From positions 14,916-78,915 of the forward strand of contig CANQPE010000003.1 in NCBI GenBank assembly GCA_947625645.1: DNA of 64,000 nucleotides, read 5' to 3'. The position numbers were made by a program, and so were the translations under genes. Under the pieces are notes generated by a model. That model worked only from the letters and a program-made list of their open reading frames with translations, made no database searches and was not told the origin of the DNA. Shown here piece after piece: positions 1-64,000 of the stretch (the first letter of the stretch is position 1; each line of letters opens with the position of its first letter). Source of the DNA: an uncultured Clostridia bacterium (GTDB taxonomy: Bacteria > Bacillota > Clostridia > TANB77 > CAG-508).

Positions 1-15
1 AAATATGGTACTTTT

Positions 16-1068
16 CTAGGTCACCTCATACAAATAGGCGTAATCTTGTAACATGACATACAAATTACTTTTTCGATTTTTGCAAACTTCATAATGCACA
101 ATATGCTTTTGATTTTGCTGTGCTACATGAATGAAATCTTCTAATGTTTGTAACCTTAGCACCTGTAATTGCGCTACATTTGGCTCATTCGTTACAGTAA
201 CTAACCACTCTCCATATTCCTGTTTTATTTGTTTCATCTGGTATTGATATCTTTCTTCTGGCGTCATCTGTTGTTTTTTAATTTTCATTCTTTTTGCTGT
301 TACTATCATAGCAACCATCCAACAAGTAACAGCTAGGCCTATATAGATTATCGCACTTTTAGGTATATTTTCTGTTGTTGGCATCATTTGTACCGTATTT
401 TCTTTTTCATCACTTTCTTTCACTTCTGTCACTGTACGATTGATTGGAATTTCCACTTCTACCATGTCTTCTATCGGCTTTGCATCTACAATTAAACTAT
501 CATACGTAATACGCAAATGCACCTTCAAAACCGCATCAATTGTAATGCCATAAGCTTGCTCATATGAAGACACCAAATCGTAATATTCTTGATAATTTAT
601 GCTAACTGTCTCTGCAATAGAAACCGCTTGTGCCGCTTCTTGTTGCTTCATTTGTGGTTCTAAAAGAGGAAACGGCTTTCTCCATACCTCTTTTCCTTCT
701 TCATATGTTACAACTGTTCCTATCAATGCTGCTTCTACATCATAGTGATATTTCAAATCCATTTTTTGATTTCCTTGCATGTCATACTGAAAATGAATCA
801 AAATTTGGTGAATGGATTGAGATGCATAATACCCACCCTCTGGCAAATTTTCTGTTTCATAAAATGGGTTTGCCTTTACCATAACGTCATAATGATTGCT
901 TTTTTGTGTTGTATACGTATACATTGGTGTTACAGTATTTTGAGCATGGATGGCACATGCTGCAAACACACCTCCCATTACCATGAAAAATGTAACCACC
1001 AAAATGGTAATGGTATCTTTTTTTTGAAAGCGCCTTGTTTGGTGCCTTCGTATTTTTTTATTTTTCAC
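16..1068 (-). CDS. Membrane-anchored protein of unknown function; last gene of the SipW/TasA-like cluster
   Basis: 350-aa ORF. It has a basic N-terminus followed by a hydrophobic helix (ITILVVTFFMVMGGVFAACAI) and a second helix (AIIYIGLAVTCWMVAMIVTA). It lies 30 nt downstream of the SipW-type peptidase gene on the same strand. No family was recognised with certainty. Confidence 0.55.
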   Translation of the reverse strand: MKNKKIRRHQTRRFQKKDTITILVVTFFMVMGGVFAACAIHAQNTVTPMYTYTTQKSNHYDVMVKANPFYETENLPEGGYYASQSIHQILIHFQYDMQGNQKMDLKYHYDVEAALIGTVVTYEEGKEVWRKPFPLLEPQMKQQEAAQAVSIAETVSINYQEYYDLVSSYEQAYGITIDAVLKVHLRITYDSLIVDAKPIEDMVEVEIPINRTVTEVKESDEKENTVQMMPTTENIPKSAIIYIGLAVTCWMVAMIVTAKRMKIKKQQMTPEERYQYQMKQIKQEYGEWLVTVTNEPNVAQLQVLRLQTLEDFIHVAQQNQKHIVHYEVCKNRKSNLYVMLQDYAYLYEVT

Positions 1069-1098
1069 CTGATTTCTTCTCCTTTCTCCTCTTGACTG

Positions 1099-2238
1099 TT
1101 ATTGTGTTTCAACTTTAATCTCGTGCGCTCGAAAATACTCATACAGCCAAACCGCAGGGAAACCTGCATATTTTGTACGAATGGCATATACCCCCTTAAT
1201 TTGTTCTATTGATACTAAATTTGTATCTGGTAAATAATTTCTATCTCCTTTGGTTCGATACTTTACCCCTTCTTTTGTTTCTATTTTTTCTACAATACGA
1301 TGTGCAATATTTTGCTCCCCTATATGATAAACAATAATGCTATTCAATGGAATTTGTTTTAATTCCTTTTCTTGCAATTTTTTGTATACTACCACATCTC
1401 CTCTATTAAATTGGGGTTCCATACTATTAGAAAGTATTGTAATCGGCTCATACTGAAAGGCACCTGCCATAAAACAGACAAAAGTCGAAGATAATAATAA
1501 GGTTATAATGAAACTTATTTTTGATTTTCGATTTTGCTTGCTCATATGCATCTCCCTTTTCGGTTTGTCAAATTTGTATTTCCACAACACATACATGCAT
1601 AAAGGAATCAAAATTCCTGTTGTCCCACTGATAAACCAATCTATATTAGGTAATTCCGGCATTCCCCATAAAACTAACTCGCAACAAATTCTATAAAACA
1701 TTACGACTTTATATGAACCTTGCAACGTCAAATACGTATAAAGGCTGTTACTTGCAATTAATGGGAGGATCGTTCCACAAATGTACTGAAAAAACAATTC
1801 TGGATATAGATATAAACTAATAAATTTATCATAACGTATTTGTACCAAAATACATACAATTGTTATCACAATTAGCCCCATTTTATTGTTTCGATTCCTA
1901 ATGACCAACACATTTCTTGCCATTTCCAATCCGATAATGGAAACTAGGTTTGCCAAAATATTTCCTTCATAGCAATTAGGACAAGTTCCCTTTATCTTGC
2001 TGATTCCTAAATACCCTATGAGTTGAAGTCCTAATATCATGGCTATATACCTAACATATTGGAATTTTCTCGTCATCCTCATATCATGATTTTTTCTATG
2101 CCATACTATATAAACAATAACCCCACTCCAAAATAAGGGATTGATACCATTCCTATATTGCATGCTGTTTCGAATGAGACATACCGCTGTTAGAAAGCTA
2201 TACCCTATCATACCTGCTAACAAAGTTTTATTTTTCAA
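1099..2238 (-). CDS. Signal peptidase I of the SipW / archaeal-ER type (S26B), fused to a ~230-aa polytopic N-terminal membrane domain
   Basis: The C-terminal ~150 aa carry S26 motifs: SNSMEPQF (Ser nucleophile), IAHRIV (His) and KGDRNYLPD. The N-terminal part is a run of hydrophobic helices. Confidence 0.75.
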   Translation of the reverse strand: MKNKTLLAGMIGYSFLTAVCLIRNSMQYRNGINPLFWSGVIVYIVWHRKNHDMRMTRKFQYVRYIAMILGLQLIGYLGISKIKGTCPNCYEGNILANLVSIIGLEMARNVLVIRNRNNKMGLIVITIVCILVQIRYDKFISLYLYPELFFQYICGTILPLIASNSLYTYLTLQGSYKVVMFYRICCELVLWGMPELPNIDWFISGTTGILIPLCMYVLWKYKFDKPKREMHMSKQNRKSKISFIITLLLSSTFVCFMAGAFQYEPITILSNSMEPQFNRGDVVVYKKLQEKELKQIPLNSIIVYHIGEQNIAHRIVEKIETKEGVKYRTKGDRNYLPDTNLVSIEQIKGVYAIRTKYAGFPAVWLYEYFRAHEIKVETQ

Positions 2239-2317
2239 CTTTTTTAGATTCCTCCTTTCTCAGACTCACAACAAATGATGACGCAAGGATATTTCGATAT
2301 CCTTGTGTCATCGTCCA

Positions 2318-2809
2318 TTATTCTGGTACATATTCTACAATTCCTGTTATGGTTCTTGTTGTAATGGTTGGCATTTGTGTTGTTGTTTCATCATACTCCA
2401 CTTTGACTAAAATGCAAGTTTCTCCTCCTGCTGCCAATTCATTTTCTGGACCTGATGTCGTATAAAGAATGGCTGGAGACCCACTTGCTTCTGGTGTAAA
2501 TTCCGCTTGCTTTAATTTTGCATTAATGGTTCCGGCATTTTTTATAGTAATTAAATACGTAATATAATCTCCTGGATTTACCAGTTTTGCATTAAATGTA
2601 ACACTCGTGTCTGTAAATTCAGGCTCTCCTGCCTCACATTCTTCACTCACATATGCTGCTGTAACATTTACTATTTTTACGTTCCATTCACTGACAATTT
2701 CAGCATTTCCATTGAATACCAATTGCGTAGCAAATGCGGAATAAGCTACTGCCATAACGAGTATCGCAATTAATACAGTATAAATGATTATCGTCCTGTT
2801 CTTTTTCAC
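2318..2809 (-). CDS. Secreted TasA/camelysin-like protein with a SipW-cognate-type signal peptide
   Basis: 163 aa. The N-terminus is MKKNRT plus a hydrophobic core ending AYSAFATQL, the AxF-type junction typical of SipW substrates. It lies directly upstream of the SipW-type peptidase. The mature part looks beta-rich. Confidence 0.5.
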   Translation of the reverse strand: MKKNRTIIIYTVLIAILVMAVAYSAFATQLVFNGNAEIVSEWNVKIVNVTAAYVSEECEAGEPEFTDTSVTFNAKLVNPGDYITYLITIKNAGTINAKLKQAEFTPEASGSPAILYTTSGPENELAAGGETCILVKVEYDETTTQMPTITTRTITGIVEYVPE

Positions 2810-2985
2810 TTTTCCCCATTCCCTTCTCTGTTACAAAACTTAGGATAAATGAATTTTATCCTATTACTATTCTATGTTTTATATTTTTTTATGTTAATTT
2901 CATATAGATTTGATTTTTTTTCTTTTTTATATTATAATGAAACAAAAGTGCATTAAAAACGATTTTGGGAGGGAATGATTTATTT

Positions 2986-3453
2986 ATGGAATATCAATTT
3001 ACATCTTCCTGTGCAGAAGATACCTTACATTTTGCCAAACAACTCGCATCTCATTTACAACCAAAAGATATTGTTGTTTTAACCGGTGAATTAGGCAGTG
3101 GAAAAACCAAATTTGTAGAAGGCGTGCTTTCATACTTTGGTCTAGAAAATATGATTTCTAGCCCTACTTTTACCATTGTCAACCAATATGATACCGCAAA
3201 CTTTCCCATCTTTCATTTTGATGTATATCGTTTGCAAGATGCTGATAGCTTTTATGAAATTGGTGGCGAAGAATATTTTGAAAAAGGTCTTTGCCTAATA
3301 GAATGGGGCGAAATCATTCAGGAAGCGCTTCCTAGAGAATATATTCACATTTTTTTTGAAAAAAAGGCTTCTCACGAAAAAATTCGTACTTTAAATATAA
3401 AAACCGTTGGAGAGCGTTTCTCTCATTATTTTGAAAGGATGATTATAAAATGA
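2986..3453 (+). CDS. tsaE: tRNA threonylcarbamoyladenosine (t6A) biosynthesis ATPase TsaE
   Basis: P-loop LTGELGSGKTKF and SPTFTIVNQY motifs. The ATG at 2986 follows GGGAGGG. The stop overlaps the tsaB start (ATGA at 3450). Confidence 0.85.
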   Translation: MEYQFTSSCAEDTLHFAKQLASHLQPKDIVVLTGELGSGKTKFVEGVLSYFGLENMISSPTFTIVNQYDTANFPIFHFDVYRLQDADSFYEIGGEEYFEKGLCLIEWGEIIQEALPREYIHIFFEKKASHEKIRTLNIKTVGERFSHYFERMIIK

Positions 3454-4595
3454 AAATTTTAAGCATTGATACTGCTAGTGATATTTGTGGTGTATCTTTG
3501 GTAGAAGATAAAAAACTACTTTGCTGTTTAGATGTTCATACTGGTCGTACACATTCTGAAAATTTAATGCCTATGATTGCAAGTGGTCTTGAAAAAACGA
3601 ACCTTTCCTTACAAGATATCGATTTAATGGTATGTGACATTGGACCGGGATCTTTTACTGGCATTCGCATTGGTATTGCGACTGTCATGGCATTCCGTGA
3701 TAGTCTTCATATTCCTTGCGTTGGCATCTCCTCTTTGGAATCTCTTTGCTACAAAGCTAACATGCTACCACATCAAGATATATCCTTTGTTTGTAGCATG
3801 ATAGATAGCAAAAATGAAAATTGCTACTTTGCTTTGTACCAATTAGAAGGAACTTCTTATTCTTGCCTTTTAAAACCTACCAGTTCCACTGTTACAGACG
3901 CTTTACAAGCCATAAAAACTAGCACAAAATCCTGTTCTTCCGCTTCTATTTTATTCATAGGAGACGGTGCTTTAGCCTATCGAAAAAACATTGCTTCTTC
4001 TTTTTCTCATTGTACAATTTTAGAAGAGCCAGAACATCATACACTAAATTCATATGCTTTAGCACTAGCTGGCCTAGAACAATACATGCGTTCCGGTGAA
4101 ACTAGCATTCTGCCTCTCTATTTAAAAAAGCCCCAAGCCCAAAGACAACTTGAAGAACGCACTCCTGTCATTTCCAAAATGCAATTAGAAGATTTAAAAA
4201 AAATTGCCGATTGTTTAGAAGCCGAATTTGATAACTTTTGGACCTATGATGTTTTGCAAAACGAACTATCTTGTGACACATCTACCTATTTCGTAGCAAA
4301 ATTAGAAAATCAAATTGTTGGATTTGCAGGCTACAAAACCATTCTAGAAGAAGCCGAACTAATGAATATTGTCGTACGTAAATCTGCCAGAGGGACTGGA
4401 ATTGCCTCTTTATTAATGAAACACATCTTCTCAGCTTTAAACTCTCAAAACATTCATACTCTCTATTTAGAAGTTGCTAGCCATAACCTACCTGCCATTC
4501 ATCTATACCAAAAATTTGGATTTATGCCAATAGGCACCCGCAAAGGATATTACCAAAACAGCGATGCCATTCTCATGCAATGCCATATCCTTTAG
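3450..4595 (+). CDS. tsaB: TsaB (t6A protein) fused in one ORF to a RimI-type GNAT N-acetyltransferase
   Basis: The N-terminal 230 aa are TsaB-like (MKILSIDTASDICGVSL, GPGSFTGIRIG). The C-terminal 150 aa are GNAT-like (NIVVRKSARGTGIASLLM, YQKFGF). There is no stop between the two parts. Confidence 0.8.
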   Translation: MKILSIDTASDICGVSLVEDKKLLCCLDVHTGRTHSENLMPMIASGLEKTNLSLQDIDLMVCDIGPGSFTGIRIGIATVMAFRDSLHIPCVGISSLESLCYKANMLPHQDISFVCSMIDSKNENCYFALYQLEGTSYSCLLKPTSSTVTDALQAIKTSTKSCSSASILFIGDGALAYRKNIASSFSHCTILEEPEHHTLNSYALALAGLEQYMRSGETSILPLYLKKPQAQRQLEERTPVISKMQLEDLKKIADCLEAEFDNFWTYDVLQNELSCDTSTYFVAKLENQIVGFAGYKTILEEAELMNIVVRKSARGTGIASLLMKHIFSALNSQNIHTLYLEVASHNLPAIHLYQKFGFMPIGTRKGYYQNSDAILMQCHIL

Positions 4596-4601
4596 AACAA
4601 A

Positions 4602-4666
4602 GGGACAAATAGGGACGGTTCTTTTTTGACCCTAAGGGTCAAAAAAGAACCGTCCCTATTTGTCCC
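4602..4666. repeat. Palindromic intergenic element, copy A (65 bp, 31-bp arms, 3-nt loop)
   Basis: Sequence: gggacaaatagggacggttcttttttgaccc-taa-gggtcaaaaaagaaccgtccctatttgtccc. It is a perfect inverted repeat and identical to copy E. It lies between convergent genes, 6 nt after the tsaB-rimI stop. Confidence 0.95.
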
Positions 4667-4686
4667 GAATTTCTACGAAAAATTCA

Positions 4687-5448
4687 TTATATATATTTTT
4701 CTATTTGCAAGATTGTTCTACCACTTCTCGTGGTACCTTTCATGTCTTTTACAATAAATCTCCCTTTCCCTCTAATTGTAATCACATCGCCTACTTTTAC
4801 ACTTTTAGAAGGTTTCGTCTCATTTTGTCCATTGATAAAAACTCGTTCCTGTGACAAAATTTCTACTGCTTTATTTCTTGACGTTTTTGCTAAGTCTGAT
4901 ACAATACTATCTAATCGAAGAGACGGAACAATAATGTCTATTTCTTCCACTTTCACTTCTGACTTTTTCAGATTGCTAATCTCATGAATCGAAATGGTAC
5001 TATTTTGAAATCTTGTTAACATACCCAGCTCTTTTGCTAATATATCTGCCACTTCCGGTTTCACGATAATATCTGCTCCGTCTTCAGCCACTATGATATC
5101 GCCTACCTTTTCACGCCTCATTCCTACTTTTACAATACCTCCCAAATAATTTCTATGGGTGTATTTGCCTTGTTCTTCTTTTCCCAATTCTATTCTAACA
5201 ATTTTCAAGGTATCATTTTCAGGTACCATTTCTGGCATATCCTTTTGAGGATAAAAAACAGCAATCTTTCTCTCTGCTTCTTCATATCCCCCATATAATA
5301 GCACATTTTCAATTTGATGTTGCACCAAAAACTTTTTGACAAGTGCTATCTGGTACATATCTAAAAAATCTGTACACTGCAACTTCGCTCTGTTTTCTGC
5401 CTGCACTACTTTATCTAAAATCTGTGCTAATACTATTTTTTCATCCAT
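4687..5448 (-). CDS. YlmH-like RNA-binding protein with a C-terminal S4 domain
   Basis: The C-terminal S4 motif is LRLDSIVSDLAKTSRNKAVEILSQERVFINGQ. The start was moved to the ATG at 5448 (RBS AGGGGGAAAG), because the longer ORF-track start reads through a palindromic element. Confidence 0.7.
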   Translation of the reverse strand: MDEKIVLAQILDKVVQAENRAKLQCTDFLDMYQIALVKKFLVQHQIENVLLYGGYEEAERKIAVFYPQKDMPEMVPENDTLKIVRIELGKEEQGKYTHRNYLGGIVKVGMRREKVGDIIVAEDGADIIVKPEVADILAKELGMLTRFQNSTISIHEISNLKKSEVKVEEIDIIVPSLRLDSIVSDLAKTSRNKAVEILSQERVFINGQNETKPSKSVKVGDVITIRGKGRFIVKDMKGTTRSGRTILQIEKYI

Positions 5449-5477
5449 GACTTTCCCCCTAATCGTTTTCAAAAATC

Positions 5478-5527
5478 TGTCCCAAATTGTCCCAAAGGGA
5501 CAAAAAAGATACGTCCCTATTTGTCCC
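5478..5527. repeat. Palindromic element, partial copy B (right arm plus a short hairpin)
   Basis: gggacaaaaaagatacgtccctatttgtccc (5497-5527) matches the right arm. The left arm is replaced by ctgtcccaaattgtccc. The element overlaps the last codons and stop of dxs. Confidence 0.85.
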
Positions 5528-7415
5528 AATATTTTGCTTCTAGTTCTTCTACACTGCCGTGTTCTATAAATGCATCTGGGTAAGCATGCGTTTCTAAATC
5601 GATATTGGCTAATTTTTCTTCTGCAATGATTTCTTTTACTGCTGTGGCTAGTCCATTCACAATGGTTCCATCTTCTATGGTAATGAGTTTTTGTGATTGC
5701 TTACTTGCTTCAATGACAGCACTTCTATCAATTGGTTTTAAAAAGCGCATATTGATAACTTGTACATTTTTGTTTTGTTCTTCTAGTTCTTTTGCTAGTT
5801 TCATTCCTTTGGCTGCTGTTTTTCCAATGGTCATGATTGTGACTTTATTTTCTTGATTTGTTTGATTTGTTTGGCTCGTCGTTTCTTGTTGTTCTTCTTG
5901 TGCTTCTGTCTCTTCTTTTTTTGGTTCAAATTCTTTGATGATTTCACATTTTCCTAGTCGTATGGTATCATGTTTTTCAAATTGAATTGTGGCATCTTCT
6001 CCTCCTCTTGGGTATCGGATGACAATTGGCTTTTTGAATTCTACGGCAAATGTTAACATGTCTTCTAGTTCTTTAAAGTCTTTTGGCGCCATAATTGTTA
6101 AGTTTGGTACCAGTCTAAAGAATGCCATATCTAACAATCCTTGATGAGTTTCCCCATCTGCGCCTACTAATCCAGCTCTATCTACACACATAACAACTGG
6201 CAAATTTTGAATGGCAACATCATGAATGACTTGGTCATAGGCTCTTTGATAAAATGATGCATAAATGGGAACCACCGGAATGAGTCCTTCTTTTGCCATC
6301 CCCGCTGCCAACGTAATGGCATGCTGTTCCGCAATTCCAATATCAAAAAAACGTTCAGGAAATCTCTTTTGAAATTCTGTCAAACCGGTTCCGTCTTTCA
6401 TAGAAGCTGTAATGGCTACAATGTTTTTATTTTTTTCTGCTAATTCTACCAATTTGTTGCCAAAAATTTTTGAGTAATCTGGACTTTTTGCTTTTTTCGG
6501 ATTTCCTGTTGCTATATCAAAAGGTCCTGTAGCATGAAATTTGTCTGGACTCTTCTCTGCAATCTCATATCCTTTTCCTTTTTTTGTAAGTACATGTATT
6601 AACACAGGTGCTTCTACTTGTTTGCTTAAACGCAAAATGTTTTCTAATTCTACAATATTATGTCCATCAACTGGTCCTAAATATGTAAAACCAATATCCT
6701 CAAAAAACATTTTGGGAATAATTAATTGTTTAATACTTCTCTTAATTCTCTGTATGATTTTGACAATTGGTTTGCCAATTGCTGGCATGTTCCAAATGAT
6801 TTTTTTAACGGAGATATTTGATTTTGTATATAATTTTTTCGTTCTCAACTTACTTAAAAATTTATTTAATCCACCAATATTAGGAGAAATGCTCATCTCA
6901 TTATCATTTAGAATGACCGTCATTTTACATTTACTATAACCTACATCATTTAATGCTTCTAGTGCCATTCCGCCTGTTAAGGCACCGTCTCCTATTACTG
7001 CAATGACAGAATGATCCTCTCCTTTTAAATCTCTTGCTCTTGCCATTCCCAATGTGGCAGAAATAGAAGTACTGCTATGTCCTGTATTAAAACAATCTGT
7101 TTCTGATTCCCTTGTCTTAGGGAACCCCGCAATTCCATTTAATTTTCGTAATGTTTTTAATGCTTCCCTCCTACCTGTCAAGATTTTATGTACATAAGTT
7201 TGATGTCCCACATCCCACACAATTTTATCTTTTGGAACATCAAAAACAGAATGTAACGCTATTGTTAATTCTACCACTCCCAAATTGGAAGCTAAATGCC
7301 CTCCATTTTCTGAAACAATCTCTAAAATATAGTTTCTAATTTCTTCCGCTAACTGCTTTTTCTCTTGTTCGTTTAATTTTTTAACATCCTCTGGTGAGTT
7401 TATTTTTTCTAACAT
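5517..7415 (-). CDS. dxs: 1-deoxy-D-xylulose-5-phosphate synthase
   Basis: 632 aa with GHSSTSISA, the GDGALTGGMALEALN ThDP motif and IAEQHA. It carries an extra E/Q/T/N-rich linker before the C-terminal domain. Confidence 0.95.
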   Translation of the reverse strand: MLEKINSPEDVKKLNEQEKKQLAEEIRNYILEIVSENGGHLASNLGVVELTIALHSVFDVPKDKIVWDVGHQTYVHKILTGRREALKTLRKLNGIAGFPKTRESETDCFNTGHSSTSISATLGMARARDLKGEDHSVIAVIGDGALTGGMALEALNDVGYSKCKMTVILNDNEMSISPNIGGLNKFLSKLRTKKLYTKSNISVKKIIWNMPAIGKPIVKIIQRIKRSIKQLIIPKMFFEDIGFTYLGPVDGHNIVELENILRLSKQVEAPVLIHVLTKKGKGYEIAEKSPDKFHATGPFDIATGNPKKAKSPDYSKIFGNKLVELAEKNKNIVAITASMKDGTGLTEFQKRFPERFFDIGIAEQHAITLAAGMAKEGLIPVVPIYASFYQRAYDQVIHDVAIQNLPVVMCVDRAGLVGADGETHQGLLDMAFFRLVPNLTIMAPKDFKELEDMLTFAVEFKKPIVIRYPRGGEDATIQFEKHDTIRLGKCEIIKEFEPKKEETEAQEEQQETTSQTNQTNQENKVTIMTIGKTAAKGMKLAKELEEQNKNVQVINMRFLKPIDRSAVIEASKQSQKLITIEDGTIVNGLATAVKEIIAEEKLANIDLETHAYPDAFIEHGSVEELEAKYWDK

Positions 7416-7526
7416 ATAACTCCCTCTTTTTACACATTTTTACTACATATCTATTGTACTATATTTTCAGCAAAATTTCAAGAGGTTCCCTTTTTTAATT
7501 CCGGAAATCGCTCTTTCCAGATTTTC

Positions 7527-7555
7527 TTGACAAATTTGTGTTCATATGATATAAG
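7527..7555 (+). promoter_or_regulatory. Sigma-A-type promoter upstream of the repeat-protein gene
   Basis: TTGACA (7527-7532), a 17-nt spacer with TG at 7547-7548, then TATAAG (7550-7555). Confidence 0.55.
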
Positions 7556-7767
7556 AAAATTAGTTCTTGGGGTAAATTTGCCCCATACCATCTGACAATA
7601 TATCCATAGAACATGATAAGATTTTGTTGTATCCATCATACAGGAAAGGAATGGTAATACATATGGATTCTATAGAAAAAAAACAAATCAAACAATTGTT
7701 GCAAAATAGGCCCGACTTAATTACAAACAGGCTTTTATATATATCATTTCCAGAAGCAAAAGCCATA

Positions 7768-9650
7768 TTAGACTTACCTTATTGGAAGGATGAAAAATTT
7801 CAACATTTACTAACACCTGCTGTCTGGGATTCCAATGCTAGAAAAATAACTGCTATCTTAAATTTAGATTACTGGAATCACCCTGAATTTCAGAGATTAT
7901 TAACACCAACCATTTTTTCATCTAATGCCACAGAAATAGACAATATTTTAACATTAGATTGCTGGAAGGATCCTAAAATTCAAAAGTTATTGACGCCTAA
8001 TATCTGGAAACGTACCGCAGCAGAAATCCAAGATATTCTAGCATTAGATGATTGGAACAATCCAGAATTCCAAAAGTTATTAACACCTAACATCTGGAAA
8101 CGTACTGCAACAGAAATACAAGATATTTTAAAATTAGATTGCTGGAAAGAACCTAAATTTCAGAAATTATTGACACCTAATATATGGAAATCAACGGCAC
8201 CTAAAATACAAGCTATCTTAAATTTAGATGCGTGGAATCACCCTAAATTCCAAAATTTATTAACACCAGTTATATGGCAACGTGATACAACAGAAATCCA
8301 AGATATTTTGAAGTTAGACTGTTGGAATCACCCTAAATTTCAAAAACTACTAACACCTAATATATGGAAATCCACAGCAACAGAAATACAAGATATTCTA
8401 GAACTCGATTACTGGAAGGAACCCAAATTTCAAGATTTATTAGCACCAACAATATGGAATTTAAATAATGCCATAGAGGATGACCTTAATGAAACTGAGG
8501 AAAATCCAATAAATGAAGATTATCCTAAAACGAAACCCTCTATTATACGGTCAAATCAAAAGTATTTTAAACTTAGACAATTGGAATGATCCTAAATTTC
8601 AAGGTCTATTAACATCAATGTTATGGCAACGTAATGCAGCAGAAATACAAGATATCCTAAATTTGGAATGTTGGAAGGATCCTAAATTTCAAAAATTATT
8701 GACACCAGTGCTATGGCTACGTAATGCAACAGAAATACAAGATATTTTAAAATTAGATTGCTGGAAAGAGCCTAAATTTGAAAAGTTATTAACACCGAAC
8801 ATCTGGAAATGTACTGCAACAGAAATACAAGATATTCTAAATTTAGATTGCTGGCATCACCCTAAATTTCAAACCTTATTGACACCAGTCATATGGCAAC
8901 GTGATACAACAGAAATCCAAGATATTTTAAAATTAGACTGTTGGAAGGATCCTAAATTCCAAGATTTACTAGTTCCTTCTATATGGCTTAGCAATGCACA
9001 AAATGTAAAAGATATTGTTAATTTAGATTGTTGGAACAACCCTGAATTTCAAAGATTATTAACGCCCTCTATATGGGCTAGCAATGCAACAGACATACAA
9101 GATATTCTAAAATTAGACTGTTGGAAGGATCCTAAATTCCAAGCTTCATTAATGCCATCTATCTGGACTAGTAGTGCACAAAATGTAAAAGATATTGTCA
9201 ATTTAGATTGTTGGAAAAACCCAAAATTTCAAAGTCTATTAACACCAATGCTATGGCAACGTAATGCAACAGAAATACAAGATATCCTAAATTTAAAATA
9301 TTGGAATGACCCTAAATTTCAAGATTTGTTAACACCTACTATATGGTCTACTAATGCAACAGAAATACAAAACATCCTCAATTTAAAATATTGGAATCAT
9401 CCAAAATTTCAAAAATTATTGTCTCCAGGCATATGGCAACGTACTGCAACAGAGGTACAAGATATCTTAAACTTAGATTACTGGGAAAACCCAAAATTCC
9501 AAGGATTATTTACCCCATCCCTATGGCAACGTAATGCAGAAGGAATCAAAGAAAAATTGGAATTAGAATATTGGGAAGATGCTAAATATAAACATTTATT
9601 GATTCCTTCCATCCTTGCCATCAGTACTAAAAATATAGAAGGAAATATAA
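7768..9650 (+). repeat. Coding tandem repeat array, 90-bp period, about 20 units
   Basis: ttagattgctgg-type unit starts recur every 90 nt (for example 7954 and 8044). The units stay in frame, and one longer linker unit lies around 8440-8560. Confidence 0.9.
8548..8550 (+). other. In-frame CGG at an ORF break (candidate +1 recoding site)
   Basis: Context: att ata CGG tca. The zero frame stops 13 codons later. The +1 frame GGT CAA ATC continues the repeat protein. Confidence 0.8.
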
Positions 9651-9900
9651 AATTATTGGAAAAATATGATATCAGTAACTATATAGTAGCAGCTTGTTTA
9701 AGATGGACTCCCAACAGGCAAAAAAAATTAATAGAATACATGAAGCGAAACAATATCAGTTTAACGATACCAAACCCTAAAGGTGAGCAAATATTAAACC
9801 CTATATTAAATGTTAGCAAATCTCAATTAAAGCAAAAATATGGAATCGATATAAAAACAATTGAAACTGCTAGAATACCAGAAGGAGAAAATAGATAGAT

Positions 9901-10176
9901 ATGGATATTAATGTAAGTGAATTAAAAGAAAAATTTGAAAAAGATGTTTTTGAACATTTAAATAAAGAAAATTTTTTTAATATCATCAAATTTTTACAAA
10001 AAGAAGATTGTGATTTTATAGAAGATATCATAACAAATTACTTAGATTTGTTTACAATAGATTATGAAACATTTGTAAATCAATATCATCGTTTAAATGC
10101 AAACTACCATGGGCAATTTTTAAAAAAAGCAAGCGAGAATATGAATTTACTTGAAGAATTTTATTCAGCTGTTTAA
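9901..10176 (+). CDS. Small acidic helical protein of unknown function
   Basis: 91-aa ORF starting 3 nt after the repeat-protein stop. There is no recognisable motif. Confidence 0.5.
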   Translation: MDINVSELKEKFEKDVFEHLNKENFFNIIKFLQKEDCDFIEDIITNYLDLFTIDYETFVNQYHRLNANYHGQFLKKASENMNLLEEFYSAV

Positions 10177-10184
10177 AGCCATGT

Positions 10185-10249
10185 GGGACAAATAGGGACG
10201 TATCTTTTTTGTCCATTAAGGACAAAAAAGATACGTCCCTATTTGTCCC
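10185..10249. repeat. Palindromic intergenic element, copy C (65 bp)
   Basis: Sequence: gggacaaatagggacgtatcttttttgtcc-attaa-ggacaaaaaagatacgtccctatttgtccc. It lies between convergent stops at 10176 and 10253. Confidence 0.95.
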
Positions 10250-10252
10250 TAG

Positions 10253-11356
10253 CTAGTTTATGATTTCACTCATCACTTTTGCTAGATACTTCATACTGGT
10301 TAAGCTTTGTTCTAACGTATTTCCTGTTGCTCCCACTTCTATAATGCTCGCGTACTTTCCGACATGTTGGTTATATCGGTTCTCTGTGATGGATATGGGT
10401 TTAAATAGGCCTGGATACATCTCTTCTGCTTTTTGTTGCAACTTGATAGCAAATTTTAAATTTTGTTGCCAGTTGGGATGTTGCAGTCCCCCTTCATTGG
10501 TTCCTATCACAAACATCATCTGAGCGGCATAGTCCTCTCCTATTTTGACAGTTGGTGCATAATCACTTCTGCTCCCAATGGCATCTCGATGCAAATCAAT
10601 AATAATATCTGATGGATGGGATTTCAAAATATTTTCTACCGTTGCTAGTGACCTGGTATAAGAACCGTTATATGCCGGATAATCATGATAACTTGTATCA
10701 TGTATAACAGGTATATTATATTGTTTTAGTTGTGTTTCTAATTCACTCCCCACACCTGTTACTGTATATTTTAAATCCGTGGTTCGAAATGTTCCTGTTG
10801 GCGTGTAAGGATATTGGTCACTTGATGTGTAACTTTCACAACTATGGGTATGGTAGATGACAACATTTTTATTGGGGATTTCTATATCTGGTGTTAGTAT
10901 TTCTTCTGTTAAAGTGATATTGGTTCCATTTTTTATTTTGACATTTCCATACTGTGCATTAAAACTTTCAGCAATTGGTTGATTGGTGACCACTTGTGTT
11001 TCTATTCCTGTTTTTACTTCTTCCTTTACATCTGGTACTTGCTCTGGAACCTCTTCTACTTCTTCTATTTCGTGTTTTTCACTTTTGGGAATGGTTTTTA
11101 TTGCACTAATTTGCGTTCCTAAAAAAGCCTCAATAAAATTACTCTCTGTTTTCTCTGATATTTCTTCTGTCCCTTCTATTTTACTAATAAGCGGAATCTG
11201 TGTTTCCAATGCATTTTCCTCTAAATCAATACTTACATGAATTTTTCTTTGGTTACGCAAAAATCTTGTAGCCACGATAACCATAACAATGGATATAGAA
11301 ATGACTACAAGATATCGTAACATATCTTTTAATCGAAAAACTGCAACATTAAACAT
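10253..11356 (-). CDS. spoIIP: Stage II sporulation protein P (SpoIIP amidase family)
   Basis: N-terminal TM helix, then the motifs VVIYHTHSCESY, IIIDLHRDA and MMFVIGT. Confidence 0.85.
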   Translation of the reverse strand: MFNVAVFRLKDMLRYLVVISISIVMVIVATRFLRNQRKIHVSIDLEENALETQIPLISKIEGTEEISEKTESNFIEAFLGTQISAIKTIPKSEKHEIEEVEEVPEQVPDVKEEVKTGIETQVVTNQPIAESFNAQYGNVKIKNGTNITLTEEILTPDIEIPNKNVVIYHTHSCESYTSSDQYPYTPTGTFRTTDLKYTVTGVGSELETQLKQYNIPVIHDTSYHDYPAYNGSYTRSLATVENILKSHPSDIIIDLHRDAIGSRSDYAPTVKIGEDYAAQMMFVIGTNEGGLQHPNWQQNLKFAIKLQQKAEEMYPGLFKPISITENRYNQHVGKYASIIEVGATGNTLEQSLTSMKYLAKVMSEIIN

Positions 11357-11445
11357 ATATATTCTCCTTAGTAGTTATCTTGTCTATATATATGTATGCT
11401 GCAGTTTGTTTTTTATTCTTGTATAACATCATTATTTTTACTTTT

Positions 11446-12873
11446 TTAAGATTGTGTTTCTTGTGTTGTCTCATTTGTATTTTCATTTACCGTTTCATTG
11501 CTGGTTACATCCGTACTAGTATTTGTATTCGTTGTGGTAGAATTTCCAGATGCTTTAACGCCAATTGAATCTAACCAATCTTCAATATCATTTCGATTAT
11601 TGTTATAATTTAAATAATAGTGGCGTTTTCCAGATTCTATTGATAAGTAAATATCGTCTGCTCTTGTTGGGAACACTTCTCCTCCTGAACTATTAATCAA
11701 TCCATATTTTTTGTCTTTGCATGTAACAATGACATTATAGTTTGGTACAACCAATAAATTAAGCGCATCTCGGTTACTGTTTGCAATATACCCAAAACTA
11801 TCAAATTGGAAGTCTACAATTTGTTCTCCATTTTTATTGACCAATCCCCAATAATCACCTTTTTTAACAGGAATTAGATTATCTACTAATAAATATGGGT
11901 TACGAATATCATTTTGCTCAAAAGGTGAAATATTAATACCAATTTGGTCATTTTCAATATATAATTTTGTATTACCTCTTACATCAATAATTCCATACTT
12001 TTTGTCTCTTTCCGCAACATAAAGTCCAGCATCCATATCCATTAATTGCAAACTGTCATACAAAATTTGAACTCTCATATCGCCATTTTTTGAAATAATT
12101 CCAACTTTTCCATTGTTAACGGCATAAAAGTCTCCTGTTTCTGGAATGTATGTAACTTTAGAATACTTAGGTTCAATAATTACATTTCCTTGTAAGTCAA
12201 TGACTCCCATCATTTTCTCATCTGTCTCAACAATTAATCTACTCTCAAAAATAGATTTATAATTGTTAAACTCTTGGTTAATTTTAGCATACCCTTTATC
12301 TAAAACCATAGCATTATAGCTTTGTACTAAATAATCCATTGTATAGATATCAATACGATTTTCTGCCGTATTGTTATAACTTACGTTAAATGCGCTTTCC
12401 ATTCCATCTGTTGATATATACAACTTTCCATTAATTGCTTTTACGGGTTGTTTGCTATAAAAATATTTATAACTAGCATTAGAAGCCTGCATTTCTAATT
12501 TATAAATTTTATTAGAATTTAATACAAAATTTGCAATTTCATTATTACTTTGAATATAACATTTATTTTTTTCTTCTGACCTTTCTGCATAGTCACCACT
12601 ATAACTTTCATATCCTAGGTATGAAGCAATATCTCGAATTGGAACATAGGTAGTTGAACCTTCCTCAACTAACATATCTGCTAAATCAGTTTGTAATTTG
12701 TCATCCACATATACCTTTAATGTTGCATTTTTTAGATATGACAATGTCATCACAATTCCAATAATGGCTATTACAATTAAAACAATACTGGCTAATATAA
12801 TTTTAGGTAACAATTTTGAATTTTTTGGTTTTTTGGTTGTAAAACTTTCTTCAATAATGTTCATTTGTATCAC
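11446..12873 (-). CDS. Membrane-anchored WG-repeat (KWG-type) protein
   Basis: N-terminal TM helix and repeated motifs (MGVIDLQGNVIIEPKY, KYGIIDVRGN, YWGLVNKNGEQIV, KYGLINSSGGEVF). The tail is T/N/S-rich. Confidence 0.7.
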   Translation of the reverse strand: MIQMNIIEESFTTKKPKNSKLLPKIILASIVLIVIAIIGIVMTLSYLKNATLKVYVDDKLQTDLADMLVEEGSTTYVPIRDIASYLGYESYSGDYAERSEEKNKCYIQSNNEIANFVLNSNKIYKLEMQASNASYKYFYSKQPVKAINGKLYISTDGMESAFNVSYNNTAENRIDIYTMDYLVQSYNAMVLDKGYAKINQEFNNYKSIFESRLIVETDEKMMGVIDLQGNVIIEPKYSKVTYIPETGDFYAVNNGKVGIISKNGDMRVQILYDSLQLMDMDAGLYVAERDKKYGIIDVRGNTKLYIENDQIGINISPFEQNDIRNPYLLVDNLIPVKKGDYWGLVNKNGEQIVDFQFDSFGYIANSNRDALNLLVVPNYNVIVTCKDKKYGLINSSGGEVFPTRADDIYLSIESGKRHYYLNYNNNRNDIEDWLDSIGVKASGNSTTTNTNTSTDVTSNETVNENTNETTQETQS

Positions 12874-12914
12874 ATTCCTTTCCAGAGTGTTTTCTTGCAG
12901 TTTTCTTATATGGT

Positions 12915-15059
<2,145 letters not shown>

Positions 15060-15079
<20 letters not shown>

Positions 15080-15764
15080 GAACTGCCTCCTTAATCATTT
15101 CTACGCTTTCATTAACATAATTTAATAATTCTTGTTTGCTATATAATTGGTATATTTCTTCCACCATCTCTTGGTTATGTTTCATCGTTTCCTCTATATA
15201 TTGGAACGTTTTTTGAATATCTTCGTTGGTATAGGTAAATTCTTGTAGTGCTTGACTCCAGATTTGTATCTTCTCATCATAACAAGGGTACTCAATATTT
15301 CTATGCTGCCTTAGATATTGTTCAAACACATGTAAATCTCTATGTTTTATTTTTTGAATTTCTAAAAAAGGAAAAATTTGAACATGGTGTTCCTGCAACG
15401 TAATTTTTAACAATCCTTTTTCTTTATCATGCATTTCATAATGATTTTCATATAATTGCTTGTTCCAATAATAATCTGTCAATAAGTGTGTATAATACCC
15501 TAAAATGACAGGATTTTGGAATTGTGCTTGATACTGTTTTTGAAACCTTTTTACATCTGGCATATCTACTTTCATCCCATGAATTGTTTCACGGTATGGA
15601 TAATGTGTAGAATAATCTTTTACCACGATAGAAGGGTTTGGTGTATTATGCCCCTCAAAAATATCTGGCATAAGATTTGCAAATGTAAATATATTTTGGT
15701 TTGGTACTCGAATCTCTTTACATACCTGATTTACAATCGCTAAATGAATCGTCCAAGATGGCAT
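15060..15764 (-). CDS. Hypothetical His-rich protein, possibly of the zinc-dependent phospholipase C-like family
   Basis: [10 protein letters not shown]..., [10 protein letters not shown] and [12 protein letters not shown]. The start was moved to the ATG at 15764 (RBS GGAGGAGAG), because the ORF-track extension is a translated palindromic element. Confidence 0.45.
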
Positions 15765-15792
15765 AGCGCTCTCCTCCTCTATTGAACAATTA

Positions 15793-15856
15793 GGAACAAT
15801 TAGGGACGGTTCTTTTTTGTCCCAAAGGGACAAAAAAGAACCGTCCCTAATTGTCC
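15793..15856. repeat. Palindromic intergenic element, copy D (AATT subtype)
   Basis: Sequence: ggaacaattagggacggttcttttttgtccc-aaa-gggacaaaaaagaaccgtccctaattgtcc. There is one extra A in the left arm. It abuts and overlaps the pnp stop codon (15856-15858). Confidence 0.9.
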
Positions 15857-17958
15857 TATGTTAAATCTTTCATTGTCAAATTGATTCTGCCTTGCTCATC
15901 GATATCTGTTACTTTAACCGTAACTTTATCGCCTACATGTAAAACATCCTCTACACTTTTGATTCTTTCTTCTGAAATCTTAGAAATGTGCAATAGTCCT
16001 TCTTTTCCGCCACATCCTAAATCCACAAATGCTCCAAATGCCAAAATTCTTGTGACTTCTCCATAATAAATTCCGCCTACTTCTACATCTCTTGCAATGT
16101 CTTCTACCATTTCAAGTGCTTGGATTGCTTTTTCTGAATCTGACGAATAAATAAATACTTTTCCGTCTTCTTCAATATCAATTTTAACCCCTGTTTCCTC
16201 AATGATTTTATTAATCATCTTTCCACCAGGTCCAATGACATCTTTGATTTTATCTACTTTAATGGTTGTTGCAACAATACGTGGTGCATATTTTGATATG
16301 TCTTCTCTTGGCTCACGAATCACTGGCAACATGACATTTTCCAAAATATATTTTCTTGCAATTCTTGTTCGTTCAAAGGCTTCTGCAATGACTGCATAAG
16401 ATAATCCATCTACTTTAATGTCAACTTGAATTGCTGTAATTCCTTTTTCTGTTCCTCCAACTTTAAAGTCCATATCTCCGAAAAAGTCTTCTAATCCTTG
16501 AATATCGGTTAACATCACATAATCATTTTCATCTTCTGGGTTTGTAACCAATCCTGTTGAAATTCCTGCTACTGGTCTTTTAATTGGTACTCCTGCTGCC
16601 ATTAATGACAATGTGCTTCCACAAATACTTGCTTGAGAAGTTGAACCATTTGATGATAATACTTCAGACACAACTCTAATGGCATATGGAAATTCTTCTT
16701 TTGATGGTAGTACTGGTACTAACGCCTTTTCAGCCAATGCTCCATGTCCAATTTCTCTTCTTCCTGGTCCTCTAGATGGTCTGGCTTCTCCTACGCTATA
16801 ACTTGGGAAGTTATATTGATGCATATATCTCTTTGATTCTTCTGTGTCAATGCCATCTAATGTTTGTTCTTCACTTATCATTCCTAATGTTGTCACAGAT
16901 AATACTTGTGTTTGACCTCTTGTAAATAAGGCACTTCCATGTACACGTGGTAATAAATCAATTTCACAAGATAATGGTCTAATTTCATCCAATTTTCTAC
17001 CATCCACTCTTTTGTGTTCATAGAAAATCATGTCTCTTACACATTTCTTCTCTAGTTTATAGATGGCCTCTCCAATATCTTGCTTGTGTTCTTCAAACTG
17101 TTCTTCTCCAAATGTTTCGCAATAACTTTCTGCAATTTTATCTGATAAAGCGGCAATATGGTTGTCCCTTGTTTCTTTGTCAACTTCTTGCACTTGTTCT
17201 TTCATTTCTTCTGTGAAATTTTCTGCAATATATTCATAAACATCATGGTCTACTTCAAAAGATTTGTATGCAAATTTTGGTTTTCCAATTTCCTCTTTCA
17301 TTTTTTGGATAAATTGACATATCTTTTTGATTTCTTCATGACCTTTTTTAATTGCCTGAAGCATAACATCGTCTGGAATTTCGTTTGCTCCTGCTTCTAT
17401 CATAGCAATTTTCTCTTGTGTTCCAGCTACTGTTAAATTTAAATCTGTTTTCGCTCTTTGGGCTTCTGTTGGATTAATGATAATTTCTCCATCCACAATA
17501 CCAACGTTTACAGCAGCAGTTGGTCCACCAAATGGAATATCTGAAATAGAAAGTGCTGCTGATGCTCCTATCATAGCTGCTACTTCTGGTGAATTGTCTT
17601 GTTCAACTGATAAAACGGTTGCTACAACAACAACATCGTTTCTAAAATCTTTTGGAAATAGTGGTCTTAATGGTCTATCAATTGCTCTTGAAGTTAGTAT
17701 TGCTTTATCTGCTGGCTTTCCTTCTCTTTTTTGGAAAGAGCCTGGAATTTTTCCAACTGCATATAATTTTTCTTCATAATCTACTGATAATGGGAAAAAG
17801 TCAATCCCTTCTTTTGGTTCTTTAGAAGCTGTTACATTAACCATAACAACTGTATCCCCATACCTTACTAAAACACTTCCATTGGCTAGTCCTGCCATTT
17901 TTCCCGTTTCAAATACAAGTGGTCTTCCTGCTAATTCTGTTTCAAACGTTCTAAACAT
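15856..17958 (-). CDS. pnp: Polyribonucleotide nucleotidyltransferase (PNPase)
   Basis: About 700 aa with two RNase PH domains, KH and S1. The sequence begins MFRTFETELAGRPL. The ATG at 17958 is preceded by AAGGAGG. Confidence 0.95.
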   Translation of the reverse strand: MFRTFETELAGRPLVFETGKMAGLANGSVLVRYGDTVVMVNVTASKEPKEGIDFFPLSVDYEEKLYAVGKIPGSFQKREGKPADKAILTSRAIDRPLRPLFPKDFRNDVVVVATVLSVEQDNSPEVAAMIGASAALSISDIPFGGPTAAVNVGIVDGEIIINPTEAQRAKTDLNLTVAGTQEKIAMIEAGANEIPDDVMLQAIKKGHEEIKKICQFIQKMKEEIGKPKFAYKSFEVDHDVYEYIAENFTEEMKEQVQEVDKETRDNHIAALSDKIAESYCETFGEEQFEEHKQDIGEAIYKLEKKCVRDMIFYEHKRVDGRKLDEIRPLSCEIDLLPRVHGSALFTRGQTQVLSVTTLGMISEEQTLDGIDTEESKRYMHQYNFPSYSVGEARPSRGPGRREIGHGALAEKALVPVLPSKEEFPYAIRVVSEVLSSNGSTSQASICGSTLSLMAAGVPIKRPVAGISTGLVTNPEDENDYVMLTDIQGLEDFFGDMDFKVGGTEKGITAIQVDIKVDGLSYAVIAEAFERTRIARKYILENVMLPVIREPREDISKYAPRIVATTIKVDKIKDVIGPGGKMINKIIEETGVKIDIEEDGKVFIYSSDSEKAIQALEMVEDIARDVEVGGIYYGEVTRILAFGAFVDLGCGGKEGLLHISKISEERIKSVEDVLHVGDKVTVKVTDIDEQGRINLTMKDLT

Positions 17959-18105
17959 AAAAAATTCCTCCTTCATGGAAAAAGCTACTTTTTAAGGACG
18001 TAACCTCTATCATGTGTTATTTTTTAGCATATGATACAAGCTACCTACCTAAATTTCACTTTTTCTTTTTTGTATTAATTTGCACCAAATTTTGCTTTTA
18101 TATTC

Positions 18106-18140
18106 TACAAAAAGCCTATGCCAAATGTGCATGGGCTTTT
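18106..18140 (-). terminator. Hairpin plus U-tract after rpsO (in the rpsO-pnp intergenic leader)
   Basis: The minus strand reads gcccatgc-acatttg-gcataggc followed by ttttg. A second hairpin (ctataggg...ccctatag) lies at about 18144-18175. Confidence 0.6.
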
Positions 18141-18184
18141 TGTGGCTATAGGAAAAATAGCTTTTCCCTATAACCGAAATCCAA

Positions 18185-18448
18185 TTATTTTCTTAGTCCT
18201 AATTTTTCTACAATGTCTCTGTATCTTTGTAGGTCTTTTTTTGCTAAATAATTTAATAAATTTCTTCTCTTACCTACCATTTTTAATAGTCCACGTCTAG
18301 AATGATTGTCTTTTACATGAACTTTTAAATGTTCTGTTAATTCATTAATTCTCTGTGTTAAAAGAGCAATTTGTACTTCTGGTGAACCAGTATCATTTTC
18401 CTCTCTTTTATATGTGTTAATGATTTCTTGTTTTCTTTCTTTTGTCAT
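18185..18448 (-). CDS. rpsO: 30S ribosomal protein S15
   Basis: [44 protein letters not shown]... The RBS AGGAGG lies 8 nt upstream of the ATG at 18448. Confidence 0.95.
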
Positions 18449-18543
18449 CTCATACACCTCCTAATCAATTTTTTCACCTCTAACTGAGCACATAGCTGGT
18501 GCTTTCTATCAGCTAAGAAAAAGGTTCAAATTTTTACGTATCC

Positions 18544-18572
18544 ATTGTACTATATTTTTCAAGAAAAATCAA
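18544..18572 (-). promoter_or_regulatory. Sigma-A-type promoter for rpsO
   Basis: The minus strand reads TTGATT, a 17-nt spacer, then TACAAT. This leaves a 5' UTR of about 85 nt. Confidence 0.5.
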
Positions 18573-18616
18573 GTATTTTTTCTAAAAAATTAGAACAATG
18601 ATTGGATACAGCGTTT

Positions 18617-18681
18617 GGGACAAATAGGGACGGTTCTTTTTTGACCCTAAGGGTCAAAAAAGAACCGTCCCTATTTGTCCC
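18617..18681. repeat. Palindromic intergenic element, copy E (65 bp, identical to copy A)
   Basis: Same 65-nt sequence as 4602-4666. It lies 6 nt from the fmt stop (18688). Confidence 0.95.
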
Positions 18682-18687
18682 TACCCG

Positions 18688-19638
18688 TCAGAACCCGTCA
18701 GAAAACGTGTCTCCTTCTTGCATAGCGTTTCCTCTTAAATAATCTTGTATTGACATTCTTTTGGCATTTTCGCCTTGTATTTCTAAAACTCTTAGCATAC
18801 CCTTTTTGGTTTTTATCACTATCCCCTCTTTTGCATTTACTTTCACAATCGTTCCATTGGTTACCTCTTGATCACACATTCTTGCTTCTGGTTTGACTTT
18901 CCAAAATTTGATTTTTTTCCCTTTATAATAGGTGTATGCCCCCATAATTGGGTTAAGACCTCTTACTAAATTGGTTATTTGCTGTGCATCTTTTGCCTCC
19001 CAGTCAATTTTTGCCATTTGCTTAGATAACATTGGTGCCATTGAAAAATTTTCTCCTTGTTTGTGTCTCGGTGCTGTCCCACTTTCAATTTCTTCTAGTG
19101 TTCTAACTAATAACTGTGCTCCCAATTCGGCTAATCTATCCCATAGTTCTCCCGTTGTTTCTTCTTCGCTAATGGCAACTTCTTGTGTTAAAATGATATC
19201 GCCCGTGTCCATTCCTTCATCCATATACATGGTAGATACGCCTGTCGTTTTATCTCCATTTAGCACTGCCCACTGGATAGGTGCTGCCCCTCTGTATTTT
19301 GGCAATAAAGAAGCATGGACATTAATACAACCATAACGTGGAATTTCTAAAATTTCTTTTGGCAAAATTTTGCCATAGGCAACAACACAAATAACATCTG
19401 GGCGAAGGCTTTTTAATTCTTCTATCAATTCTCTATTGGCTTTTACTGCTTGTGGCTGTTCTACTTGTAAATGATGTTCAAGCGCAAACTGCTTAACAGG
19501 TGATGGTGTTAATTTCATTCCTCTTCCTTGTGGTTTATCTGTGTTTGTGATAACTCTTATCATTTCATAGCCTTTTTGATAGATGGCCTCTAAACTTTTC
19601 ATTGCAAAATCTGGTGTTCCCATAAAAACAACTTTCAA
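18688..19638 (-). CDS. fmt: Methionyl-tRNA formyltransferase
   Basis: (L)KVVFMGTPDFA and HASLLPKYRGAAPIQWAV. The likely start is the TTG at 19638, preceded by AAAGGAGAG. Confidence 0.9.
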   Translation of the reverse strand: MKVVFMGTPDFAMKSLEAIYQKGYEMIRVITNTDKPQGRGMKLTPSPVKQFALEHHLQVEQPQAVKANRELIEELKSLRPDVICVVAYGKILPKEILEIPRYGCINVHASLLPKYRGAAPIQWAVLNGDKTTGVSTMYMDEGMDTGDIILTQEVAISEEETTGELWDRLAELGAQLLVRTLEEIESGTAPRHKQGENFSMAPMLSKQMAKIDWEAKDAQQITNLVRGLNPIMGAYTYYKGKKIKFWKVKPEARMCDQEVTNGTIVKVNAKEGIVIKTKKGMLRVLEIQGENAKRMSIQDYLRGNAMQEGDTFSDGF

Positions 19639-19689
19639 CTTTTTTTCTCTCCTTTTTCGTGAAATTTTATCCTTCATTGAAAAAAGGTA

Positions 19690-20181
19690 TTATTCTGTTT
19701 TTCCCTTTTCTTCTGGCTCTACATATTCTAATGTTCCTGGCAAAACTTTATTGACAAAAACTTCACCCTCTAAGTGATCTACCTCATGGCAAATGGCTTG
19801 GGCTAATAATTCTTTTGCTTTCAATTTTTTCTTTTTCCCTTCTCGGTCAAGGTATTCCACCACAACTTCTGCTGGTCGTATCATTTTGCCAAAACGATTG
19901 GGAAAACTCAAACATCCTTCTTCGACTTCTTGCTCCCCTTTTGTTTTTAAAATTCTAGGATTAATCAAAGCAATTGGTCCATTTTCATCATACAAATCAA
20001 TGACTATGACTCTCTTTAAAATTCCTACTTGCACAGCCGCCAACCCTACACCGTTAAATTTATGCATGGTTTCTATCATATCATCAATTAATATTTGAAT
20101 TCTGTCATCTATTGAATCAACCTCTCTTGATTTTTTATATAAAATTTCGTCTCCCTCTAATCGTATGTTTCTAATTGCCAT
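19690..20181 (-). CDS. def: Peptide deformylase
   Basis: GVGLAAVQVG, EGCLSFP and HEVDHLEG motifs. Confidence 0.95.
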   Translation of the reverse strand: MAIRNIRLEGDEILYKKSREVDSIDDRIQILIDDMIETMHKFNGVGLAAVQVGILKRVIVIDLYDENGPIALINPRILKTKGEQEVEEGCLSFPNRFGKMIRPAEVVVEYLDREGKKKKLKAKELLAQAICHEVDHLEGEVFVNKVLPGTLEYVEPEEKGKTE

Positions 20182-20237
20182 TTTTACTCACATTCCTTTC
20201 TTGGCACAAATCCGATTGGAAAAAATCTTAACTACCC

Positions 20238-22472
20238 TTATACCATATTATTGGGATTCACATCTACTGTAACCCTTGCATCTTTTAGATTTTGGTCATA
20301 TATTCCTTTTAAAATTGTATGATACAGTGCATTTATGGTAGGCGTTAGCTGCCCTTTCATAACAATTCTCCAACGATAACGATTTTGAATCTTATCAATA
20401 GGAGCTGGCATTGGCTTAAAAACCGTCATCGTTTCATCATTTTTGAGTGCTTGATATAACTGATTATAACTTTCCATTGCCAATATTTTGATTTGTTCTT
20501 CATTTTTTCCTTCAAACCTCATGACTATTATATCGCAAAATGGCGGATATTTCAACTGTTTTCTTAACGCAATTTCTGTATCAAAAAATGTTTCATAATT
20601 TTGCTTTTGTGCAGCTTGTATGCTAAAGTCTTGCGGTTGATAGGTTTGAATAATCACTTTCCCTGCTAAATTGCCTCTTCCTGCCCTTCCTGCTACTTGG
20701 GTTAAAATTTGAAATGTTCTTTCATTTGCCCTATAATCATCAATATTTAATGAACTATCTGCAGCAATGACTCCTACTAAAGTTACATTGGGAAAATGAT
20801 GCCCTTTGACTACCATTTGTGTGCCAATTAAAATATCTATATTTTGATTTTTAAATGTATTTAAAATTTGTTCATGCGAATTTTTTTTGGTAACCGTATC
20901 TGTATCCATTCTGATGGTTGTACTATTGGGAAATTGCTTTTTGATTTCTTGCTCTAATTTTTGCGTTCCTGTCCCAAAATAGCGTATTTTCGTACTGCCA
21001 CATTCTGGGCAAATGGTAACAACTGCTTGTTCTTTTCCGCAATAATGACATTTTAATTTATTTTCATACCCATGGTATGTCATACTAACGTTGCAATTGG
21101 TGCATTTTACCGTATAACCACATTCTCTGCACATCACAAAAGTAGAATACCCTCTACGGTTTAAAAATAAAATGGTTTGGTGTTTTTCTTTTAGATTTTT
21201 TTCAATTGCTGTATACAATTCCATGCTAAGCATAGAATGATTCCCATTGGCTAATTCTTCTTTTAAATCAATGATTTCTACTTTTGGTAATTGCGCATGA
21301 TTGGCTCTTTTGCTCAGCTTTAACATTGTAATTTCATTGGTTTTGGTTGCTTTATAATAGGTCGTAATATCTGGTGTGGCACTTCCCAACACCACTGGAA
21401 TGTGTTCTTGCTTAGCAATATAATTAGCAATATCTTTGGCATGATATTTGGGCGTTGCTTCTGATTTATATGAACTATCATGTTCTTCGTCAATTAAGAT
21501 GATTCCCAAATTTTGCACTGGTGCAAAAATGGCTGACCTTGCTCCTATTACAATTTTAGCTTTATTTTCTTTCATTCTTATCCATTCGTCATGCCTTTCT
21601 CCCACAGACAATTTGCTATGTAATACAGCAATTTGTTCCTTTCCAAACCTAGCAATAAAACGTTCTACCATTTGTGGTGTGAGTGAAATTTCTGGTACAA
21701 GCATAATGGCAGACTGATTTTTTTGCACTACCGTTTCTATTAATTGCAAATAAATTTCCGTTTTTCCAGAGCCTGTAATTCCATAAAGTAAAAATTGTTC
21801 ATAGCGTTTGTCATTCATAGCTCGTTCTATCGCATGATATGCATGTTGCTGTTCGTCTGTTAAGACATATTTCTGGCTATGTTCTATTTTCTTATTGGCA
21901 AGTGGATTTCTGTCTACCTTTGTTTCAACGGCTTCTAAATACCCATTTTTAATCAAAGTATTCACAATTGCTCTTGAGCAATCTGTAAAAAGTTCTATTT
22001 CTGGGATAGTTGCCCCTTCATTTTCTTTGACAAATTGCAAGATTTTTTGTTGTTTTTCAGATTTGATGACGCCACTTTGCATATCATATTCCACTTCTTC
22101 TATTTCTTTTTTTAAGTAAATGGTTTGAATCTTTTTCTCTTGTACTTTATTTTGTTTAGACCTTGTCCCTGGTGTTTGCATTAATTTGATACAGTCTGCC
22201 ACATTACAATAATATTTTTGTGCCATCATGTTAGCAAGTGCAATTTGCTTTTCTGTTAAACTTTCTTCTAATGTTACAATATCTTTCACTTCATATTCTG
22301 AAGCTTGTTTGAAACCTGTCACAAAGCCTTCTTCTAGCTCTTTTTTTCTTCCAAATGGCACCATGACTTTTGTTCCAATCGATATGAACTGTTCTAAATT
22401 TTCCGGAATATGGTAATCAAATGTTCTATTTAATTTTTTTGCTGTTGTATTAAGCATTACTTGTGCTATCAT
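20238..22472 (-). CDS. priA: Primosomal protein N' (replication restart helicase PriA)
   Basis: 744 aa with Walker A GITGSGKTEIY, DEEHD, and the Cys-rich zinc-binding insert CRECGYTVKCTNC...CHYCG...CPECG. Confidence 0.95.
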   Translation of the reverse strand: MIAQVMLNTTAKKLNRTFDYHIPENLEQFISIGTKVMVPFGRKKELEEGFVTGFKQASEYEVKDIVTLEESLTEKQIALANMMAQKYYCNVADCIKLMQTPGTRSKQNKVQEKKIQTIYLKKEIEEVEYDMQSGVIKSEKQQKILQFVKENEGATIPEIELFTDCSRAIVNTLIKNGYLEAVETKVDRNPLANKKIEHSQKYVLTDEQQHAYHAIERAMNDKRYEQFLLYGITGSGKTEIYLQLIETVVQKNQSAIMLVPEISLTPQMVERFIARFGKEQIAVLHSKLSVGERHDEWIRMKENKAKIVIGARSAIFAPVQNLGIILIDEEHDSSYKSEATPKYHAKDIANYIAKQEHIPVVLGSATPDITTYYKATKTNEITMLKLSKRANHAQLPKVEIIDLKEELANGNHSMLSMELYTAIEKNLKEKHQTILFLNRRGYSTFVMCRECGYTVKCTNCNVSMTYHGYENKLKCHYCGKEQAVVTICPECGSTKIRYFGTGTQKLEQEIKKQFPNSTTIRMDTDTVTKKNSHEQILNTFKNQNIDILIGTQMVVKGHHFPNVTLVGVIAADSSLNIDDYRANERTFQILTQVAGRAGRGNLAGKVIIQTYQPQDFSIQAAQKQNYETFFDTEIALRKQLKYPPFCDIIVMRFEGKNEEQIKILAMESYNQLYQALKNDETMTVFKPMPAPIDKIQNRYRWRIVMKGQLTPTINALYHTILKGIYDQNLKDARVTVDVNPNNMV

Positions 22473-22595
22473 AGTTTCTCCTTTTTGGTTAGTATATCAA
22501 ATTTTAAATAAAACTTCAAGAATGATTTGCATTTATTTGAATTTGTGGTATAATATTTTTTAAATCCATAATATATTAAAAAGGGGAATCAATAT

Positions 22596-23459
22596 ATGGA
22601 AAAAGAAAGGTTTACTATAACAAAAAAAGCTGGAATTTACGGAATGATAGGGAATATTTTGTTACTGATTCTAAAAGGAATGGTTGGATTTCTTACACAT
22701 AGCCAAGCTATGATTGCAGATGCCTTTAATAGTGCTGGTGATATTTTTGCTTCTCTTATGACGTTTATTGGAAATAAAATTGCCAGTGAACCAAACGATG
22801 AAGATCATAATTTTGGACACGGAAAAGCAGAATATCTTTTTTCTATGTTCATTGGCATTTCTATGATTTTAGTCGCTTCCAAATTATTGTATGATTCTGC
22901 CATGACATTCATTATTGGCAGTGATTTACAATTTTCTTGGTCATTATTATTTGTGTGTGCTGTTACAATTATCACTAAATTTTCTTTATTTTTGTACACT
23001 AAGCATTCCTACCAATTACATAAAAATATTTTGTTAGAAGCCAATATGAAAGACCACCGCAATGATTGCATTGTTACTTCTTTTACTTTACTCTCTAGTA
23101 TCTTTACCTTATTTCATGTTTTTTGGCTTGATAGTATTGTTGGATTTGGTATTTCTATCTGGATTTGTTATACTGGGATTACTATCTTTATGGAAAGCTA
23201 CCGTGTATTAATGGATATTTCTGTAGATGAAAAAACAAAAGATGTCATTTTGAATTTAGCAAGAGTCTATCCAGAAATCAAATCCATACAAAACTTTTCT
23301 TCTTCTCCTGTTGGTGCAAAATATACGATTTTCTTAACCATTTGCGTAGATGGAAACATGTCTACTTTTGAAAGTCACAAATTAGCGGATGATTTAGAAA
23401 AAACGGTATCTACTTTAGATATTGTATACAAAACTATTGTTCATGTAGAACCTGTATAA
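22596..23459 (+). CDS. Cation diffusion facilitator family transporter
   Basis: Six TM helices, MIADAFNSAGDIF and HNFGHGKAEY, plus a C-terminal cytoplasmic domain ending HVEP. Confidence 0.8.
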   Translation: MEKERFTITKKAGIYGMIGNILLLILKGMVGFLTHSQAMIADAFNSAGDIFASLMTFIGNKIASEPNDEDHNFGHGKAEYLFSMFIGISMILVASKLLYDSAMTFIIGSDLQFSWSLLFVCAVTIITKFSLFLYTKHSYQLHKNILLEANMKDHRNDCIVTSFTLLSSIFTLFHVFWLDSIVGFGISIWICYTGITIFMESYRVLMDISVDEKTKDVILNLARVYPEIKSIQNFSSSPVGAKYTIFLTICVDGNMSTFESHKLADDLEKTVSTLDIVYKTIVHVEPV

Positions 23460-23478
23460 TACAATCATTTAACTTTAA

Positions 23479-23509
23479 ATCGGGGGGATTTATGTCTCCC
23501 CCGATTTTT
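23479..23509 (+). terminator. Rho-independent terminator of the CDF transporter gene
   Basis: atcggggg-gatttatgtct-cccccgat followed by ttttt. Confidence 0.8.
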
Positions 23510-23517
23510 CTATATTT

Positions 23518-23546
23518 AAAAAAAGATGTCCCTAATGGGACAATCT
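23518..23546. repeat. Short variant of the palindromic element (copy H)
   Basis: aaaaaagatgtccctaatgggacaatc shares aaaaagat(ac)gtccctaatgggacaa with copy G. The core hairpin is gtccc-taat-gggac. Confidence 0.65.
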
Positions 23547-24114
23547 ATTTGCCACATAGTTGGCTTTTTATTTGCTGTAATTCCCTTACCCCTTGGCTTT
23601 GCTCTTGGATAATTGTATCTGCTACATTTCTTAAGCGAGGATCAATATAATATTGAATTAAATTATGGCACATTTGAATAGCACCTTCATGATGTGGTAT
23701 CATTTCATTGACAAAATTCAAGTTAATTTGAACACATCTTGGGCTATTTTTCATACGTTCAATCATCGTATTGGTAATCTCAAAATATTTCGTTAAATAT
23801 GTATTCACATCTCTTTCTGTATTCAAATATCCAGACGTTGTTCGCAAGATTTCTTCCATCTGCTCTATTCCCTGTGTTTGCATTTGAATAATGCCTTCTG
23901 CTATTTTTCTCAACGGCTGATACGTTGTATACATCAATACATTTTCTGACATATATATAGCTGCTTGATGGTGTGGTATCATGCATCTTATAAAATCAAT
24001 CGTAATACTATAATTTGTTAACTTTGCATTAAGCATTTTATCTGCCATTCCCGTTAGTATTTGGTCAAAACGATATAAATATCTTTGCGCTCTCATTACA
24101 CTTTGACGATTCAT
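23545..24114 (-). CDS. DUF305-family protein (two MIPHH motifs)
   Basis: MIPHHQAAIYM and MIPHHEGAIQM. The start was chosen at the ATG at 24114 after AGGAGAGTG. Confidence 0.7.
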   Translation of the reverse strand: MNRQSVMRAQRYLYRFDQILTGMADKMLNAKLTNYSITIDFIRCMIPHHQAAIYMSENVLMYTTYQPLRKIAEGIIQMQTQGIEQMEEILRTTSGYLNTERDVNTYLTKYFEITNTMIERMKNSPRCVQINLNFVNEMIPHHEGAIQMCHNLIQYYIDPRLRNVADTIIQEQSQGVRELQQIKSQLCGK

Positions 24115-24229
24115 CTTTATCACTCTCCTAGTAATATCATATCGACTTTTTTCAAAAGTGTTCCTATTCTTTTCTATATTTGAATAGATTTGCACCTTTT
24201 GTCAATACTATGATTAGGTGGTGATAATT

Positions 24230-24403
24230 ATGACAAACAAAGAACTTTTATACATTGAAGACGCTTTAGGGCATGAAAAATTTATGAAATCATGCAGTTG
24301 TAAAGCTTCTGAACAATTGACAGACGTAGCACTTTCTTCATACATGAAAGAGCTAGAAGGACAACATACAGATTTACTAAACAAATTCTTAAACTTATTA
24401 TAG
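24230..24403 (+). CDS. Small spore coat protein, CotF-like
   Basis: MTNKELLYIEDALGHEKFMKS...LEGQHTDLLNKF, preceded by AGGTGGTGA. It is paired with the next CotF-like gene. Confidence 0.5.
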   Translation: MTNKELLYIEDALGHEKFMKSCSCKASEQLTDVALSSYMKELEGQHTDLLNKFLNLL

Positions 24404-24446
24404 TTCACAAACTTTTGATTTGTGACAAATAGAAAGGAGTATCATT

Positions 24447-24686
24447 ATGGAAGATAAAGATATTATGGAAAAAGAATTGCTCATCATAAAAGGGGTTTGT
24501 GACTTATACCTTCACGGTACAATTGAATCTACAACCGCTGATGTGCATACAACTTTCAAAGATGCTTTAAACGTATCTTTAGACATTCAAAACAAAATAT
24601 ACAATTTAATGGCTGAAAAAGGCTGGTACAAAACAGATACTGTGGAACAAACAAAAATAGATGCTTTAAAACAAAAATTCCAATAA
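24447..24686 (+). CDS. Spore coat protein, CotF-like (Coat F domain)
   Basis: DIMEKELLIIKGVCDLYLHGTIEST...IYNLMAEKGWY. The RBS is AAAGGAG. Confidence 0.55.
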   Translation: MEDKDIMEKELLIIKGVCDLYLHGTIESTTADVHTTFKDALNVSLDIQNKIYNLMAEKGWYKTDTVEQTKIDALKQKFQ

Positions 24687-24689
24687 ATT

Positions 24690-24758
24690 GGAACAAATAG
24701 GGACGGTTCTTTTTTGGCCCTAAGGGCCAAAAAAGAACCGTCCCTATTTGTCTGTCCC
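24690..24758. repeat. Palindromic intergenic element, copy F
   Basis: Sequence: ggaacaaatagggacggttcttttttggccc-taa-gggccaaaaaagaaccgtccctatttgtc(tgtccc). It lies between convergent stops at 24686 and 24765. Confidence 0.9.
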
Positions 24759-24764
24759 AGCACA

Positions 24765-26564
24765 TCATGATTCAAATATCTGATTAAATTCTGTTTCATT
24801 AATTTTTTCTTTCGCTAGTAAAGTTTGTGCTATCATATCTAATTTATCTCTATGTTGCATAAGGAGTTGTTGTGCACCTTGATATGCCATATCAATTAAA
24901 GATTTTACTTCCAATCCAATTTTATCCCCAATGTTTTCTCCAAACAGTTGCATTTCATAAGGTTCTTTTCCTTGGAAATCAATTGGTCCTAAGGATTCAC
25001 TCATTCCGTATTTGGTTACCATATCTCTTGCAATCTTAGTTGCCACTTCTATATCGTTGCTAGCTCCTGTAGAAATATCATTTAATACTAACTGCTCTGC
25101 CGCTCTTCCGCCAAGCAATGCAATCAATTTTTCTTGCATCTCTGTTTTTGATACATAGTATTTATCTTCATCTGTCTTGTACATGGTATATCCGCCTGCT
25201 ACACCTCTTGGAATAATAGATACTTCTTTAATATTTGCTTGTGTAGGTAGATATCTACTAACAACTGCATGTCCAGCTTCATGGTATGCTGTTAATTTTT
25301 TATCTTTGTCTGAAATGACTCTTGCCTTTTTCTCTAGTCCAACGGTTACTTTCTTAACAGCTTCCTCTATATCGTCATTTTCAATTACTTCATGTTTATT
25401 GATGGTTGCAATGATTGCTGCTTCATTTAAAATATTAGATAATTCTGCTCCTGTAAATCCGGCTGTATCTTCTGCAATACTTTCAAGATTCACTTCTGGT
25501 GATAAATTCTTATCTTTTGCATGAATTTTCAAAATCTCAAGTCTTCCTTTGATATCTGGAATTGGAATTGTAACTTGCCTGTCAAATCTACCTGGTCTCA
25601 ATAAAGCTTTGTCTAACATCTCTGGTCTGTTGGTTGCAGCTAATACAATAATGGTTTCTTCTGAACCAAATCCATCCATTTCTACAAGCAATTGGTTTAA
25701 TGTTTGATTGTTTTCTGATTCAGCTCCTGTATTTGAGGTTCTCCTTGAACCAATCGCATCGATTTCATCAATAAAGACAATACATGGTGCTAACTTTCTT
25801 GCTTTGTCAAACAATTTTCTTACTCTTGAAGCCCCTAATCCAACAAACATCTCTACAAATTCAGACCCACTCATTGAAATAAATGGTACATTGGCTTCTC
25901 CTGCAATTGCCTTTGCTATCAACGTTTTTCCTGTACCTGGTTTTCCATATAACAAAACACCTTTTGGAATTTTAGCGCCCATTTTAGTAAATTTTTCTGG
26001 TGTTTTTAAAAAGTCTACAATTTCAATTAATTCCTCTTTTTCTTCATCCAAACCAGCTACATCATTAAATCTGATTTTTGTTTTTCTTTCTGTTTCTTCA
26101 TAAACCTTTCCCTTTTCTCCTATTCCTTGCATTTTGAATATCATAATAAACAATGCAACCATAATAAATGTTGGAAGTAAACTAATTAATGTAGTAGCAA
26201 TTTGTGATATGACACTTCTCGGTTTTTGATTTAACTTAAATTCTATACCTTCTTCTGTTTTCTGTTGTACCAATTCCATAAAAGCCTCTGTGCTTGGCAC
26301 TATGGTTGTTTTTTCTTCTTCTTCATTTTTTAATTTTACTTTAACAGTCGTGCTCCCAACTGTCATCTCTACTTCTTCAATATTTCCATTTGAAATTTCC
26401 TTTAATAACTCTGTATATGCTAATTCCTTTTCATCCTCTTTTTCGTCTTTATTCATTTGTACTGCTGTTAATATTATAGCTAATATCAAAATGGTTAATG
26501 CAACGATGACCGCCACTAATATTTTCTTTGTTTTGTTCTTTTCCTTATTTTCATCGTTTTTCAT
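24765..26564 (-). CDS. ftsH: ATP-dependent zinc metalloprotease FtsH
   Basis: GPPGTGKT-like [23 protein letters not shown], the zinc motif HEAGHAV, and an N-terminal TM pair. Confidence 0.95.
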
Positions 26565-26585
26565 ATTTTTTCACATTCCTTTCCT

Positions 26586-26624
26586 TTGTCCCAAAAAGAT
26601 ACGTCCCTAATGGGACAAATTAGG
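26586..26624. repeat. Degenerate or rearranged copy of the palindromic element (copy G)
   Basis: ttgtcccaaaaagatacgtccctaatgggacaaattagg. The arm segments are present but permuted. It lies between the ftsH start and the upstream gene's stop. Confidence 0.65.
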
Positions 26625-27657
26625 CTCCTGTTCCCTCAGGTTCTGGGCCTGAGCCTCCTACCTCTCCTTCTTTCTCATCTTTCTTTTCTTTTGGTTCTTT
26701 TTCTTCTTCTGGTTTTTTATTTTGCTTTTGCTTCTCTTCTTGTTCTTTTTCTTCCATTTCCTTTTTTACTTCTTCTTGCACTTTCACAATTTTCATTACT
26801 TCTATTTGTCTTTTTTGCAAATCTGCTTTTATCATAAAAATGGCAGCAAACAAATAAATGATAGCTACAGAAAGATACATAACATCAAAATATTCTATGT
26901 TAAAATCTACAAACATATTCAAAATAATGTAAAGAATATTCAACACGGTAGACAAGGTTATTGCATAAATAGACATATTGAAAATGCTAGCATAACGCAT
27001 TCTGACTTTTGTAAACAAGTTTGCTAAATAGCCAAATGCACTCACAAAAAGAACATTTGCTATGGTGTTGATAAAATATATCATAAACGCATAAACAAAT
27101 AGTGTAGCAAAAACACTGAAATATATGCTTATCATTTGTTTTCCTCGCACATATTCAATCACTTGTTGTTTATCAAAATTCGTTAAGCCCATTTGCTTTA
27201 ATATATCATCATAGCGATAAGTTGAAGTTCCTACCATTGCTTCATTTTTTACAATGATTTCTTCTTTTAAAACCAAAATTCCATTGTCTCCCAGTTCATT
27301 GATATATTGATTTTTCTTTTCTTGGTCTTCTGTTTTGGTATCTATGATAATGGCTCCCGTAATATCATTTTTTATGTTAATTGCCTCTTCTGACTGCACA
27401 TCTAAAATTCCATCTTGATAAGAAAAATTAGGAAACTCATTGTCTAAATAGGTTGCCATTTTGTCCATAATTTGCGTAACACGATATATCATCCCTATCC
27501 CTACGACAATTGCAAGAATTGCAATGATTTTTGCTAGATACCCCATTGCTCTTGACACGCCTTCTGCTGCTAATTCTGGATATTTCTCTATGTTAAATAT
27601 CGCTAATTTTGCTTTCTGAAAAAAACCTCTTCTGCTATTCATTGATTGTTGTTCCAT
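26620..27657 (-). CDS. Polytopic membrane protein (DUF1189-like) with a K/E-rich C-terminal tail
   Basis: 345 aa. One early TM helix is followed by a ~110-aa loop and then 4-5 helices. The tail is EEVKKEMEEKEQEEKQKQNKKPEEEKEPKEKKDEKE. Confidence 0.5.
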   Translation of the reverse strand: MEQQSMNSRRGFFQKAKLAIFNIEKYPELAAEGVSRAMGYLAKIIAILAIVVGIGMIYRVTQIMDKMATYLDNEFPNFSYQDGILDVQSEEAINIKNDITGAIIIDTKTEDQEKKNQYINELGDNGILVLKEEIIVKNEAMVGTSTYRYDDILKQMGLTNFDKQQVIEYVRGKQMISIYFSVFATLFVYAFMIYFINTIANVLFVSAFGYLANLFTKVRMRYASIFNMSIYAITLSTVLNILYIILNMFVDFNIEYFDVMYLSVAIIYLFAAIFMIKADLQKRQIEVMKIVKVQEEVKKEMEEKEQEEKQKQNKKPEEEKEPKEKKDEKEGEVGGSGPEPEGTGA

Positions 27658-27675
27658 TCATCTTCCTCCTTTTCT

Positions 27676-28794
27676 CTACTCATATTCTCTCATAACTTGT
27701 GGATTAACTAAGGTTGGATTGACTGATATGGTTGCTTCATCTCCTATGTGAATATCTTTTCCTGTAATGTCTGCTACAATATGAAAAGTTCCAATTCTTC
27801 CTAAAACTTGACAAGGCTTTCCTGCAATACTAATTTGCTTTCCTTGCTTACGAAATACTGCCTTTATGTCACTTATTATATAACGCAACTTATCAATTGG
27901 GCGAAACATATCTCTTTCCACCTGCAAGCCTGTACCTTCAATGTAACCACAAGGAAGGATGGCAACTTTAGTTGCTTTTTTTGTTGTATAGCCATTAGAA
28001 TATCCTACATTGTATCCTTTTGGCAATTCTTTGATTTCTGCTACTTGTGTTGTCAATTGGGCAATTCTTTTTAAACCCATTCGGTTTGGAAATGACATTC
28101 TTCCTGTAAAGGCCGAACCGATTCTAACGGCATTTAAATGCATTTGTGGAAATTTAATAAATGCTGCTGAGTTACACACATGAAGCATGCCTGGATTGAT
28201 GCCATTCATTTTTAGTACTTCAATGCAATCAATAAAATGCTGAAATTGCTTTTGCGTATATTTATCATCATAAAAAGCATTTGAAAAATGCGTAAACGTT
28301 CCTTCTATTTCTACATTTTTCAAAGTTTTAATGGCTTCTACCATTTCTTCTCTTTGTGTATACACAAAGCCATACCTTCCAAACCCGGTATCAATCTTAA
28401 TATGTGCTTTTATTGGTTTATTTTGTTCTTGAGCTACTTGGTTTGCTACTTGGGCTGCTTCTTTAGAGCCAATTGTTAGCACCACATTTTTTTCCACTAG
28501 CTTTTCAACATCTGCTTTTATAGCAGTTGAAGATAACATCAATAATTTTTGCGTAAATCCCAATTCTCGAAATTGCATCGCTTCTTGCACAGTTGAAACA
28601 GCAAAAAAATCAATTCCTTGGTCAATTAAAAACTGTGTAAATTGCTTCATATCTAATCCATAAGCATTTGCTTTGACAACTGCAATAATTTTAACGGCAT
28701 TTCCCTTGTCATCTGGTAAATTTGTTTTTGCATGTTCTTTTATTTTTTGAACATTGTGGGCTAAATCTTTTTGATTGATGATGATTCGATTCAT
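27676..28794 (-). CDS. alr: Alanine racemase
   Basis: PLP lysine motif AVVKANAYGLD. The size is 372 aa and the C-terminal domain is beta-rich. Confidence 0.85.
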   Translation of the reverse strand: MNRIIINQKDLAHNVQKIKEHAKTNLPDDKGNAVKIIAVVKANAYGLDMKQFTQFLIDQGIDFFAVSTVQEAMQFRELGFTQKLLMLSSTAIKADVEKLVEKNVVLTIGSKEAAQVANQVAQEQNKPIKAHIKIDTGFGRYGFVYTQREEMVEAIKTLKNVEIEGTFTHFSNAFYDDKYTQKQFQHFIDCIEVLKMNGINPGMLHVCNSAAFIKFPQMHLNAVRIGSAFTGRMSFPNRMGLKRIAQLTTQVAEIKELPKGYNVGYSNGYTTKKATKVAILPCGYIEGTGLQVERDMFRPIDKLRYIISDIKAVFRKQGKQISIAGKPCQVLGRIGTFHIVADITGKDIHIGDEATISVNPTLVNPQVMREYE

Positions 28795-28805
28795 ATTCTC
28801 ACCTG

Positions 28806-29864
28806 TTATTTTTTGAATTTCATTTTGATTTGACGTACATTTCGAAATAGTTTTTCAGAAAATTTATACAATTTATATGTTAGTGGTTTGTATGGAATAT
28901 AGATTTCTCCTAAAAATTCTGTGAATTTTCCTCCAAATCCTTTTTTAAATCGGTATAATCCATATTGTGGGTGTGATTCATCCACAATTCCTGACACACC
29001 TCTAAAGTCATATATATCATCATGTCTTGCAATTGCCATTTTTATCATTTCCCATTGTAACAAATAGTTTGGCATCAAATTTCTGTGTTCATTGCTACTT
29101 GCCCCATATAAGTACCATGTTTTATTTCCATAAAAGATTGGAATAACGCCTGATATTGGCTTGTCTTGATAGTATGCCATTAATAGCTTCATATGGTCTG
29201 GTGCTAAGTTGTCATACATTTTCTCAAAATAGGCTAACGGTCTAATAATAAATCCATCTCTTGCTCCTGTTTCTACCATAATTTTATGGAATTCTTTTAA
29301 ATCTTCTTTGGTGCCTTCTTTGACTACAACACCTTTTTTCGTTGCTAAACGGATATTATATCTCCATTTTTGGTGGAACCCTGCCATCACTTCTTCTTCG
29401 GTTTTCCCTTTAATATCTAGTCTAAACACATATCTTGGTTGAATTTCATCCATAAAGTCTTTTGCATTATCTTTAATTTCATATCCTAAGTTTGCTACAA
29501 TATCGCGAAAATCTTGATCATCACTTTCTACATCTGGCTCTATTCTTAAAACAATCGCTTTATATTTTTGTGCTAATTCTTTTGCTCCATCTGTCAACTG
29601 CTTTAAGACTGCAATGTCATGAATGTCACATACTGGTCCTCTTGGTGCATACATAATATTTCCAAAAATTGGTATCTTTCGCACCCATACACATAAAGAT
29701 CCTATGATATTTTTTTGTGCATCTTCTGCTAAAATCACTTCTGGTATCCAATTTGGCTTTTTGACTTCTGCCCATTCCAATGATTGTTGAAAGTTGCATC
29801 TTTCGTTTTCTTCTAAGAACTTTTTATATTGCTTTTTTGATTCGTCATCTGTTACGAATTTCAT
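28806..29864 (-). CDS. FemAB-family peptidoglycan interpeptide-bridge aminoacyltransferase
   Basis: 352 aa with FLQSxEW-like FQQSLEWAEVK, WYLYGASSNEHRNLMPNYLLQWEMI and GLYRFKKGFGG. Confidence 0.75.
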   Translation of the reverse strand: MKFVTDDESKKQYKKFLEENERCNFQQSLEWAEVKKPNWIPEVILAEDAQKNIIGSLCVWVRKIPIFGNIMYAPRGPVCDIHDIAVLKQLTDGAKELAQKYKAIVLRIEPDVESDDQDFRDIVANLGYEIKDNAKDFMDEIQPRYVFRLDIKGKTEEEVMAGFHQKWRYNIRLATKKGVVVKEGTKEDLKEFHKIMVETGARDGFIIRPLAYFEKMYDNLAPDHMKLLMAYYQDKPISGVIPIFYGNKTWYLYGASSNEHRNLMPNYLLQWEMIKMAIARHDDIYDFRGVSGIVDESHPQYGLYRFKKGFGGKFTEFLGEIYIPYKPLTYKLYKFSEKLFRNVRQIKMKFKK

Positions 29865-30012
29865 ATTTTTCTCTCCTTATTATTAACAACATACCAGTAT
29901 TTTACACCATTTATAGGAATTTTACAAGTGCTTTTTTAAATTTATGTTATTTCTTGGTAATCCATTTCAAGTATTTCTTGAAAATTCCAGCGCTTTAATC
30001 GTTTTGCGTCAC

Positions 30013-30041
30013 TTGACAAATCATACCCAATATTGTATAAT
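30013..30041 (+). promoter_or_regulatory. Consensus sigma-A promoter of ssrA
   Basis: TTGACA (30013-30018), a 17-nt spacer with TG at 30034-30035, then TATAAT (30036-30041). It lies 11 nt upstream of the tmRNA 5' end. Confidence 0.8.
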
Positions 30042-30052
30042 TAATTTTACAT

Positions 30053-30407
30053 GGGGATGCAATGGTTTCGACATTGCACTAGAAAGATAGATAGCAAGTA
30101 GTGGATTCTCGTTGGCCACTTAAAAAACGGGAAATAAAATATAAACGCAGATAATAATAGAGAATACGCATTAGCTGCCTAGTTGCAGCTACACTTTACC
30201 TTTGTGCCTACAGCTTAGGCTAAAGTGTCATTTTTGTAGGATAACAAAACTGCTTTTGCTCTTAAAGTAGTAGGTATTGTCAAGAGCTACGTTTCATTGA
30301 TTTTGTTTGCTGGAAAAATGAAAAAGAGATACAACAACAAACTAAACTTGTAGAAGTCTGTGTGGAAGGTGCTATGGACAGGAGTTCGACTCTCCTCATC
30401 TCCACCA
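30053..30407 (+). ncRNA. ssrA: Transfer-messenger RNA (tmRNA, SsrA)
   Basis: 5' GGGGATGCAATGGTTTCGAC and 3' GGAGTTCGACTCTCCTCATCTCCACCA. The tag ORF at 30147-30182 reads GCA GAT AAT AAT AGA GAA TAC GCA TTA GCT GCC TAG, giving (A)DNNREYALAA. Confidence 0.95.
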
Positions 30408-30424
30408 AAAGAATATAAAAAATT

Positions 30425-30461
30425 AACTCCCTGTTTACTTATTGCAAACTGGGAGTTTTTT
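30425..30461 (+). terminator. Rho-independent terminator after ssrA
   Basis: aactccc(t)gttt...aaac(t)gggagtt followed by tttttt. It abuts the stop of the convergent small membrane protein gene. Confidence 0.75.
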
Positions 30462-30701
30462 CTAGTCTTTTTTGTTTACGATCATCTTAACAATTGCAAC
30501 AAGAGCTATCACAGCCCATGCAACTTGTAAAGCAAATGAAAACCATGCATTTTTAGGTAGCAATCCAATTGCCATGCATATTGCTGCTACTAAATTAAGT
30601 ATCTGATATATGTTTCCATTACTAATTTTATTGGTTGATAACAATGCATATGCAAGTAATACCAACACCATTCCAATCCAGCCCAATACATCAAAAATCA
30701 T
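30462..30701 (-). CDS. Small three-helix membrane protein of unknown function
   Basis: 79 aa, almost entirely three hydrophobic helices. The RBS is GGGGGAGAG. Confidence 0.55.
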   Translation of the reverse strand: MIFDVLGWIGMVLVLLAYALLSTNKISNGNIYQILNLVAAICMAIGLLPKNAWFSFALQVAWAVIALVAIVKMIVNKKD

Positions 30702-31283
30702 AATTCTCTCCCCCTTTTCATTTTTACTTCTTTTATTATATCATAAAGTCTATTTTTTTCATATATTATAGTAATATTTTATAAAAAGGTGAGATAAATG
30801 AATATTGTTCCTACTAATACAAATTATACCTATACTCTCATGGTACAAAACTTAAATACTTTAGTAAGAAAGTACACTTTTTTAAACTTGCAAACGGTTG
30901 GCAACAGCGTAATGGGAAAAGATATCTATGTTGTCAAATTAGGAATTGGTCCTAACCGTGTGTTTTATTCTTCTTCTATTCACGCAAATGAATGGATTAC
31001 AAGTATTCTTTTAATGAAATTTATAGAAGATTATTGCCAAGCTTATGTTTCTGATACTACTTTATATGGTTACTCCATTCGAAAACTTTTCCGTTCGTCA
31101 ACCATTTACTTAATGCCAATGGTAAATCCTGATGGTGTTGATTTAGCTACTGGCTCTATGGATTCTAATTCTGCTTATTTTAAAAATGCAAGAACAATTG
31201 CTACCCAATTCCCAGATATTCCTTTTCCTTCTGGTTGGAAAGCCAATATCACTGGTGTGGATTTAAACTTACAGTTTCCTGCG

Positions 31284-31286
31284 CGG
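31284..31286 (+). other. In-frame CGG at an ORF break (candidate +1 recoding site)
   Basis: Context: cct gcg CGG gtg. The +1 frame GGG TGG GAA gives FPA-G-WE. Confidence 0.8.
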
Positions 31287-31503
31287 GTGGGAATCTGCAA
31301 AGCAAATCAAGTATGCACAGGGGTTTGATAAACCTGCACCTCGTGATTTTGTGGGGTTTGGTCCTTTAACAGAGCCTGAAGCACTAGCCATTTATAACTT
31401 CACTCTATCTCATAACTTTAATTTGATTGTAGCATATCATACACAAGGAAAAGAAATTTATTGGGATTTCCAAAATATCCGTCCAACAGGCGCCTTAGAA
31501 ATA

Positions 31504-31506
31504 CGG
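31504..31506 (+). other. In-frame CGG at an ORF break (candidate +1 recoding site)
   Basis: Context: gaa ata CGG taa, with a zero-frame stop immediately after. The +1 frame GGT AAA TTG gives LEI-G-KLFAKTSGY. Confidence 0.8.
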
Positions 31507-31699
31507 TAAATTGTTTGCTAAAACGAGTGGATATCGTTTGGCAGAAGTTCCTTATCATTCCAGTTTTGCTGGCTATAAAGACTGGTTTATTCAAACCTAC
31601 CAAAAACCAGGTTTCACCATCGAAGCAGGTTTAGGGCAAAATCCGTTACCTCTTTCCCAATTCCATCAAATTTATGAAGATAATTTAGGAATTTTAATA

Positions 31700-32311
31700 T
31701 TAGCATCTATGCAATAAGGCATCCTCACACATAAAATTCCCTCTGATGATTTCATACACTCTATGCATAGGAAGACCTACTGCTGTGGTATAATTTCCTT
31801 CAATTTTTTCAATAAACACACAAAATTCATTCTGAATTCCATAGGCACCTGCTTTATCCATTGCCTTTCCTGTGGCAATCCAGTTATCTATTTCATCATC
31901 TGACATATCCCTTAAATACACTTTAACACTATCATAGGTTTGATGCACTTCATATTTTCCATCCTTTTCTATGAAAATGCTTAATCCAGTTATAATATGA
32001 TGTGTCTTATCCCCTGCTAACAATTCTTTTATCATTTGTTTAGCATGGGGAACCGTTTTGGGTTTACCATATATTTTCCCCTCTTTCACCACAATTGTAT
32101 CTGCCCCTATTACCATTCTATCTCCTTGTGTTCTACGATACACATCATTTGCTTTCGTATAAGCTAACCTTTGCGCTTGTTCTTGTGGTAACAATCCCTC
32201 TTTTAAAACTTCTTTTTCCTGGCTCTCCATGATTTCAAAACTAGGAATTATCAATCCCAATAACTCTTTTCTCCTTGGCGACGCTGAAGCCAATATTACT
32301 TTCATTTTCAT
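31700..32311 (-). CDS. maf: Maf-like nucleoside triphosphate pyrophosphatase (septum formation protein)
   Basis: MKVILASASPRRKELL, GADTIV and KAGAYGIQ. Its 3' end overlaps the peptidase 3' end by 18 nt. Confidence 0.85.
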   Translation of the reverse strand: MKMKVILASASPRRKELLGLIIPSFEIMESQEKEVLKEGLLPQEQAQRLAYTKANDVYRRTQGDRMVIGADTIVVKEGKIYGKPKTVPHAKQMIKELLAGDKTHHIITGLSIFIEKDGKYEVHQTYDSVKVYLRDMSDDEIDNWIATGKAMDKAGAYGIQNEFCVFIEKIEGNYTTAVGLPMHRVYEIIRGNFMCEDALLHRC

Positions 32312-32370
32312 CACATTCCTTTCCAGATATCCATCTCGTTGGAAAAAATTAACTTTTCCTTCTTTTCATC

Positions 32371-33585
32371 TTAACGTTCTTCCTCAAAACTTTCTAAATT
32401 CGTTTTTCCTTCCATTTGTGCTTGACGATAAGCATATAAAAAATCTCTTAAATTATTCTTCATTCCTCTACGTCTTTCTTCCATTGAACTTGCATCACTA
32501 ATAACATCTATGGTTTCTAAATATTCTGTTGGCTTTTTAATTCCTTGTGCATACATTTTTTCCATTAAAAATCGCATTCCACCATTTAAAAATTCCTCTA
32601 ATGTCATTCCTATTGTTTCCATAATCACTTTAAATTGTTCTACTTCTGCAGCATACCCATTTTTCTTCAAATTTCTCTTTCCGGTAGCAAGGTATGCTAT
32701 CATTTCTGCCTTAGCCTCCTCACACCCTTGACCTAATGCATACACGCCTTCCTCTTCAAAAGGCACAGAATAAATTAACTCTGTTCGATATATCACATTC
32801 CCCACATACGCTTGGGTAAAAGCATGTCCTAGTATCTCATGACATAAATTCCATTCATCTATGGTCTCTGCATTAATCACACATTCTGCTGTTCTTGGTA
32901 AATAATACGCTCTTGCAGCTTCATTATTCATATCTTTTTGAATTTCCTCTTGCGATTTTTCTATTATTTTTAATCGAGAAAGATTATAATATAATACTGA
33001 TAAATCTGCATGTGGAAGCTCTTGTCTCAAATTTTCTATTCCTTCTTTTATCCACTGCTGATAGATTGGTTTGATATCTTTACACTCCAAAATTTTTTTC
33101 AAATCATCATATGTTGGATCTTGATATTCCAAATATTGTTTAAATTCTTGTATGGTATCACAAATAATATTTTTTTCATCCTTTTCATCTATGTACTCTT
33201 TTAATTGAAACATCTGTCCTGGTAATACTTTCACCTTTTGCTTACTTTTTTCAAAAAATTTTTCCTCATCTGTTAACATGGATTCCTTTTTAAAAACTTG
33301 TACTAACCTTTTGCCGTCTATCACTTTGGGAATTAGATGATACATTTTTTGCCCTTTTTCCTTTACAGCATGCACAATTGTATCAAACTGCATTTGCATA
33401 TACACTGCATGCAATGGACTTTTATTATACTTCTGATGTAACGCTTGAAACTCCTCTAAAAGTGGATATCTCACTGTTCCGTCTTCCAAAATTCTTAAAA
33501 AATATTTTTGATGATATTGGTTTGACAATAACATAAATTTTCTATTTTGATAAACAATATCAATCAAAAATCTATAAGTCTCCAT
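32371..33585 (-). CDS. Hypothetical protein with an HExxH motif (possible metallopeptidase)
   Basis: 404-aa ORF. The only recognisable feature is CHEILGHAF (HEILGH), followed about 25 aa later by EEGVYALGQGCEE. Confidence 0.5.
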   Translation of the reverse strand: METYRFLIDIVYQNRKFMLLSNQYHQKYFLRILEDGTVRYPLLEEFQALHQKYNKSPLHAVYMQMQFDTIVHAVKEKGQKMYHLIPKVIDGKRLVQVFKKESMLTDEEKFFEKSKQKVKVLPGQMFQLKEYIDEKDEKNIICDTIQEFKQYLEYQDPTYDDLKKILECKDIKPIYQQWIKEGIENLRQELPHADLSVLYYNLSRLKIIEKSQEEIQKDMNNEAARAYYLPRTAECVINAETIDEWNLCHEILGHAFTQAYVGNVIYRTELIYSVPFEEEGVYALGQGCEEAKAEMIAYLATGKRNLKKNGYAAEVEQFKVIMETIGMTLEEFLNGGMRFLMEKMYAQGIKKPTEYLETIDVISDASSMEERRRGMKNNLRDFLYAYRQAQMEGKTNLESFEEER

Positions 33586-33730
33586 TTTTTCTCACCTCCA
33601 CTACAATACGCCCTATATTTTATCATAAAATGCAATTGTTAGCAAGGCTCTTAAGCAAAAAGTGCATGAATAATAATGTCCAAACGCACGAAGTAAGTGC
33701 GTTTGGAACAATTTACATACTTAACAAGGT

Positions 33731-34858
33731 TTATGGTTTTAGAATCACTTTAATACAATTATCTTCTTTCGCATCAAAAATTTCATAAGCATGCCTTCCT
33801 TGTTCTAGTGGCAATGTATGCGTAATAATATCTGTCGCATCCATTTCCCCACTCTTAATTTTTTCTAAGATAGGCTCCACATACCTTGTAGCAGGACATT
33901 GCCCCATCTTTACCGTGATATTTTTTGTAAACATATTGCCAAGCGGGAAATTATTATATTTTGTACCATATACCCCCACCAAAGCAATATGTCCACATTT
34001 TCTAACAGCTTGAGAAGCTATTTCTATGGCAGATTTTGAGCCACCTTGTAACTTTAAAGCCGTTTCCACTTTTTCTACCAATGACATTTTTCCATCCACA
34101 CCAACGCAATCAATCACACAATCTGCGCCTCCATGGGTCATTTCTTTAATATAACTTCCCGTTTCATCATACTCTTCAAAATTAAGAATTTCTGCACCAT
34201 AGCCTTTGGCGTGCTGTAATCTATACCCCACTCTATCTACTGCAATGACTCTTGAAGCACCCTTTAACATACACCATTTTATGGTTAAGAGACCTACTGG
34301 TCCACATCCTAATACCACTACTATATCTCCCTGTTTTACATTTGCAATCTCTGTTCCCCAAAGAGAAGTTGGTAATATATCTGTTAAAAATAGTACTTGT
34401 TCATCTTTTAACTCAGCTGGTATCACTTTCGGACCAACATTGGCATGTGGCACTCTAATATATTGCGCTTGCCCACCTGCATAATTTCCATAAGATTTGC
34501 TATACCCTAGCAATCCACCTACTTCTCCATATTCATTACTATTGTCACATTGACTAAACTCTTGATGTTCACAAAAAAAGCAATGTCCACAGGCTACAGG
34601 AAATGGAACAACAACTCTATCCCCTTTTTTTACCTTTGTCACTTCTTTTCCTACTTCTTCAACAATTCCCATTGTTTCGTGTCCTAATACAAACCCATCA
34701 TACATCCCTTTCACCATACCATGCACCAAATGCAAATCTGAACCACAAATAGCAGTAGATGTGACTTTAACAATAATATCATCCTCTTTTTCTATCTTGG
34801 GATCTTCCACTTCCCTACAATCCACTTTTTGAAGACCATCATAAACAATTGCTTTCAT
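33731..34858 (-). CDS. Zinc-dependent alcohol / formaldehyde dehydrogenase family (MDR) oxidoreductase
   Basis: CGSDLH, GHETMGIVEEVG, the structural-zinc Cys cluster CGHCFFCEHQEFSQC, and the Rossmann motif VLGCGPVGL. Confidence 0.85.
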   Translation of the reverse strand: MKAIVYDGLQKVDCREVEDPKIEKEDDIIVKVTSTAICGSDLHLVHGMVKGMYDGFVLGHETMGIVEEVGKEVTKVKKGDRVVVPFPVACGHCFFCEHQEFSQCDNSNEYGEVGGLLGYSKSYGNYAGGQAQYIRVPHANVGPKVIPAELKDEQVLFLTDILPTSLWGTEIANVKQGDIVVVLGCGPVGLLTIKWCMLKGASRVIAVDRVGYRLQHAKGYGAEILNFEEYDETGSYIKEMTHGGADCVIDCVGVDGKMSLVEKVETALKLQGGSKSAIEIASQAVRKCGHIALVGVYGTKYNNFPLGNMFTKNITVKMGQCPATRYVEPILEKIKSGEMDATDIITHTLPLEQGRHAYEIFDAKEDNCIKVILKP

Positions 34859-34943
34859 ACAAAACTTCCTTTCTCATTACCACAGAAATCTTCTCTGGTT
34901 TTAGAATTAGTATCTGTCAATTTTCATTTATTATACAATATTT

Positions 34944-34984
34944 TTTCCAAAGAAAAACACTGCGCATTTCTTGCGCAATGTTTT
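34944..34984 (-). terminator. Rho-independent terminator after the SDR gene (copy 1 of a duplicated ~55-bp module)
   Basis: The minus strand reads aaaacattgcgca-agaaa-tgcgcagtgtttt followed by tctttgg. Confidence 0.7.
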
Positions 34985-34999
34985 CCTTAAACAAATTTT

Positions 35000-35944
35000 C
35001 TAGCCTTTATACTCTCCTCCATTAATATGCATCACTTGACCTGTCACATAGGAAGAATCTGAGCTTGCTAAATAGATAAATAATGGTGCTATTTCAAACG
35101 GATGCCCCGCCCTTCCCATAGGTGCATCTGAACCTAATGTTGGTATTTTTTCTGCTTCCCAACAAGCTGGTTGTAATGGCGTCCAAAATACGCCTGGTGA
35201 TACCGCATTGACTCTTATATTTTTGGAAGCTAAATTTGTCGCTAATGCTCTTGTAAAACCCACAATTGCCCCTTTGCTTGTTACATAATCAATTAATTCT
35301 GGTTCTCCTCTAAACGTTGTAATTGACGTAACATTAATAATACTTGCACCTGGTTGCATATGTTTTAAAGCCCTTTTCGTTAAATAAAACATAGAATAGA
35401 TATTGGTCTTCATCGTCAAATCAAATTGATCATCTGTAATATCTAGTAAACTTTTTTGTTGATATTGAACAGCGGCATTATTTACTAAAATATCAATTCT
35501 CCCAAATTTATTCATCGTTTCTTCTACAATTTTATCACAAAAACTTGTGTCTTTTATGTCACCTGCCAATAAAAGGCAATTTCCTCCCAATTTCTCAATA
35601 AAATCTTTTGTTTCTTCTGCATCCTTGTGCTCGTTGTAATATGCAATCACAACACTGGCACCTTCTTTCACAAACCCTACTGCAACAGCTCTCCCAATTC
35701 CAGAGTCTCCTCCTGTTATAATTGCCACTTGATTCATCAATTTTCCAGATGCCCTATAATAGGGATTGTTAAAAATGGGTCTTGGGTGCATTAGATATTC
35801 CATACCTGGTTGTGTATCCTGATGTTGTGGTGGAAATTCTAATTTATAATTTTTGCAAATGAGTCCATACCCTTGCTCATTTATGTACTTTAATCCATAA
35901 TCATCTTGCCCATTGTCATTTGACGTATAATACTGATACTTCAT
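35000..35944 (-). CDS. SDR-family oxidoreductase (general-stress YhdF/YhxC-like)
   Basis: TGGDSGIGRA, NNAA, the catalytic YVTSKGA, and an N-terminal QPGMEYLMHPRP segment. The ATG at 35944 follows AAGGAAGGA. Confidence 0.8.
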   Translation of the reverse strand: MKYQYYTSNDNGQDDYGLKYINEQGYGLICKNYKLEFPPQHQDTQPGMEYLMHPRPIFNNPYYRASGKLMNQVAIITGGDSGIGRAVAVGFVKEGASVVIAYYNEHKDAEETKDFIEKLGGNCLLLAGDIKDTSFCDKIVEETMNKFGRIDILVNNAAVQYQQKSLLDITDDQFDLTMKTNIYSMFYLTKRALKHMQPGASIINVTSITTFRGEPELIDYVTSKGAIVGFTRALATNLASKNIRVNAVSPGVFWTPLQPACWEAEKIPTLGSDAPMGRAGHPFEIAPLFIYLASSDSSYVTGQVMHINGGEYKG

Positions 35945-36032
35945 AAAATGTTCCTTCCTTTCCATCAAACATTACCAAATTCTTTTTGGTTCTTTTTTAT
36001 TCATATTCCGATTCACAACATTTGGTGCTATT

Positions 36033-36073
36033 TTTCCAAAAGAAAAACACTGCGCATTCTTGCGCAATGTTTT
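36033..36073 (-). terminator. Rho-independent terminator after the UPF0182 gene (copy 2 of the duplicated module)
   Basis: Near-identical hairpin aaaacattgcgca-agaa-tgcgcagtgtttt plus a T-run. Confidence 0.7.
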
Positions 36074-36087
36074 TCTTAAAACAACTT

Positions 36088-38907
36088 TTATTCCGTGGTG
36101 GTTTCATTATTTTCTTGTGGTGTTTCTTGTGGTTCATCTTTCTGTTCTTCTTGTTTTTCCTCATCTTGCTCTGCTTTTAATGATTCCAATGATTTAATCA
36201 AATCTTGAAGCCTCTTAATATCTTTTCCTACCATTTCCCAATCATCATTACGGTTAGATTCAATTAAATTATTATTCGCTCGAATAATAGAATCAATTAG
36301 TCCATCCATATCTTCCGTATTTTCAATTTCAATATCAACAGCATAGGTAGATAATAAATTAGACAATGCCTCTTTCAAGTTGTCTCCAATTGCCACCTTA
36401 TTTCCTGAAGACACAACAATTTTTTTCAATAACGGAATTTGTGACTCATTTAATCTTGTTTGATAAATTGGCTCTACATATAAAATGGTATTTTCCAAAG
36501 GAACTACAATCATCTTTTTGGTCACCCTTGTTCCTGTTGTATTCAATGCTTCAATTTCCTGTGAAATTGCCTCATCTTGTTCAATCTGTTCTTCTAGTTG
36601 CATTGGTCCTACCACATTACTATCTTGCGAAAACATATACAAATTCAAGCGATTTTTTCCATTTTCCGATGTTCCAATTAAATAGGAAATCACATTTTGC
36701 TTTTCATTCGGTGTATAAATTTGTATCAATCCTAATTTTTCCTTTTCTCCCATCATAACCATAGTATAAAATGGCTCTAAGATTCCTCCAGAAGACGGCG
36801 TAATTTTTGTAGTATTATATTTAGCAAAATCCCATATATCATCTGCACGGTACAAAATATCTGGTTTTGCATTATGGTAAGATTTGATGATTTCCGCTTG
36901 TACTTTATACAAAAAACTTGGATATTTCAAATGCTCTGCAAGATCTTCCGGAATTTCTTCTTTAAACAACCCTTCATACATCGTATAGTAAGCCATCACA
37001 ATAGGATCTGTCTTATCTGTAATATAATATGTAATAGTCCCATCAAATGCATCAATAACAACCTTTACAGAATTTCGAATATAATTGATTCTCTGTTTTT
37101 TATCATGGTATTCTATGGTAGTATATTGTGAATACGGATACTGATCTGATATGGTGTAAGCATCTAATATCCACATCATTTTGCCTGCATCTGTTACTAC
37201 GGTATAAGGTGTTTCATCATACATCAAATATGGCATTGCTTTTTCTGCCCTTTTGATAATATTGCGGTTCACTAATATCTTACTTTCTTCTGTGATTTCC
37301 CCTGAAAATGCTAAATTAATATCTCCTTTTGTTATAGCTAAAATCAGCCTATCCATAAAGTTTAATTTTAATCCTGCTTTTCCATTATAGTTAGAAGTAT
37401 GTTCTTTTCCTGTTGTGTCTGTATAATCATATTCTTTTCTATTTTTCGCATTTGTTGCTACGGTATTTTCTGTTTCCAATCCAAAATAAATCCTTTGTTC
37501 CTGCGTTCCTAGCTTATCATCGTTGCCTTCTATTTCTTTTTGCAAATACGTAATTTCTCCATTTTCTGTAACCTCTGTGGCAGATGTTACAATCTGCCCC
37601 ATTCCATGCGTATATTCATAGGTTTTATTCCCATAAGTCCTGCCAGAATTGACAATTTCACGTGGCGATAGATACACAATTTGATTTTCTCCCTCTATCT
37701 CATACATAGCTAAGTTTGCATTTCGGTATGTATAGTAGCCTGTACCAGTTTGCTTTTCTTCCAATGTGGTTAGAACAGCCTCTTGTTTAACCAATGGTAC
37801 ATTTTCAATGACATTTTGATTGCGATTCACTTCTATATCTGTAATGGTTCCCGTATAGTCTAAATTCGTTTCTGTCACATCAATTCCATAAGCATTGGTC
37901 GTACTTTCAATATTATTGGCAATATACATTTTTTCTTTATCTAATTTGTTAGAATTCACAAACAATACATCAAAAGCCACCATCGCAATAAATAGCCCCA
38001 CTAAATAAATTGGTATGACAAGCAAACTTTTTAGTACCTTTGTTGTATTTTGTCGTTTAAACTGTTGCACTGCCATAATCATTGAACCAATAATCACAAA
38101 GGCAAAAATGGTATACCCCCATCGTTTTATCGTAACATCCGTATAACTAGCTCCTGTTAGCTCTAAATTATTGCTCACGCCATCAAACCTTGTTGTTGCC
38201 GAATTTTCTATTGTTGCAATATTTCCAAATAAAACATCTTGTGTGTTTAAAATGGTTTGCATGCCCAATAAAATACATATGATAATTACATTTCGAAGTA
38301 CTTTTTTTAGCAATCGACTTTCTTTTAACATCTCACTCTCAATACCGTCAAAATATCGATTAAATATGATAATATAGTATAGTGCCATATATACTGTAAG
38401 ACCTACCATTAACATAAACAGATACTGAAGTCCACTTTGAATGAGTGGTCTTTGAAAAATATAGTAACCAATATCTAGCTGAAAAATAGGTTCTGTTTTT
38501 CCAAAAGATGCTTGGCTCATATATAAAATGAGCTTTTGGGTTATGGTATTAGCCAATATCACACTGGTAATGATTGCGATTGTTAAAGCAATGGATTTAT
38601 TCCAAAGTTTCGGCATTTCTTTTTTCTCTTTATCAAAAAATTCTTTCAACCCTTTTTTTATTCCCTTATTTGTAAAATAGATAAGGGTATATATACATAC
38701 AAACAAGATAAACATCACACTATATTTTACTTGGCTATTCACTAAAAATTCTTGGACATACACTTCGCCCAATTCTTTGTACTCTAAATAACTTCCTCTT
38801 AAAAAAACATAGCTTAACATAGCGAAAAGAAGAAGAAATAAAATGACAAAAATCACCCTAGATTTTTTTTCTTTTGTATCGACATGACTTTCTGGCATAC
38901 AATCCAC
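36088..38907 (-). CDS. UPF0182-family large membrane protein
   Basis: 939 aa. The first 320 aa hold about 7 TM helices, followed by a large soluble domain (YIANNIESTTNAYGID) and an acidic tail. Confidence 0.65.
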   Translation of the reverse strand: MDCMPESHVDTKEKKSRVIFVILFLLLFAMLSYVFLRGSYLEYKELGEVYVQEFLVNSQVKYSVMFILFVCIYTLIYFTNKGIKKGLKEFFDKEKKEMPKLWNKSIALTIAIITSVILANTITQKLILYMSQASFGKTEPIFQLDIGYYIFQRPLIQSGLQYLFMLMVGLTVYMALYYIIIFNRYFDGIESEMLKESRLLKKVLRNVIIICILLGMQTILNTQDVLFGNIATIENSATTRFDGVSNNLELTGASYTDVTIKRWGYTIFAFVIIGSMIMAVQQFKRQNTTKVLKSLLVIPIYLVGLFIAMVAFDVLFVNSNKLDKEKMYIANNIESTTNAYGIDVTETNLDYTGTITDIEVNRNQNVIENVPLVKQEAVLTTLEEKQTGTGYYTYRNANLAMYEIEGENQIVYLSPREIVNSGRTYGNKTYEYTHGMGQIVTSATEVTENGEITYLQKEIEGNDDKLGTQEQRIYFGLETENTVATNAKNRKEYDYTDTTGKEHTSNYNGKAGLKLNFMDRLILAITKGDINLAFSGEITEESKILVNRNIIKRAEKAMPYLMYDETPYTVVTDAGKMMWILDAYTISDQYPYSQYTTIEYHDKKQRINYIRNSVKVVIDAFDGTITYYITDKTDPIVMAYYTMYEGLFKEEIPEDLAEHLKYPSFLYKVQAEIIKSYHNAKPDILYRADDIWDFAKYNTTKITPSSGGILEPFYTMVMMGEKEKLGLIQIYTPNEKQNVISYLIGTSENGKNRLNLYMFSQDSNVVGPMQLEEQIEQDEAISQEIEALNTTGTRVTKKMIVVPLENTILYVEPIYQTRLNESQIPLLKKIVVSSGNKVAIGDNLKEALSNLLSTYAVDIEIENTEDMDGLIDSIIRANNNLIESNRNDDWEMVGKDIKRLQDLIKSLESLKAEQDEEKQEEQKDEPQETPQENNETTTE

Positions 38908-38922
38908 TTCCTTTCTCTGCTA

Positions 38923-39828
38923 TTAAATGATAGCTTTCACGAAATCCTCTGCTTGGAAAACCTCCATATCATCAATTTGCTCTCCCACGCCAATAAACTT
39001 GATTGGAATTTTGTTTTCTTCTACAATTCCTACCACTGCACCACCTTTAGCTGTTCCATCTAATTTGGTTAATACAATGCCTGTAATATCTGCTTCTTTT
39101 TTAAAGGCTTGTACTTGCGAAATGGCATTTTGTCCTGTGGCACCATCTATGACAAGGAGCACTTCTTTGTCCGCTTCTGGCAGTTCTTTTTGAATCACTC
39201 TTTGAATTTTATTTAATTCATCCATTAAATATTTTTTATTATGCAATCTTCCTGCAGTATCTACAATTAAAACATCTGCATTCATTTCTCTCGTTTGTTT
39301 AATCGCATCATATACGACAGAAGCAGGATCTACTCCCTCGTTTCTTTTTACAATACCAGCTCCCGCCCTTTTGGCCCAAATTTCTAATTGTTCCACTGCT
39401 GCTGCGCGGAACGTGTCTGCTGCTGCCACAACTATTTTTTTACCTTCTTTCGCAAGGCGGTTGGCTATTTTTCCGATAGAGGTTGTTTTTCCCACGCCAT
39501 TAACTCCCACTACTAAAATGACAGATGGCTTTGTATTTAAGCTTAATCCTGCGTCTGTTACTTCCAAAATTTTTTGCATTTCTTGTCTTAAAGCTACTTT
39601 GACTTCTTCCGCATCTTCAATTTTTTCTTTTTTCATTCTTTCTCTTAATGCTGCAATTAATTTTGTAGACGTCTCCACCCCTATATCAGACAAAATAAGC
39701 ATTTCTTCTAATTCCTCTAAAAATTCTTCATCTACCTTTCGAAAAGCACTAAACACCGTATTAATTTTTTCATTTAATGATTCTTTGGTCTTGTTTAACC
39801 CACTTTTTAATTTATCGAAAAAACCCAT
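38923..39828 (-). CDS. ftsY: Signal recognition particle receptor FtsY
   Basis: GVNGVGKTTSIGK, DTAGRLHN and TKLDGTAKGG. Confidence 0.95.
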   Translation of the reverse strand: MGFFDKLKSGLNKTKESLNEKINTVFSAFRKVDEEFLEELEEMLILSDIGVETSTKLIAALRERMKKEKIEDAEEVKVALRQEMQKILEVTDAGLSLNTKPSVILVVGVNGVGKTTSIGKIANRLAKEGKKIVVAAADTFRAAAVEQLEIWAKRAGAGIVKRNEGVDPASVVYDAIKQTREMNADVLIVDTAGRLHNKKYLMDELNKIQRVIQKELPEADKEVLLVIDGATGQNAISQVQAFKKEADITGIVLTKLDGTAKGGAVVGIVEENKIPIKFIGVGEQIDDMEVFQAEDFVKAII

Positions 39829-40624
39829 TTCTTCCCATTCCTTTCCTTAAACTAGTTTTTATTATATCACAAAAATTTTTTCTTTTCAATTCATTGCCTA
39901 AAATTAATGTTTTGTGGTATACTAAAAAAAACAAAAGAAATGGAGTTGAATTGAAATGACAAACGGAAAAGAAGAAGTCAATGTAGAAAAAATGTATGGA
40001 AAAGAAAGTTCTTTAGAGAAAGAAGCATTTTTAAAAAGCTACCATATTCAAGAATCTGGTCTAACAGAGGAAGAAGCGAATAACCGCTTTCGCCAGTATG
40101 GTTCAAACGAAATTAAACAAGCCAAACCCAAAAGATGGTATCATTACTTTTTTGAAAGCCTGTTTAGTCCTTTTAACAGTATTTTGCTTGGAATTGCCTG
40201 TATTTTATTTTATACAGATGTATATCTGGCAGATACACCTAGTTATGCCAATATCATTGTCATTGCCATCCTTGTTATCTCTAGCACGCTTTTAGAATTT
40301 TTTGAAGAATATCATTCTAACAAAGCTGCTCAAAAATTAAAAGAACTTGTTGCCACAACTACCACAGTTATACGCGATGGAAAAGAAACGCAAATTCCTA
40401 TCACGCAAGTTGTTTTAGGAGACATCATTCAATTATCTGCCGGAAGTTTAATCCCCGCAGACCTTAGAGTTTTAGAAGCAAAAGATCTTTATGTAGGACA
40501 ATCTTCTTTAACAGGTGAATCTGATGCTGTGAAAAAAACTGTAAATACTGAGGTTCCTGTATCTGAATTAGATAGTATTTCAGATTTAGATAATATTTGC
40601 TTTATGGGAACAAATGTAATTAGC

Positions 40625-40627
40625 CGG
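40625..40627 (+). other. In-frame CGG at an ORF break (candidate +1 recoding site)
   Basis: Context: att agc CGG ttc. The +1 frame GGT TCT GCC restores the conserved VSG motif. Confidence 0.8.
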
Positions 40628-41933
40628 TTCTGCCAAATGTGCTGTTATTAAAACCGCTGATGACACTTACTTTGGAAAAGTAGCTCATACAATATCTTCT
40701 ACCAAACCAAAATCTGCTTTTCAAAAAGGAATTGAAAATATTAGCAAATTATTAATTCGCTTTATGTTGATTTTAATTCCTATTGTCTTTATTTTGAATG
40801 TTACCAAACATAGTACTGTAACAGCCTTTACCTTTGCAGTAGCTATTGCCATTTGTATTACGCCGCTTCTTTTACCAGTCATTCTCTCCTCTAGCCTTTC
40901 CAAAGGTGCTGTTCGCATGTCAAAAAAGAAAACCATTGTAAAAAAGCTAGATGCCATCCAAAGTTTTGGCGCCATCAACATTTTGTGTACAGATAAAACC
41001 GGAACGTTAACAGAAGATAAAATTGTGTTAGAAAAATATTTAGACATTCATGGGGAAGAAGATTTTCGTATTTTAAAACACGCTTTCCTAAATTCCTATT
41101 TTCAAACAGGACTCAGAGGCAACATTGATGAAGCAGTTGTAGCAAGAGGTTTGCAAAACAATATGCAACAATATATAGAAAAATATAAATTAGTAGATGA
41201 AATCCCTTTTGATTTTTCCCGTAGACGTCTTTCTGTTATTGTAACAGACGGTCAAAAAAAGCAAATGATTACCAAAGGGGCTGTTGAAGAAATTTTAAAC
41301 ATTTGTACCTTAGTAGATTATCAAGGCACCATCTCTTCTATCACTAGAGAAATTAAAGACAATATCAAACAAATTTCTAAACAATTGAACAAAGACGGAT
41401 TACGTGTAATTGCTGTTTGCCAAAAAAATAATCTTATGGGTATTTCTGATTTTAGTGTAGCAGATGAAAATAATATGGTTCTTTTAGGATTTATTGGTTT
41501 CTTAGACCCACCAAAAGAAAGTGCAAAATCTGCTATCCAAAAACTAAACCACGCTGGTATTCGTGTTATGGTTTTAACAGGTGATAATTTAGAAATTACA
41601 AAATGTATTTGCAAAAAGGTGGGTATCAATTCTGAAAGAATTATAGAAGGAAAAGAAATTGAAAAACTAAGTGATGCTGGTGTTTTAAGATTGTTGAAGA
41701 AAAGTAATATCTTTGTCAAGCTTTCCCCTATCCAAAAAGCTAGAATTGTTAGGGTTTTACATGAGTCCAACAATATTGTAGGGTATATGGGAGATGGTAT
41801 TAATGATGCGCCTTCTTTAATCAATTCCGATGTTGGTATTTCTGTGGACACTGCTGTTGATATTGCCAAAGAATCTGCTGATATTATTCTGCTCGAAAAA
41901 GATTTACATGTTTTACTAGACGGAGTAACGGAA

Positions 41934-41936
41934 CGG
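41934..41936 (+). other. In-frame CGG at an ORF break (candidate +1 recoding site)
   Basis: Context: acg gaa CGG cag. The +1 frame GGC AGA AAA ACA TTT restores the conserved EGR(R/K)TF motif. Confidence 0.8.
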
Positions 41937-42582
41937 CAGAAAAACATTTGCCAATTTAATGAAATACATTAAACTTTCTACCAGTTTCAATTTTGGAGAA
42001 GTGGTTTCTGTCATTATTGCTAGTATCCTTTTACCTTTCTTACCTGAAACACCCATTCAGTTATTAGTAGAAGGATTATTGTATGATTTTGGGCAACTCA
42101 CGCTTCCTTTTGACAATGTAGATAGTGACTATCTTGAAAAACCTAGAAAGTTTTCCATTGATAGTTTGAAACATTTCATGTTATTCATGGGACCAATCAG
42201 TTCGCTTTTTGACCTCATTGTGTTTGCTATTTTATTGCTTTTCTTCAAATTACAAGATGCCGCCACTTTCCAAACCATATGGTTTTCATACAGCATCGTC
42301 TCTAATTTGCTAGGAATGCATATCATTAGAACTGCAAAATTACCATTTATTGAAAGCAATGCCCATAAATTTGTATATACCTCCTCCATTTTGCTAGCCA
42401 TCATTGGCGTCATTATCCCATACACTTGGCTTGGCAACTTGATTGGCTTGGTCCCAATCCCTTCTATTTATTTGCCGATTATTTTCTTAGTCCCTATTTT
42501 ATACTGCTTTGTTGCCATGATTGCGAAAAAAATTTATATCAAAAAATATGGAGAATGGATTTAATCCTTTCTCCATATGGAC

Positions 42583-45000
42583 TCAATTTTCTTCTAATTT
42601 CAGTTCAATCTGATAGATTTCATAGTCTTTTTCTATGACTTTCATCTCTAACTCTTCAATGAATAATGTTGCCCTAAAGTCCTTAATTGACTGCTCAATT
42701 GCCTCTTTTAATTTTTGGCTAACCCCTAAGGCTAATTTCTGAATTGGCGTTTTTAAAGAAACACTGCTATTCGTTTTGGCACCTCTCGCTTGGCTTATCA
42801 ATTCAATAATTTGATTTCCTAATTCTATTTCTTTATGGAAATGATACTCTAATGGTTTTATTTCTGTTGTATGAATAGAAGCATGATTATGGTATAATTC
42901 TTGGAAGATTTCTTCTGTGATAAATGGGAAATAGATACTAAAATCTTGCAATAATTTATATAATATGATATACACCGTCTTTTGCCCACTATATCTTGGT
43001 TCCGCTCCAAATTCTTCTGGCCTATATAATCTATGTTTTACAATTTCTATATAGTTATCACAAAAATCCCAGAAGAATTTTTCTAAAATGTTTAATGCTA
43101 ATCCTACCTCATATTCATCTAAGTAATGAATAAATTGTGTTTCCATTTCTTGAAAACGTCCTAATATCCATTTATCAATATATTCAAATTGATCAAATTC
43201 CTTATCCTCATAATCTGATAAATGCATTTCAATAAATTTAGATACATTCCATATTTTATTAATTAATTTTTTTCCACGAAGTAATGTTTCTTCACTAAAA
43301 ACAATATCCGTTCCTAGTCTTCCTGTTCCTGCCCAATAGCGAATCACATCTGCTGAATATTGTTTGACTAACTCCATTGGCTCATGTTTGCTGTTTCCTT
43401 TACTCTTGCTAATTTTTTCCCCTTTATCTGCCATAACAAATCCAGAAATCATAACATTATCCCATGGTTTTTGTCCAAAATGATAAAAACTCTTAACGAT
43501 GGTATAAAAATCCCACGTTCTAATAATTTCACTTGCATTTGTTCTTAAGCTCATCGGTTTTAAAATATCTTCAAAATTCTCTTTTTCTCCATATCTCATA
43601 TTGATAAGTGGTGTAACTGATGATGTAGCCCATGTGTCCATAATATCCGTATCTGGTATAAATTCTTTTCCGCCACAGTTTGGACACGTTTCAACTTTTG
43701 GCAAATCAACTAATGGGTTGACTGGCAAATCTTCTTTTCTTGCAAATATCGGTTCCCCGCACGCTTTACAATACCAAACTGGAAATGAGACACCAAAATA
43801 TCTTTGCCTTGAAATGCACCAATCCCATGCAATATTATTAACCCATTCATCATATCTTGCATGCATATGGGCTGGATGCCATTTGATTTCATTACCAATT
43901 TTTAAAAAGTCTTCCTTATGGTTCATAATATCTATAAACCATTGTTTCATAACAGCATATTCGACTTCTTTTCCACATCTTTCATGCGTTTGCACTTCAT
44001 GCTCTAGTTCCTCAATTTTAACAACATATCCCCCTTCTTGCAAATCTTCCATGATTTTCTTTCTAGCTTCTTTTATTTTTAAGCCACCATATTTAGGAAC
44101 CTCATCTATAATTTTTCCATTGCCGGTAAATATATATTTCAATGGTAATTGATATTTTTTCCACCATTCAATATCCGTTTGATCCCCAAAAGTACAGCAC
44201 ATAACCACACCTGTACCTTTATCAATGGCAACCTTTTCATCTGCCATGATAGGAACAATGACATCTATGACAGGAATATGAGCCGTTTTTCCAATGAGAT
44301 GTTTATGTTTCTCATCTTCTGGATTGACAAAGACACAAACAATCGCTGGCAAAAGTTCTGGCCTTGTTGTTGCAATTGTAAATTCTTCACCATCTTCTAC
44401 GGTTTTAAACGTAATGTAGTTAAATGTGGTTTTGATGGTTTTGGTTTCTAGCTCTGCTTGTGCAATAGAAGTTAAACATTCATTACACCACAAAGCAGGG
44501 CTTTCTTTATGATAGCAATGTCCTTTTTCAATCAAGTCCAAAAATGATGTTTGACTTATCTTAATGGTAGAAGGTGCAACAGTTTTATAACGAATATTCC
44601 AATCTGTACTAACTCCCATCTTGCTAAATAATTCTTGAAAATCTGCTTCATATTTATTGGTCGTTTCATAGCATAATTCTGAAAATTTTTCTCTTCCTAT
44701 TTCATGAGCTCTTTTTCCTTGTTCTTTTTCTACCAATCTTTCACTAGGCAATCCATTATCGTCAAATCCAAAGGGATAGAATATATTATACCCCCTCAAT
44801 CTTTTATACCTTGCCAACATTTCCGTTTGCGTATAGGAAAAAATATGTCCTATATGTATTTTCCCATTGACTGTTGGCGGTGGTGTATCAATAGAATAGG
44901 TTTCCTTTCCATTTCTTTGAAATTCATAAATTTTATTTTCTCTCCAGTAATTTAGCCACTTTTCTTCTTTTTCTACTGCATTATATTTCTTATCTAACAT
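42583..45000 (-). CDS. valS: Valine--tRNA ligase (short, archaeal/actinobacterial-like type)
   Basis: DTPPPTVNGKIHIGHIFSYTQTEMLARYKRLRGYNIFYPFGFDDNGLP (HIGH), the KMSKS-type KISKSKGN, and the zinc-knuckle CKACG...CPNCG. It is 805 aa. Confidence 0.75.
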   Translation of the reverse strand: MLDKKYNAVEKEEKWLNYWRENKIYEFQRNGKETYSIDTPPPTVNGKIHIGHIFSYTQTEMLARYKRLRGYNIFYPFGFDDNGLPSERLVEKEQGKRAHEIGREKFSELCYETTNKYEADFQELFSKMGVSTDWNIRYKTVAPSTIKISQTSFLDLIEKGHCYHKESPALWCNECLTSIAQAELETKTIKTTFNYITFKTVEDGEEFTIATTRPELLPAIVCVFVNPEDEKHKHLIGKTAHIPVIDVIVPIMADEKVAIDKGTGVVMCCTFGDQTDIEWWKKYQLPLKYIFTGNGKIIDEVPKYGGLKIKEARKKIMEDLQEGGYVVKIEELEHEVQTHERCGKEVEYAVMKQWFIDIMNHKEDFLKIGNEIKWHPAHMHARYDEWVNNIAWDWCISRQRYFGVSFPVWYCKACGEPIFARKEDLPVNPLVDLPKVETCPNCGGKEFIPDTDIMDTWATSSVTPLINMRYGEKENFEDILKPMSLRTNASEIIRTWDFYTIVKSFYHFGQKPWDNVMISGFVMADKGEKISKSKGNSKHEPMELVKQYSADVIRYWAGTGRLGTDIVFSEETLLRGKKLINKIWNVSKFIEMHLSDYEDKEFDQFEYIDKWILGRFQEMETQFIHYLDEYEVGLALNILEKFFWDFCDNYIEIVKHRLYRPEEFGAEPRYSGQKTVYIILYKLLQDFSIYFPFITEEIFQELYHNHASIHTTEIKPLEYHFHKEIELGNQIIELISQARGAKTNSSVSLKTPIQKLALGVSQKLKEAIEQSIKDFRATLFIEELEMKVIEKDYEIYQIELKLEEN

Positions 45001-45030
45001 ATTTTAGTTTCCTCTCTTTCTACTTCCTTT

Positions 45031-46176
45031 TTAGTCCCCTAAGTTAATTCCTACACTTCTAGCCGTTTTAACTAAATCATGATCCATGTTTACTTTTCTA
45101 ATGTTGCTCTCTGCTGTATTGCCTGAAACTGCACCAATTACAGTATTTTTACCTACCACATCTTCTAAACTAACATCATCTAATCTTCCATTTTTAATAA
45201 CCGTAAGTCTTCCAAATTTTCCTTCTAAAGCCAATTGCATTGCTTTTGTTCCATATTTTGTAGAAAGGACTCTATCAAAAGCAGTTGGCGTTCCTCCCCT
45301 TTGCATATACCCCAAAGTAGTATTTCTTGCCTCTAGGCCTGTAATAGCTTCTAACTGTTTTGCCACTACTTGCCCTACACCACCTAATTTTGTATTATCC
45401 ACACCTTTTCCGTTGTCTCTCGTTCCTTGAATAACCATTTCTCCACCTTTTGGCCTTGCTCCTTCTGATACAACAACAATGCTGAAATTTTTTCCTCTTG
45501 CTTGCCTATTCTTGATTTTGGTTGCTACTCTTTCAATATCATATGGAATTTCTGGAATCAATGCCACATCCGCTCCTCCAGCAATGGCTGCTTCTAATGC
45601 AATCCAACCAGCATATCTTCCCATCACTTCCAATACCATAATACGGTGGTGTGTTTCTCCTGTTGTGTGCAATCTATCTATTGCTTCCATTGCTACTGAC
45701 ACAGCCGTATTGTAACCAAACGTAATCTCTGTACAAGCCACATCATTATCAATGGTTTTTGGCACACCAATAATATTAATACCTTTTGTAGCAAAATCTC
45801 TTGCTGACTTCTGCGTTCCATCTCCCCCTAAGGTAAATACGCAATCAAACCCATCATTTTTTATATTATTGATGCAAACATCTGATAGATCCTTATATTC
45901 TACTTCTCCCTTGTCATTGACCACTTTATAATTAAACACATTTGCATTTGTTGATGAACCAATAATAGAACCACCCTTTGGTAAAATTCCTTCTGCCTTT
46001 CCTTCTTCTGCAGTACTTAATAGTACATATTCATTTTTTAATAGTCCATTATATCCATCAATAAACCCATATGCCTCTACGCCATGATTTTCTGCTGTCT
46101 TTACAATTCCTCTAATGACAGCATTGAATCCAGCTACATCTCCTCCATTTGCTAATATTGCTACTTTTTTTAACAT
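45031..46176 (-). CDS. pfk: 6-phosphofructokinase (long ATP/PPi-dependent type)
   Basis: GGDVAGFNAVIRG, LGGDGT, PKTIDND and EVMGRYAGWIAL. Confidence 0.85.
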   Translation of the reverse strand: MLKKVAILANGGDVAGFNAVIRGIVKTAENHGVEAYGFIDGYNGLLKNEYVLLSTAEEGKAEGILPKGGSIIGSSTNANVFNYKVVNDKGEVEYKDLSDVCINNIKNDGFDCVFTLGGDGTQKSARDFATKGINIIGVPKTIDNDVACTEITFGYNTAVSVAMEAIDRLHTTGETHHRIMVLEVMGRYAGWIALEAAIAGGADVALIPEIPYDIERVATKIKNRQARGKNFSIVVVSEGARPKGGEMVIQGTRDNGKGVDNTKLGGVGQVVAKQLEAITGLEARNTTLGYMQRGGTPTAFDRVLSTKYGTKAMQLALEGKFGRLTVIKNGRLDDVSLEDVVGKNTVIGAVSGNTAESNIRKVNMDHDLVKTARSVGINLGD

Positions 46177-46329
46177 ACCTCTCACAACCTTTCTTATGTT
46201 TCAAAGTTTTTCTTCCCTTCTATTATACCAATTTTTTTCAAAATTACAACATTTTGGCAAATAATTATTTGATTTTTTTATCAATACATAGTAAAATAAG
46301 CTTGATGCTACAAAAAAATGGAGGTAGTC

Positions 46330-47184
46330 ATGGAATTACAATATCTGGTAAAAGAGCCTTGCCGTATTTCTGATATTTTACAAAAAAATTTTAATATGTC
46401 TCATCGTCTCTTAACCTTTTTAATAAAATCCCAATTGATTTATCGTAATGGTACTGTTTGCGATACGCGTGATTTAGCCCAACCAGGAGATAGCATTACC
46501 ATTTTTTTAGGATATGCAGAAGATACTTCTAATATCATTCCCACACAAATACATTTGGAAATTTTGTATGAAGATGATTGGATGTTGGTTCTTCTAAAAC
46601 CTTCTGGAATTTCCATTCATCCTTCTATGTTACATTACACAGATTCTCTTTCCAATGGGGTTCGCTATTATTTTGACCAAATTGGTTTACCAAAAAAAAT
46701 TCGCCCTGTCAATCGTTTGGATTTTTACACTTCTGGGCTCGTCATTTTTGCCAAATGTGCCTACATCCACGAACAACTTTCTTGGCAAATGCAACAGCAT
46801 TCTTTTGAGAAAGACTATCTGGCTATGGTCCATGGTCATCTCGCAGAACCTGAAGGGACAATTCAGTTGCCAATTGCTAGAAAAAACAATAGTATCATTG
46901 AAAGATGCGTTGACTTTGAACATGGCCAAACCGCCATCACCACTTATCAAGTGGTACACTATTTAGAAAACTCAGACATGACTTTGGTAAGATGCCATTT
47001 ATTAACAGGTAGAACCCATCAAATTCGTGTACATTTTTCAAGTATTGGCCATCCTTTAGTGGGAGATAGTCTATATGGAAATGACGTATGCGACACGGGT
47101 CAAATGCTACATTGTACTTCCTTAAGCTTTACACATCCCGTTACAAAAAAGCACTTACATTTTGAAAGTCCTGCTCCCTTCTAA
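46330..47184 (+). CDS. RluA-family 23S rRNA/tRNA pseudouridine synthase
   Basis: KPSGISIHP, the catalytic HRLD-like NRLDFYTSGLVIFAK, and GRTHQIRVH. The ATG at 46330 follows GGAGG. Confidence 0.85.
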   Translation: MELQYLVKEPCRISDILQKNFNMSHRLLTFLIKSQLIYRNGTVCDTRDLAQPGDSITIFLGYAEDTSNIIPTQIHLEILYEDDWMLVLLKPSGISIHPSMLHYTDSLSNGVRYYFDQIGLPKKIRPVNRLDFYTSGLVIFAKCAYIHEQLSWQMQQHSFEKDYLAMVHGHLAEPEGTIQLPIARKNNSIIERCVDFEHGQTAITTYQVVHYLENSDMTLVRCHLLTGRTHQIRVHFSSIGHPLVGDSLYGNDVCDTGQMLHCTSLSFTHPVTKKHLHFESPAPF

Positions 47185-47186
47185 AA

Positions 47187-47212
47187 AGGCAGAAGCTTTT
47201 ATGCTTCTGTCT
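47187..47212. terminator. Shared hairpin between the convergent rluA-family and DUF4116 genes
   Basis: aggcagaagc-tttta-tgcttctgtct, flanked by A-rich and T-rich runs. Confidence 0.5.
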
Positions 47213-47730
47213 TATTGTGCTAACTCTTTTAATTCTTCATCTGCTTTTAATTCCTGTGATAAAAAATGATACGCTCGTTTATCTTGTGTGATTGCTATCT
47301 TAGCAATTTCTTTATTGTTTCGTAATCGTAAACTTGCATACTTCAAAATAAGCCCTTTATTGCGAACAGCTACTTTGACAACCTCTTCATCATCTCTTAA
47401 TGCTTCACTTGCATAATATAACGTTTGTCCATATTTTTCAACGCTTGCTAAGATTAATTCTTTATCATCTTTTAATCTTTCAGAAGCATAAAACGCTGTC
47501 CATGGGGCACTTTCAATAGCCTTTGCCACAAGTTCTTTATTATCTTTTAATCGATCACTTGCAAATTCTAGTGCTTCTCCATCTTGAGTAATGGCTGTTC
47601 GTACCACTTCCTCATCATCCTGTAAGGCTGGGCTTGCAAACTCTAATCGTTTTCCTTGCTCAGCTACTTTTTCTAATATGTATGCTTTATCTTCGCTATG
47701 GTTTTGTAATTCTTCTATTTCTTCTTCCAT
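47212..47730 (-). CDS. DUF4116 repeat protein
   Basis: There are four to five ~30-aa units of the type ASxxLKDDxELVxxAIxxxGxALxY. Confidence 0.6.
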   Translation of the reverse strand: MEEEIEELQNHSEDKAYILEKVAEQGKRLEFASPALQDDEEVVRTAITQDGEALEFASDRLKDNKELVAKAIESAPWTAFYASERLKDDKELILASVEKYGQTLYYASEALRDDEEVVKVAVRNKGLILKYASLRLRNNKEIAKIAITQDKRAYHFLSQELKADEELKELAQ

Positions 47731-48407
47731 TTTTCATCACATTCCTTCCTTAATCTTGCCTTTAATGCCTTGATTAAAATGCCCTGTTCTGTAAACATTT
47801 TCTCATGTTCTGTTTCAATGTTATTTTCAAATATATCCTCTTGATGCAAATCTTGCGTTTTGGCATAAACTTCAAATCCTGATTCCTCTAAATACATCAA
47901 GGTTGCACGAAATAGATCCTCATCATCTGTTTTAAAGAAAATTTCTCCACCTTCTGCCAAAAATGTTTTATACTTTTCCAATTGCCTGGTATGTGTTAAT
48001 CTTTTTTTACGATGTTTTCCTCTTGGCCATGGATTACAAAAATTGATATAAATTCTCTGTATGGCATCCTGTTTATCTAAAATCATAGGAATTCTTTCAA
48101 TATCAAATCTCGTGATGGCAATGTTCTCTGGTTGAATCTTTTTTTCTAAATACGTTGCTTCAATGTTTCTTTTGGCTAAGCCCAACATAGCATCTATGAG
48201 GTCAATGGCAATATAATTGATGTTCAAATTCTCTGAAGCAAGCTTGGCAATAAATTGCCCTTTTCCACATCCTAGTTCTAAATGAATCGGATGATTTTGG
48301 TTTTTAAAACATGTTTTCCAATTTCCTTTTTGTTCTTCCGGTACTTTTATGTAAAATGATGCTGCTTCTAATTCTGGTCTTGCCCATTTTTTATGTCGAA
48401 TTCTCAT
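47715..48407 (-). CDS. trmB: tRNA (guanine-N7)-methyltransferase
   Basis: MRIRHKKWARPEL, LELGCGKGQF and FCNPWPRGKHRKKRL. The start was moved to 48407 (RBS AAAGGA), because the ORF-track extension runs into the RNase P RNA gene. Confidence 0.9.
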   Translation of the reverse strand: MRIRHKKWARPELEAASFYIKVPEEQKGNWKTCFKNQNHPIHLELGCGKGQFIAKLASENLNINYIAIDLIDAMLGLAKRNIEATYLEKKIQPENIAITRFDIERIPMILDKQDAIQRIYINFCNPWPRGKHRKKRLTHTRQLEKYKTFLAEGGEIFFKTDDEDLFRATLMYLEESGFEVYAKTQDLHQEDIFENNIETEHEKMFTEQGILIKALKARLRKECDEKWKKK

Positions 48408-48432
48408 AAAACAATTCCTTTCATCAAAAAAA

Positions 48433-48780
48433 TAGAGTAAATCTGTAAGCCGGGTTCTGTCATTTAAAATAGCCATTTATCTAGGATAATTATTGCTAAT
48501 TATCTCAAGCCACGCAATTCAAGAAGGCGCCGAGCAGGCTTAATCTTCTTTACAAGGTGTTGCTCCAGATGGGGTTTACACAGCCTGTTATGTCACCATA
48601 ACAGCGGTAAGCTCTTACCTCACCTTTTCACCCTTACCAAAAAATGGCGGTTATTTTCTGTTGCACTTTCCTTAGGGTTACCCCCACTAGACGTTATCTA
48701 GCATCTTTGCTCTATGGAGCCCGGACTTTCCTCTCGCAGTTCCTTTCGGAAATCTGCCAGCGACTATTCAATTTACTCTA
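48433..48780 (-). ncRNA. rnpB: RNase P RNA
   Basis: The minus strand contains GAGGAAAGTCCGGGCTCC (plus 48716-48733) and ACAGAACCCGGCTTACAG, the two strands of P4. The termini pair as P1 (TAGAGTAAAT / ATTTACTCTA). A T-run follows the 3' end, and an extended -10 TGATATAAT lies upstream. Confidence 0.9.
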
Positions 48781-48792
48781 TTTGGTATTATA

Positions 48793-49896
48793 TCATATAT
48801 TACTTAATTCTTCTAGCGTATTTTTATATTTTATCAAAAAAATTTGTACATCTTGCTTTTCAATTGATTTTTGCAACTCACTTAGCATCACATAAACTTT
48901 ATTAATAGAATATTGTTTTTCATCTTTCATTTGTGTTCCTGTTAACAATTTCGAAAAATCTTCTATTGCCACTTGCGTATCTTTTGCAATTTCTTCCCAA
49001 TTTTGCTCATCTAATTTACTGTAAGCACGATACACATTTAATTTAGTTTTTGCAACTACTTTTCCTTGTTCTTCATTCAATTTTTCTGCAAATTTCACAA
49101 CACTTTCATATATTTTTACTAATTGTTGCAACGTATCTGCTTTATTTTTTTCTTCTACTACTTTTGTTAATGCATCAAATTCTGTATTAAAATTTAAAAT
49201 ATCTTGATCTTCAACTTCTGTTTGATATAAATCTAATGTAATTGTTGGAATAGAGCTATACATATTCTCAATTTCAGTTTTTATTTTATCCCAGTCTATT
49301 TCTTGCTCTTCTAGTAATACCCCTGTTGGCTCCAAATTATATGTGGTTGTACTATCTTTTCCAGAACTATTTCCTTCTGAACTATCGCTGCCACCAGAAC
49401 TTTGTCCTCCAGACTCACTACTTTTTGAATTTTTACCTCCTCCTGAATCACCACCGGAAGAACTTCCTCCCCCGGAATTACTCGTTCCAGAATTACTTGT
49501 TCCAGAATCACCGCTGCTACTATCTGAACTTTCACTACCTGATGTATCGCTTCCTTCACTATCCTTTGAACCGCTAGACGTCTCTTCTCCCATGCCACCT
49601 TCACCTGATTTTGAGCTCTTCTCACTACTTTTTTCGGTTCCTTCTCCTGATGAATTCGTAGTGACTTCATTAATCGAAATTTTATAATTTTCAAATTGAA
49701 TATTGTTCATTTGGTTAAACAAAACTAACATTCTACTATCAATATATTTGATTTCTGTTTTCACTTTTTCTGTTATTTGCGCCTCTGGATTTTGATTTGT
49801 TGACATTACCTGATATGCCACAAAAGCAACTGCTAATACCACAAAAGTTAAAACAAGTATAAAGGCAAATGTTTTATATTTCTTCAAAATTTCCAA
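48793..49896 (-). CDS. Membrane-anchored protein with a central Ser/Gly-rich low-complexity region
   Basis: N-terminal TM helix (FAFILVLTFVVLAVAFVAYQV), about 110 aa of S/G/E/D repeats, and a helical C-terminal domain. Confidence 0.6.
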   Translation of the reverse strand: MEILKKYKTFAFILVLTFVVLAVAFVAYQVMSTNQNPEAQITEKVKTEIKYIDSRMLVLFNQMNNIQFENYKISINEVTTNSSGEGTEKSSEKSSKSGEGGMGEETSSGSKDSEGSDTSGSESSDSSSGDSGTSNSGTSNSGGGSSSGGDSGGGKNSKSSESGGQSSGGSDSSEGNSSGKDSTTTYNLEPTGVLLEEQEIDWDKIKTEIENMYSSIPTITLDLYQTEVEDQDILNFNTEFDALTKVVEEKNKADTLQQLVKIYESVVKFAEKLNEEQGKVVAKTKLNVYRAYSKLDEQNWEEIAKDTQVAIEDFSKLLTGTQMKDEKQYSINKVYVMLSELQKSIEKQDVQIFLIKYKNTLEELSNI

Positions 49897-50048
49897 CTCC
49901 TTTTGTTCCTAGTATTTCCCAATTCTTCAAATTTATGCATATCCTCCATCGTTATATTTTTTTATTTTTTGCACATAGTAATAGTAGCATTTTTAGAAGA
50001 AATTGAAAACATCATTTGCAATTTGACCCCGAAAGGAAGGGTAAAAAC

Positions 50049-50327
50049 ATGATAACCGTTCATTTATTTAGCGAAAAATCAGGTGAAATTAATCATTTTC
50101 TAAGTAGCCTATACAATACAGATTTCGGTATTCCAGAACAAAAAACTTGGAAAAAAATATATACCAATCCTGTCGAAATTGCCGACATCATTGGTACGTA
50201 TATTGATAATATAGATATGTATACATTAAACATGTGGGTATCTTTAGACAACGGTATTTATATTCAAATCACCGACCAAAACGGTGATGCCATCATTAAG
50301 TATTTATTCGAAAGATTTCCCTATTAA
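50049..50327 (+). CDS. Hypothetical small protein
   Basis: 92-aa ORF starting at the ATG at 50049, preceded by GAAAGGAAGGG. No motif was recognised. Confidence 0.45.
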   Translation: MITVHLFSEKSGEINHFLSSLYNTDFGIPEQKTWKKIYTNPVEIADIIGTYIDNIDMYTLNMWVSLDNGIYIQITDQNGDAIIKYLFERFPY

Positions 50328-50328
50328 G

Positions 50329-50766
50329 TTACCCTGTTATCGTAATCGTAACTGGTCCATCATTTACTAAACTCACTTGCATATGTGCACCAAAAATCCC
50401 TTTTTGCACTTCTATTCCATATTTGCTGCATTGCTCGCAAAAATATTCATATAATTCCTCTGCCATTTCTGGCTTTGCTGCCTCAGTAAAAGACGGTCTA
50501 TTCCCACCTTTGCAATTTGCATATAGCGTAAATTGTGAAACAATCAGCAACTTACCATTTACTTGCTGAATATCCCAATTCATTTTTTCGTTCTCATCTT
50601 CAAATACGCGTAAATGGCACAACTTTTTTGCCAAATACGCTGCATTTTGCTTCGTATCCGTATGTGTTATTCCAACCAAAACCAAAAAGCCGGTTTCAAT
50701 TTCTCCCACAATCTTTCCTTCCACTTCTACTTTTGCTTGCTTGACTCTTTGTACAACAATCTTCAT
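50329..50766 (-). CDS. dtd: D-aminoacyl-tRNA deacylase
   Basis: MKIVVQRVKQAKVEV, the SQFTLYA motif and GPVTI. The ATG at 50766 follows GGGGAGGAAG. The ORF-track extension is a translated palindromic element. Confidence 0.9.
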   Translation of the reverse strand: MKIVVQRVKQAKVEVEGKIVGEIETGFLVLVGITHTDTKQNAAYLAKKLCHLRVFEDENEKMNWDIQQVNGKLLIVSQFTLYANCKGGNRPSFTEAAKPEMAEELYEYFCEQCSKYGIEVQKGIFGAHMQVSLVNDGPVTITITG

Positions 50767-50782
50767 CAATCTTCCTCCCCTC

Positions 50783-50861
50783 GGGGCAAGGGACAATTAG
50801 GGACGGTTCTTTTTTGTCCATGAGGGACAAAAAAGAACCGTCCCTAATTGTCCCTTGCCCC
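50783..50861. repeat. Palindromic intergenic element, copy I (extended, 79 bp)
   Basis: Sequence: ggggcaa-gggacaattagggacggttcttttttgtcc-atgag-ggacaaaaaagaaccgtccctaattgtccc-ttgcccc. The core is 50790-50854. Confidence 0.95.
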
Positions 50862-50866
50862 CCTGC

Positions 50867-51448
50867 TTATTCGTCATCTATATCTGATTCTATTTCCACT
50901 GTTTTCTCTAAATCTTCTCTACTTTCTTCGTCAATTTCTTTTTGTTCTTCTTCGCTGTTTTGCTTTTCTACGTCTGAAGTTGCTTCAATTTCTGAATCGA
51001 TATATTCATCTGCTTCTGCATGTTCTTGTGATTCTGTTCCTGTCTCTTCTACCTGAGACAATAGCTCTACTTCTTTCACTGAGTCTTGTTGCTTTTCACC
51101 ACATTCTGGACAAAATTTTGCTTCTTTTTCTATTTGTGTATAACATTTTTGGCATTGTTTTTTATCCTTCAAATCCATGCATTCTTTTAGCATGTCTTCT
51201 ATTTCCGCACTTAAAACATCCACTTGTGTACATTCTTCTTCTAAATCTTTTTGGATATCTACTGCTTCCCCTCTAATATGCTTTTCATACACTTTTTTGC
51301 CAATTTCTTCATAGATATCATTAATCTGCCCTTTTAACTCACTCATCTTTAGCTTTAGTTTTGCCTCTTTTGCAATTTTCCCCGTTTTATCTGCCGTTAC
51401 CTTATACGCTTCACTTGCTTTCTTTCCTAATTTATCTAGAAAATCCAT
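50867..51448 (-). CDS. Coiled-coil protein with a central zinc ribbon and an acidic tail
   Basis: CQKCYTQIEKEAKFCPECGEKQ, a helical N-terminal part and a D/E-rich C-terminus. Confidence 0.6.
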   Translation of the reverse strand: MDFLDKLGKKASEAYKVTADKTGKIAKEAKLKLKMSELKGQINDIYEEIGKKVYEKHIRGEAVDIQKDLEEECTQVDVLSAEIEDMLKECMDLKDKKQCQKCYTQIEKEAKFCPECGEKQQDSVKEVELLSQVEETGTESQEHAEADEYIDSEIEATSDVEKQNSEEEQKEIDEESREDLEKTVEIESDIDDE

Positions 51449-51498
51449 TGCTAATTCCTCCTTTTTCTCTTATTTAGTATTACTACTTTTTTCTCATT

Positions 51499-52488
51499 TT
51501 ATTCCATTTCCATCTTCTTTTCTCTTGTCATTAGTTTTTCTACTGCAGCTTTAGCATCTAATTGATGGTATATCACTTCATATGCGGTGTCTATAATTGG
51601 TACTTCAATTTGATATTTTTTGCTCAAAGCATATGCAACGTCAATGTTATCAATGCTTTCTATTACCATTCCCACTTCTTGTTTTGCTTCTTCTAATGTT
51701 TTTCCTTGCCCAATCAATTTTCCTGCTTTTCTGTTTCTACTATGTTCACTTAAACATGTAACAATCAAATCACCTAATCCACTTAATCCATAAAATGTTT
51801 CTTTTCTTCCGCCAAGTGCAACACCTAGTCGTGAAAGCTCTTCTAATCCTCTTGTGATTAGTGCTGCAAATGTATTGTCTCCTAAGCCAACACCTGCAGC
51901 CACGCCGGCACAAAATGCAATAATATTTTTTAAGGCTCCTCCCAATTCTACACCTTTGACATCTGTTGATGTATAAATCCTCATATGAGAACACATAAAC
52001 GCTTCTCTTACTGTTTCTTGTACTTCCTCCTCCAAAGAAGCCACAACCAATACGGTGGGTATAGAAATAGACACTTCTTCTGCATGGCTTGGTCCAGATA
52101 AAACGCCAACTCTTGCCTCTGGCATTTCTTCTAAGATAACCTCATCTAATGTTTTCATGGTATCTTTTTCAAAACCTTTAGAGCAAATAATAATCGGTAT
52201 TGTTCCCACATATTGTTTATATTGTTTAAACGTATCTCTTGTAAATTTTGAAGGCGTTACATGCAAAATAAAATCTGCCCCTTGAATCACTTCCTCAAAA
52301 TTAGTTGAACAAGTAATATTTTCTGGTAACACCAAACCTGGTAAAAACTTACATTTTCTTTCTTGATTAATGAGATCCCTTTCTTCTTCTAAAAATGACC
52401 ATATTTTTATGGTATGCCCAATATTGGCTAAATGTGTTGCTAATGCCACACCCCAACTTCCACTTCCAATAATTGCAATCTGTTTCAT
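51499..52488 (-). CDS. gpsA: NAD(P)H-dependent glycerol-3-phosphate dehydrogenase
   Basis: IAIIGSGSWGVALA, LKNIIAFCAGV and GDLIVTC. Confidence 0.95.
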   Translation of the reverse strand: MKQIAIIGSGSWGVALATHLANIGHTIKIWSFLEEERDLINQERKCKFLPGLVLPENITCSTNFEEVIQGADFILHVTPSKFTRDTFKQYKQYVGTIPIIICSKGFEKDTMKTLDEVILEEMPEARVGVLSGPSHAEEVSISIPTVLVVASLEEEVQETVREAFMCSHMRIYTSTDVKGVELGGALKNIIAFCAGVAAGVGLGDNTFAALITRGLEELSRLGVALGGRKETFYGLSGLGDLIVTCLSEHSRNRKAGKLIGQGKTLEEAKQEVGMVIESIDNIDVAYALSKKYQIEVPIIDTAYEVIYHQLDAKAAVEKLMTREKKMEME

Positions 52489-52544
52489 CTTTTAAATTCT
52501 TCCTTTCTTTTGCTAAAATCTAATTAAAATACATGTTATCAACT

Positions 52545-53177
52545 TTATGTTTTTTTTAATGAAATTTTATTTTCCGTTCCATTCAACATCCTTTGAATAT
52601 TACTTCTGTGATTATACAATACAATAACCGCCAAAATAATACTATAAATAAAATAGCCACTTCCTTCTGAAACAATAAAGTTATCTCGGATAAATAGTGT
52701 CAAAACCGGGTAAAGCACTGCTGCAGCACATGAACCTAAAGACACCATTTGTGTCAATGCCATTAAAACAAGTGCAAACACCAAACAAATGAGACCAATT
52801 TGCCAGTTTGTCATTAATAAAATTCCCAAAGATGTTGCAACTCCTTTTCCACCTTTAAACCCAAAAAATATCGGAAAAGTGTGCCCCAACACAACAGCAA
52901 TTCCTGCAATTTGTACTAAAAGAGCTTTATTTTCTATGCCAGATACATTGCCAATTGCCATTGCCACTAAAATAGCAATCACGCCTTTTAAAATGTCACA
53001 AATCAATGTAATCAATGCTGCTTTTTTTCCTACCGAACGCAACATATTCGTTGTTCCTGCATTTCCACTTCCTTTTTCTCTGACATCAAATCCTGCCATC
53101 TTTTTACTAAAAATAACTGAAAAATTAATACTTCCAATTAAATAAGCAATCACTGCCATCACTATATTTATCACCAT
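52545..53177 (-). CDS. plsY: Glycerol-3-phosphate acyltransferase PlsY
   Basis: GSGNAGTTN and FKGGKGVAT. It is a 210-aa polytopic protein. Confidence 0.95.
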   Translation of the reverse strand: MVINIVMAVIAYLIGSINFSVIFSKKMAGFDVREKGSGNAGTTNMLRSVGKKAALITLICDILKGVIAILVAMAIGNVSGIENKALLVQIAGIAVVLGHTFPIFFGFKGGKGVATSLGILLMTNWQIGLICLVFALVLMALTQMVSLGSCAAAVLYPVLTLFIRDNFIVSEGSGYFIYSIILAVIVLYNHRSNIQRMLNGTENKISLKKT

Positions 53178-53194
53178 ATTTTCTTCATTCCTTT

Positions 53195-54529
53195 CTAAGG
53201 CTCAAATTCTTTCTCCATTTTTTCTCTTACAATAATTCTAACCGGCGTTCCCTGCAATCCAAATTCTTTACGAAATTGGTTAATCAAATATCTTTCATAC
53301 GAAAAATGAAATAATTGTTTTTGATTCACAAAAATCACAAAAGTTGGTGGTTTTGTAGAAGCTTGTGTTCCATAAAAGATTTTCAAACGCTTTCCCTTAT
53401 CTGTTGGTGGTTGTACAATTGCAATTGCCTCATTAATCACTTGGTTTAATGTTGAAGTAGAGACTCTCATCGCATTCTGCCTTGCTACTTCATTAATCAT
53501 CTCAAATAATTTTTCCACTCTTTGCCCTGTTTTTGCAGATATAAAAATCATAGGCGCATATGTTAAATATGCCAATTTTGCATATACTTGTTTTTTATAT
53601 GCTTCTAAGGTTCCCGTTCCTTTTTCTATTTCGTCCCATTTATTAATAACAATAATAATCCCTTTTCCTGCCTCATGTGCTTCTCCTGCCACTTTCGTAT
53701 CTTGCTCTGTCACACCTTCTTTAGCGTCTATCATCAGTAAACAGACATCTGCCCTTTCAACAGCAAGTAAACTCCTCATAACACTATATTTTTCAATCTT
53801 TTCATCTACTTTACTTTTTCTTCTAATTCCTGCCGTGTCAATAAAAGTATACTTCCCTTTCTCATTTTCAAATTGGCTATCAATGGCATCTCTTGTTGTC
53901 CCTGCCATATTGCTTACAATGCTTCTATTTTCTCCTAATATTTTATTGATTAACGAAGATTTCCCCACATTCGGTTTTCCAATGACAGCAACTTTAATTC
54001 TATCCTCTTCATTTTCTTCGGCATGTTTTTCAGGGAAATGTTCATAAACAGCATCCAAAACATCACCAATTCCAATAGCATGGCTAGCTGATACCGCATA
54101 AGGCTCTCCCACGCCTAGGTTATAAAACTCATATATTCCTTGCCTATCCTTTTCATAATTATCTGCTTTATTACATACTAAAACAATTGGCTTTTTGGAT
54201 TTCTTTAACAATAATGCAATCTCTGTATCTGCTGCCGTTACGCCTTGCCTAACATCAGTTAAAAAGATAATAACATCTGCCATTTCAATGGCCAAGTTTG
54301 CTTGCTCACGCATCTGCGATACAATCATATCTTCTGATTCTGGTTCTATTCCTCCTGTGTCAATTAAAGTAAAACTTCTCCCTCTCCAATTGGTCTCTGC
54401 ATAAATTCTATCTCTTGTAACACCTGGCGTATCCTCTACAATGGAAATTCTACTTCCAGCTAAATAATTAAAAAACGTAGATTTGCCCACATTTGGTTTT
54501 CCAATGATGGCTACAATCGGTTTTGACAT
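53195..54529 (-). CDS. der: Ribosome biogenesis GTPase Der (EngA)
   Basis: Two G domains (GKPNVGKSTFFN and GKPNVGKSSLIN) plus a KH-like C-terminus. Confidence 0.95.
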   Translation of the reverse strand: MSKPIVAIIGKPNVGKSTFFNYLAGSRISIVEDTPGVTRDRIYAETNWRGRSFTLIDTGGIEPESEDMIVSQMREQANLAIEMADVIIFLTDVRQGVTAADTEIALLLKKSKKPIVLVCNKADNYEKDRQGIYEFYNLGVGEPYAVSASHAIGIGDVLDAVYEHFPEKHAEENEEDRIKVAVIGKPNVGKSSLINKILGENRSIVSNMAGTTRDAIDSQFENEKGKYTFIDTAGIRRKSKVDEKIEKYSVMRSLLAVERADVCLLMIDAKEGVTEQDTKVAGEAHEAGKGIIIVINKWDEIEKGTGTLEAYKKQVYAKLAYLTYAPMIFISAKTGQRVEKLFEMINEVARQNAMRVSTSTLNQVINEAIAIVQPPTDKGKRLKIFYGTQASTKPPTFVIFVNQKQLFHFSYERYLINQFRKEFGLQGTPVRIIVREKMEKEFEP

Positions 54530-54633
54530 TTTAATTTTTCATTCCTTTCTGGCTCTGAATTCTTTGTATTTCTATTTTACTAAAAAAAGAAAAAAATAGC
54601 AAGTACATTTGCTATTTTTCATCTCATTGTTGT

Positions 54634-55353
54634 TCACTTTGTTGCAATATGTATATTTTCTATTTTTGCTTTTAATTCTCTTGCTAAAATATTCTGAATT
54701 TGTGAAATTTGCTCCTGCGTCAATTCATCTGCTCCAATAATAGCACTCACACTATCTCCATTTACAAAAATCACATTATTTATGAATCCCTTTGTTGCAA
54801 TTAAATTTTCTGCTATCATAATACTATTTTTCGTATTATTGATATTTTTTATCTCTTCTGCCGCACTTTGCTTTTGGGTTTCTAAAGAATTGATTCCATT
54901 CAACACTTTTTCATAAGTCTCTATCATTTGTGAATACATCGTATCTCTTTCTAACTTTGATTTTGTAAAATATTCATCATTTGTTGCCACCGTTGTAGCC
55001 GTTGTTTTTGTGTCTTCTTGTGTTTGCGTATCTTGCATCGTATCTGGTGTCTTCACTGTATTCGTTATATTCCCCGTATTTGTTGTATTTCCTGTATTTG
55101 TTGCATCCATTGCAGCCTCCTCTATTCCTTCACTTGTTGCATTAATCATATTTTCTGTTTCTGCTAGATTACTGCTTACAAGTTGTGCATCCCCTATATT
55201 TTTCGTTCCATTCATTTCATCAACACTGGTACTTGTCTGAATCGTGCTATTGACATCATGATCCAAACTTGTATAGTTTAAATAGCCTGCTACCACTAAC
55301 ATTAAAGCAATCACATAAAGTAACATTTGATTTTTTTTCAAAAAACTCATCAT
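54634..55353 (-). CDS. spoIIIAH: Stage III sporulation protein AH
   Basis: N-terminal TM helix, a T/N-rich linker, then YFTKSKLERDTMYSQMIETYEKVL and ENLIATKGF. The ATG at 55353 follows AAGGAGAG. Confidence 0.75.
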   Translation of the reverse strand: MMSFLKKNQMLLYVIALMLVVAGYLNYTSLDHDVNSTIQTSTSVDEMNGTKNIGDAQLVSSNLAETENMINATSEGIEEAAMDATNTGNTTNTGNITNTVKTPDTMQDTQTQEDTKTTATTVATNDEYFTKSKLERDTMYSQMIETYEKVLNGINSLETQKQSAAEEIKNINNTKNSIMIAENLIATKGFINNVIFVNGDSVSAIIGADELTQEQISQIQNILARELKAKIENIHIATK

Positions 55354-55368
55354 TTTCTCTCCTTTCTT

Positions 55369-55431
55369 GGACAATTAGGGACGGTTCTTTTTTGTCCATT
55401 AGGGACAAAAAAGAACCGTCCCTAATTGTCC
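55369..55431. repeat. Palindromic element, copy J, inside the spoIIIA operon (AG/AH junction)
   Basis: Sequence: ggacaattagggacggttcttttttgtcc-atta-gggacaaaaaagaaccgtccctaattgtcc. It lies 2 nt after the spoIIIAG stop. Confidence 0.95.
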
Positions 55432-55433
55432 CC

Positions 55434-56039
55434 CTATTGCATTTCAAAAACCTGTATTTTGTGAGTTGCCAACCCTGTTGCAGCTTCTACTGCTTGTATA
55501 ATGCTTGTCTTGATTTCTATATTATTGGCTCCCCTTGCTGTAATAATAGCTCCTTCTATTTTGGGTTCTATCACTTTTTTGGTCATTGGTGTTTTGATGC
55601 CATCGCTTTCTTGATATATAATATCTTTTTGGGTATCTGTTTCTTCAATTTTTCTAACACCTCCTGACGTGTCTGTTTCTTCTGTTGTGCTACTTTTTGA
55701 ATTTTCATTGTACATAGCCACCACTTCACTCGATTCTGAATAATTAATAAAAACTTTTACCTCTCCTACGCCTTGTATGTTGGCTAAAATACTTTCTAAC
55801 TTTTCTGATAAAGAAGCTGTATTCATGTCTATTGTTGTATTTGCATCAGCTAATGTTTTTCCATCTTCAAATTGGTTTCCTTCATCATGATTGGTATGAG
55901 AATTATCTTTCCAAATTAAATTAATCGCAACAATTGTAATAATTAAAACTACCACAAAAAACACCAAATTTTCAATTTTCTTTTTGGAATTTCCTTCATC
56001 ATTGCTTCCAAACAACTTGTTTAATTGATTTTTAAACAT
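55434..56039 (-). CDS. spoIIIAG: Stage III sporulation protein AG
   Basis: 201 aa with an N-terminal TM helix and C-terminal GVGEVKVFINYSES...PKIEGAIITARGA. Operon position supports the call. Confidence 0.8.
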   Translation of the reverse strand: MFKNQLNKLFGSNDEGNSKKKIENLVFFVVVLIITIVAINLIWKDNSHTNHDEGNQFEDGKTLADANTTIDMNTASLSEKLESILANIQGVGEVKVFINYSESSEVVAMYNENSKSSTTEETDTSGGVRKIEETDTQKDIIYQESDGIKTPMTKKVIEPKIEGAIITARGANNIEIKTSIIQAVEAATGLATHKIQVFEMQ

Positions 56040-56623
56040 GTTTCACTCACCTCATACTCTTCCATTAACATTTTTTTCACTTGATTGATATCTGCCGGGC
56101 TTAAGTCACTTGTCTGTTCGTTTTGACTGTTTTGACCAATTTTTATCTTTTTAATTTTCTGAATTTCCTCTACTAATGTATTTTCTACATTTTTCTCCTG
56201 TTTCTCTTGTTGATTTTGCTCATTTTTTGAAATGTGTAGCACAATGTTTTGAATCTTGGTCACTTCTCCCACCACCAACTCTACTTGGCATTCCTCTACG
56301 CTAAACCCCAACAGTTGCACTTTTTTCGTAACATCTTTTTCCAATTCTTCTTCCCCTATTTTTTTTAACCTTTGATCCATAGAAGTTTGGTCTACTGGCT
56401 CCGTTGTAGCAATTTGGCTCTTCGTATTTTCAACAATTTCATTGACATCAAGAAATATATCTTTTCCCACCAGTGGTGATAGGATATTAAACAAGATATA
56501 TATTCCCATTACCACTTTCATATATTGTTTCATTTTTTGATTTGGCAATAACATTTCAAATAGAGAAACCACCACAACCGCTAATGTAATATTTTTTGCC
56601 CACATACTAATACTTTCTATCAT
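56021..56623 (-). CDS. spoIIIAF: Stage III sporulation protein AF
   Basis: Two N-terminal TM helices (WAKNITLAVVVVSLFEMLLP). Operon position supports the call. Confidence 0.75.
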   Translation of the reverse strand: MIESISMWAKNITLAVVVVSLFEMLLPNQKMKQYMKVVMGIYILFNILSPLVGKDIFLDVNEIVENTKSQIATTEPVDQTSMDQRLKKIGEEELEKDVTKKVQLLGFSVEECQVELVVGEVTKIQNIVLHISKNEQNQQEKQEKNVENTLVEEIQKIKKIKIGQNSQNEQTSDLSPADINQVKKMLMEEYEVSETCLKIN

Positions 56624-56633
56624 AAGGACTCCT

Positions 56634-57788
56634 TTATCGATACATCATTCCACTATTCGATATTTTTATCACAAGCGTTGTTGCAATAATTACCATCATA
56701 GAAATAGAACACAAAATAGCAAGTAATACTTTAAAAATGGTACTAATCTGCTCTAATAACTTTACAATTTTAGGATCAGCAATGGGTTCACATACACCTG
56801 CTAAAAGTCTATAGCACGTCATTAAAATTCCAATTTTTAAAATTGGCAAAATGCAAACGCCTATGATAATAACTACTCCAATCACGCCAACTGCATTTTT
56901 TAGAATCACACCACACCCTAAAACAGAATCTACCACATCTCCTAGAATTTTCCCTACCACCGGAATACTTGTACTAACAATCGCCTTAGTTGTTTTCGCT
57001 GTAATCCCATCCACGCTACTTGACAGCGTTCCTTCCAAAGAAACAACCCCAACAAATATGGTAAGTATAATGCCTAATACCAATACAATTCCAGAATGAA
57101 AGGTTTTAGCAAGTTTATCAATTTGAACCTTGTCCCCAATTTTAGATACAATGCTCAGCGTTGCTGCCACCAGTGTCAACGGAATCAGAATGGTTTGTAT
57201 CAAATTTCCAATAAAATGAATCATAAACAAAATAATAGGCTCCAGAACACTACTCGTCGTAATACTTCCGGTATATAACATTAAAGCCATTAAAATTGGT
57301 ACCAATGAATTCATAACCCCTACTAAGTTGCTACTCGTCTCTTTTACCAATTGAATCATGTCTGAAAAATTTGTCATAATCACAGTTACTATGGCAATAT
57401 ATTGTACATAATAAATAATATTTGCAATGGTATCATTTTCTAAATTATCGCTAATGGCTTTCAGCAAACTATGAATCAACACAATGATTAAAATGCTAAC
57501 TAAACTTTTGATTCCATTTTGGACTTCTGTCCCTAATAAATTTAAAATTCTTGTATATATTTGTCCATTATCAATTTTCCCCTTTAAGGCAGACTGAAAC
57601 ATGCCATCAATATCCACACCTTCAAAAAAACTACCTGTATACTTTTTTGTATTCTCAATAAAACTCGCTATTCCAAATGTTTCTTGCTGTTCTTGCAGCA
57701 ACTCTTCTTCTGTACTCTTTGCCAATACAGGATATGTACACCCTAACGTAGAAACCACAATCATGATGATAAATACTATCTTTTTCAC
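56634..57788 (-). CDS. spoIIIAE: Stage III sporulation protein AE
   Basis: 384 aa with a signal peptide and a polytopic C-terminal half. Operon position supports the call. Confidence 0.85.
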   Translation of the reverse strand: MKKIVFIIMIVVSTLGCTYPVLAKSTEEELLQEQQETFGIASFIENTKKYTGSFFEGVDIDGMFQSALKGKIDNGQIYTRILNLLGTEVQNGIKSLVSILIIVLIHSLLKAISDNLENDTIANIIYYVQYIAIVTVIMTNFSDMIQLVKETSSNLVGVMNSLVPILMALMLYTGSITTSSVLEPIILFMIHFIGNLIQTILIPLTLVAATLSIVSKIGDKVQIDKLAKTFHSGIVLVLGIILTIFVGVVSLEGTLSSSVDGITAKTTKAIVSTSIPVVGKILGDVVDSVLGCGVILKNAVGVIGVVIIIGVCILPILKIGILMTCYRLLAGVCEPIADPKIVKLLEQISTIFKVLLAILCSISMMVIIATTLVIKISNSGMMYR

Positions 57789-57807
57789 ATTCGTATCCCC
57801 TCCCCTT

Positions 57808-58194
57808 TTATGGTAAAATTTTCAAAATTACTTCTAATAACTTTGAAATAATAGGAATTGACATAGATATAATAATAATTTTAGTCCCTATTTCAATCTT
57901 ATTTGCCACTGCACTTTCTCCGGAATCTTTACAAATGCTAATCGCAAATTCTGATAAAAATGCAATTCCTGTAATTTTTAATAAAATGCTAATGAACTGG
58001 TTATTAATATTTGCCTGGTTTGCAATAGATTGAATCAACTGTATAATGCCAGACAACCTGTCCATCACCAATAAAAAAATCAACATTCCTGTTAGCAAAC
58101 TAATATATATGGCAAACTCTGGTTTATACTGCTTTAGCAAAATAATGATAATCAAACCCAAAAGTGCAATAGCAACAATTCTAACAACTTCCAT
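57808..58194 (-). CDS. spoIIIAD: Stage III sporulation protein AD
   Basis: MEVVRIVAIALLGLIIIILLKQYKPEFAIYISL. The ATG at 58194 follows GAAGGAGAA. Confidence 0.85.
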   Translation of the reverse strand: MEVVRIVAIALLGLIIIILLKQYKPEFAIYISLLTGMLIFLLVMDRLSGIIQLIQSIANQANINNQFISILLKITGIAFLSEFAISICKDSGESAVANKIEIGTKIIIISMSIPIISKLLEVILKILP

Positions 58195-58214
58195 TTTTTC
58201 TCCTTCGCCGGACA

Positions 58215-58279
58215 GGGACAATTAGGGACGTTTCTTTTTTGTCCATCAGGGACAAAAAAGAAACGTCCCTAATTGTCCC
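58215..58279. repeat. Palindromic element, copy K, inside the spoIIIA operon (AC/AD junction)
   Basis: Sequence: gggacaattagggacgtttcttttttgtcc-atca-gggacaaaaaagaaacgtccctaattgtccc. It lies 3 nt after the spoIIIAC stop. Confidence 0.95.
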
Positions 58280-58282
58280 TCC

Positions 58283-58477
58283 CTATAAATTAAACAGTGT
58301 TCTAACTGTGTCAAAAAGTCCGCTAATTTCTCGAATTACCATAGATAGTACAATGACCAAACCTGCAAGCGTTGTCATCATTGCTTGGTCCTCGCGCCCT
58401 GCTCTGACCAACACTTGATGCAATACAGCCACTAAAATTCCTATGGCTGCTATTTTAAATAATAAATTAATATCCAT
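58283..58477 (-). CDS. spoIIIAC: Stage III sporulation protein AC
   Basis: 64 aa: MDINLLFKIAAIGILVAVLHQVLVRAGREDQAMMTTLAGLVIVL. Confidence 0.9.
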   Translation of the reverse strand: MDINLLFKIAAIGILVAVLHQVLVRAGREDQAMMTTLAGLVIVLSMVIREISGLFDTVRTLFNL

Positions 58478-58510
58478 TTTACTATCCTTCCTTTCTTAGG
58501 CACAACTATT

Positions 58511-59023
58511 TTAGATTAATATCACTACAATCCCTAACCCAATAATCGTGCCTAATTTTTGGTATAATTTTTCATTTTTTTGCTTTTCCACTCGTGCTTG
58601 TTGAATTTGCGTCTCTAAAAACTCTTGTGTCAGCTCAATTTGACTGATTTGTCCTTCTATATCTGATGCCCCAAGTGATTTTGATAAATTTTTTAAACTT
58701 TCCAGATCCTCTTGCTTCATATTGGTCTGTGTATTTTCTAACGCATACTGCCATGCTTCACTTGCACATTTTGTTTCTAACGCTTGCTTTGCCCTTTGGA
58801 AAACATTTGCTATATTGGTCTTGGTCGTTTGCACCGCAATCTCTTCAAAAATTTCTCCAATTGGTGCATAGGTAAATTTCATTTTTGTTTTTAATGTATT
58901 CAATGCTTGTTTCATTTCTTCTAATTCCATCAATCGAAATTGATACTTTTGCGAAATGGTTCTTCCTATCAAATTGGTCGCAATCAATATGAAAAATAAC
59001 ATCACATATTTAATAATTTGCAT
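58511..59023 (-). CDS. spoIIIAB: Stage III sporulation protein AB
   Basis: 170 aa with TM helices at both ends. Operon position supports the call. Confidence 0.8.
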   Translation of the reverse strand: MQIIKYVMLFFILIATNLIGRTISQKYQFRLMELEEMKQALNTLKTKMKFTYAPIGEIFEEIAVQTTKTNIANVFQRAKQALETKCASEAWQYALENTQTNMKQEDLESLKNLSKSLGASDIEGQISQIELTQEFLETQIQQARVEKQKNEKLYQKLGTIIGLGIVVILI

Positions 59024-59026
59024 ATG

Positions 59027-59905
59027 TCATCCATCCCTTTTTAAAAATATGATTTTCTCCACCCAATGTTGCTCAATCAAGTCGCAAACATCCACATTTC
59101 CTTTCACATCTTTCATGTCTGCTCCATGCATGGTAAAAATCCCTTTTACTCCAGAGCACAAAGCATATTTGATGGCCAATACATCCTGTTTGGTTCCAAT
59201 CTCATCACAAGCAATGACTTCCGGTCCCATGGAACGAATTAACATTTGCATTCCCTGTGCCTTTGACACATTTTCAATCACATCTGTACGAATCCCCACA
59301 TCATTTTGTGGAACCCCTTTATACACAGCGGCAATTTCTCCCCTCTCATCTACAACGCCACAAGTTTTCCCACGAAAATGAATCTCTGGAATTCCATTAC
59401 TAACTATTCTAATTAAATCACGTAGCATCGTTGTTTTCCCTTGTCCCGGTGGGGATACAATTAACGTTGTAAAAATAGTATGATGTTCTCTGTCAATTAC
59501 ATCATTCAAAATCTTGCTACTGCAACCTTTGACTTCTCTAGCAATTCTAAAATTTAGGCTAGAAACATTTTTTACATGAATCACATTCCCTTTTTCTACA
59601 ACACAAGTCCCTGTTATTCCTACCCTATGCCCTCCAAAAATAGTAATATACCCTTGGCAAATTTGGTTTTGATATGCATAAATTGAATTCTCACACAATT
59701 TTTCTAATATGTACAACATCTCTGCTTCTGTGACAGCATATTGAATAACGATATCTAATTCTCTTAGTTTGATTAAAATTGGTCGATTGGTACGAATGCG
59801 AATCTCTATTGCATTTTCTTCTACTTTAGCATGTGGATTTTGTTTGATTGTTTCTAATATGAGCATGCCAATATTGTTTGGAAAATATTTTAAAATATCC
59901 TTCAC
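59027..59905 (-). CDS. spoIIIAA: Stage III sporulation protein AA (ATPase)
   Basis: Walker A SPPGQGKTTMLRD and Walker B VIACDEIG. Confidence 0.9.
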   Translation of the reverse strand: MKDILKYFPNNIGMLILETIKQNPHAKVEENAIEIRIRTNRPILIKLRELDIVIQYAVTEAEMLYILEKLCENSIYAYQNQICQGYITIFGGHRVGITGTCVVEKGNVIHVKNVSSLNFRIAREVKGCSSKILNDVIDREHHTIFTTLIVSPPGQGKTTMLRDLIRIVSNGIPEIHFRGKTCGVVDERGEIAAVYKGVPQNDVGIRTDVIENVSKAQGMQMLIRSMGPEVIACDEIGTKQDVLAIKYALCSGVKGIFTMHGADMKDVKGNVDVCDLIEQHWVEKIIFLKRDG

Positions 59906-59960
59906 GATTCGCTCTATCCCTTTCTGTATAGCTTGTCTATGATTTTTATATTCTATTTAA

Positions 59961-60010
59961 ATACAAAAATAAAGACATATCCTATATCTCTATATTATAT
60001 GCCTTTATTT
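59961..60010 (-). terminator. Rho-independent terminator after yebC
   Basis: The minus strand reads aaataaaggcatat...atatgtctttattt followed by tttg. Confidence 0.6.
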
Positions 60011-60026
60011 TTATTTTAGAACTATT

Positions 60027-60752
60027 TTATTCTTCCCAATTATGATATACATTTGATACATCATCTAATTCATCTAGTCTCTCAATTAATCGTTCCATTT
60101 TTTCTGCACCTTTTTCATCAAGTGCCACTGTTGTTGTAGGTACCATTTGCACAGAGGCTTCCACAAACGTAAATCCTTCTTGTTCTAATTTTTCTCTTAC
60201 ATTAGAAAATTCTGATGGCTCTGTTGTAATCTCATAAATTTCTTCATCTGCCACAAAATCTTCTGCCCCCGCTTCTAAAGCCATCATCATCATTTCATCT
60301 TCTTCTTTGTCAGTAGAAGCCTTTTCAATGACAATCACACCTTTTTTATGAAACATATATGAAACGCACCCAGTCGTTCCCAAATTTCCTCCCGCTTTGT
60401 CAAATACATGTCTGACATCAGCAGCTGTTCTGTTTTTATTATCTGTTGCCGCTTCTACAATAACCGCAACACCATTTGGTCCATACCCTTCATACGTAAT
60501 TTCCTCATAATTGCTACTATTTCCTGCTCCTGATGCTTTTTTTATGGCATTATTAATTGTATCATTTGGCATATTGGCTGCCTTACACTTTGCAATCACA
60601 TCTTTTAATTTTGAATTCCCTGCTGGGTCTGGTCCACCTTGCTTTACTGCAATTAAAATCTCTCTTCCTAATTTTGTAAATGCCTTTCCTCTTGCAGCAT
60701 CCGTTTTACCTTTCTTTGCTTGAATATTGGCCCACTTTGAATGTCCTGACAT
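60027..60752 (-). CDS. yebC: YebC/PmpR-family DNA-binding transcriptional regulator
   Basis: [32 protein letters not shown]. Confidence 0.95.
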
Positions 60753-60913
60753 ACATAATTCCTCCTTTTTATTTTCTTACCGTCATTCTTGTTCAAATTT
60801 TACACATTTAACTAGTATTATCTTATCACACTTTTTTCTATTTGTGTAGGGGTATTGCAAATTTTTTTCACATTCCTTCCTAAGACATAAGTTTAGTTGA
60901 AAAAAACTTCAAT

Positions 60914-62120
60914 TTAATCTACAATAAAAGCCTCCTGTTCCAATTTAGACTCCTGTTTCAACATTTCCTCAATCAGCTCATGAAATATTTCATATTTTTT
61001 ATCCTGTTGTAATAAGCTTAATTTCTTCTTGTACTCTTGTGTCATTGCTTTCCAATAAAACTGTTTTTCCATAAAAGCCTCTTGATTCATCAAATATGGT
61101 TGTAATTCTGGAATGATTTCTCTTAACCTTGCAAATATTTTAAACCCCCAAATATCTATATCACTCCAATGATAAAATGCAGCCCTTCTCCCCGCCTCAT
61201 AAATTTTCTGAAAAAACGCTCCTTTCACAGGGCTATACATCCCACCATGATAAACAACCAATTCATCCTCTCCTTGCTTATTTTGGATATAATCGATATA
61301 ATTAGCTTTATTTTCTATAAAAAGCACTTTATTGGCATGCTTAATTTTTAACCTTTCCATTTTTTTAACAGTATTGCTATTGATATAACTCCCCAAAGTC
61401 TCTCGATGATACACCATTTTTTTCCCATCTATGACAAACTGCAAATCCCCACAAAACTCAAGTACCTCTGGATATTTTGAAATTCCTACTTCCAATAAAA
61501 TATCATTGTCCGTATACTCTTCCAAATTATCTGAATCCAACAAGTATCTTTTAATCATGCGAACAATATAATGCTCAATATTTTTTTCAAAATATTTGGA
61601 ATCCCCAAAACACTTAAGGCTAAGTACCCTCTTCAAATTTTCTTGCTTCTTGTCAATTACATGTAACACCTTTTGGATGTCTTTCGCAAATTCATAAGGA
61701 AACAGTGCGCTTGCTCTATTTTTGGTTTGAATATATACTATCATATCCTTTCTATACTGCTCCAACCAACTCTGCTGAAACGTCTCGCTTTCTAGTATCT
61801 TCAACAATTCGGCATTTTTCTCTTTCACACCTTGCCTTCCCGTCTTTATGTAGGCTTCTTGTACACGTTCTTTATTGAGCCAAATTTCTTGTAACAAATT
61901 TCCGCTCCTCATGTTTTTTCCAAGCATACAAAACTAAGCCCTCTTTTTCCAAGTCAAAAATTACATCATGAAACAGCGTCTTTGCCTCAAAATCTTCAAT
62001 ATCGTACTCTTCCATTGCCTCTACCTTTAGCAAAATTCGTCTATTGCACTTTTCTACCAGTGATTTACTTGCTTCGTACTTATCTAATAAGGCATTCAAA
62101 ATCATGTTTTCATCCACCAT
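60914..62120 (-). pseudogene. jetD: Interrupted CDS (conventionally frameshifted): Wadjet JetD (DUF3322 N-domain plus DUF2220/Toprim-like C-domain). It needs a +1 shift at the in-frame CGG at 61902-61904.
   Basis: ORF 61872-62120 (82 aa) and ORF 60914-61927 (337 aa: VLFIENKANY, VVYHGGMYS, HWSDIDIWGF) are collinear. Skipping the C gives ...AWKKHEE-G-NLLQEIWLNKERV. Confidence 0.75.
61902..61904 (-). other. In-frame CGG at an ORF break (candidate +1 recoding site)
   Basis: The minus strand reads cat gag gag CGG aaa. The +1 frame is GGA AAT TTG. The SD-like GAGGAG lies immediately 5'. Confidence 0.8.
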
Positions 62121-62138
62121 TATTTATCACATTCCTTC

Positions 62139-64000
62139 TTACCATTCCATCTTATTGGTATACTTTCTCACCACAATCTCATGTTCTTCCGGATTTAACA
62201 CCAATAATGTAGAATCGACTAAACTTTGAATATCTTGCAATTTATCAGGAGGCGCTGCAAAAATCGCTTGGAACCCTGTCTTCTTTAATAATTTGATACT
62301 TTCTTCTATTCTCTCACTATCCATTTTACTAAAAGCCTCATCAAAGACAATTAATCGAATGGTATTCTCATTATTTTGAATACGGTACACCTGTGCAAAA
62401 GAAGCAAGAATTGAAATATAGAAAGGCGTTTGCGTCTCTCCGCCAGACTTCTTTAACAAAGTCTTTGACAACCTCTGTTCATTCCCTGCTTGATTTTTCA
62501 CAACCAAATCAAAGTTTAAATACGTTCTATAATCTGTATATTCTTTAATATTTTTCTCATACTCCTCATCCGAAATTAAACTAGAATTACAATCTGTTGT
62601 TGTCACCTTATCAAACAATTCTTTCATTTCCTGAGAATATTTTTGTTGAAATTGCTCTTGCGCAATCCCCCAGTCTCCCAATAACAAATTATCAGTTATC
62701 ATATCATAAAATCTTTTATGCTCTTGCTTTGGTGACACTTTAAAACTATAACTATCTGTTCCAAATCGATGTGCCCCCAGAGCCATATTTAGCTCTTTAA
62801 TTTGCGCTTTTACCTCTTCAATATTTGACTTTAATTTATCCAAAAATTGAATTCTAAACTGTTCATAAGCTTTTTCTCTTGAATCTTCTATTTTTTCCAA
62901 ATAATCCGGCAATTGAATTTCTTGTAGCTGCTTTAACTCATCTGTAAATTCTTGATTACTTCCATCATGAATGTTATATGACAACTGATACTTTGTATTG
63001 TAACAACTCCTTTTATCTTCCAGCTTCATTTTCGCCTCGTCTTTTTTAGCACTTCTTGCCTTCATGCTGCGCATAACACTTTCAAAAATTTTATTTGCTG
63101 TCTTTTTTAACGCCTCTTTTCCATATTTTGGTTCTCCCACCTGTTCTTGCCACTCTGCAGAATAATTCTCTTCTATTTCTTGACACGTTATTCTTAATTT
63201 TTCTTGTAACTCTGGAATTTTCTCTGTTAGATTTGTTTCAATATCCTTCTTAAGTCTCGTTATCTCTTCTGTATTTTGCATCATTTGATCATTTTTCTCA
63301 TCTCTTAAATGTGTTTTTTCAGCAATTTGATTTGTCATCTGATTTAGCCAAAACATATCTATACTGTCTAATTCTTTTTGCAATGCTTCTTTTTCTTGAC
63401 GATACTGCTTCTTTTTCTGTGATATTTCTACATCATTTTTCACATTTGCCATATCGTTCTCGCTAAAATTCGTCATCTCTTTTATATGTTCCATCACTTG
63501 TAAAACAGTATCTTCTGTCTGCATTTTTTCTTCTAATTGGTTTAATTCCTTTTCTTTTATTTCTTTTTGCCTTGCTAATGCGCCTTTTCCAATACTAGGA
63601 TATCGAAATGTTTTGGGATTTATTTTTCTTAACACATATCCTTGGTAAAGCATACAATCTGCCGTAATTGCTGTTTTATAATTTCTTAGTTCTTGCACAG
63701 TTTCACATTTGATAACATTTCCAATTAAATAGTCAATATATGTCCTTGCCAATGCATTTTCCGTCACAACTTCCGTTGCCAAGCTATTTTCTTGTACTTT
63801 CACTCTTTCTTTTTGTATTTTGCCAATATCCACGATTCCAAAAGAATGTATTTGACTTTGCCTTGCTAATTCTTGATATATCTGTGATGCCTCTTCAAAA
63901 AATTCTGGTTCTATGACAAGATATTTTTTCTGTGTATTTAAATACCCTTCAATTGCATTTTGCCATTTTATATTTTTAATTTCCAATACATCTTCTAAAA
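62139..64000 (-). CDS. jetC: Wadjet JetC (MksB-like SMC-family ATPase), C-terminal part; the ORF stays open to the window edge
   Basis: Long coiled-coil region, then the signature SGGETQTPFYISILASF and Walker B RLIVFDEAFSKMD. The frame remains open upstream of 63986. Confidence 0.8.
   Translation of the reverse strand, partial: LEDVLEIKNIKWQNAIEGYLNTQKKYLVIEPEFFEEASQIYQELARQSQIHSFGIVDIGKIQKERVKVQENSLATEVVTENALARTYIDYLIGNVIKCETVQELRNYKTAITADCMLYQGYVLRKINPKTFRYPSIGKGALARQKEIKEKELNQLEEKMQTEDTVLQVMEHIKEMTNFSENDMANVKNDVEISQKKKQYRQEKEALQKELDSIDMFWLNQMTNQIAEKTHLRDEKNDQMMQNTEEITRLKKDIETNLTEKIPELQEKLRITCQEIEENYSAEWQEQVGEPKYGKEALKKTANKIFESVMRSMKARSAKKDEAKMKLEDKRSCYNTKYQLSYNIHDGSNQEFTDELKQLQEIQLPDYLEKIEDSREKAYEQFRIQFLDKLKSNIEEVKAQIKELNMALGAHRFGTDSYSFKVSPKQEHKRFYDMITDNLLLGDWGIAQEQFQQKYSQEMKELFDKVTTTDCNSSLISDEEYEKNIKEYTDYRTYLNFDLVVKNQAGNEQRLSKTLLKKSGGETQTPFYISILASFAQVYRIQNNENTIRLIVFDEAFSKMDSERIEESIKLLKKTGFQAIFAAPPDKLQDIQSLVDSTLLVLNPEEHEIVVRKYTNKMEW

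Follow-up and report, generated by a model that had tools for sequence, protein, structure and literature searches.

Palindromic repeats beside stop codons in an uncultured Clostridia bacterium: hairpin modules with a conserved loop and a genome-specific stem, probably mobile DNA of the REP/REPIN/MITE kind

A dispersed family of palindromic repeats is confirmed in 64 kb of DNA from an uncultured Clostridia bacterium (here called the window, meaning the whole 64,000-nucleotide stretch that was analysed), and these elements are probably non-autonomous mobile DNA of the REP/REPIN/MITE kind. The family comprises eight perfect palindromes of 63-79 bp, one rearranged copy and two single half-elements, and each palindrome arm is a hairpin module in itself (~30 nt). 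The comparison set, made up of the window and 84 loci (1.45 Mb, ~1% of each related genome), shows a diverse, rapidly turning-over repeat superfamily in small-genome uncultured gut Clostridia.

An earlier sequence-only reading of this DNA had proposed eight full palindromic copies, which is borne out by both an inverted-repeat scan and a pattern search. The scan returned eight palindromes with arms of 28-37 nt that are 100% complementary and separated by spacers of 1-5 nt (the inverted repeat I1 reaches 41 nt at 90% when flanks are counted), and the pattern GGGACAAWTAGGGACG, with up to two mismatches, gave 18 matches against 0.03 expected from shuffles, every one of them within the copies listed below. 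The elements also hold 43 of the 67 GGGAC/GTCCC pentamers in the window, the frequency elsewhere being as expected. All differences between copies are mirrored on both arms. The predicted hairpin energy ranges from -54 to -74 kcal/mol for RNA (z about -12) and is -33 kcal/mol for DNA. The copies and their gene neighbours are as follows.

4602-4666, no strand: full dimer, AAATA subfamily, apex GACCC-TAA-GGGTC, with a weaker palindrome extending to 4593-4675; identical to the copy at 18617; between convergent tsaB-rimI (stop 4593-4595, 6 nt off) and a ylmH-like gene (stop 4687)
5478-5527, minus strand: rearranged copy, a complete module (5497-5527, minus strand) plus a GGGACAATTTGGGACA fragment; encodes the final two dxs codons (D-K) and the TAG stop (5517-5519)
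10185-10249, no strand: full dimer, AAATA subfamily, GTATC variant with a 5-nt apex; between orf91 (stop 10176) and spoIIP (stop 10253), at the edge of a 2.8-kb lineage-specific insertion
15783-15857, no strand: full dimer, AATTA subfamily (palindrome 15793-15857), with CCTAATTGTT as an additional partial unit; overlaps the pnp stop TAG (15856-15858), ahead of the next gene's ribosome-binding site
18617-18681, no strand: full dimer, identical to the copy at 4602; 6 nt past the fmt stop (18688-18690), upstream of the rpsO promoter region
About 23518-23556, minus strand: truncated single module (TTGTCCCATTAGGGACATCTTTTTTT) with flipped stem, sense orientation; directly follows the stop of a DUF305 gene (23545), with a conventional terminator hairpin next
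24690-24754, no strand: full dimer, AAATA subfamily, apex GGCCC-TAA-GGGCC; the ftsH stop (24765-24767) is 10 nt away, and a possible 79-aa plus-strand ORF (24447-24686) ends 3 nt before the element
26585-26619, minus strand: single module with flipped stem, TTTGTCCCA-TTAGGGACGTATCTTTT-TGGGACAAA, sense orientation; 0 nt after the stop of a DUF1189 gene, immediately upstream of the ftsH ribosome-binding site
50783-50861, no strand: longest dimer, its 37-nt arms including an additional GGGGCAA unit; 5 nt past the stop of a zinc-ribbon gene (50867-50869), before the dtd ribosome-binding site
55368-55432, no strand: full dimer within the spoIIIA operon; separated by 1 nt from the preceding spoIIIAG stop (55434-55436) and by 3-4 nt from the spoIIIAH ribosome-binding site that follows
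58214-58280, no strand: full dimer within the spoIIIA operon (palindrome 58215-58279); 2-3 nt after the spoIIIAC stop (58283-58285), before the spoIIIAD ribosome-binding site

The copies at 4602 and 18617 are indeed identical, as had been claimed, and the stretch from 26.7 to 50.7 kb is free of copies, a gap that is borderline unusual for 11 points (rough estimate ~0.07). The three copies first described as partial or rearranged exist, with their nature now made more precise: those at 26586 and 23518 each consist of one module whose stem is flipped, the latter truncated, and the one at 5478 is a complete module plus a fragment. The source bacterium is a spore-forming gut member of the Clostridia, and elements adjoin the sporulation gene spoIIP and lie within the spoIIIA operon.

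Each module consists of a stem, X/X', of 6-14 bp that is genome-specific, and a loop of 11-19 nt with GGGAC(G/A) as its conserved core, after which G, TYC and a T-run usually come. The window palindromes are two such modules in inverted orientation with nearly no spacer. Two or three GGGAC sites had been counted in every arm, and while they are present they are not equivalent, as one is the conserved loop core and the others belong to the genome-specific stem. In the window X/X' is GGGACAA/TTGTCCC, against a wholly different stem in related genomes, and a strand flip of the stem is seen as well (GGGACA/TGTCCC in the window versus TGTCC/GGACA in the related loci L002 and L030). One stem type is found per genome across the window and related loci. 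Metagenome-assembled genomes (MAGs) of related uncultured Clostridia each hold distinct variants, in the shape of single modules, short dimers or forms of 110-160 bp with an AT-rich interior, which in the longer forms measures 50-230 nt. A MAFFT alignment of 32 module variants left the stems out of register because loop lengths differ, and a permuted-core control was used in its place: among GGGAC[GA] sites in the window and the 84 loci, 65 of 342 have a flanking stem of at least 6 bp, compared with 0-4% for permuted cores.

The REP/MITE-like character suggested from the window sequence is supported by empty orthologous sites, genome-specific variants, homologous interiors and partial or rearranged copies. 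The comparison of occupied with empty sites in relatives, which had been proposed as a check, recovered both kinds. At the site downstream of pnp (pnp-C), about 4 of 81 genomes have an element; L003 and L026 lack one there, and L002, L010 and L059 hold locus-specific variants. No element lies at fmt-C in L001 and L026, and at spoIIP-C L002 has one and L026 has none. The closely related L002 (88% nucleotide identity in pnp) carries its own variant at four sites, all of which are also occupied in the window, and an L002-family element fills the orthologous dxs site there. A third variant is found in L026, both at ftsH-C, where the element is roughly 130 bp, and at duf305-C. At pnp-C the window and L002 elements flank a shared CCYAWTTGTTCA remnant on opposite sides, and it can therefore be argued that they are separate insertions. 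Long-form copies share a homologous AT-rich interior (84% column identity in L030), and two long copies in L026 are nearly identical, with 88% column identity over the aligned stretch and one mirrored difference. Occurrence is patchy, with 11 copies in the 64 kb of the window and none in about 20 kb of many relatives. These comparisons show that copies arise from one another by copy-and-paste and are gained and lost at intergenic sites among closely related genomes.

Three of the copies recur, with unchanged position and identical sequence, in independent assemblies of this species, on four contigs from other samples (ERZ27248994, ERZ27249483, ERZ27249481 and DRR855138): the 58215 copy in L088, the 18617 copy in L089 and the 50783 copy in both L091 and L092. 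As these contigs come from other samples, the elements are not an assembly artefact. No strain-level empty site was found among the conspecific contigs recovered through window-protein look-ups (0.5-3.6 kb), all of which are occupied. Short-read contigs of these MAGs end inside elements, and the elements thus break short-read assemblies of such genomes. Further afield, the exact element pattern gave 0 matches in GTDB species representatives, a metagenome scan found related modules on 3 short contigs of other organisms that lack informative genes, and a viral sequence scan returned one chance match in high-GC DNA. A blastn search against plasmids and phages gave no match, and a literature search with sequence strings gave unrelated primer matches only. 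That the element might be one already named was checked with Rfam, where no known family matches the elements at threshold: only RNase P and tmRNA pass the gathering threshold in the window, and at relaxed thresholds the elements give generic long-hairpin (miRNA precursor) matches far below it.

The absence of a transposase from the window, as first described, is upheld by a scan of 59 called genes (all but ORFs on the 90-aa scale). No RAYT (Y1 HUH) gene was found in the window or among the 1.45 Mb of loci, and tblastn of the E. coli RayT and an approximate IS608 TnpA query against the 1.45 Mb gave one spurious out-of-frame match, in a glycosyltransferase gene. A long-range inverted-arm search of the window and loci for an autonomous insertion sequence with the same ends returned only neighbouring elements and a pair of inverted modules 2 kb apart in L059; the latter was rejected as a composite transposon, as the conserved GT2 gene that it encloses is also found in L023, which has no modules there. 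The proposed mechanism is one in which a trans-acting enzyme encoded elsewhere would recognise the folded module in single-stranded DNA. The best guess for this enzyme is a single-copy Y1 HUH transposase of the RAYT/TIRYT type, the class being a guess because no transposase or recombinase was found; RAYT group 1, which is related to TIRYT, is reported from Clostridia (PMC5581495). The perfect symmetry of the arms may be kept by recognition of the folded module, or by template-switch correction of quasi-palindromes in replication.

The placement of the elements is as distinctive as their structure. Full copies had been placed within 0-8 nt of a stop codon, and the adjacency holds with a slightly wider range of 0-10 nt, the ftsH copy lying at 10 nt; modules lie 0-10 nt past stop codons with GGGAC on the coding strand, and elements are wedged between the upstream stop and the ribosome-binding site of the next gene. 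TAG is the stop of 7 of the 12 genes adjoining elements compared with 7 of 47 others (Fisher p = 0.004), and dxs ends W-D-K-TAG in the window and W-TAA in L002; elements sometimes supply a gene's stop codon and replace the original. As they sit within essential and sporulation operons and rewrite stop codons, the elements are likely to alter operon expression. It is reasonable to expect, from the hairpin energies, that a transcribed 30-bp duplex would be cleaved by RNase III and would hold up 3' exonucleases; it may also obstruct the terminating ribosome, and partial termination is a further putative RNA effect, so that expression of neighbouring cistrons would change as a side effect. Single modules abut the stop even in intergenic regions of 60-900 nt, which would not be predicted for an element that is purely selfish and inserts at random. 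A pair of convergent genes in L059 have one module apiece, each in the sense orientation of its gene, an arrangement that agrees better with a link to transcription than with one to replication. This tight stop adjacency, together with the strand preference, offers a handle on how such elements choose their sites.

The same placement is an argument for regarding the module as a host-selected cis-acting signal, read in RNA or on the exposed non-template strand, in which a hairpin after the stop presents its GGGAC(R) loop to a conserved factor of the clade. Such a signal would set mRNA 3' ends, decay, ribosome release or translational coupling, the dimer being its two-directional form and mobility being secondary. 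It would account for single modules lying 0-7 nt past the upstream stop in at least 10 intergenic regions of 55-950 nt, for the sense orientation seen in about 17 of 22 intergenic cases and at both L059 genes, for a loop core that is conserved while stems covary across genomes, and for the T-run that follows about half of single modules. E. coli REPs within 15 nt of a stop codon offer a parallel, as they reduce translation through ribosome stalling according to the account of Liang et al. 2015 cited in PMC6006769. This explanation is nevertheless an unlikely one: occupancy of each site is sporadic, as at pnp-C, many relatives have no module at all in 20 kb, debris and partial units lie at element edges, and there is no Rfam family. 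Further, the one stem common to all copies in a genome indicates recent amplification rather than site-by-site maintenance, and the orientation evidence is confounded because sense strand and lagging-strand template coincide in most of these genes.

Two further explanations fare worse. That the elements are chiefly bidirectional intrinsic terminators, with an inner GC-based GGGACGG...CCGTCCC hairpin lying between an A-rich and a T-rich tract, is improbable. The original statement that they are not classical intrinsic terminators was too strong for the AAATA subfamily, whose copies a loose terminator scan flags for a 20-bp stem followed by TATTTGT. AATTA copies, whose tails are poor U-tracts, fail the scan, as do relatives' variants. 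Four of the five AAATA-type copies stand at an operon end or a convergent site, and all four AATTA-type copies between co-directional genes (Fisher estimate about 0.04), but this correlation between subfamily and context has n = 9 and is confounded by map position. Ordinary hairpins do occur in L001 at two of the window's element sites; however, three or four copies are intra-operonic, among them two in spoIIIA and one that separates pnp from the co-directional gene after it, the tracts are inverted in the L002 and L030 variants (T before the stem, A after), and long T6/A6 runs lie inside the helix. It is highly improbable that the elements are double-stranded DNA site arrays for a GGGAC-binding protein with a nucleoid, segregation or regulatory role, even though the motifs are symmetric, 10 nt or one helical turn apart in each arm, and number up to six per element. 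The outer GGGAC is the genome-specific stem X, in place of which relatives have TGTCC, GGGTCA, TTGCCA, GCACATT and others, and these sequences, unrelated yet always complementary to X', are the signature of a folded strand and not of a duplex site; in addition, spacing varies between families and GGGAC is not enriched outside elements. The expected pentamer frequency there also led to rejection of GGGAC as a restriction-avoidance signal or iteron, and a SpoIIID-like site (TAGGACAA) was dismissed as its match falls within the genome-specific stem and hence is not general.

Beyond the preferred reading as REP/REPIN/MITE-like mobile DNA, a more speculative proposal, and one that we consider rather doubtful, is that the module is an undescribed clade-specific signal at the end of translation. 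In one version it would be an RNA element of the 3' UTR, to which a conserved factor binds at the terminating ribosome; in the other it would be a single-strand DNA element whose target is the non-template strand exposed just past the stop, where transcription uncouples from translation. Either version, if true, would explain two features that are not predicted by ordinary REP/MITE biology, the stop adjacency of 0-7 nt and the sense orientation.

Most of what is known of REP/REPIN-type repeats comes from Proteobacteria. The host here is a member of the Clostridia, in which such families are not catalogued in the literature surveyed. Several features are shared with REPINs mobilised with RAYTs (Bertels & Rainey 2011, PMC3116915; Nunvar 2010): the eight window dimers are two inverted units with a short spacer that form one long hairpin, and they are extragenic, with 11 copies in 64 kb of which two are identical. 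Changes mirrored between arms, a genome-specific variant, recurrence or persistence at orthologous sites without target-site duplication, and a mobiliser expected as a single-copy gene elsewhere in the genome are likewise REPIN-like. In contrast to REPINs, the GTAG (GT[AG]G) tag is missing at the foot of the stem and a conserved GGGAC(G/A) core lies inside the loop; the loop is large and conserved (11-19 nt) with a variable stem, where a REP has a conserved imperfect stem and a small loop; and the window arms are perfect, with no RAYT found in the window and loci.

A second likeness is to the terminal inverted repeats (TIRs) of TIRYTs or 'TIRtrons' (Di Nocera et al. 2013, PMC3733652; TnpA-Y1 subclass 2.1, PMC6006769). 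TIRYT genes are flanked by TIRs that share the G-rich motif GGGGWSAS, some of which are self-complementary and occur as moderately abundant dimers or clusters (PMC3733652). The GGGGACAG modules in L007, L008, L051 and others fit this motif, and dispersed single modules and dimers are present here as well. However, the window core TAGGGACG and the clade's commonest core GGGGACGG are one or two positions off GGGGWSAS, GGGGACGG deviating at one position and AGGGACGG of the window additionally at the first. No module-flanked TIRYT gene was found in the window and loci, and none of the published TIR examples comes from Firmicutes (PMC3733652, PMC6006769).

Bacterial MITEs such as Correia/NEMIS of Neisseria and RUP of S. 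pneumoniae resemble the long forms of 110-160 bp, with ~30-bp TIRs and an AT-rich interior, and also match in intergenic insertion, co-transcription with neighbours and the possible supply of stop codons. The elements differ from them in having no target-site duplication, in the complete loss of the interior from window copies and in the strand preference of single TIR-like modules. Nor do they match a MITE derived from a DDE insertion sequence: the arms are TIR-like, but no duplication was seen at the ~30 junctions inspected and no autonomous or parent insertion sequence with the same ends was found in the window and loci. Integron attC sites have R''/L''...L'/R' core sites (RYYYAAC...GTTRRRY) and extrahelical bases, and stand beside cassette ORFs in an array. 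This identity was rejected: judged by eye, the TTAGGG/CCCTAA order is reversed relative to attC, the arms have no bulges, and the flanking genes are syntenic housekeeping genes (pnp, rpsO, ftsH, spoIIIA) and not cassette ORFs.

The REPs of E. coli that lie near stop codons (Liang, Rudd & Deutscher 2015, as cited in PMC6006769), as well as REPs that act as mRNA stabilisers, share with the present elements a stable hairpin within 15 nt of the termination codon. As far as that citation describes them, effects on ribosome release and 3' decay would be expected, the analogy being functional only since sequences and host are unrelated. The tag of CGTC-tagged REPs (Di Nocera et al. 2013) is GACG in reverse complement; these repeats mostly lie downstream of genes as head-to-head dimers and have no known dedicated transposase. 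Their unpaired tag is at one end of an 8-9 bp stem with a 4-5 nt loop and a CCA tail (PMC3733652). Assignment to this type was rejected, as CGTC here lies within a loop of 11-19 nt on stems of 6-14 bp, with no CCA tail. The combination of a conserved loop with a genome-specific stem thus sets this architecture apart from both the catalogued GTAG and CGTC types.

A pattern search and an inverted-repeat scan of the window bore out the repeat family described in the sequence-only reading, together with its locations. There are 18 matches to GGGACAAWTAGGGACG (at most 2 mismatches) against 0.03 expected, and the scan returned eight palindromes with arms of 28-37 nt, 100% complementarity and spacers of 1-5 nt, the copies starting at 4602 and 18617 being identical, as had been stated. 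GGGAC/GTCCC pentamers are concentrated in the elements (43 of the 67 in the window), and outside them occur at the expected frequency. An assembly artefact is excluded, as the elements at 58215, 50783 and 18617 recur in place in short-read contigs from four other samples; some of these contigs end in the palindrome interior, and repeats make assemblies break off within them. Other sequence from the window's own genome consists of short contigs only.

The GGGAC sites of each arm are not equivalent: comparison with relatives shows that an arm is a module of about 30 nt with the structure X-L-X', where X and X' are reverse complements of each other and loop L bears GGGAC(G/A), then usually G, TYC and a T-run. 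Stem X is GGGACAA in the window and TGTCC, the window stem with its strands swapped, in L002 and L030; elsewhere it is GGGTCA (L039), TTGCCA (L011), GGGAA (L026), GCACATT (L059) or TGAGACA (L010), among other variants. In a scan of the window and 84 loci from related Clostridia, 65 of 342 GGGAC[GA] sites were flanked by a stem of 6 bp or more, compared with 0-4% for permuted cores. The window palindromes are head-to-head module pairs (dimers) with the spacer down to 1-5 nt, and in relatives modules also occur singly or as dimers with spacer lengths of 12, ~50, 60-80 and ~230 nt. The three copies previously called partial are present, although those at 26586 and 23518 are single modules:

26585-26619, single module, flipped stem
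~23518-23556, single module, flipped stem
5478-5527, module fused to a fragment

In GGGGACGCCC variants (L004 3909-3948; L026 3407-3551) the conserved core pairs with itself (GGG-GACG-CCC), and the module forms an uninterrupted hairpin capped by a GACG tetraloop, at -15.9 kcal/mol as DNA.

Differences among window copies (AAATA/AATTA, GGTTC/GTATC/GTTTC and the apex) are always mirrored on the opposite arm. Selection for a foldable strand fits this symmetry, as does template-switch correction; quasi-palindromes are corrected by template switching during replication.

The window is 33% GC, its + strand has a negative GC skew, and its genes lie nearly all on the - strand. Encoded in it are spoIIP, the spoIIIA operon, pnp, rpsO, def-fmt, priA, ftsH, dxs and further housekeeping genes; its RNA genes are RNase P class A and tmRNA. 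A 176-aa ORF (30798-31328, +) a short way downstream of the tmRNA gene (30053-30407) matches the M14 carboxypeptidase domain over its first half only, and may therefore be truncated. A P-type cation ATPase at 39956-42564 (+) lies in three consecutive ORFs (N-terminal/E1-E2, hydrolase, C-terminal) and is probably a pseudogene or a sequence with frameshift errors. At 60914-63986 (-), JetD (Wadjet, C-terminal domain) adjoins an SMC/SbcC-like ATPase running towards the window end, which looks like a Wadjet anti-plasmid system; many perfect palindromes coexist in the genome with this locus. Genomes nearest to this one are MAGs of uncultured gut Clostridia, among them rabbit 'Lapin' bins at 93-95% PNPase identity, with Clostridium sp. 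CAG:571, CAG:492, CAG:567 and Candidatus Merdicola among the further relatives; about 20 kb per genome, one syntenic region throughout, was compared.

The proposed comparison of occupied and empty sites was made in these relatives, and empty sites were found past pnp (a plain 26-30 nt spacer to the next gene in L003 and L026), fmt (L001, L026) and spoIIP (L026). The closest relative, L002 (pnp nucleotide identity 88%), contains four elements, all of a variant of its own and every one at a window-occupied site, and L026 carries a third variant of ~130 bp past ftsH and duf305, both also filled in the window. Past pnp, the window and L002 elements flank a shared CCYAWTTGTTCA remnant on opposite sides, a layout that speaks for independent insertions at a preferred site and against inheritance of a single copy; L010 and L059 fill this site too, each with another stem. 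An AT-rich homologous interior is common to the L030 long forms, while the interiors of those in L026 are almost identical, their single difference mirrored on both arms. Element edges bear debris of partial units, no target duplication was seen at any inspected junction, and many relatives have no module in their 20 kb. Together, these comparisons describe elements that spread by copy-and-paste, turn over fast and strongly prefer certain sites. At one orthologous junction (L030 15273-15418; L006 14753-14836), between a gene ending ...AMFI* and a protein beginning MKHAVTYELL..., the site is filled by unrelated module variants, and L030 holds two different module families. Element 10185 lies at the border of a 2.8-kb segment (7485-10260) missing from L002 and L026. 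The segment has no Pfam match and encodes a protein made up of ~18 tandem 30-aa repeats (...LDCWKDPKFQKLLTPNIWKSTATEIQDIL..., period 90 nt), followed by a 91-aa ORF; the repeat CDS is split into overlapping ORFs (7624-8589 and 8513-9898) and may thus be frameshifted.

Adjacency to stop codons held, although the eight dimers lie 0-10 nt past the stop rather than within 0-8 nt. Their opposite side adjoins an RBS or a convergent stop, and two lie inside the spoIIIA operon. Such placement could be a trivial effect of limited space in tightly packed operons, but relatives' single modules, mostly in sense orientation, lie -6 to +7 nt from the upstream stop even in intergenic regions of 55-950 nt. 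The pnp TAG stop overlaps its element, the stop codon lies within the module stem in L004 and L010, and dxs ends W-D-K-TAG in the window versus W-TAA in L002; a gene's stop is sometimes supplied by the element. Window-wide, TAG stops occur in 7/12 element-adjoining genes versus 7/47 others (Fisher p = 0.004), and the element's TAGGGAC unit seems to take the place of native TAA stops. Directly adjoining element 18617, a tandem 10-nt duplication, CTGACGGGTT CTGACGGGTA (18682-18705, -), comprises fmt's last codons and TGA stop, its period being that of the element's units.

Within each apex class, the asymmetry of the apex is oriented alike in every copy. As almost all window genes are co-oriented with replication, transcription is inseparable here from the lagging-strand template; L059 alone favours transcription, its convergent genes each having their own sense module. 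There, single modules with extra partial GCACATT units (12150-12207 and 13943-14260) flank a conserved GT2 glycosyltransferase gene, the modules following two convergent genes, each in sense to its own upstream gene.

Folded as RNA, the dimers reach -54 to -74 kcal/mol (z ~ -12), a duplex predicted to be an RNase III substrate and to block 3' exonucleases, and one which, given its closeness to the stop, a terminating ribosome would have to melt. The AAATA subfamily passes a loose terminator scan; 4/5 of its copies are at operon ends and 4/4 AATTA copies are within co-directional pairs, a marginal correlation confounded by map position.

The best-supported reading is a non-autonomous element that an enzyme encoded elsewhere would recognise in its folded, single-stranded form; the absence of target duplication argues against a DDE transposase. 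As had been noted, no window ORF is a transposase or recombinase, and tblastn of the window and loci (1.45 Mb) with E. coli RayT, or with an approximate IS608 TnpA sequence, yielded no genuine match. Clostridia are reported to have RAYT group 1 (PMC5581495). The possibility that this was a known named element was checked, and no Rfam family matches; on tested features, the elements fall outside the GTAG-REP, CGTC-REP, attC and DDE-MITE definitions. The variable stem and conserved core parallel both REP-RAYT and the TIRs of TIRYT genes, which have GGGGWSAS in common and can be self-complementary dimers (PMC3733652), and the elements work like REPINs. They are best filed with the REP/REPIN/TIR-repeat kind, as a distinct form, in a lineage for which the literature examined catalogues no such family.
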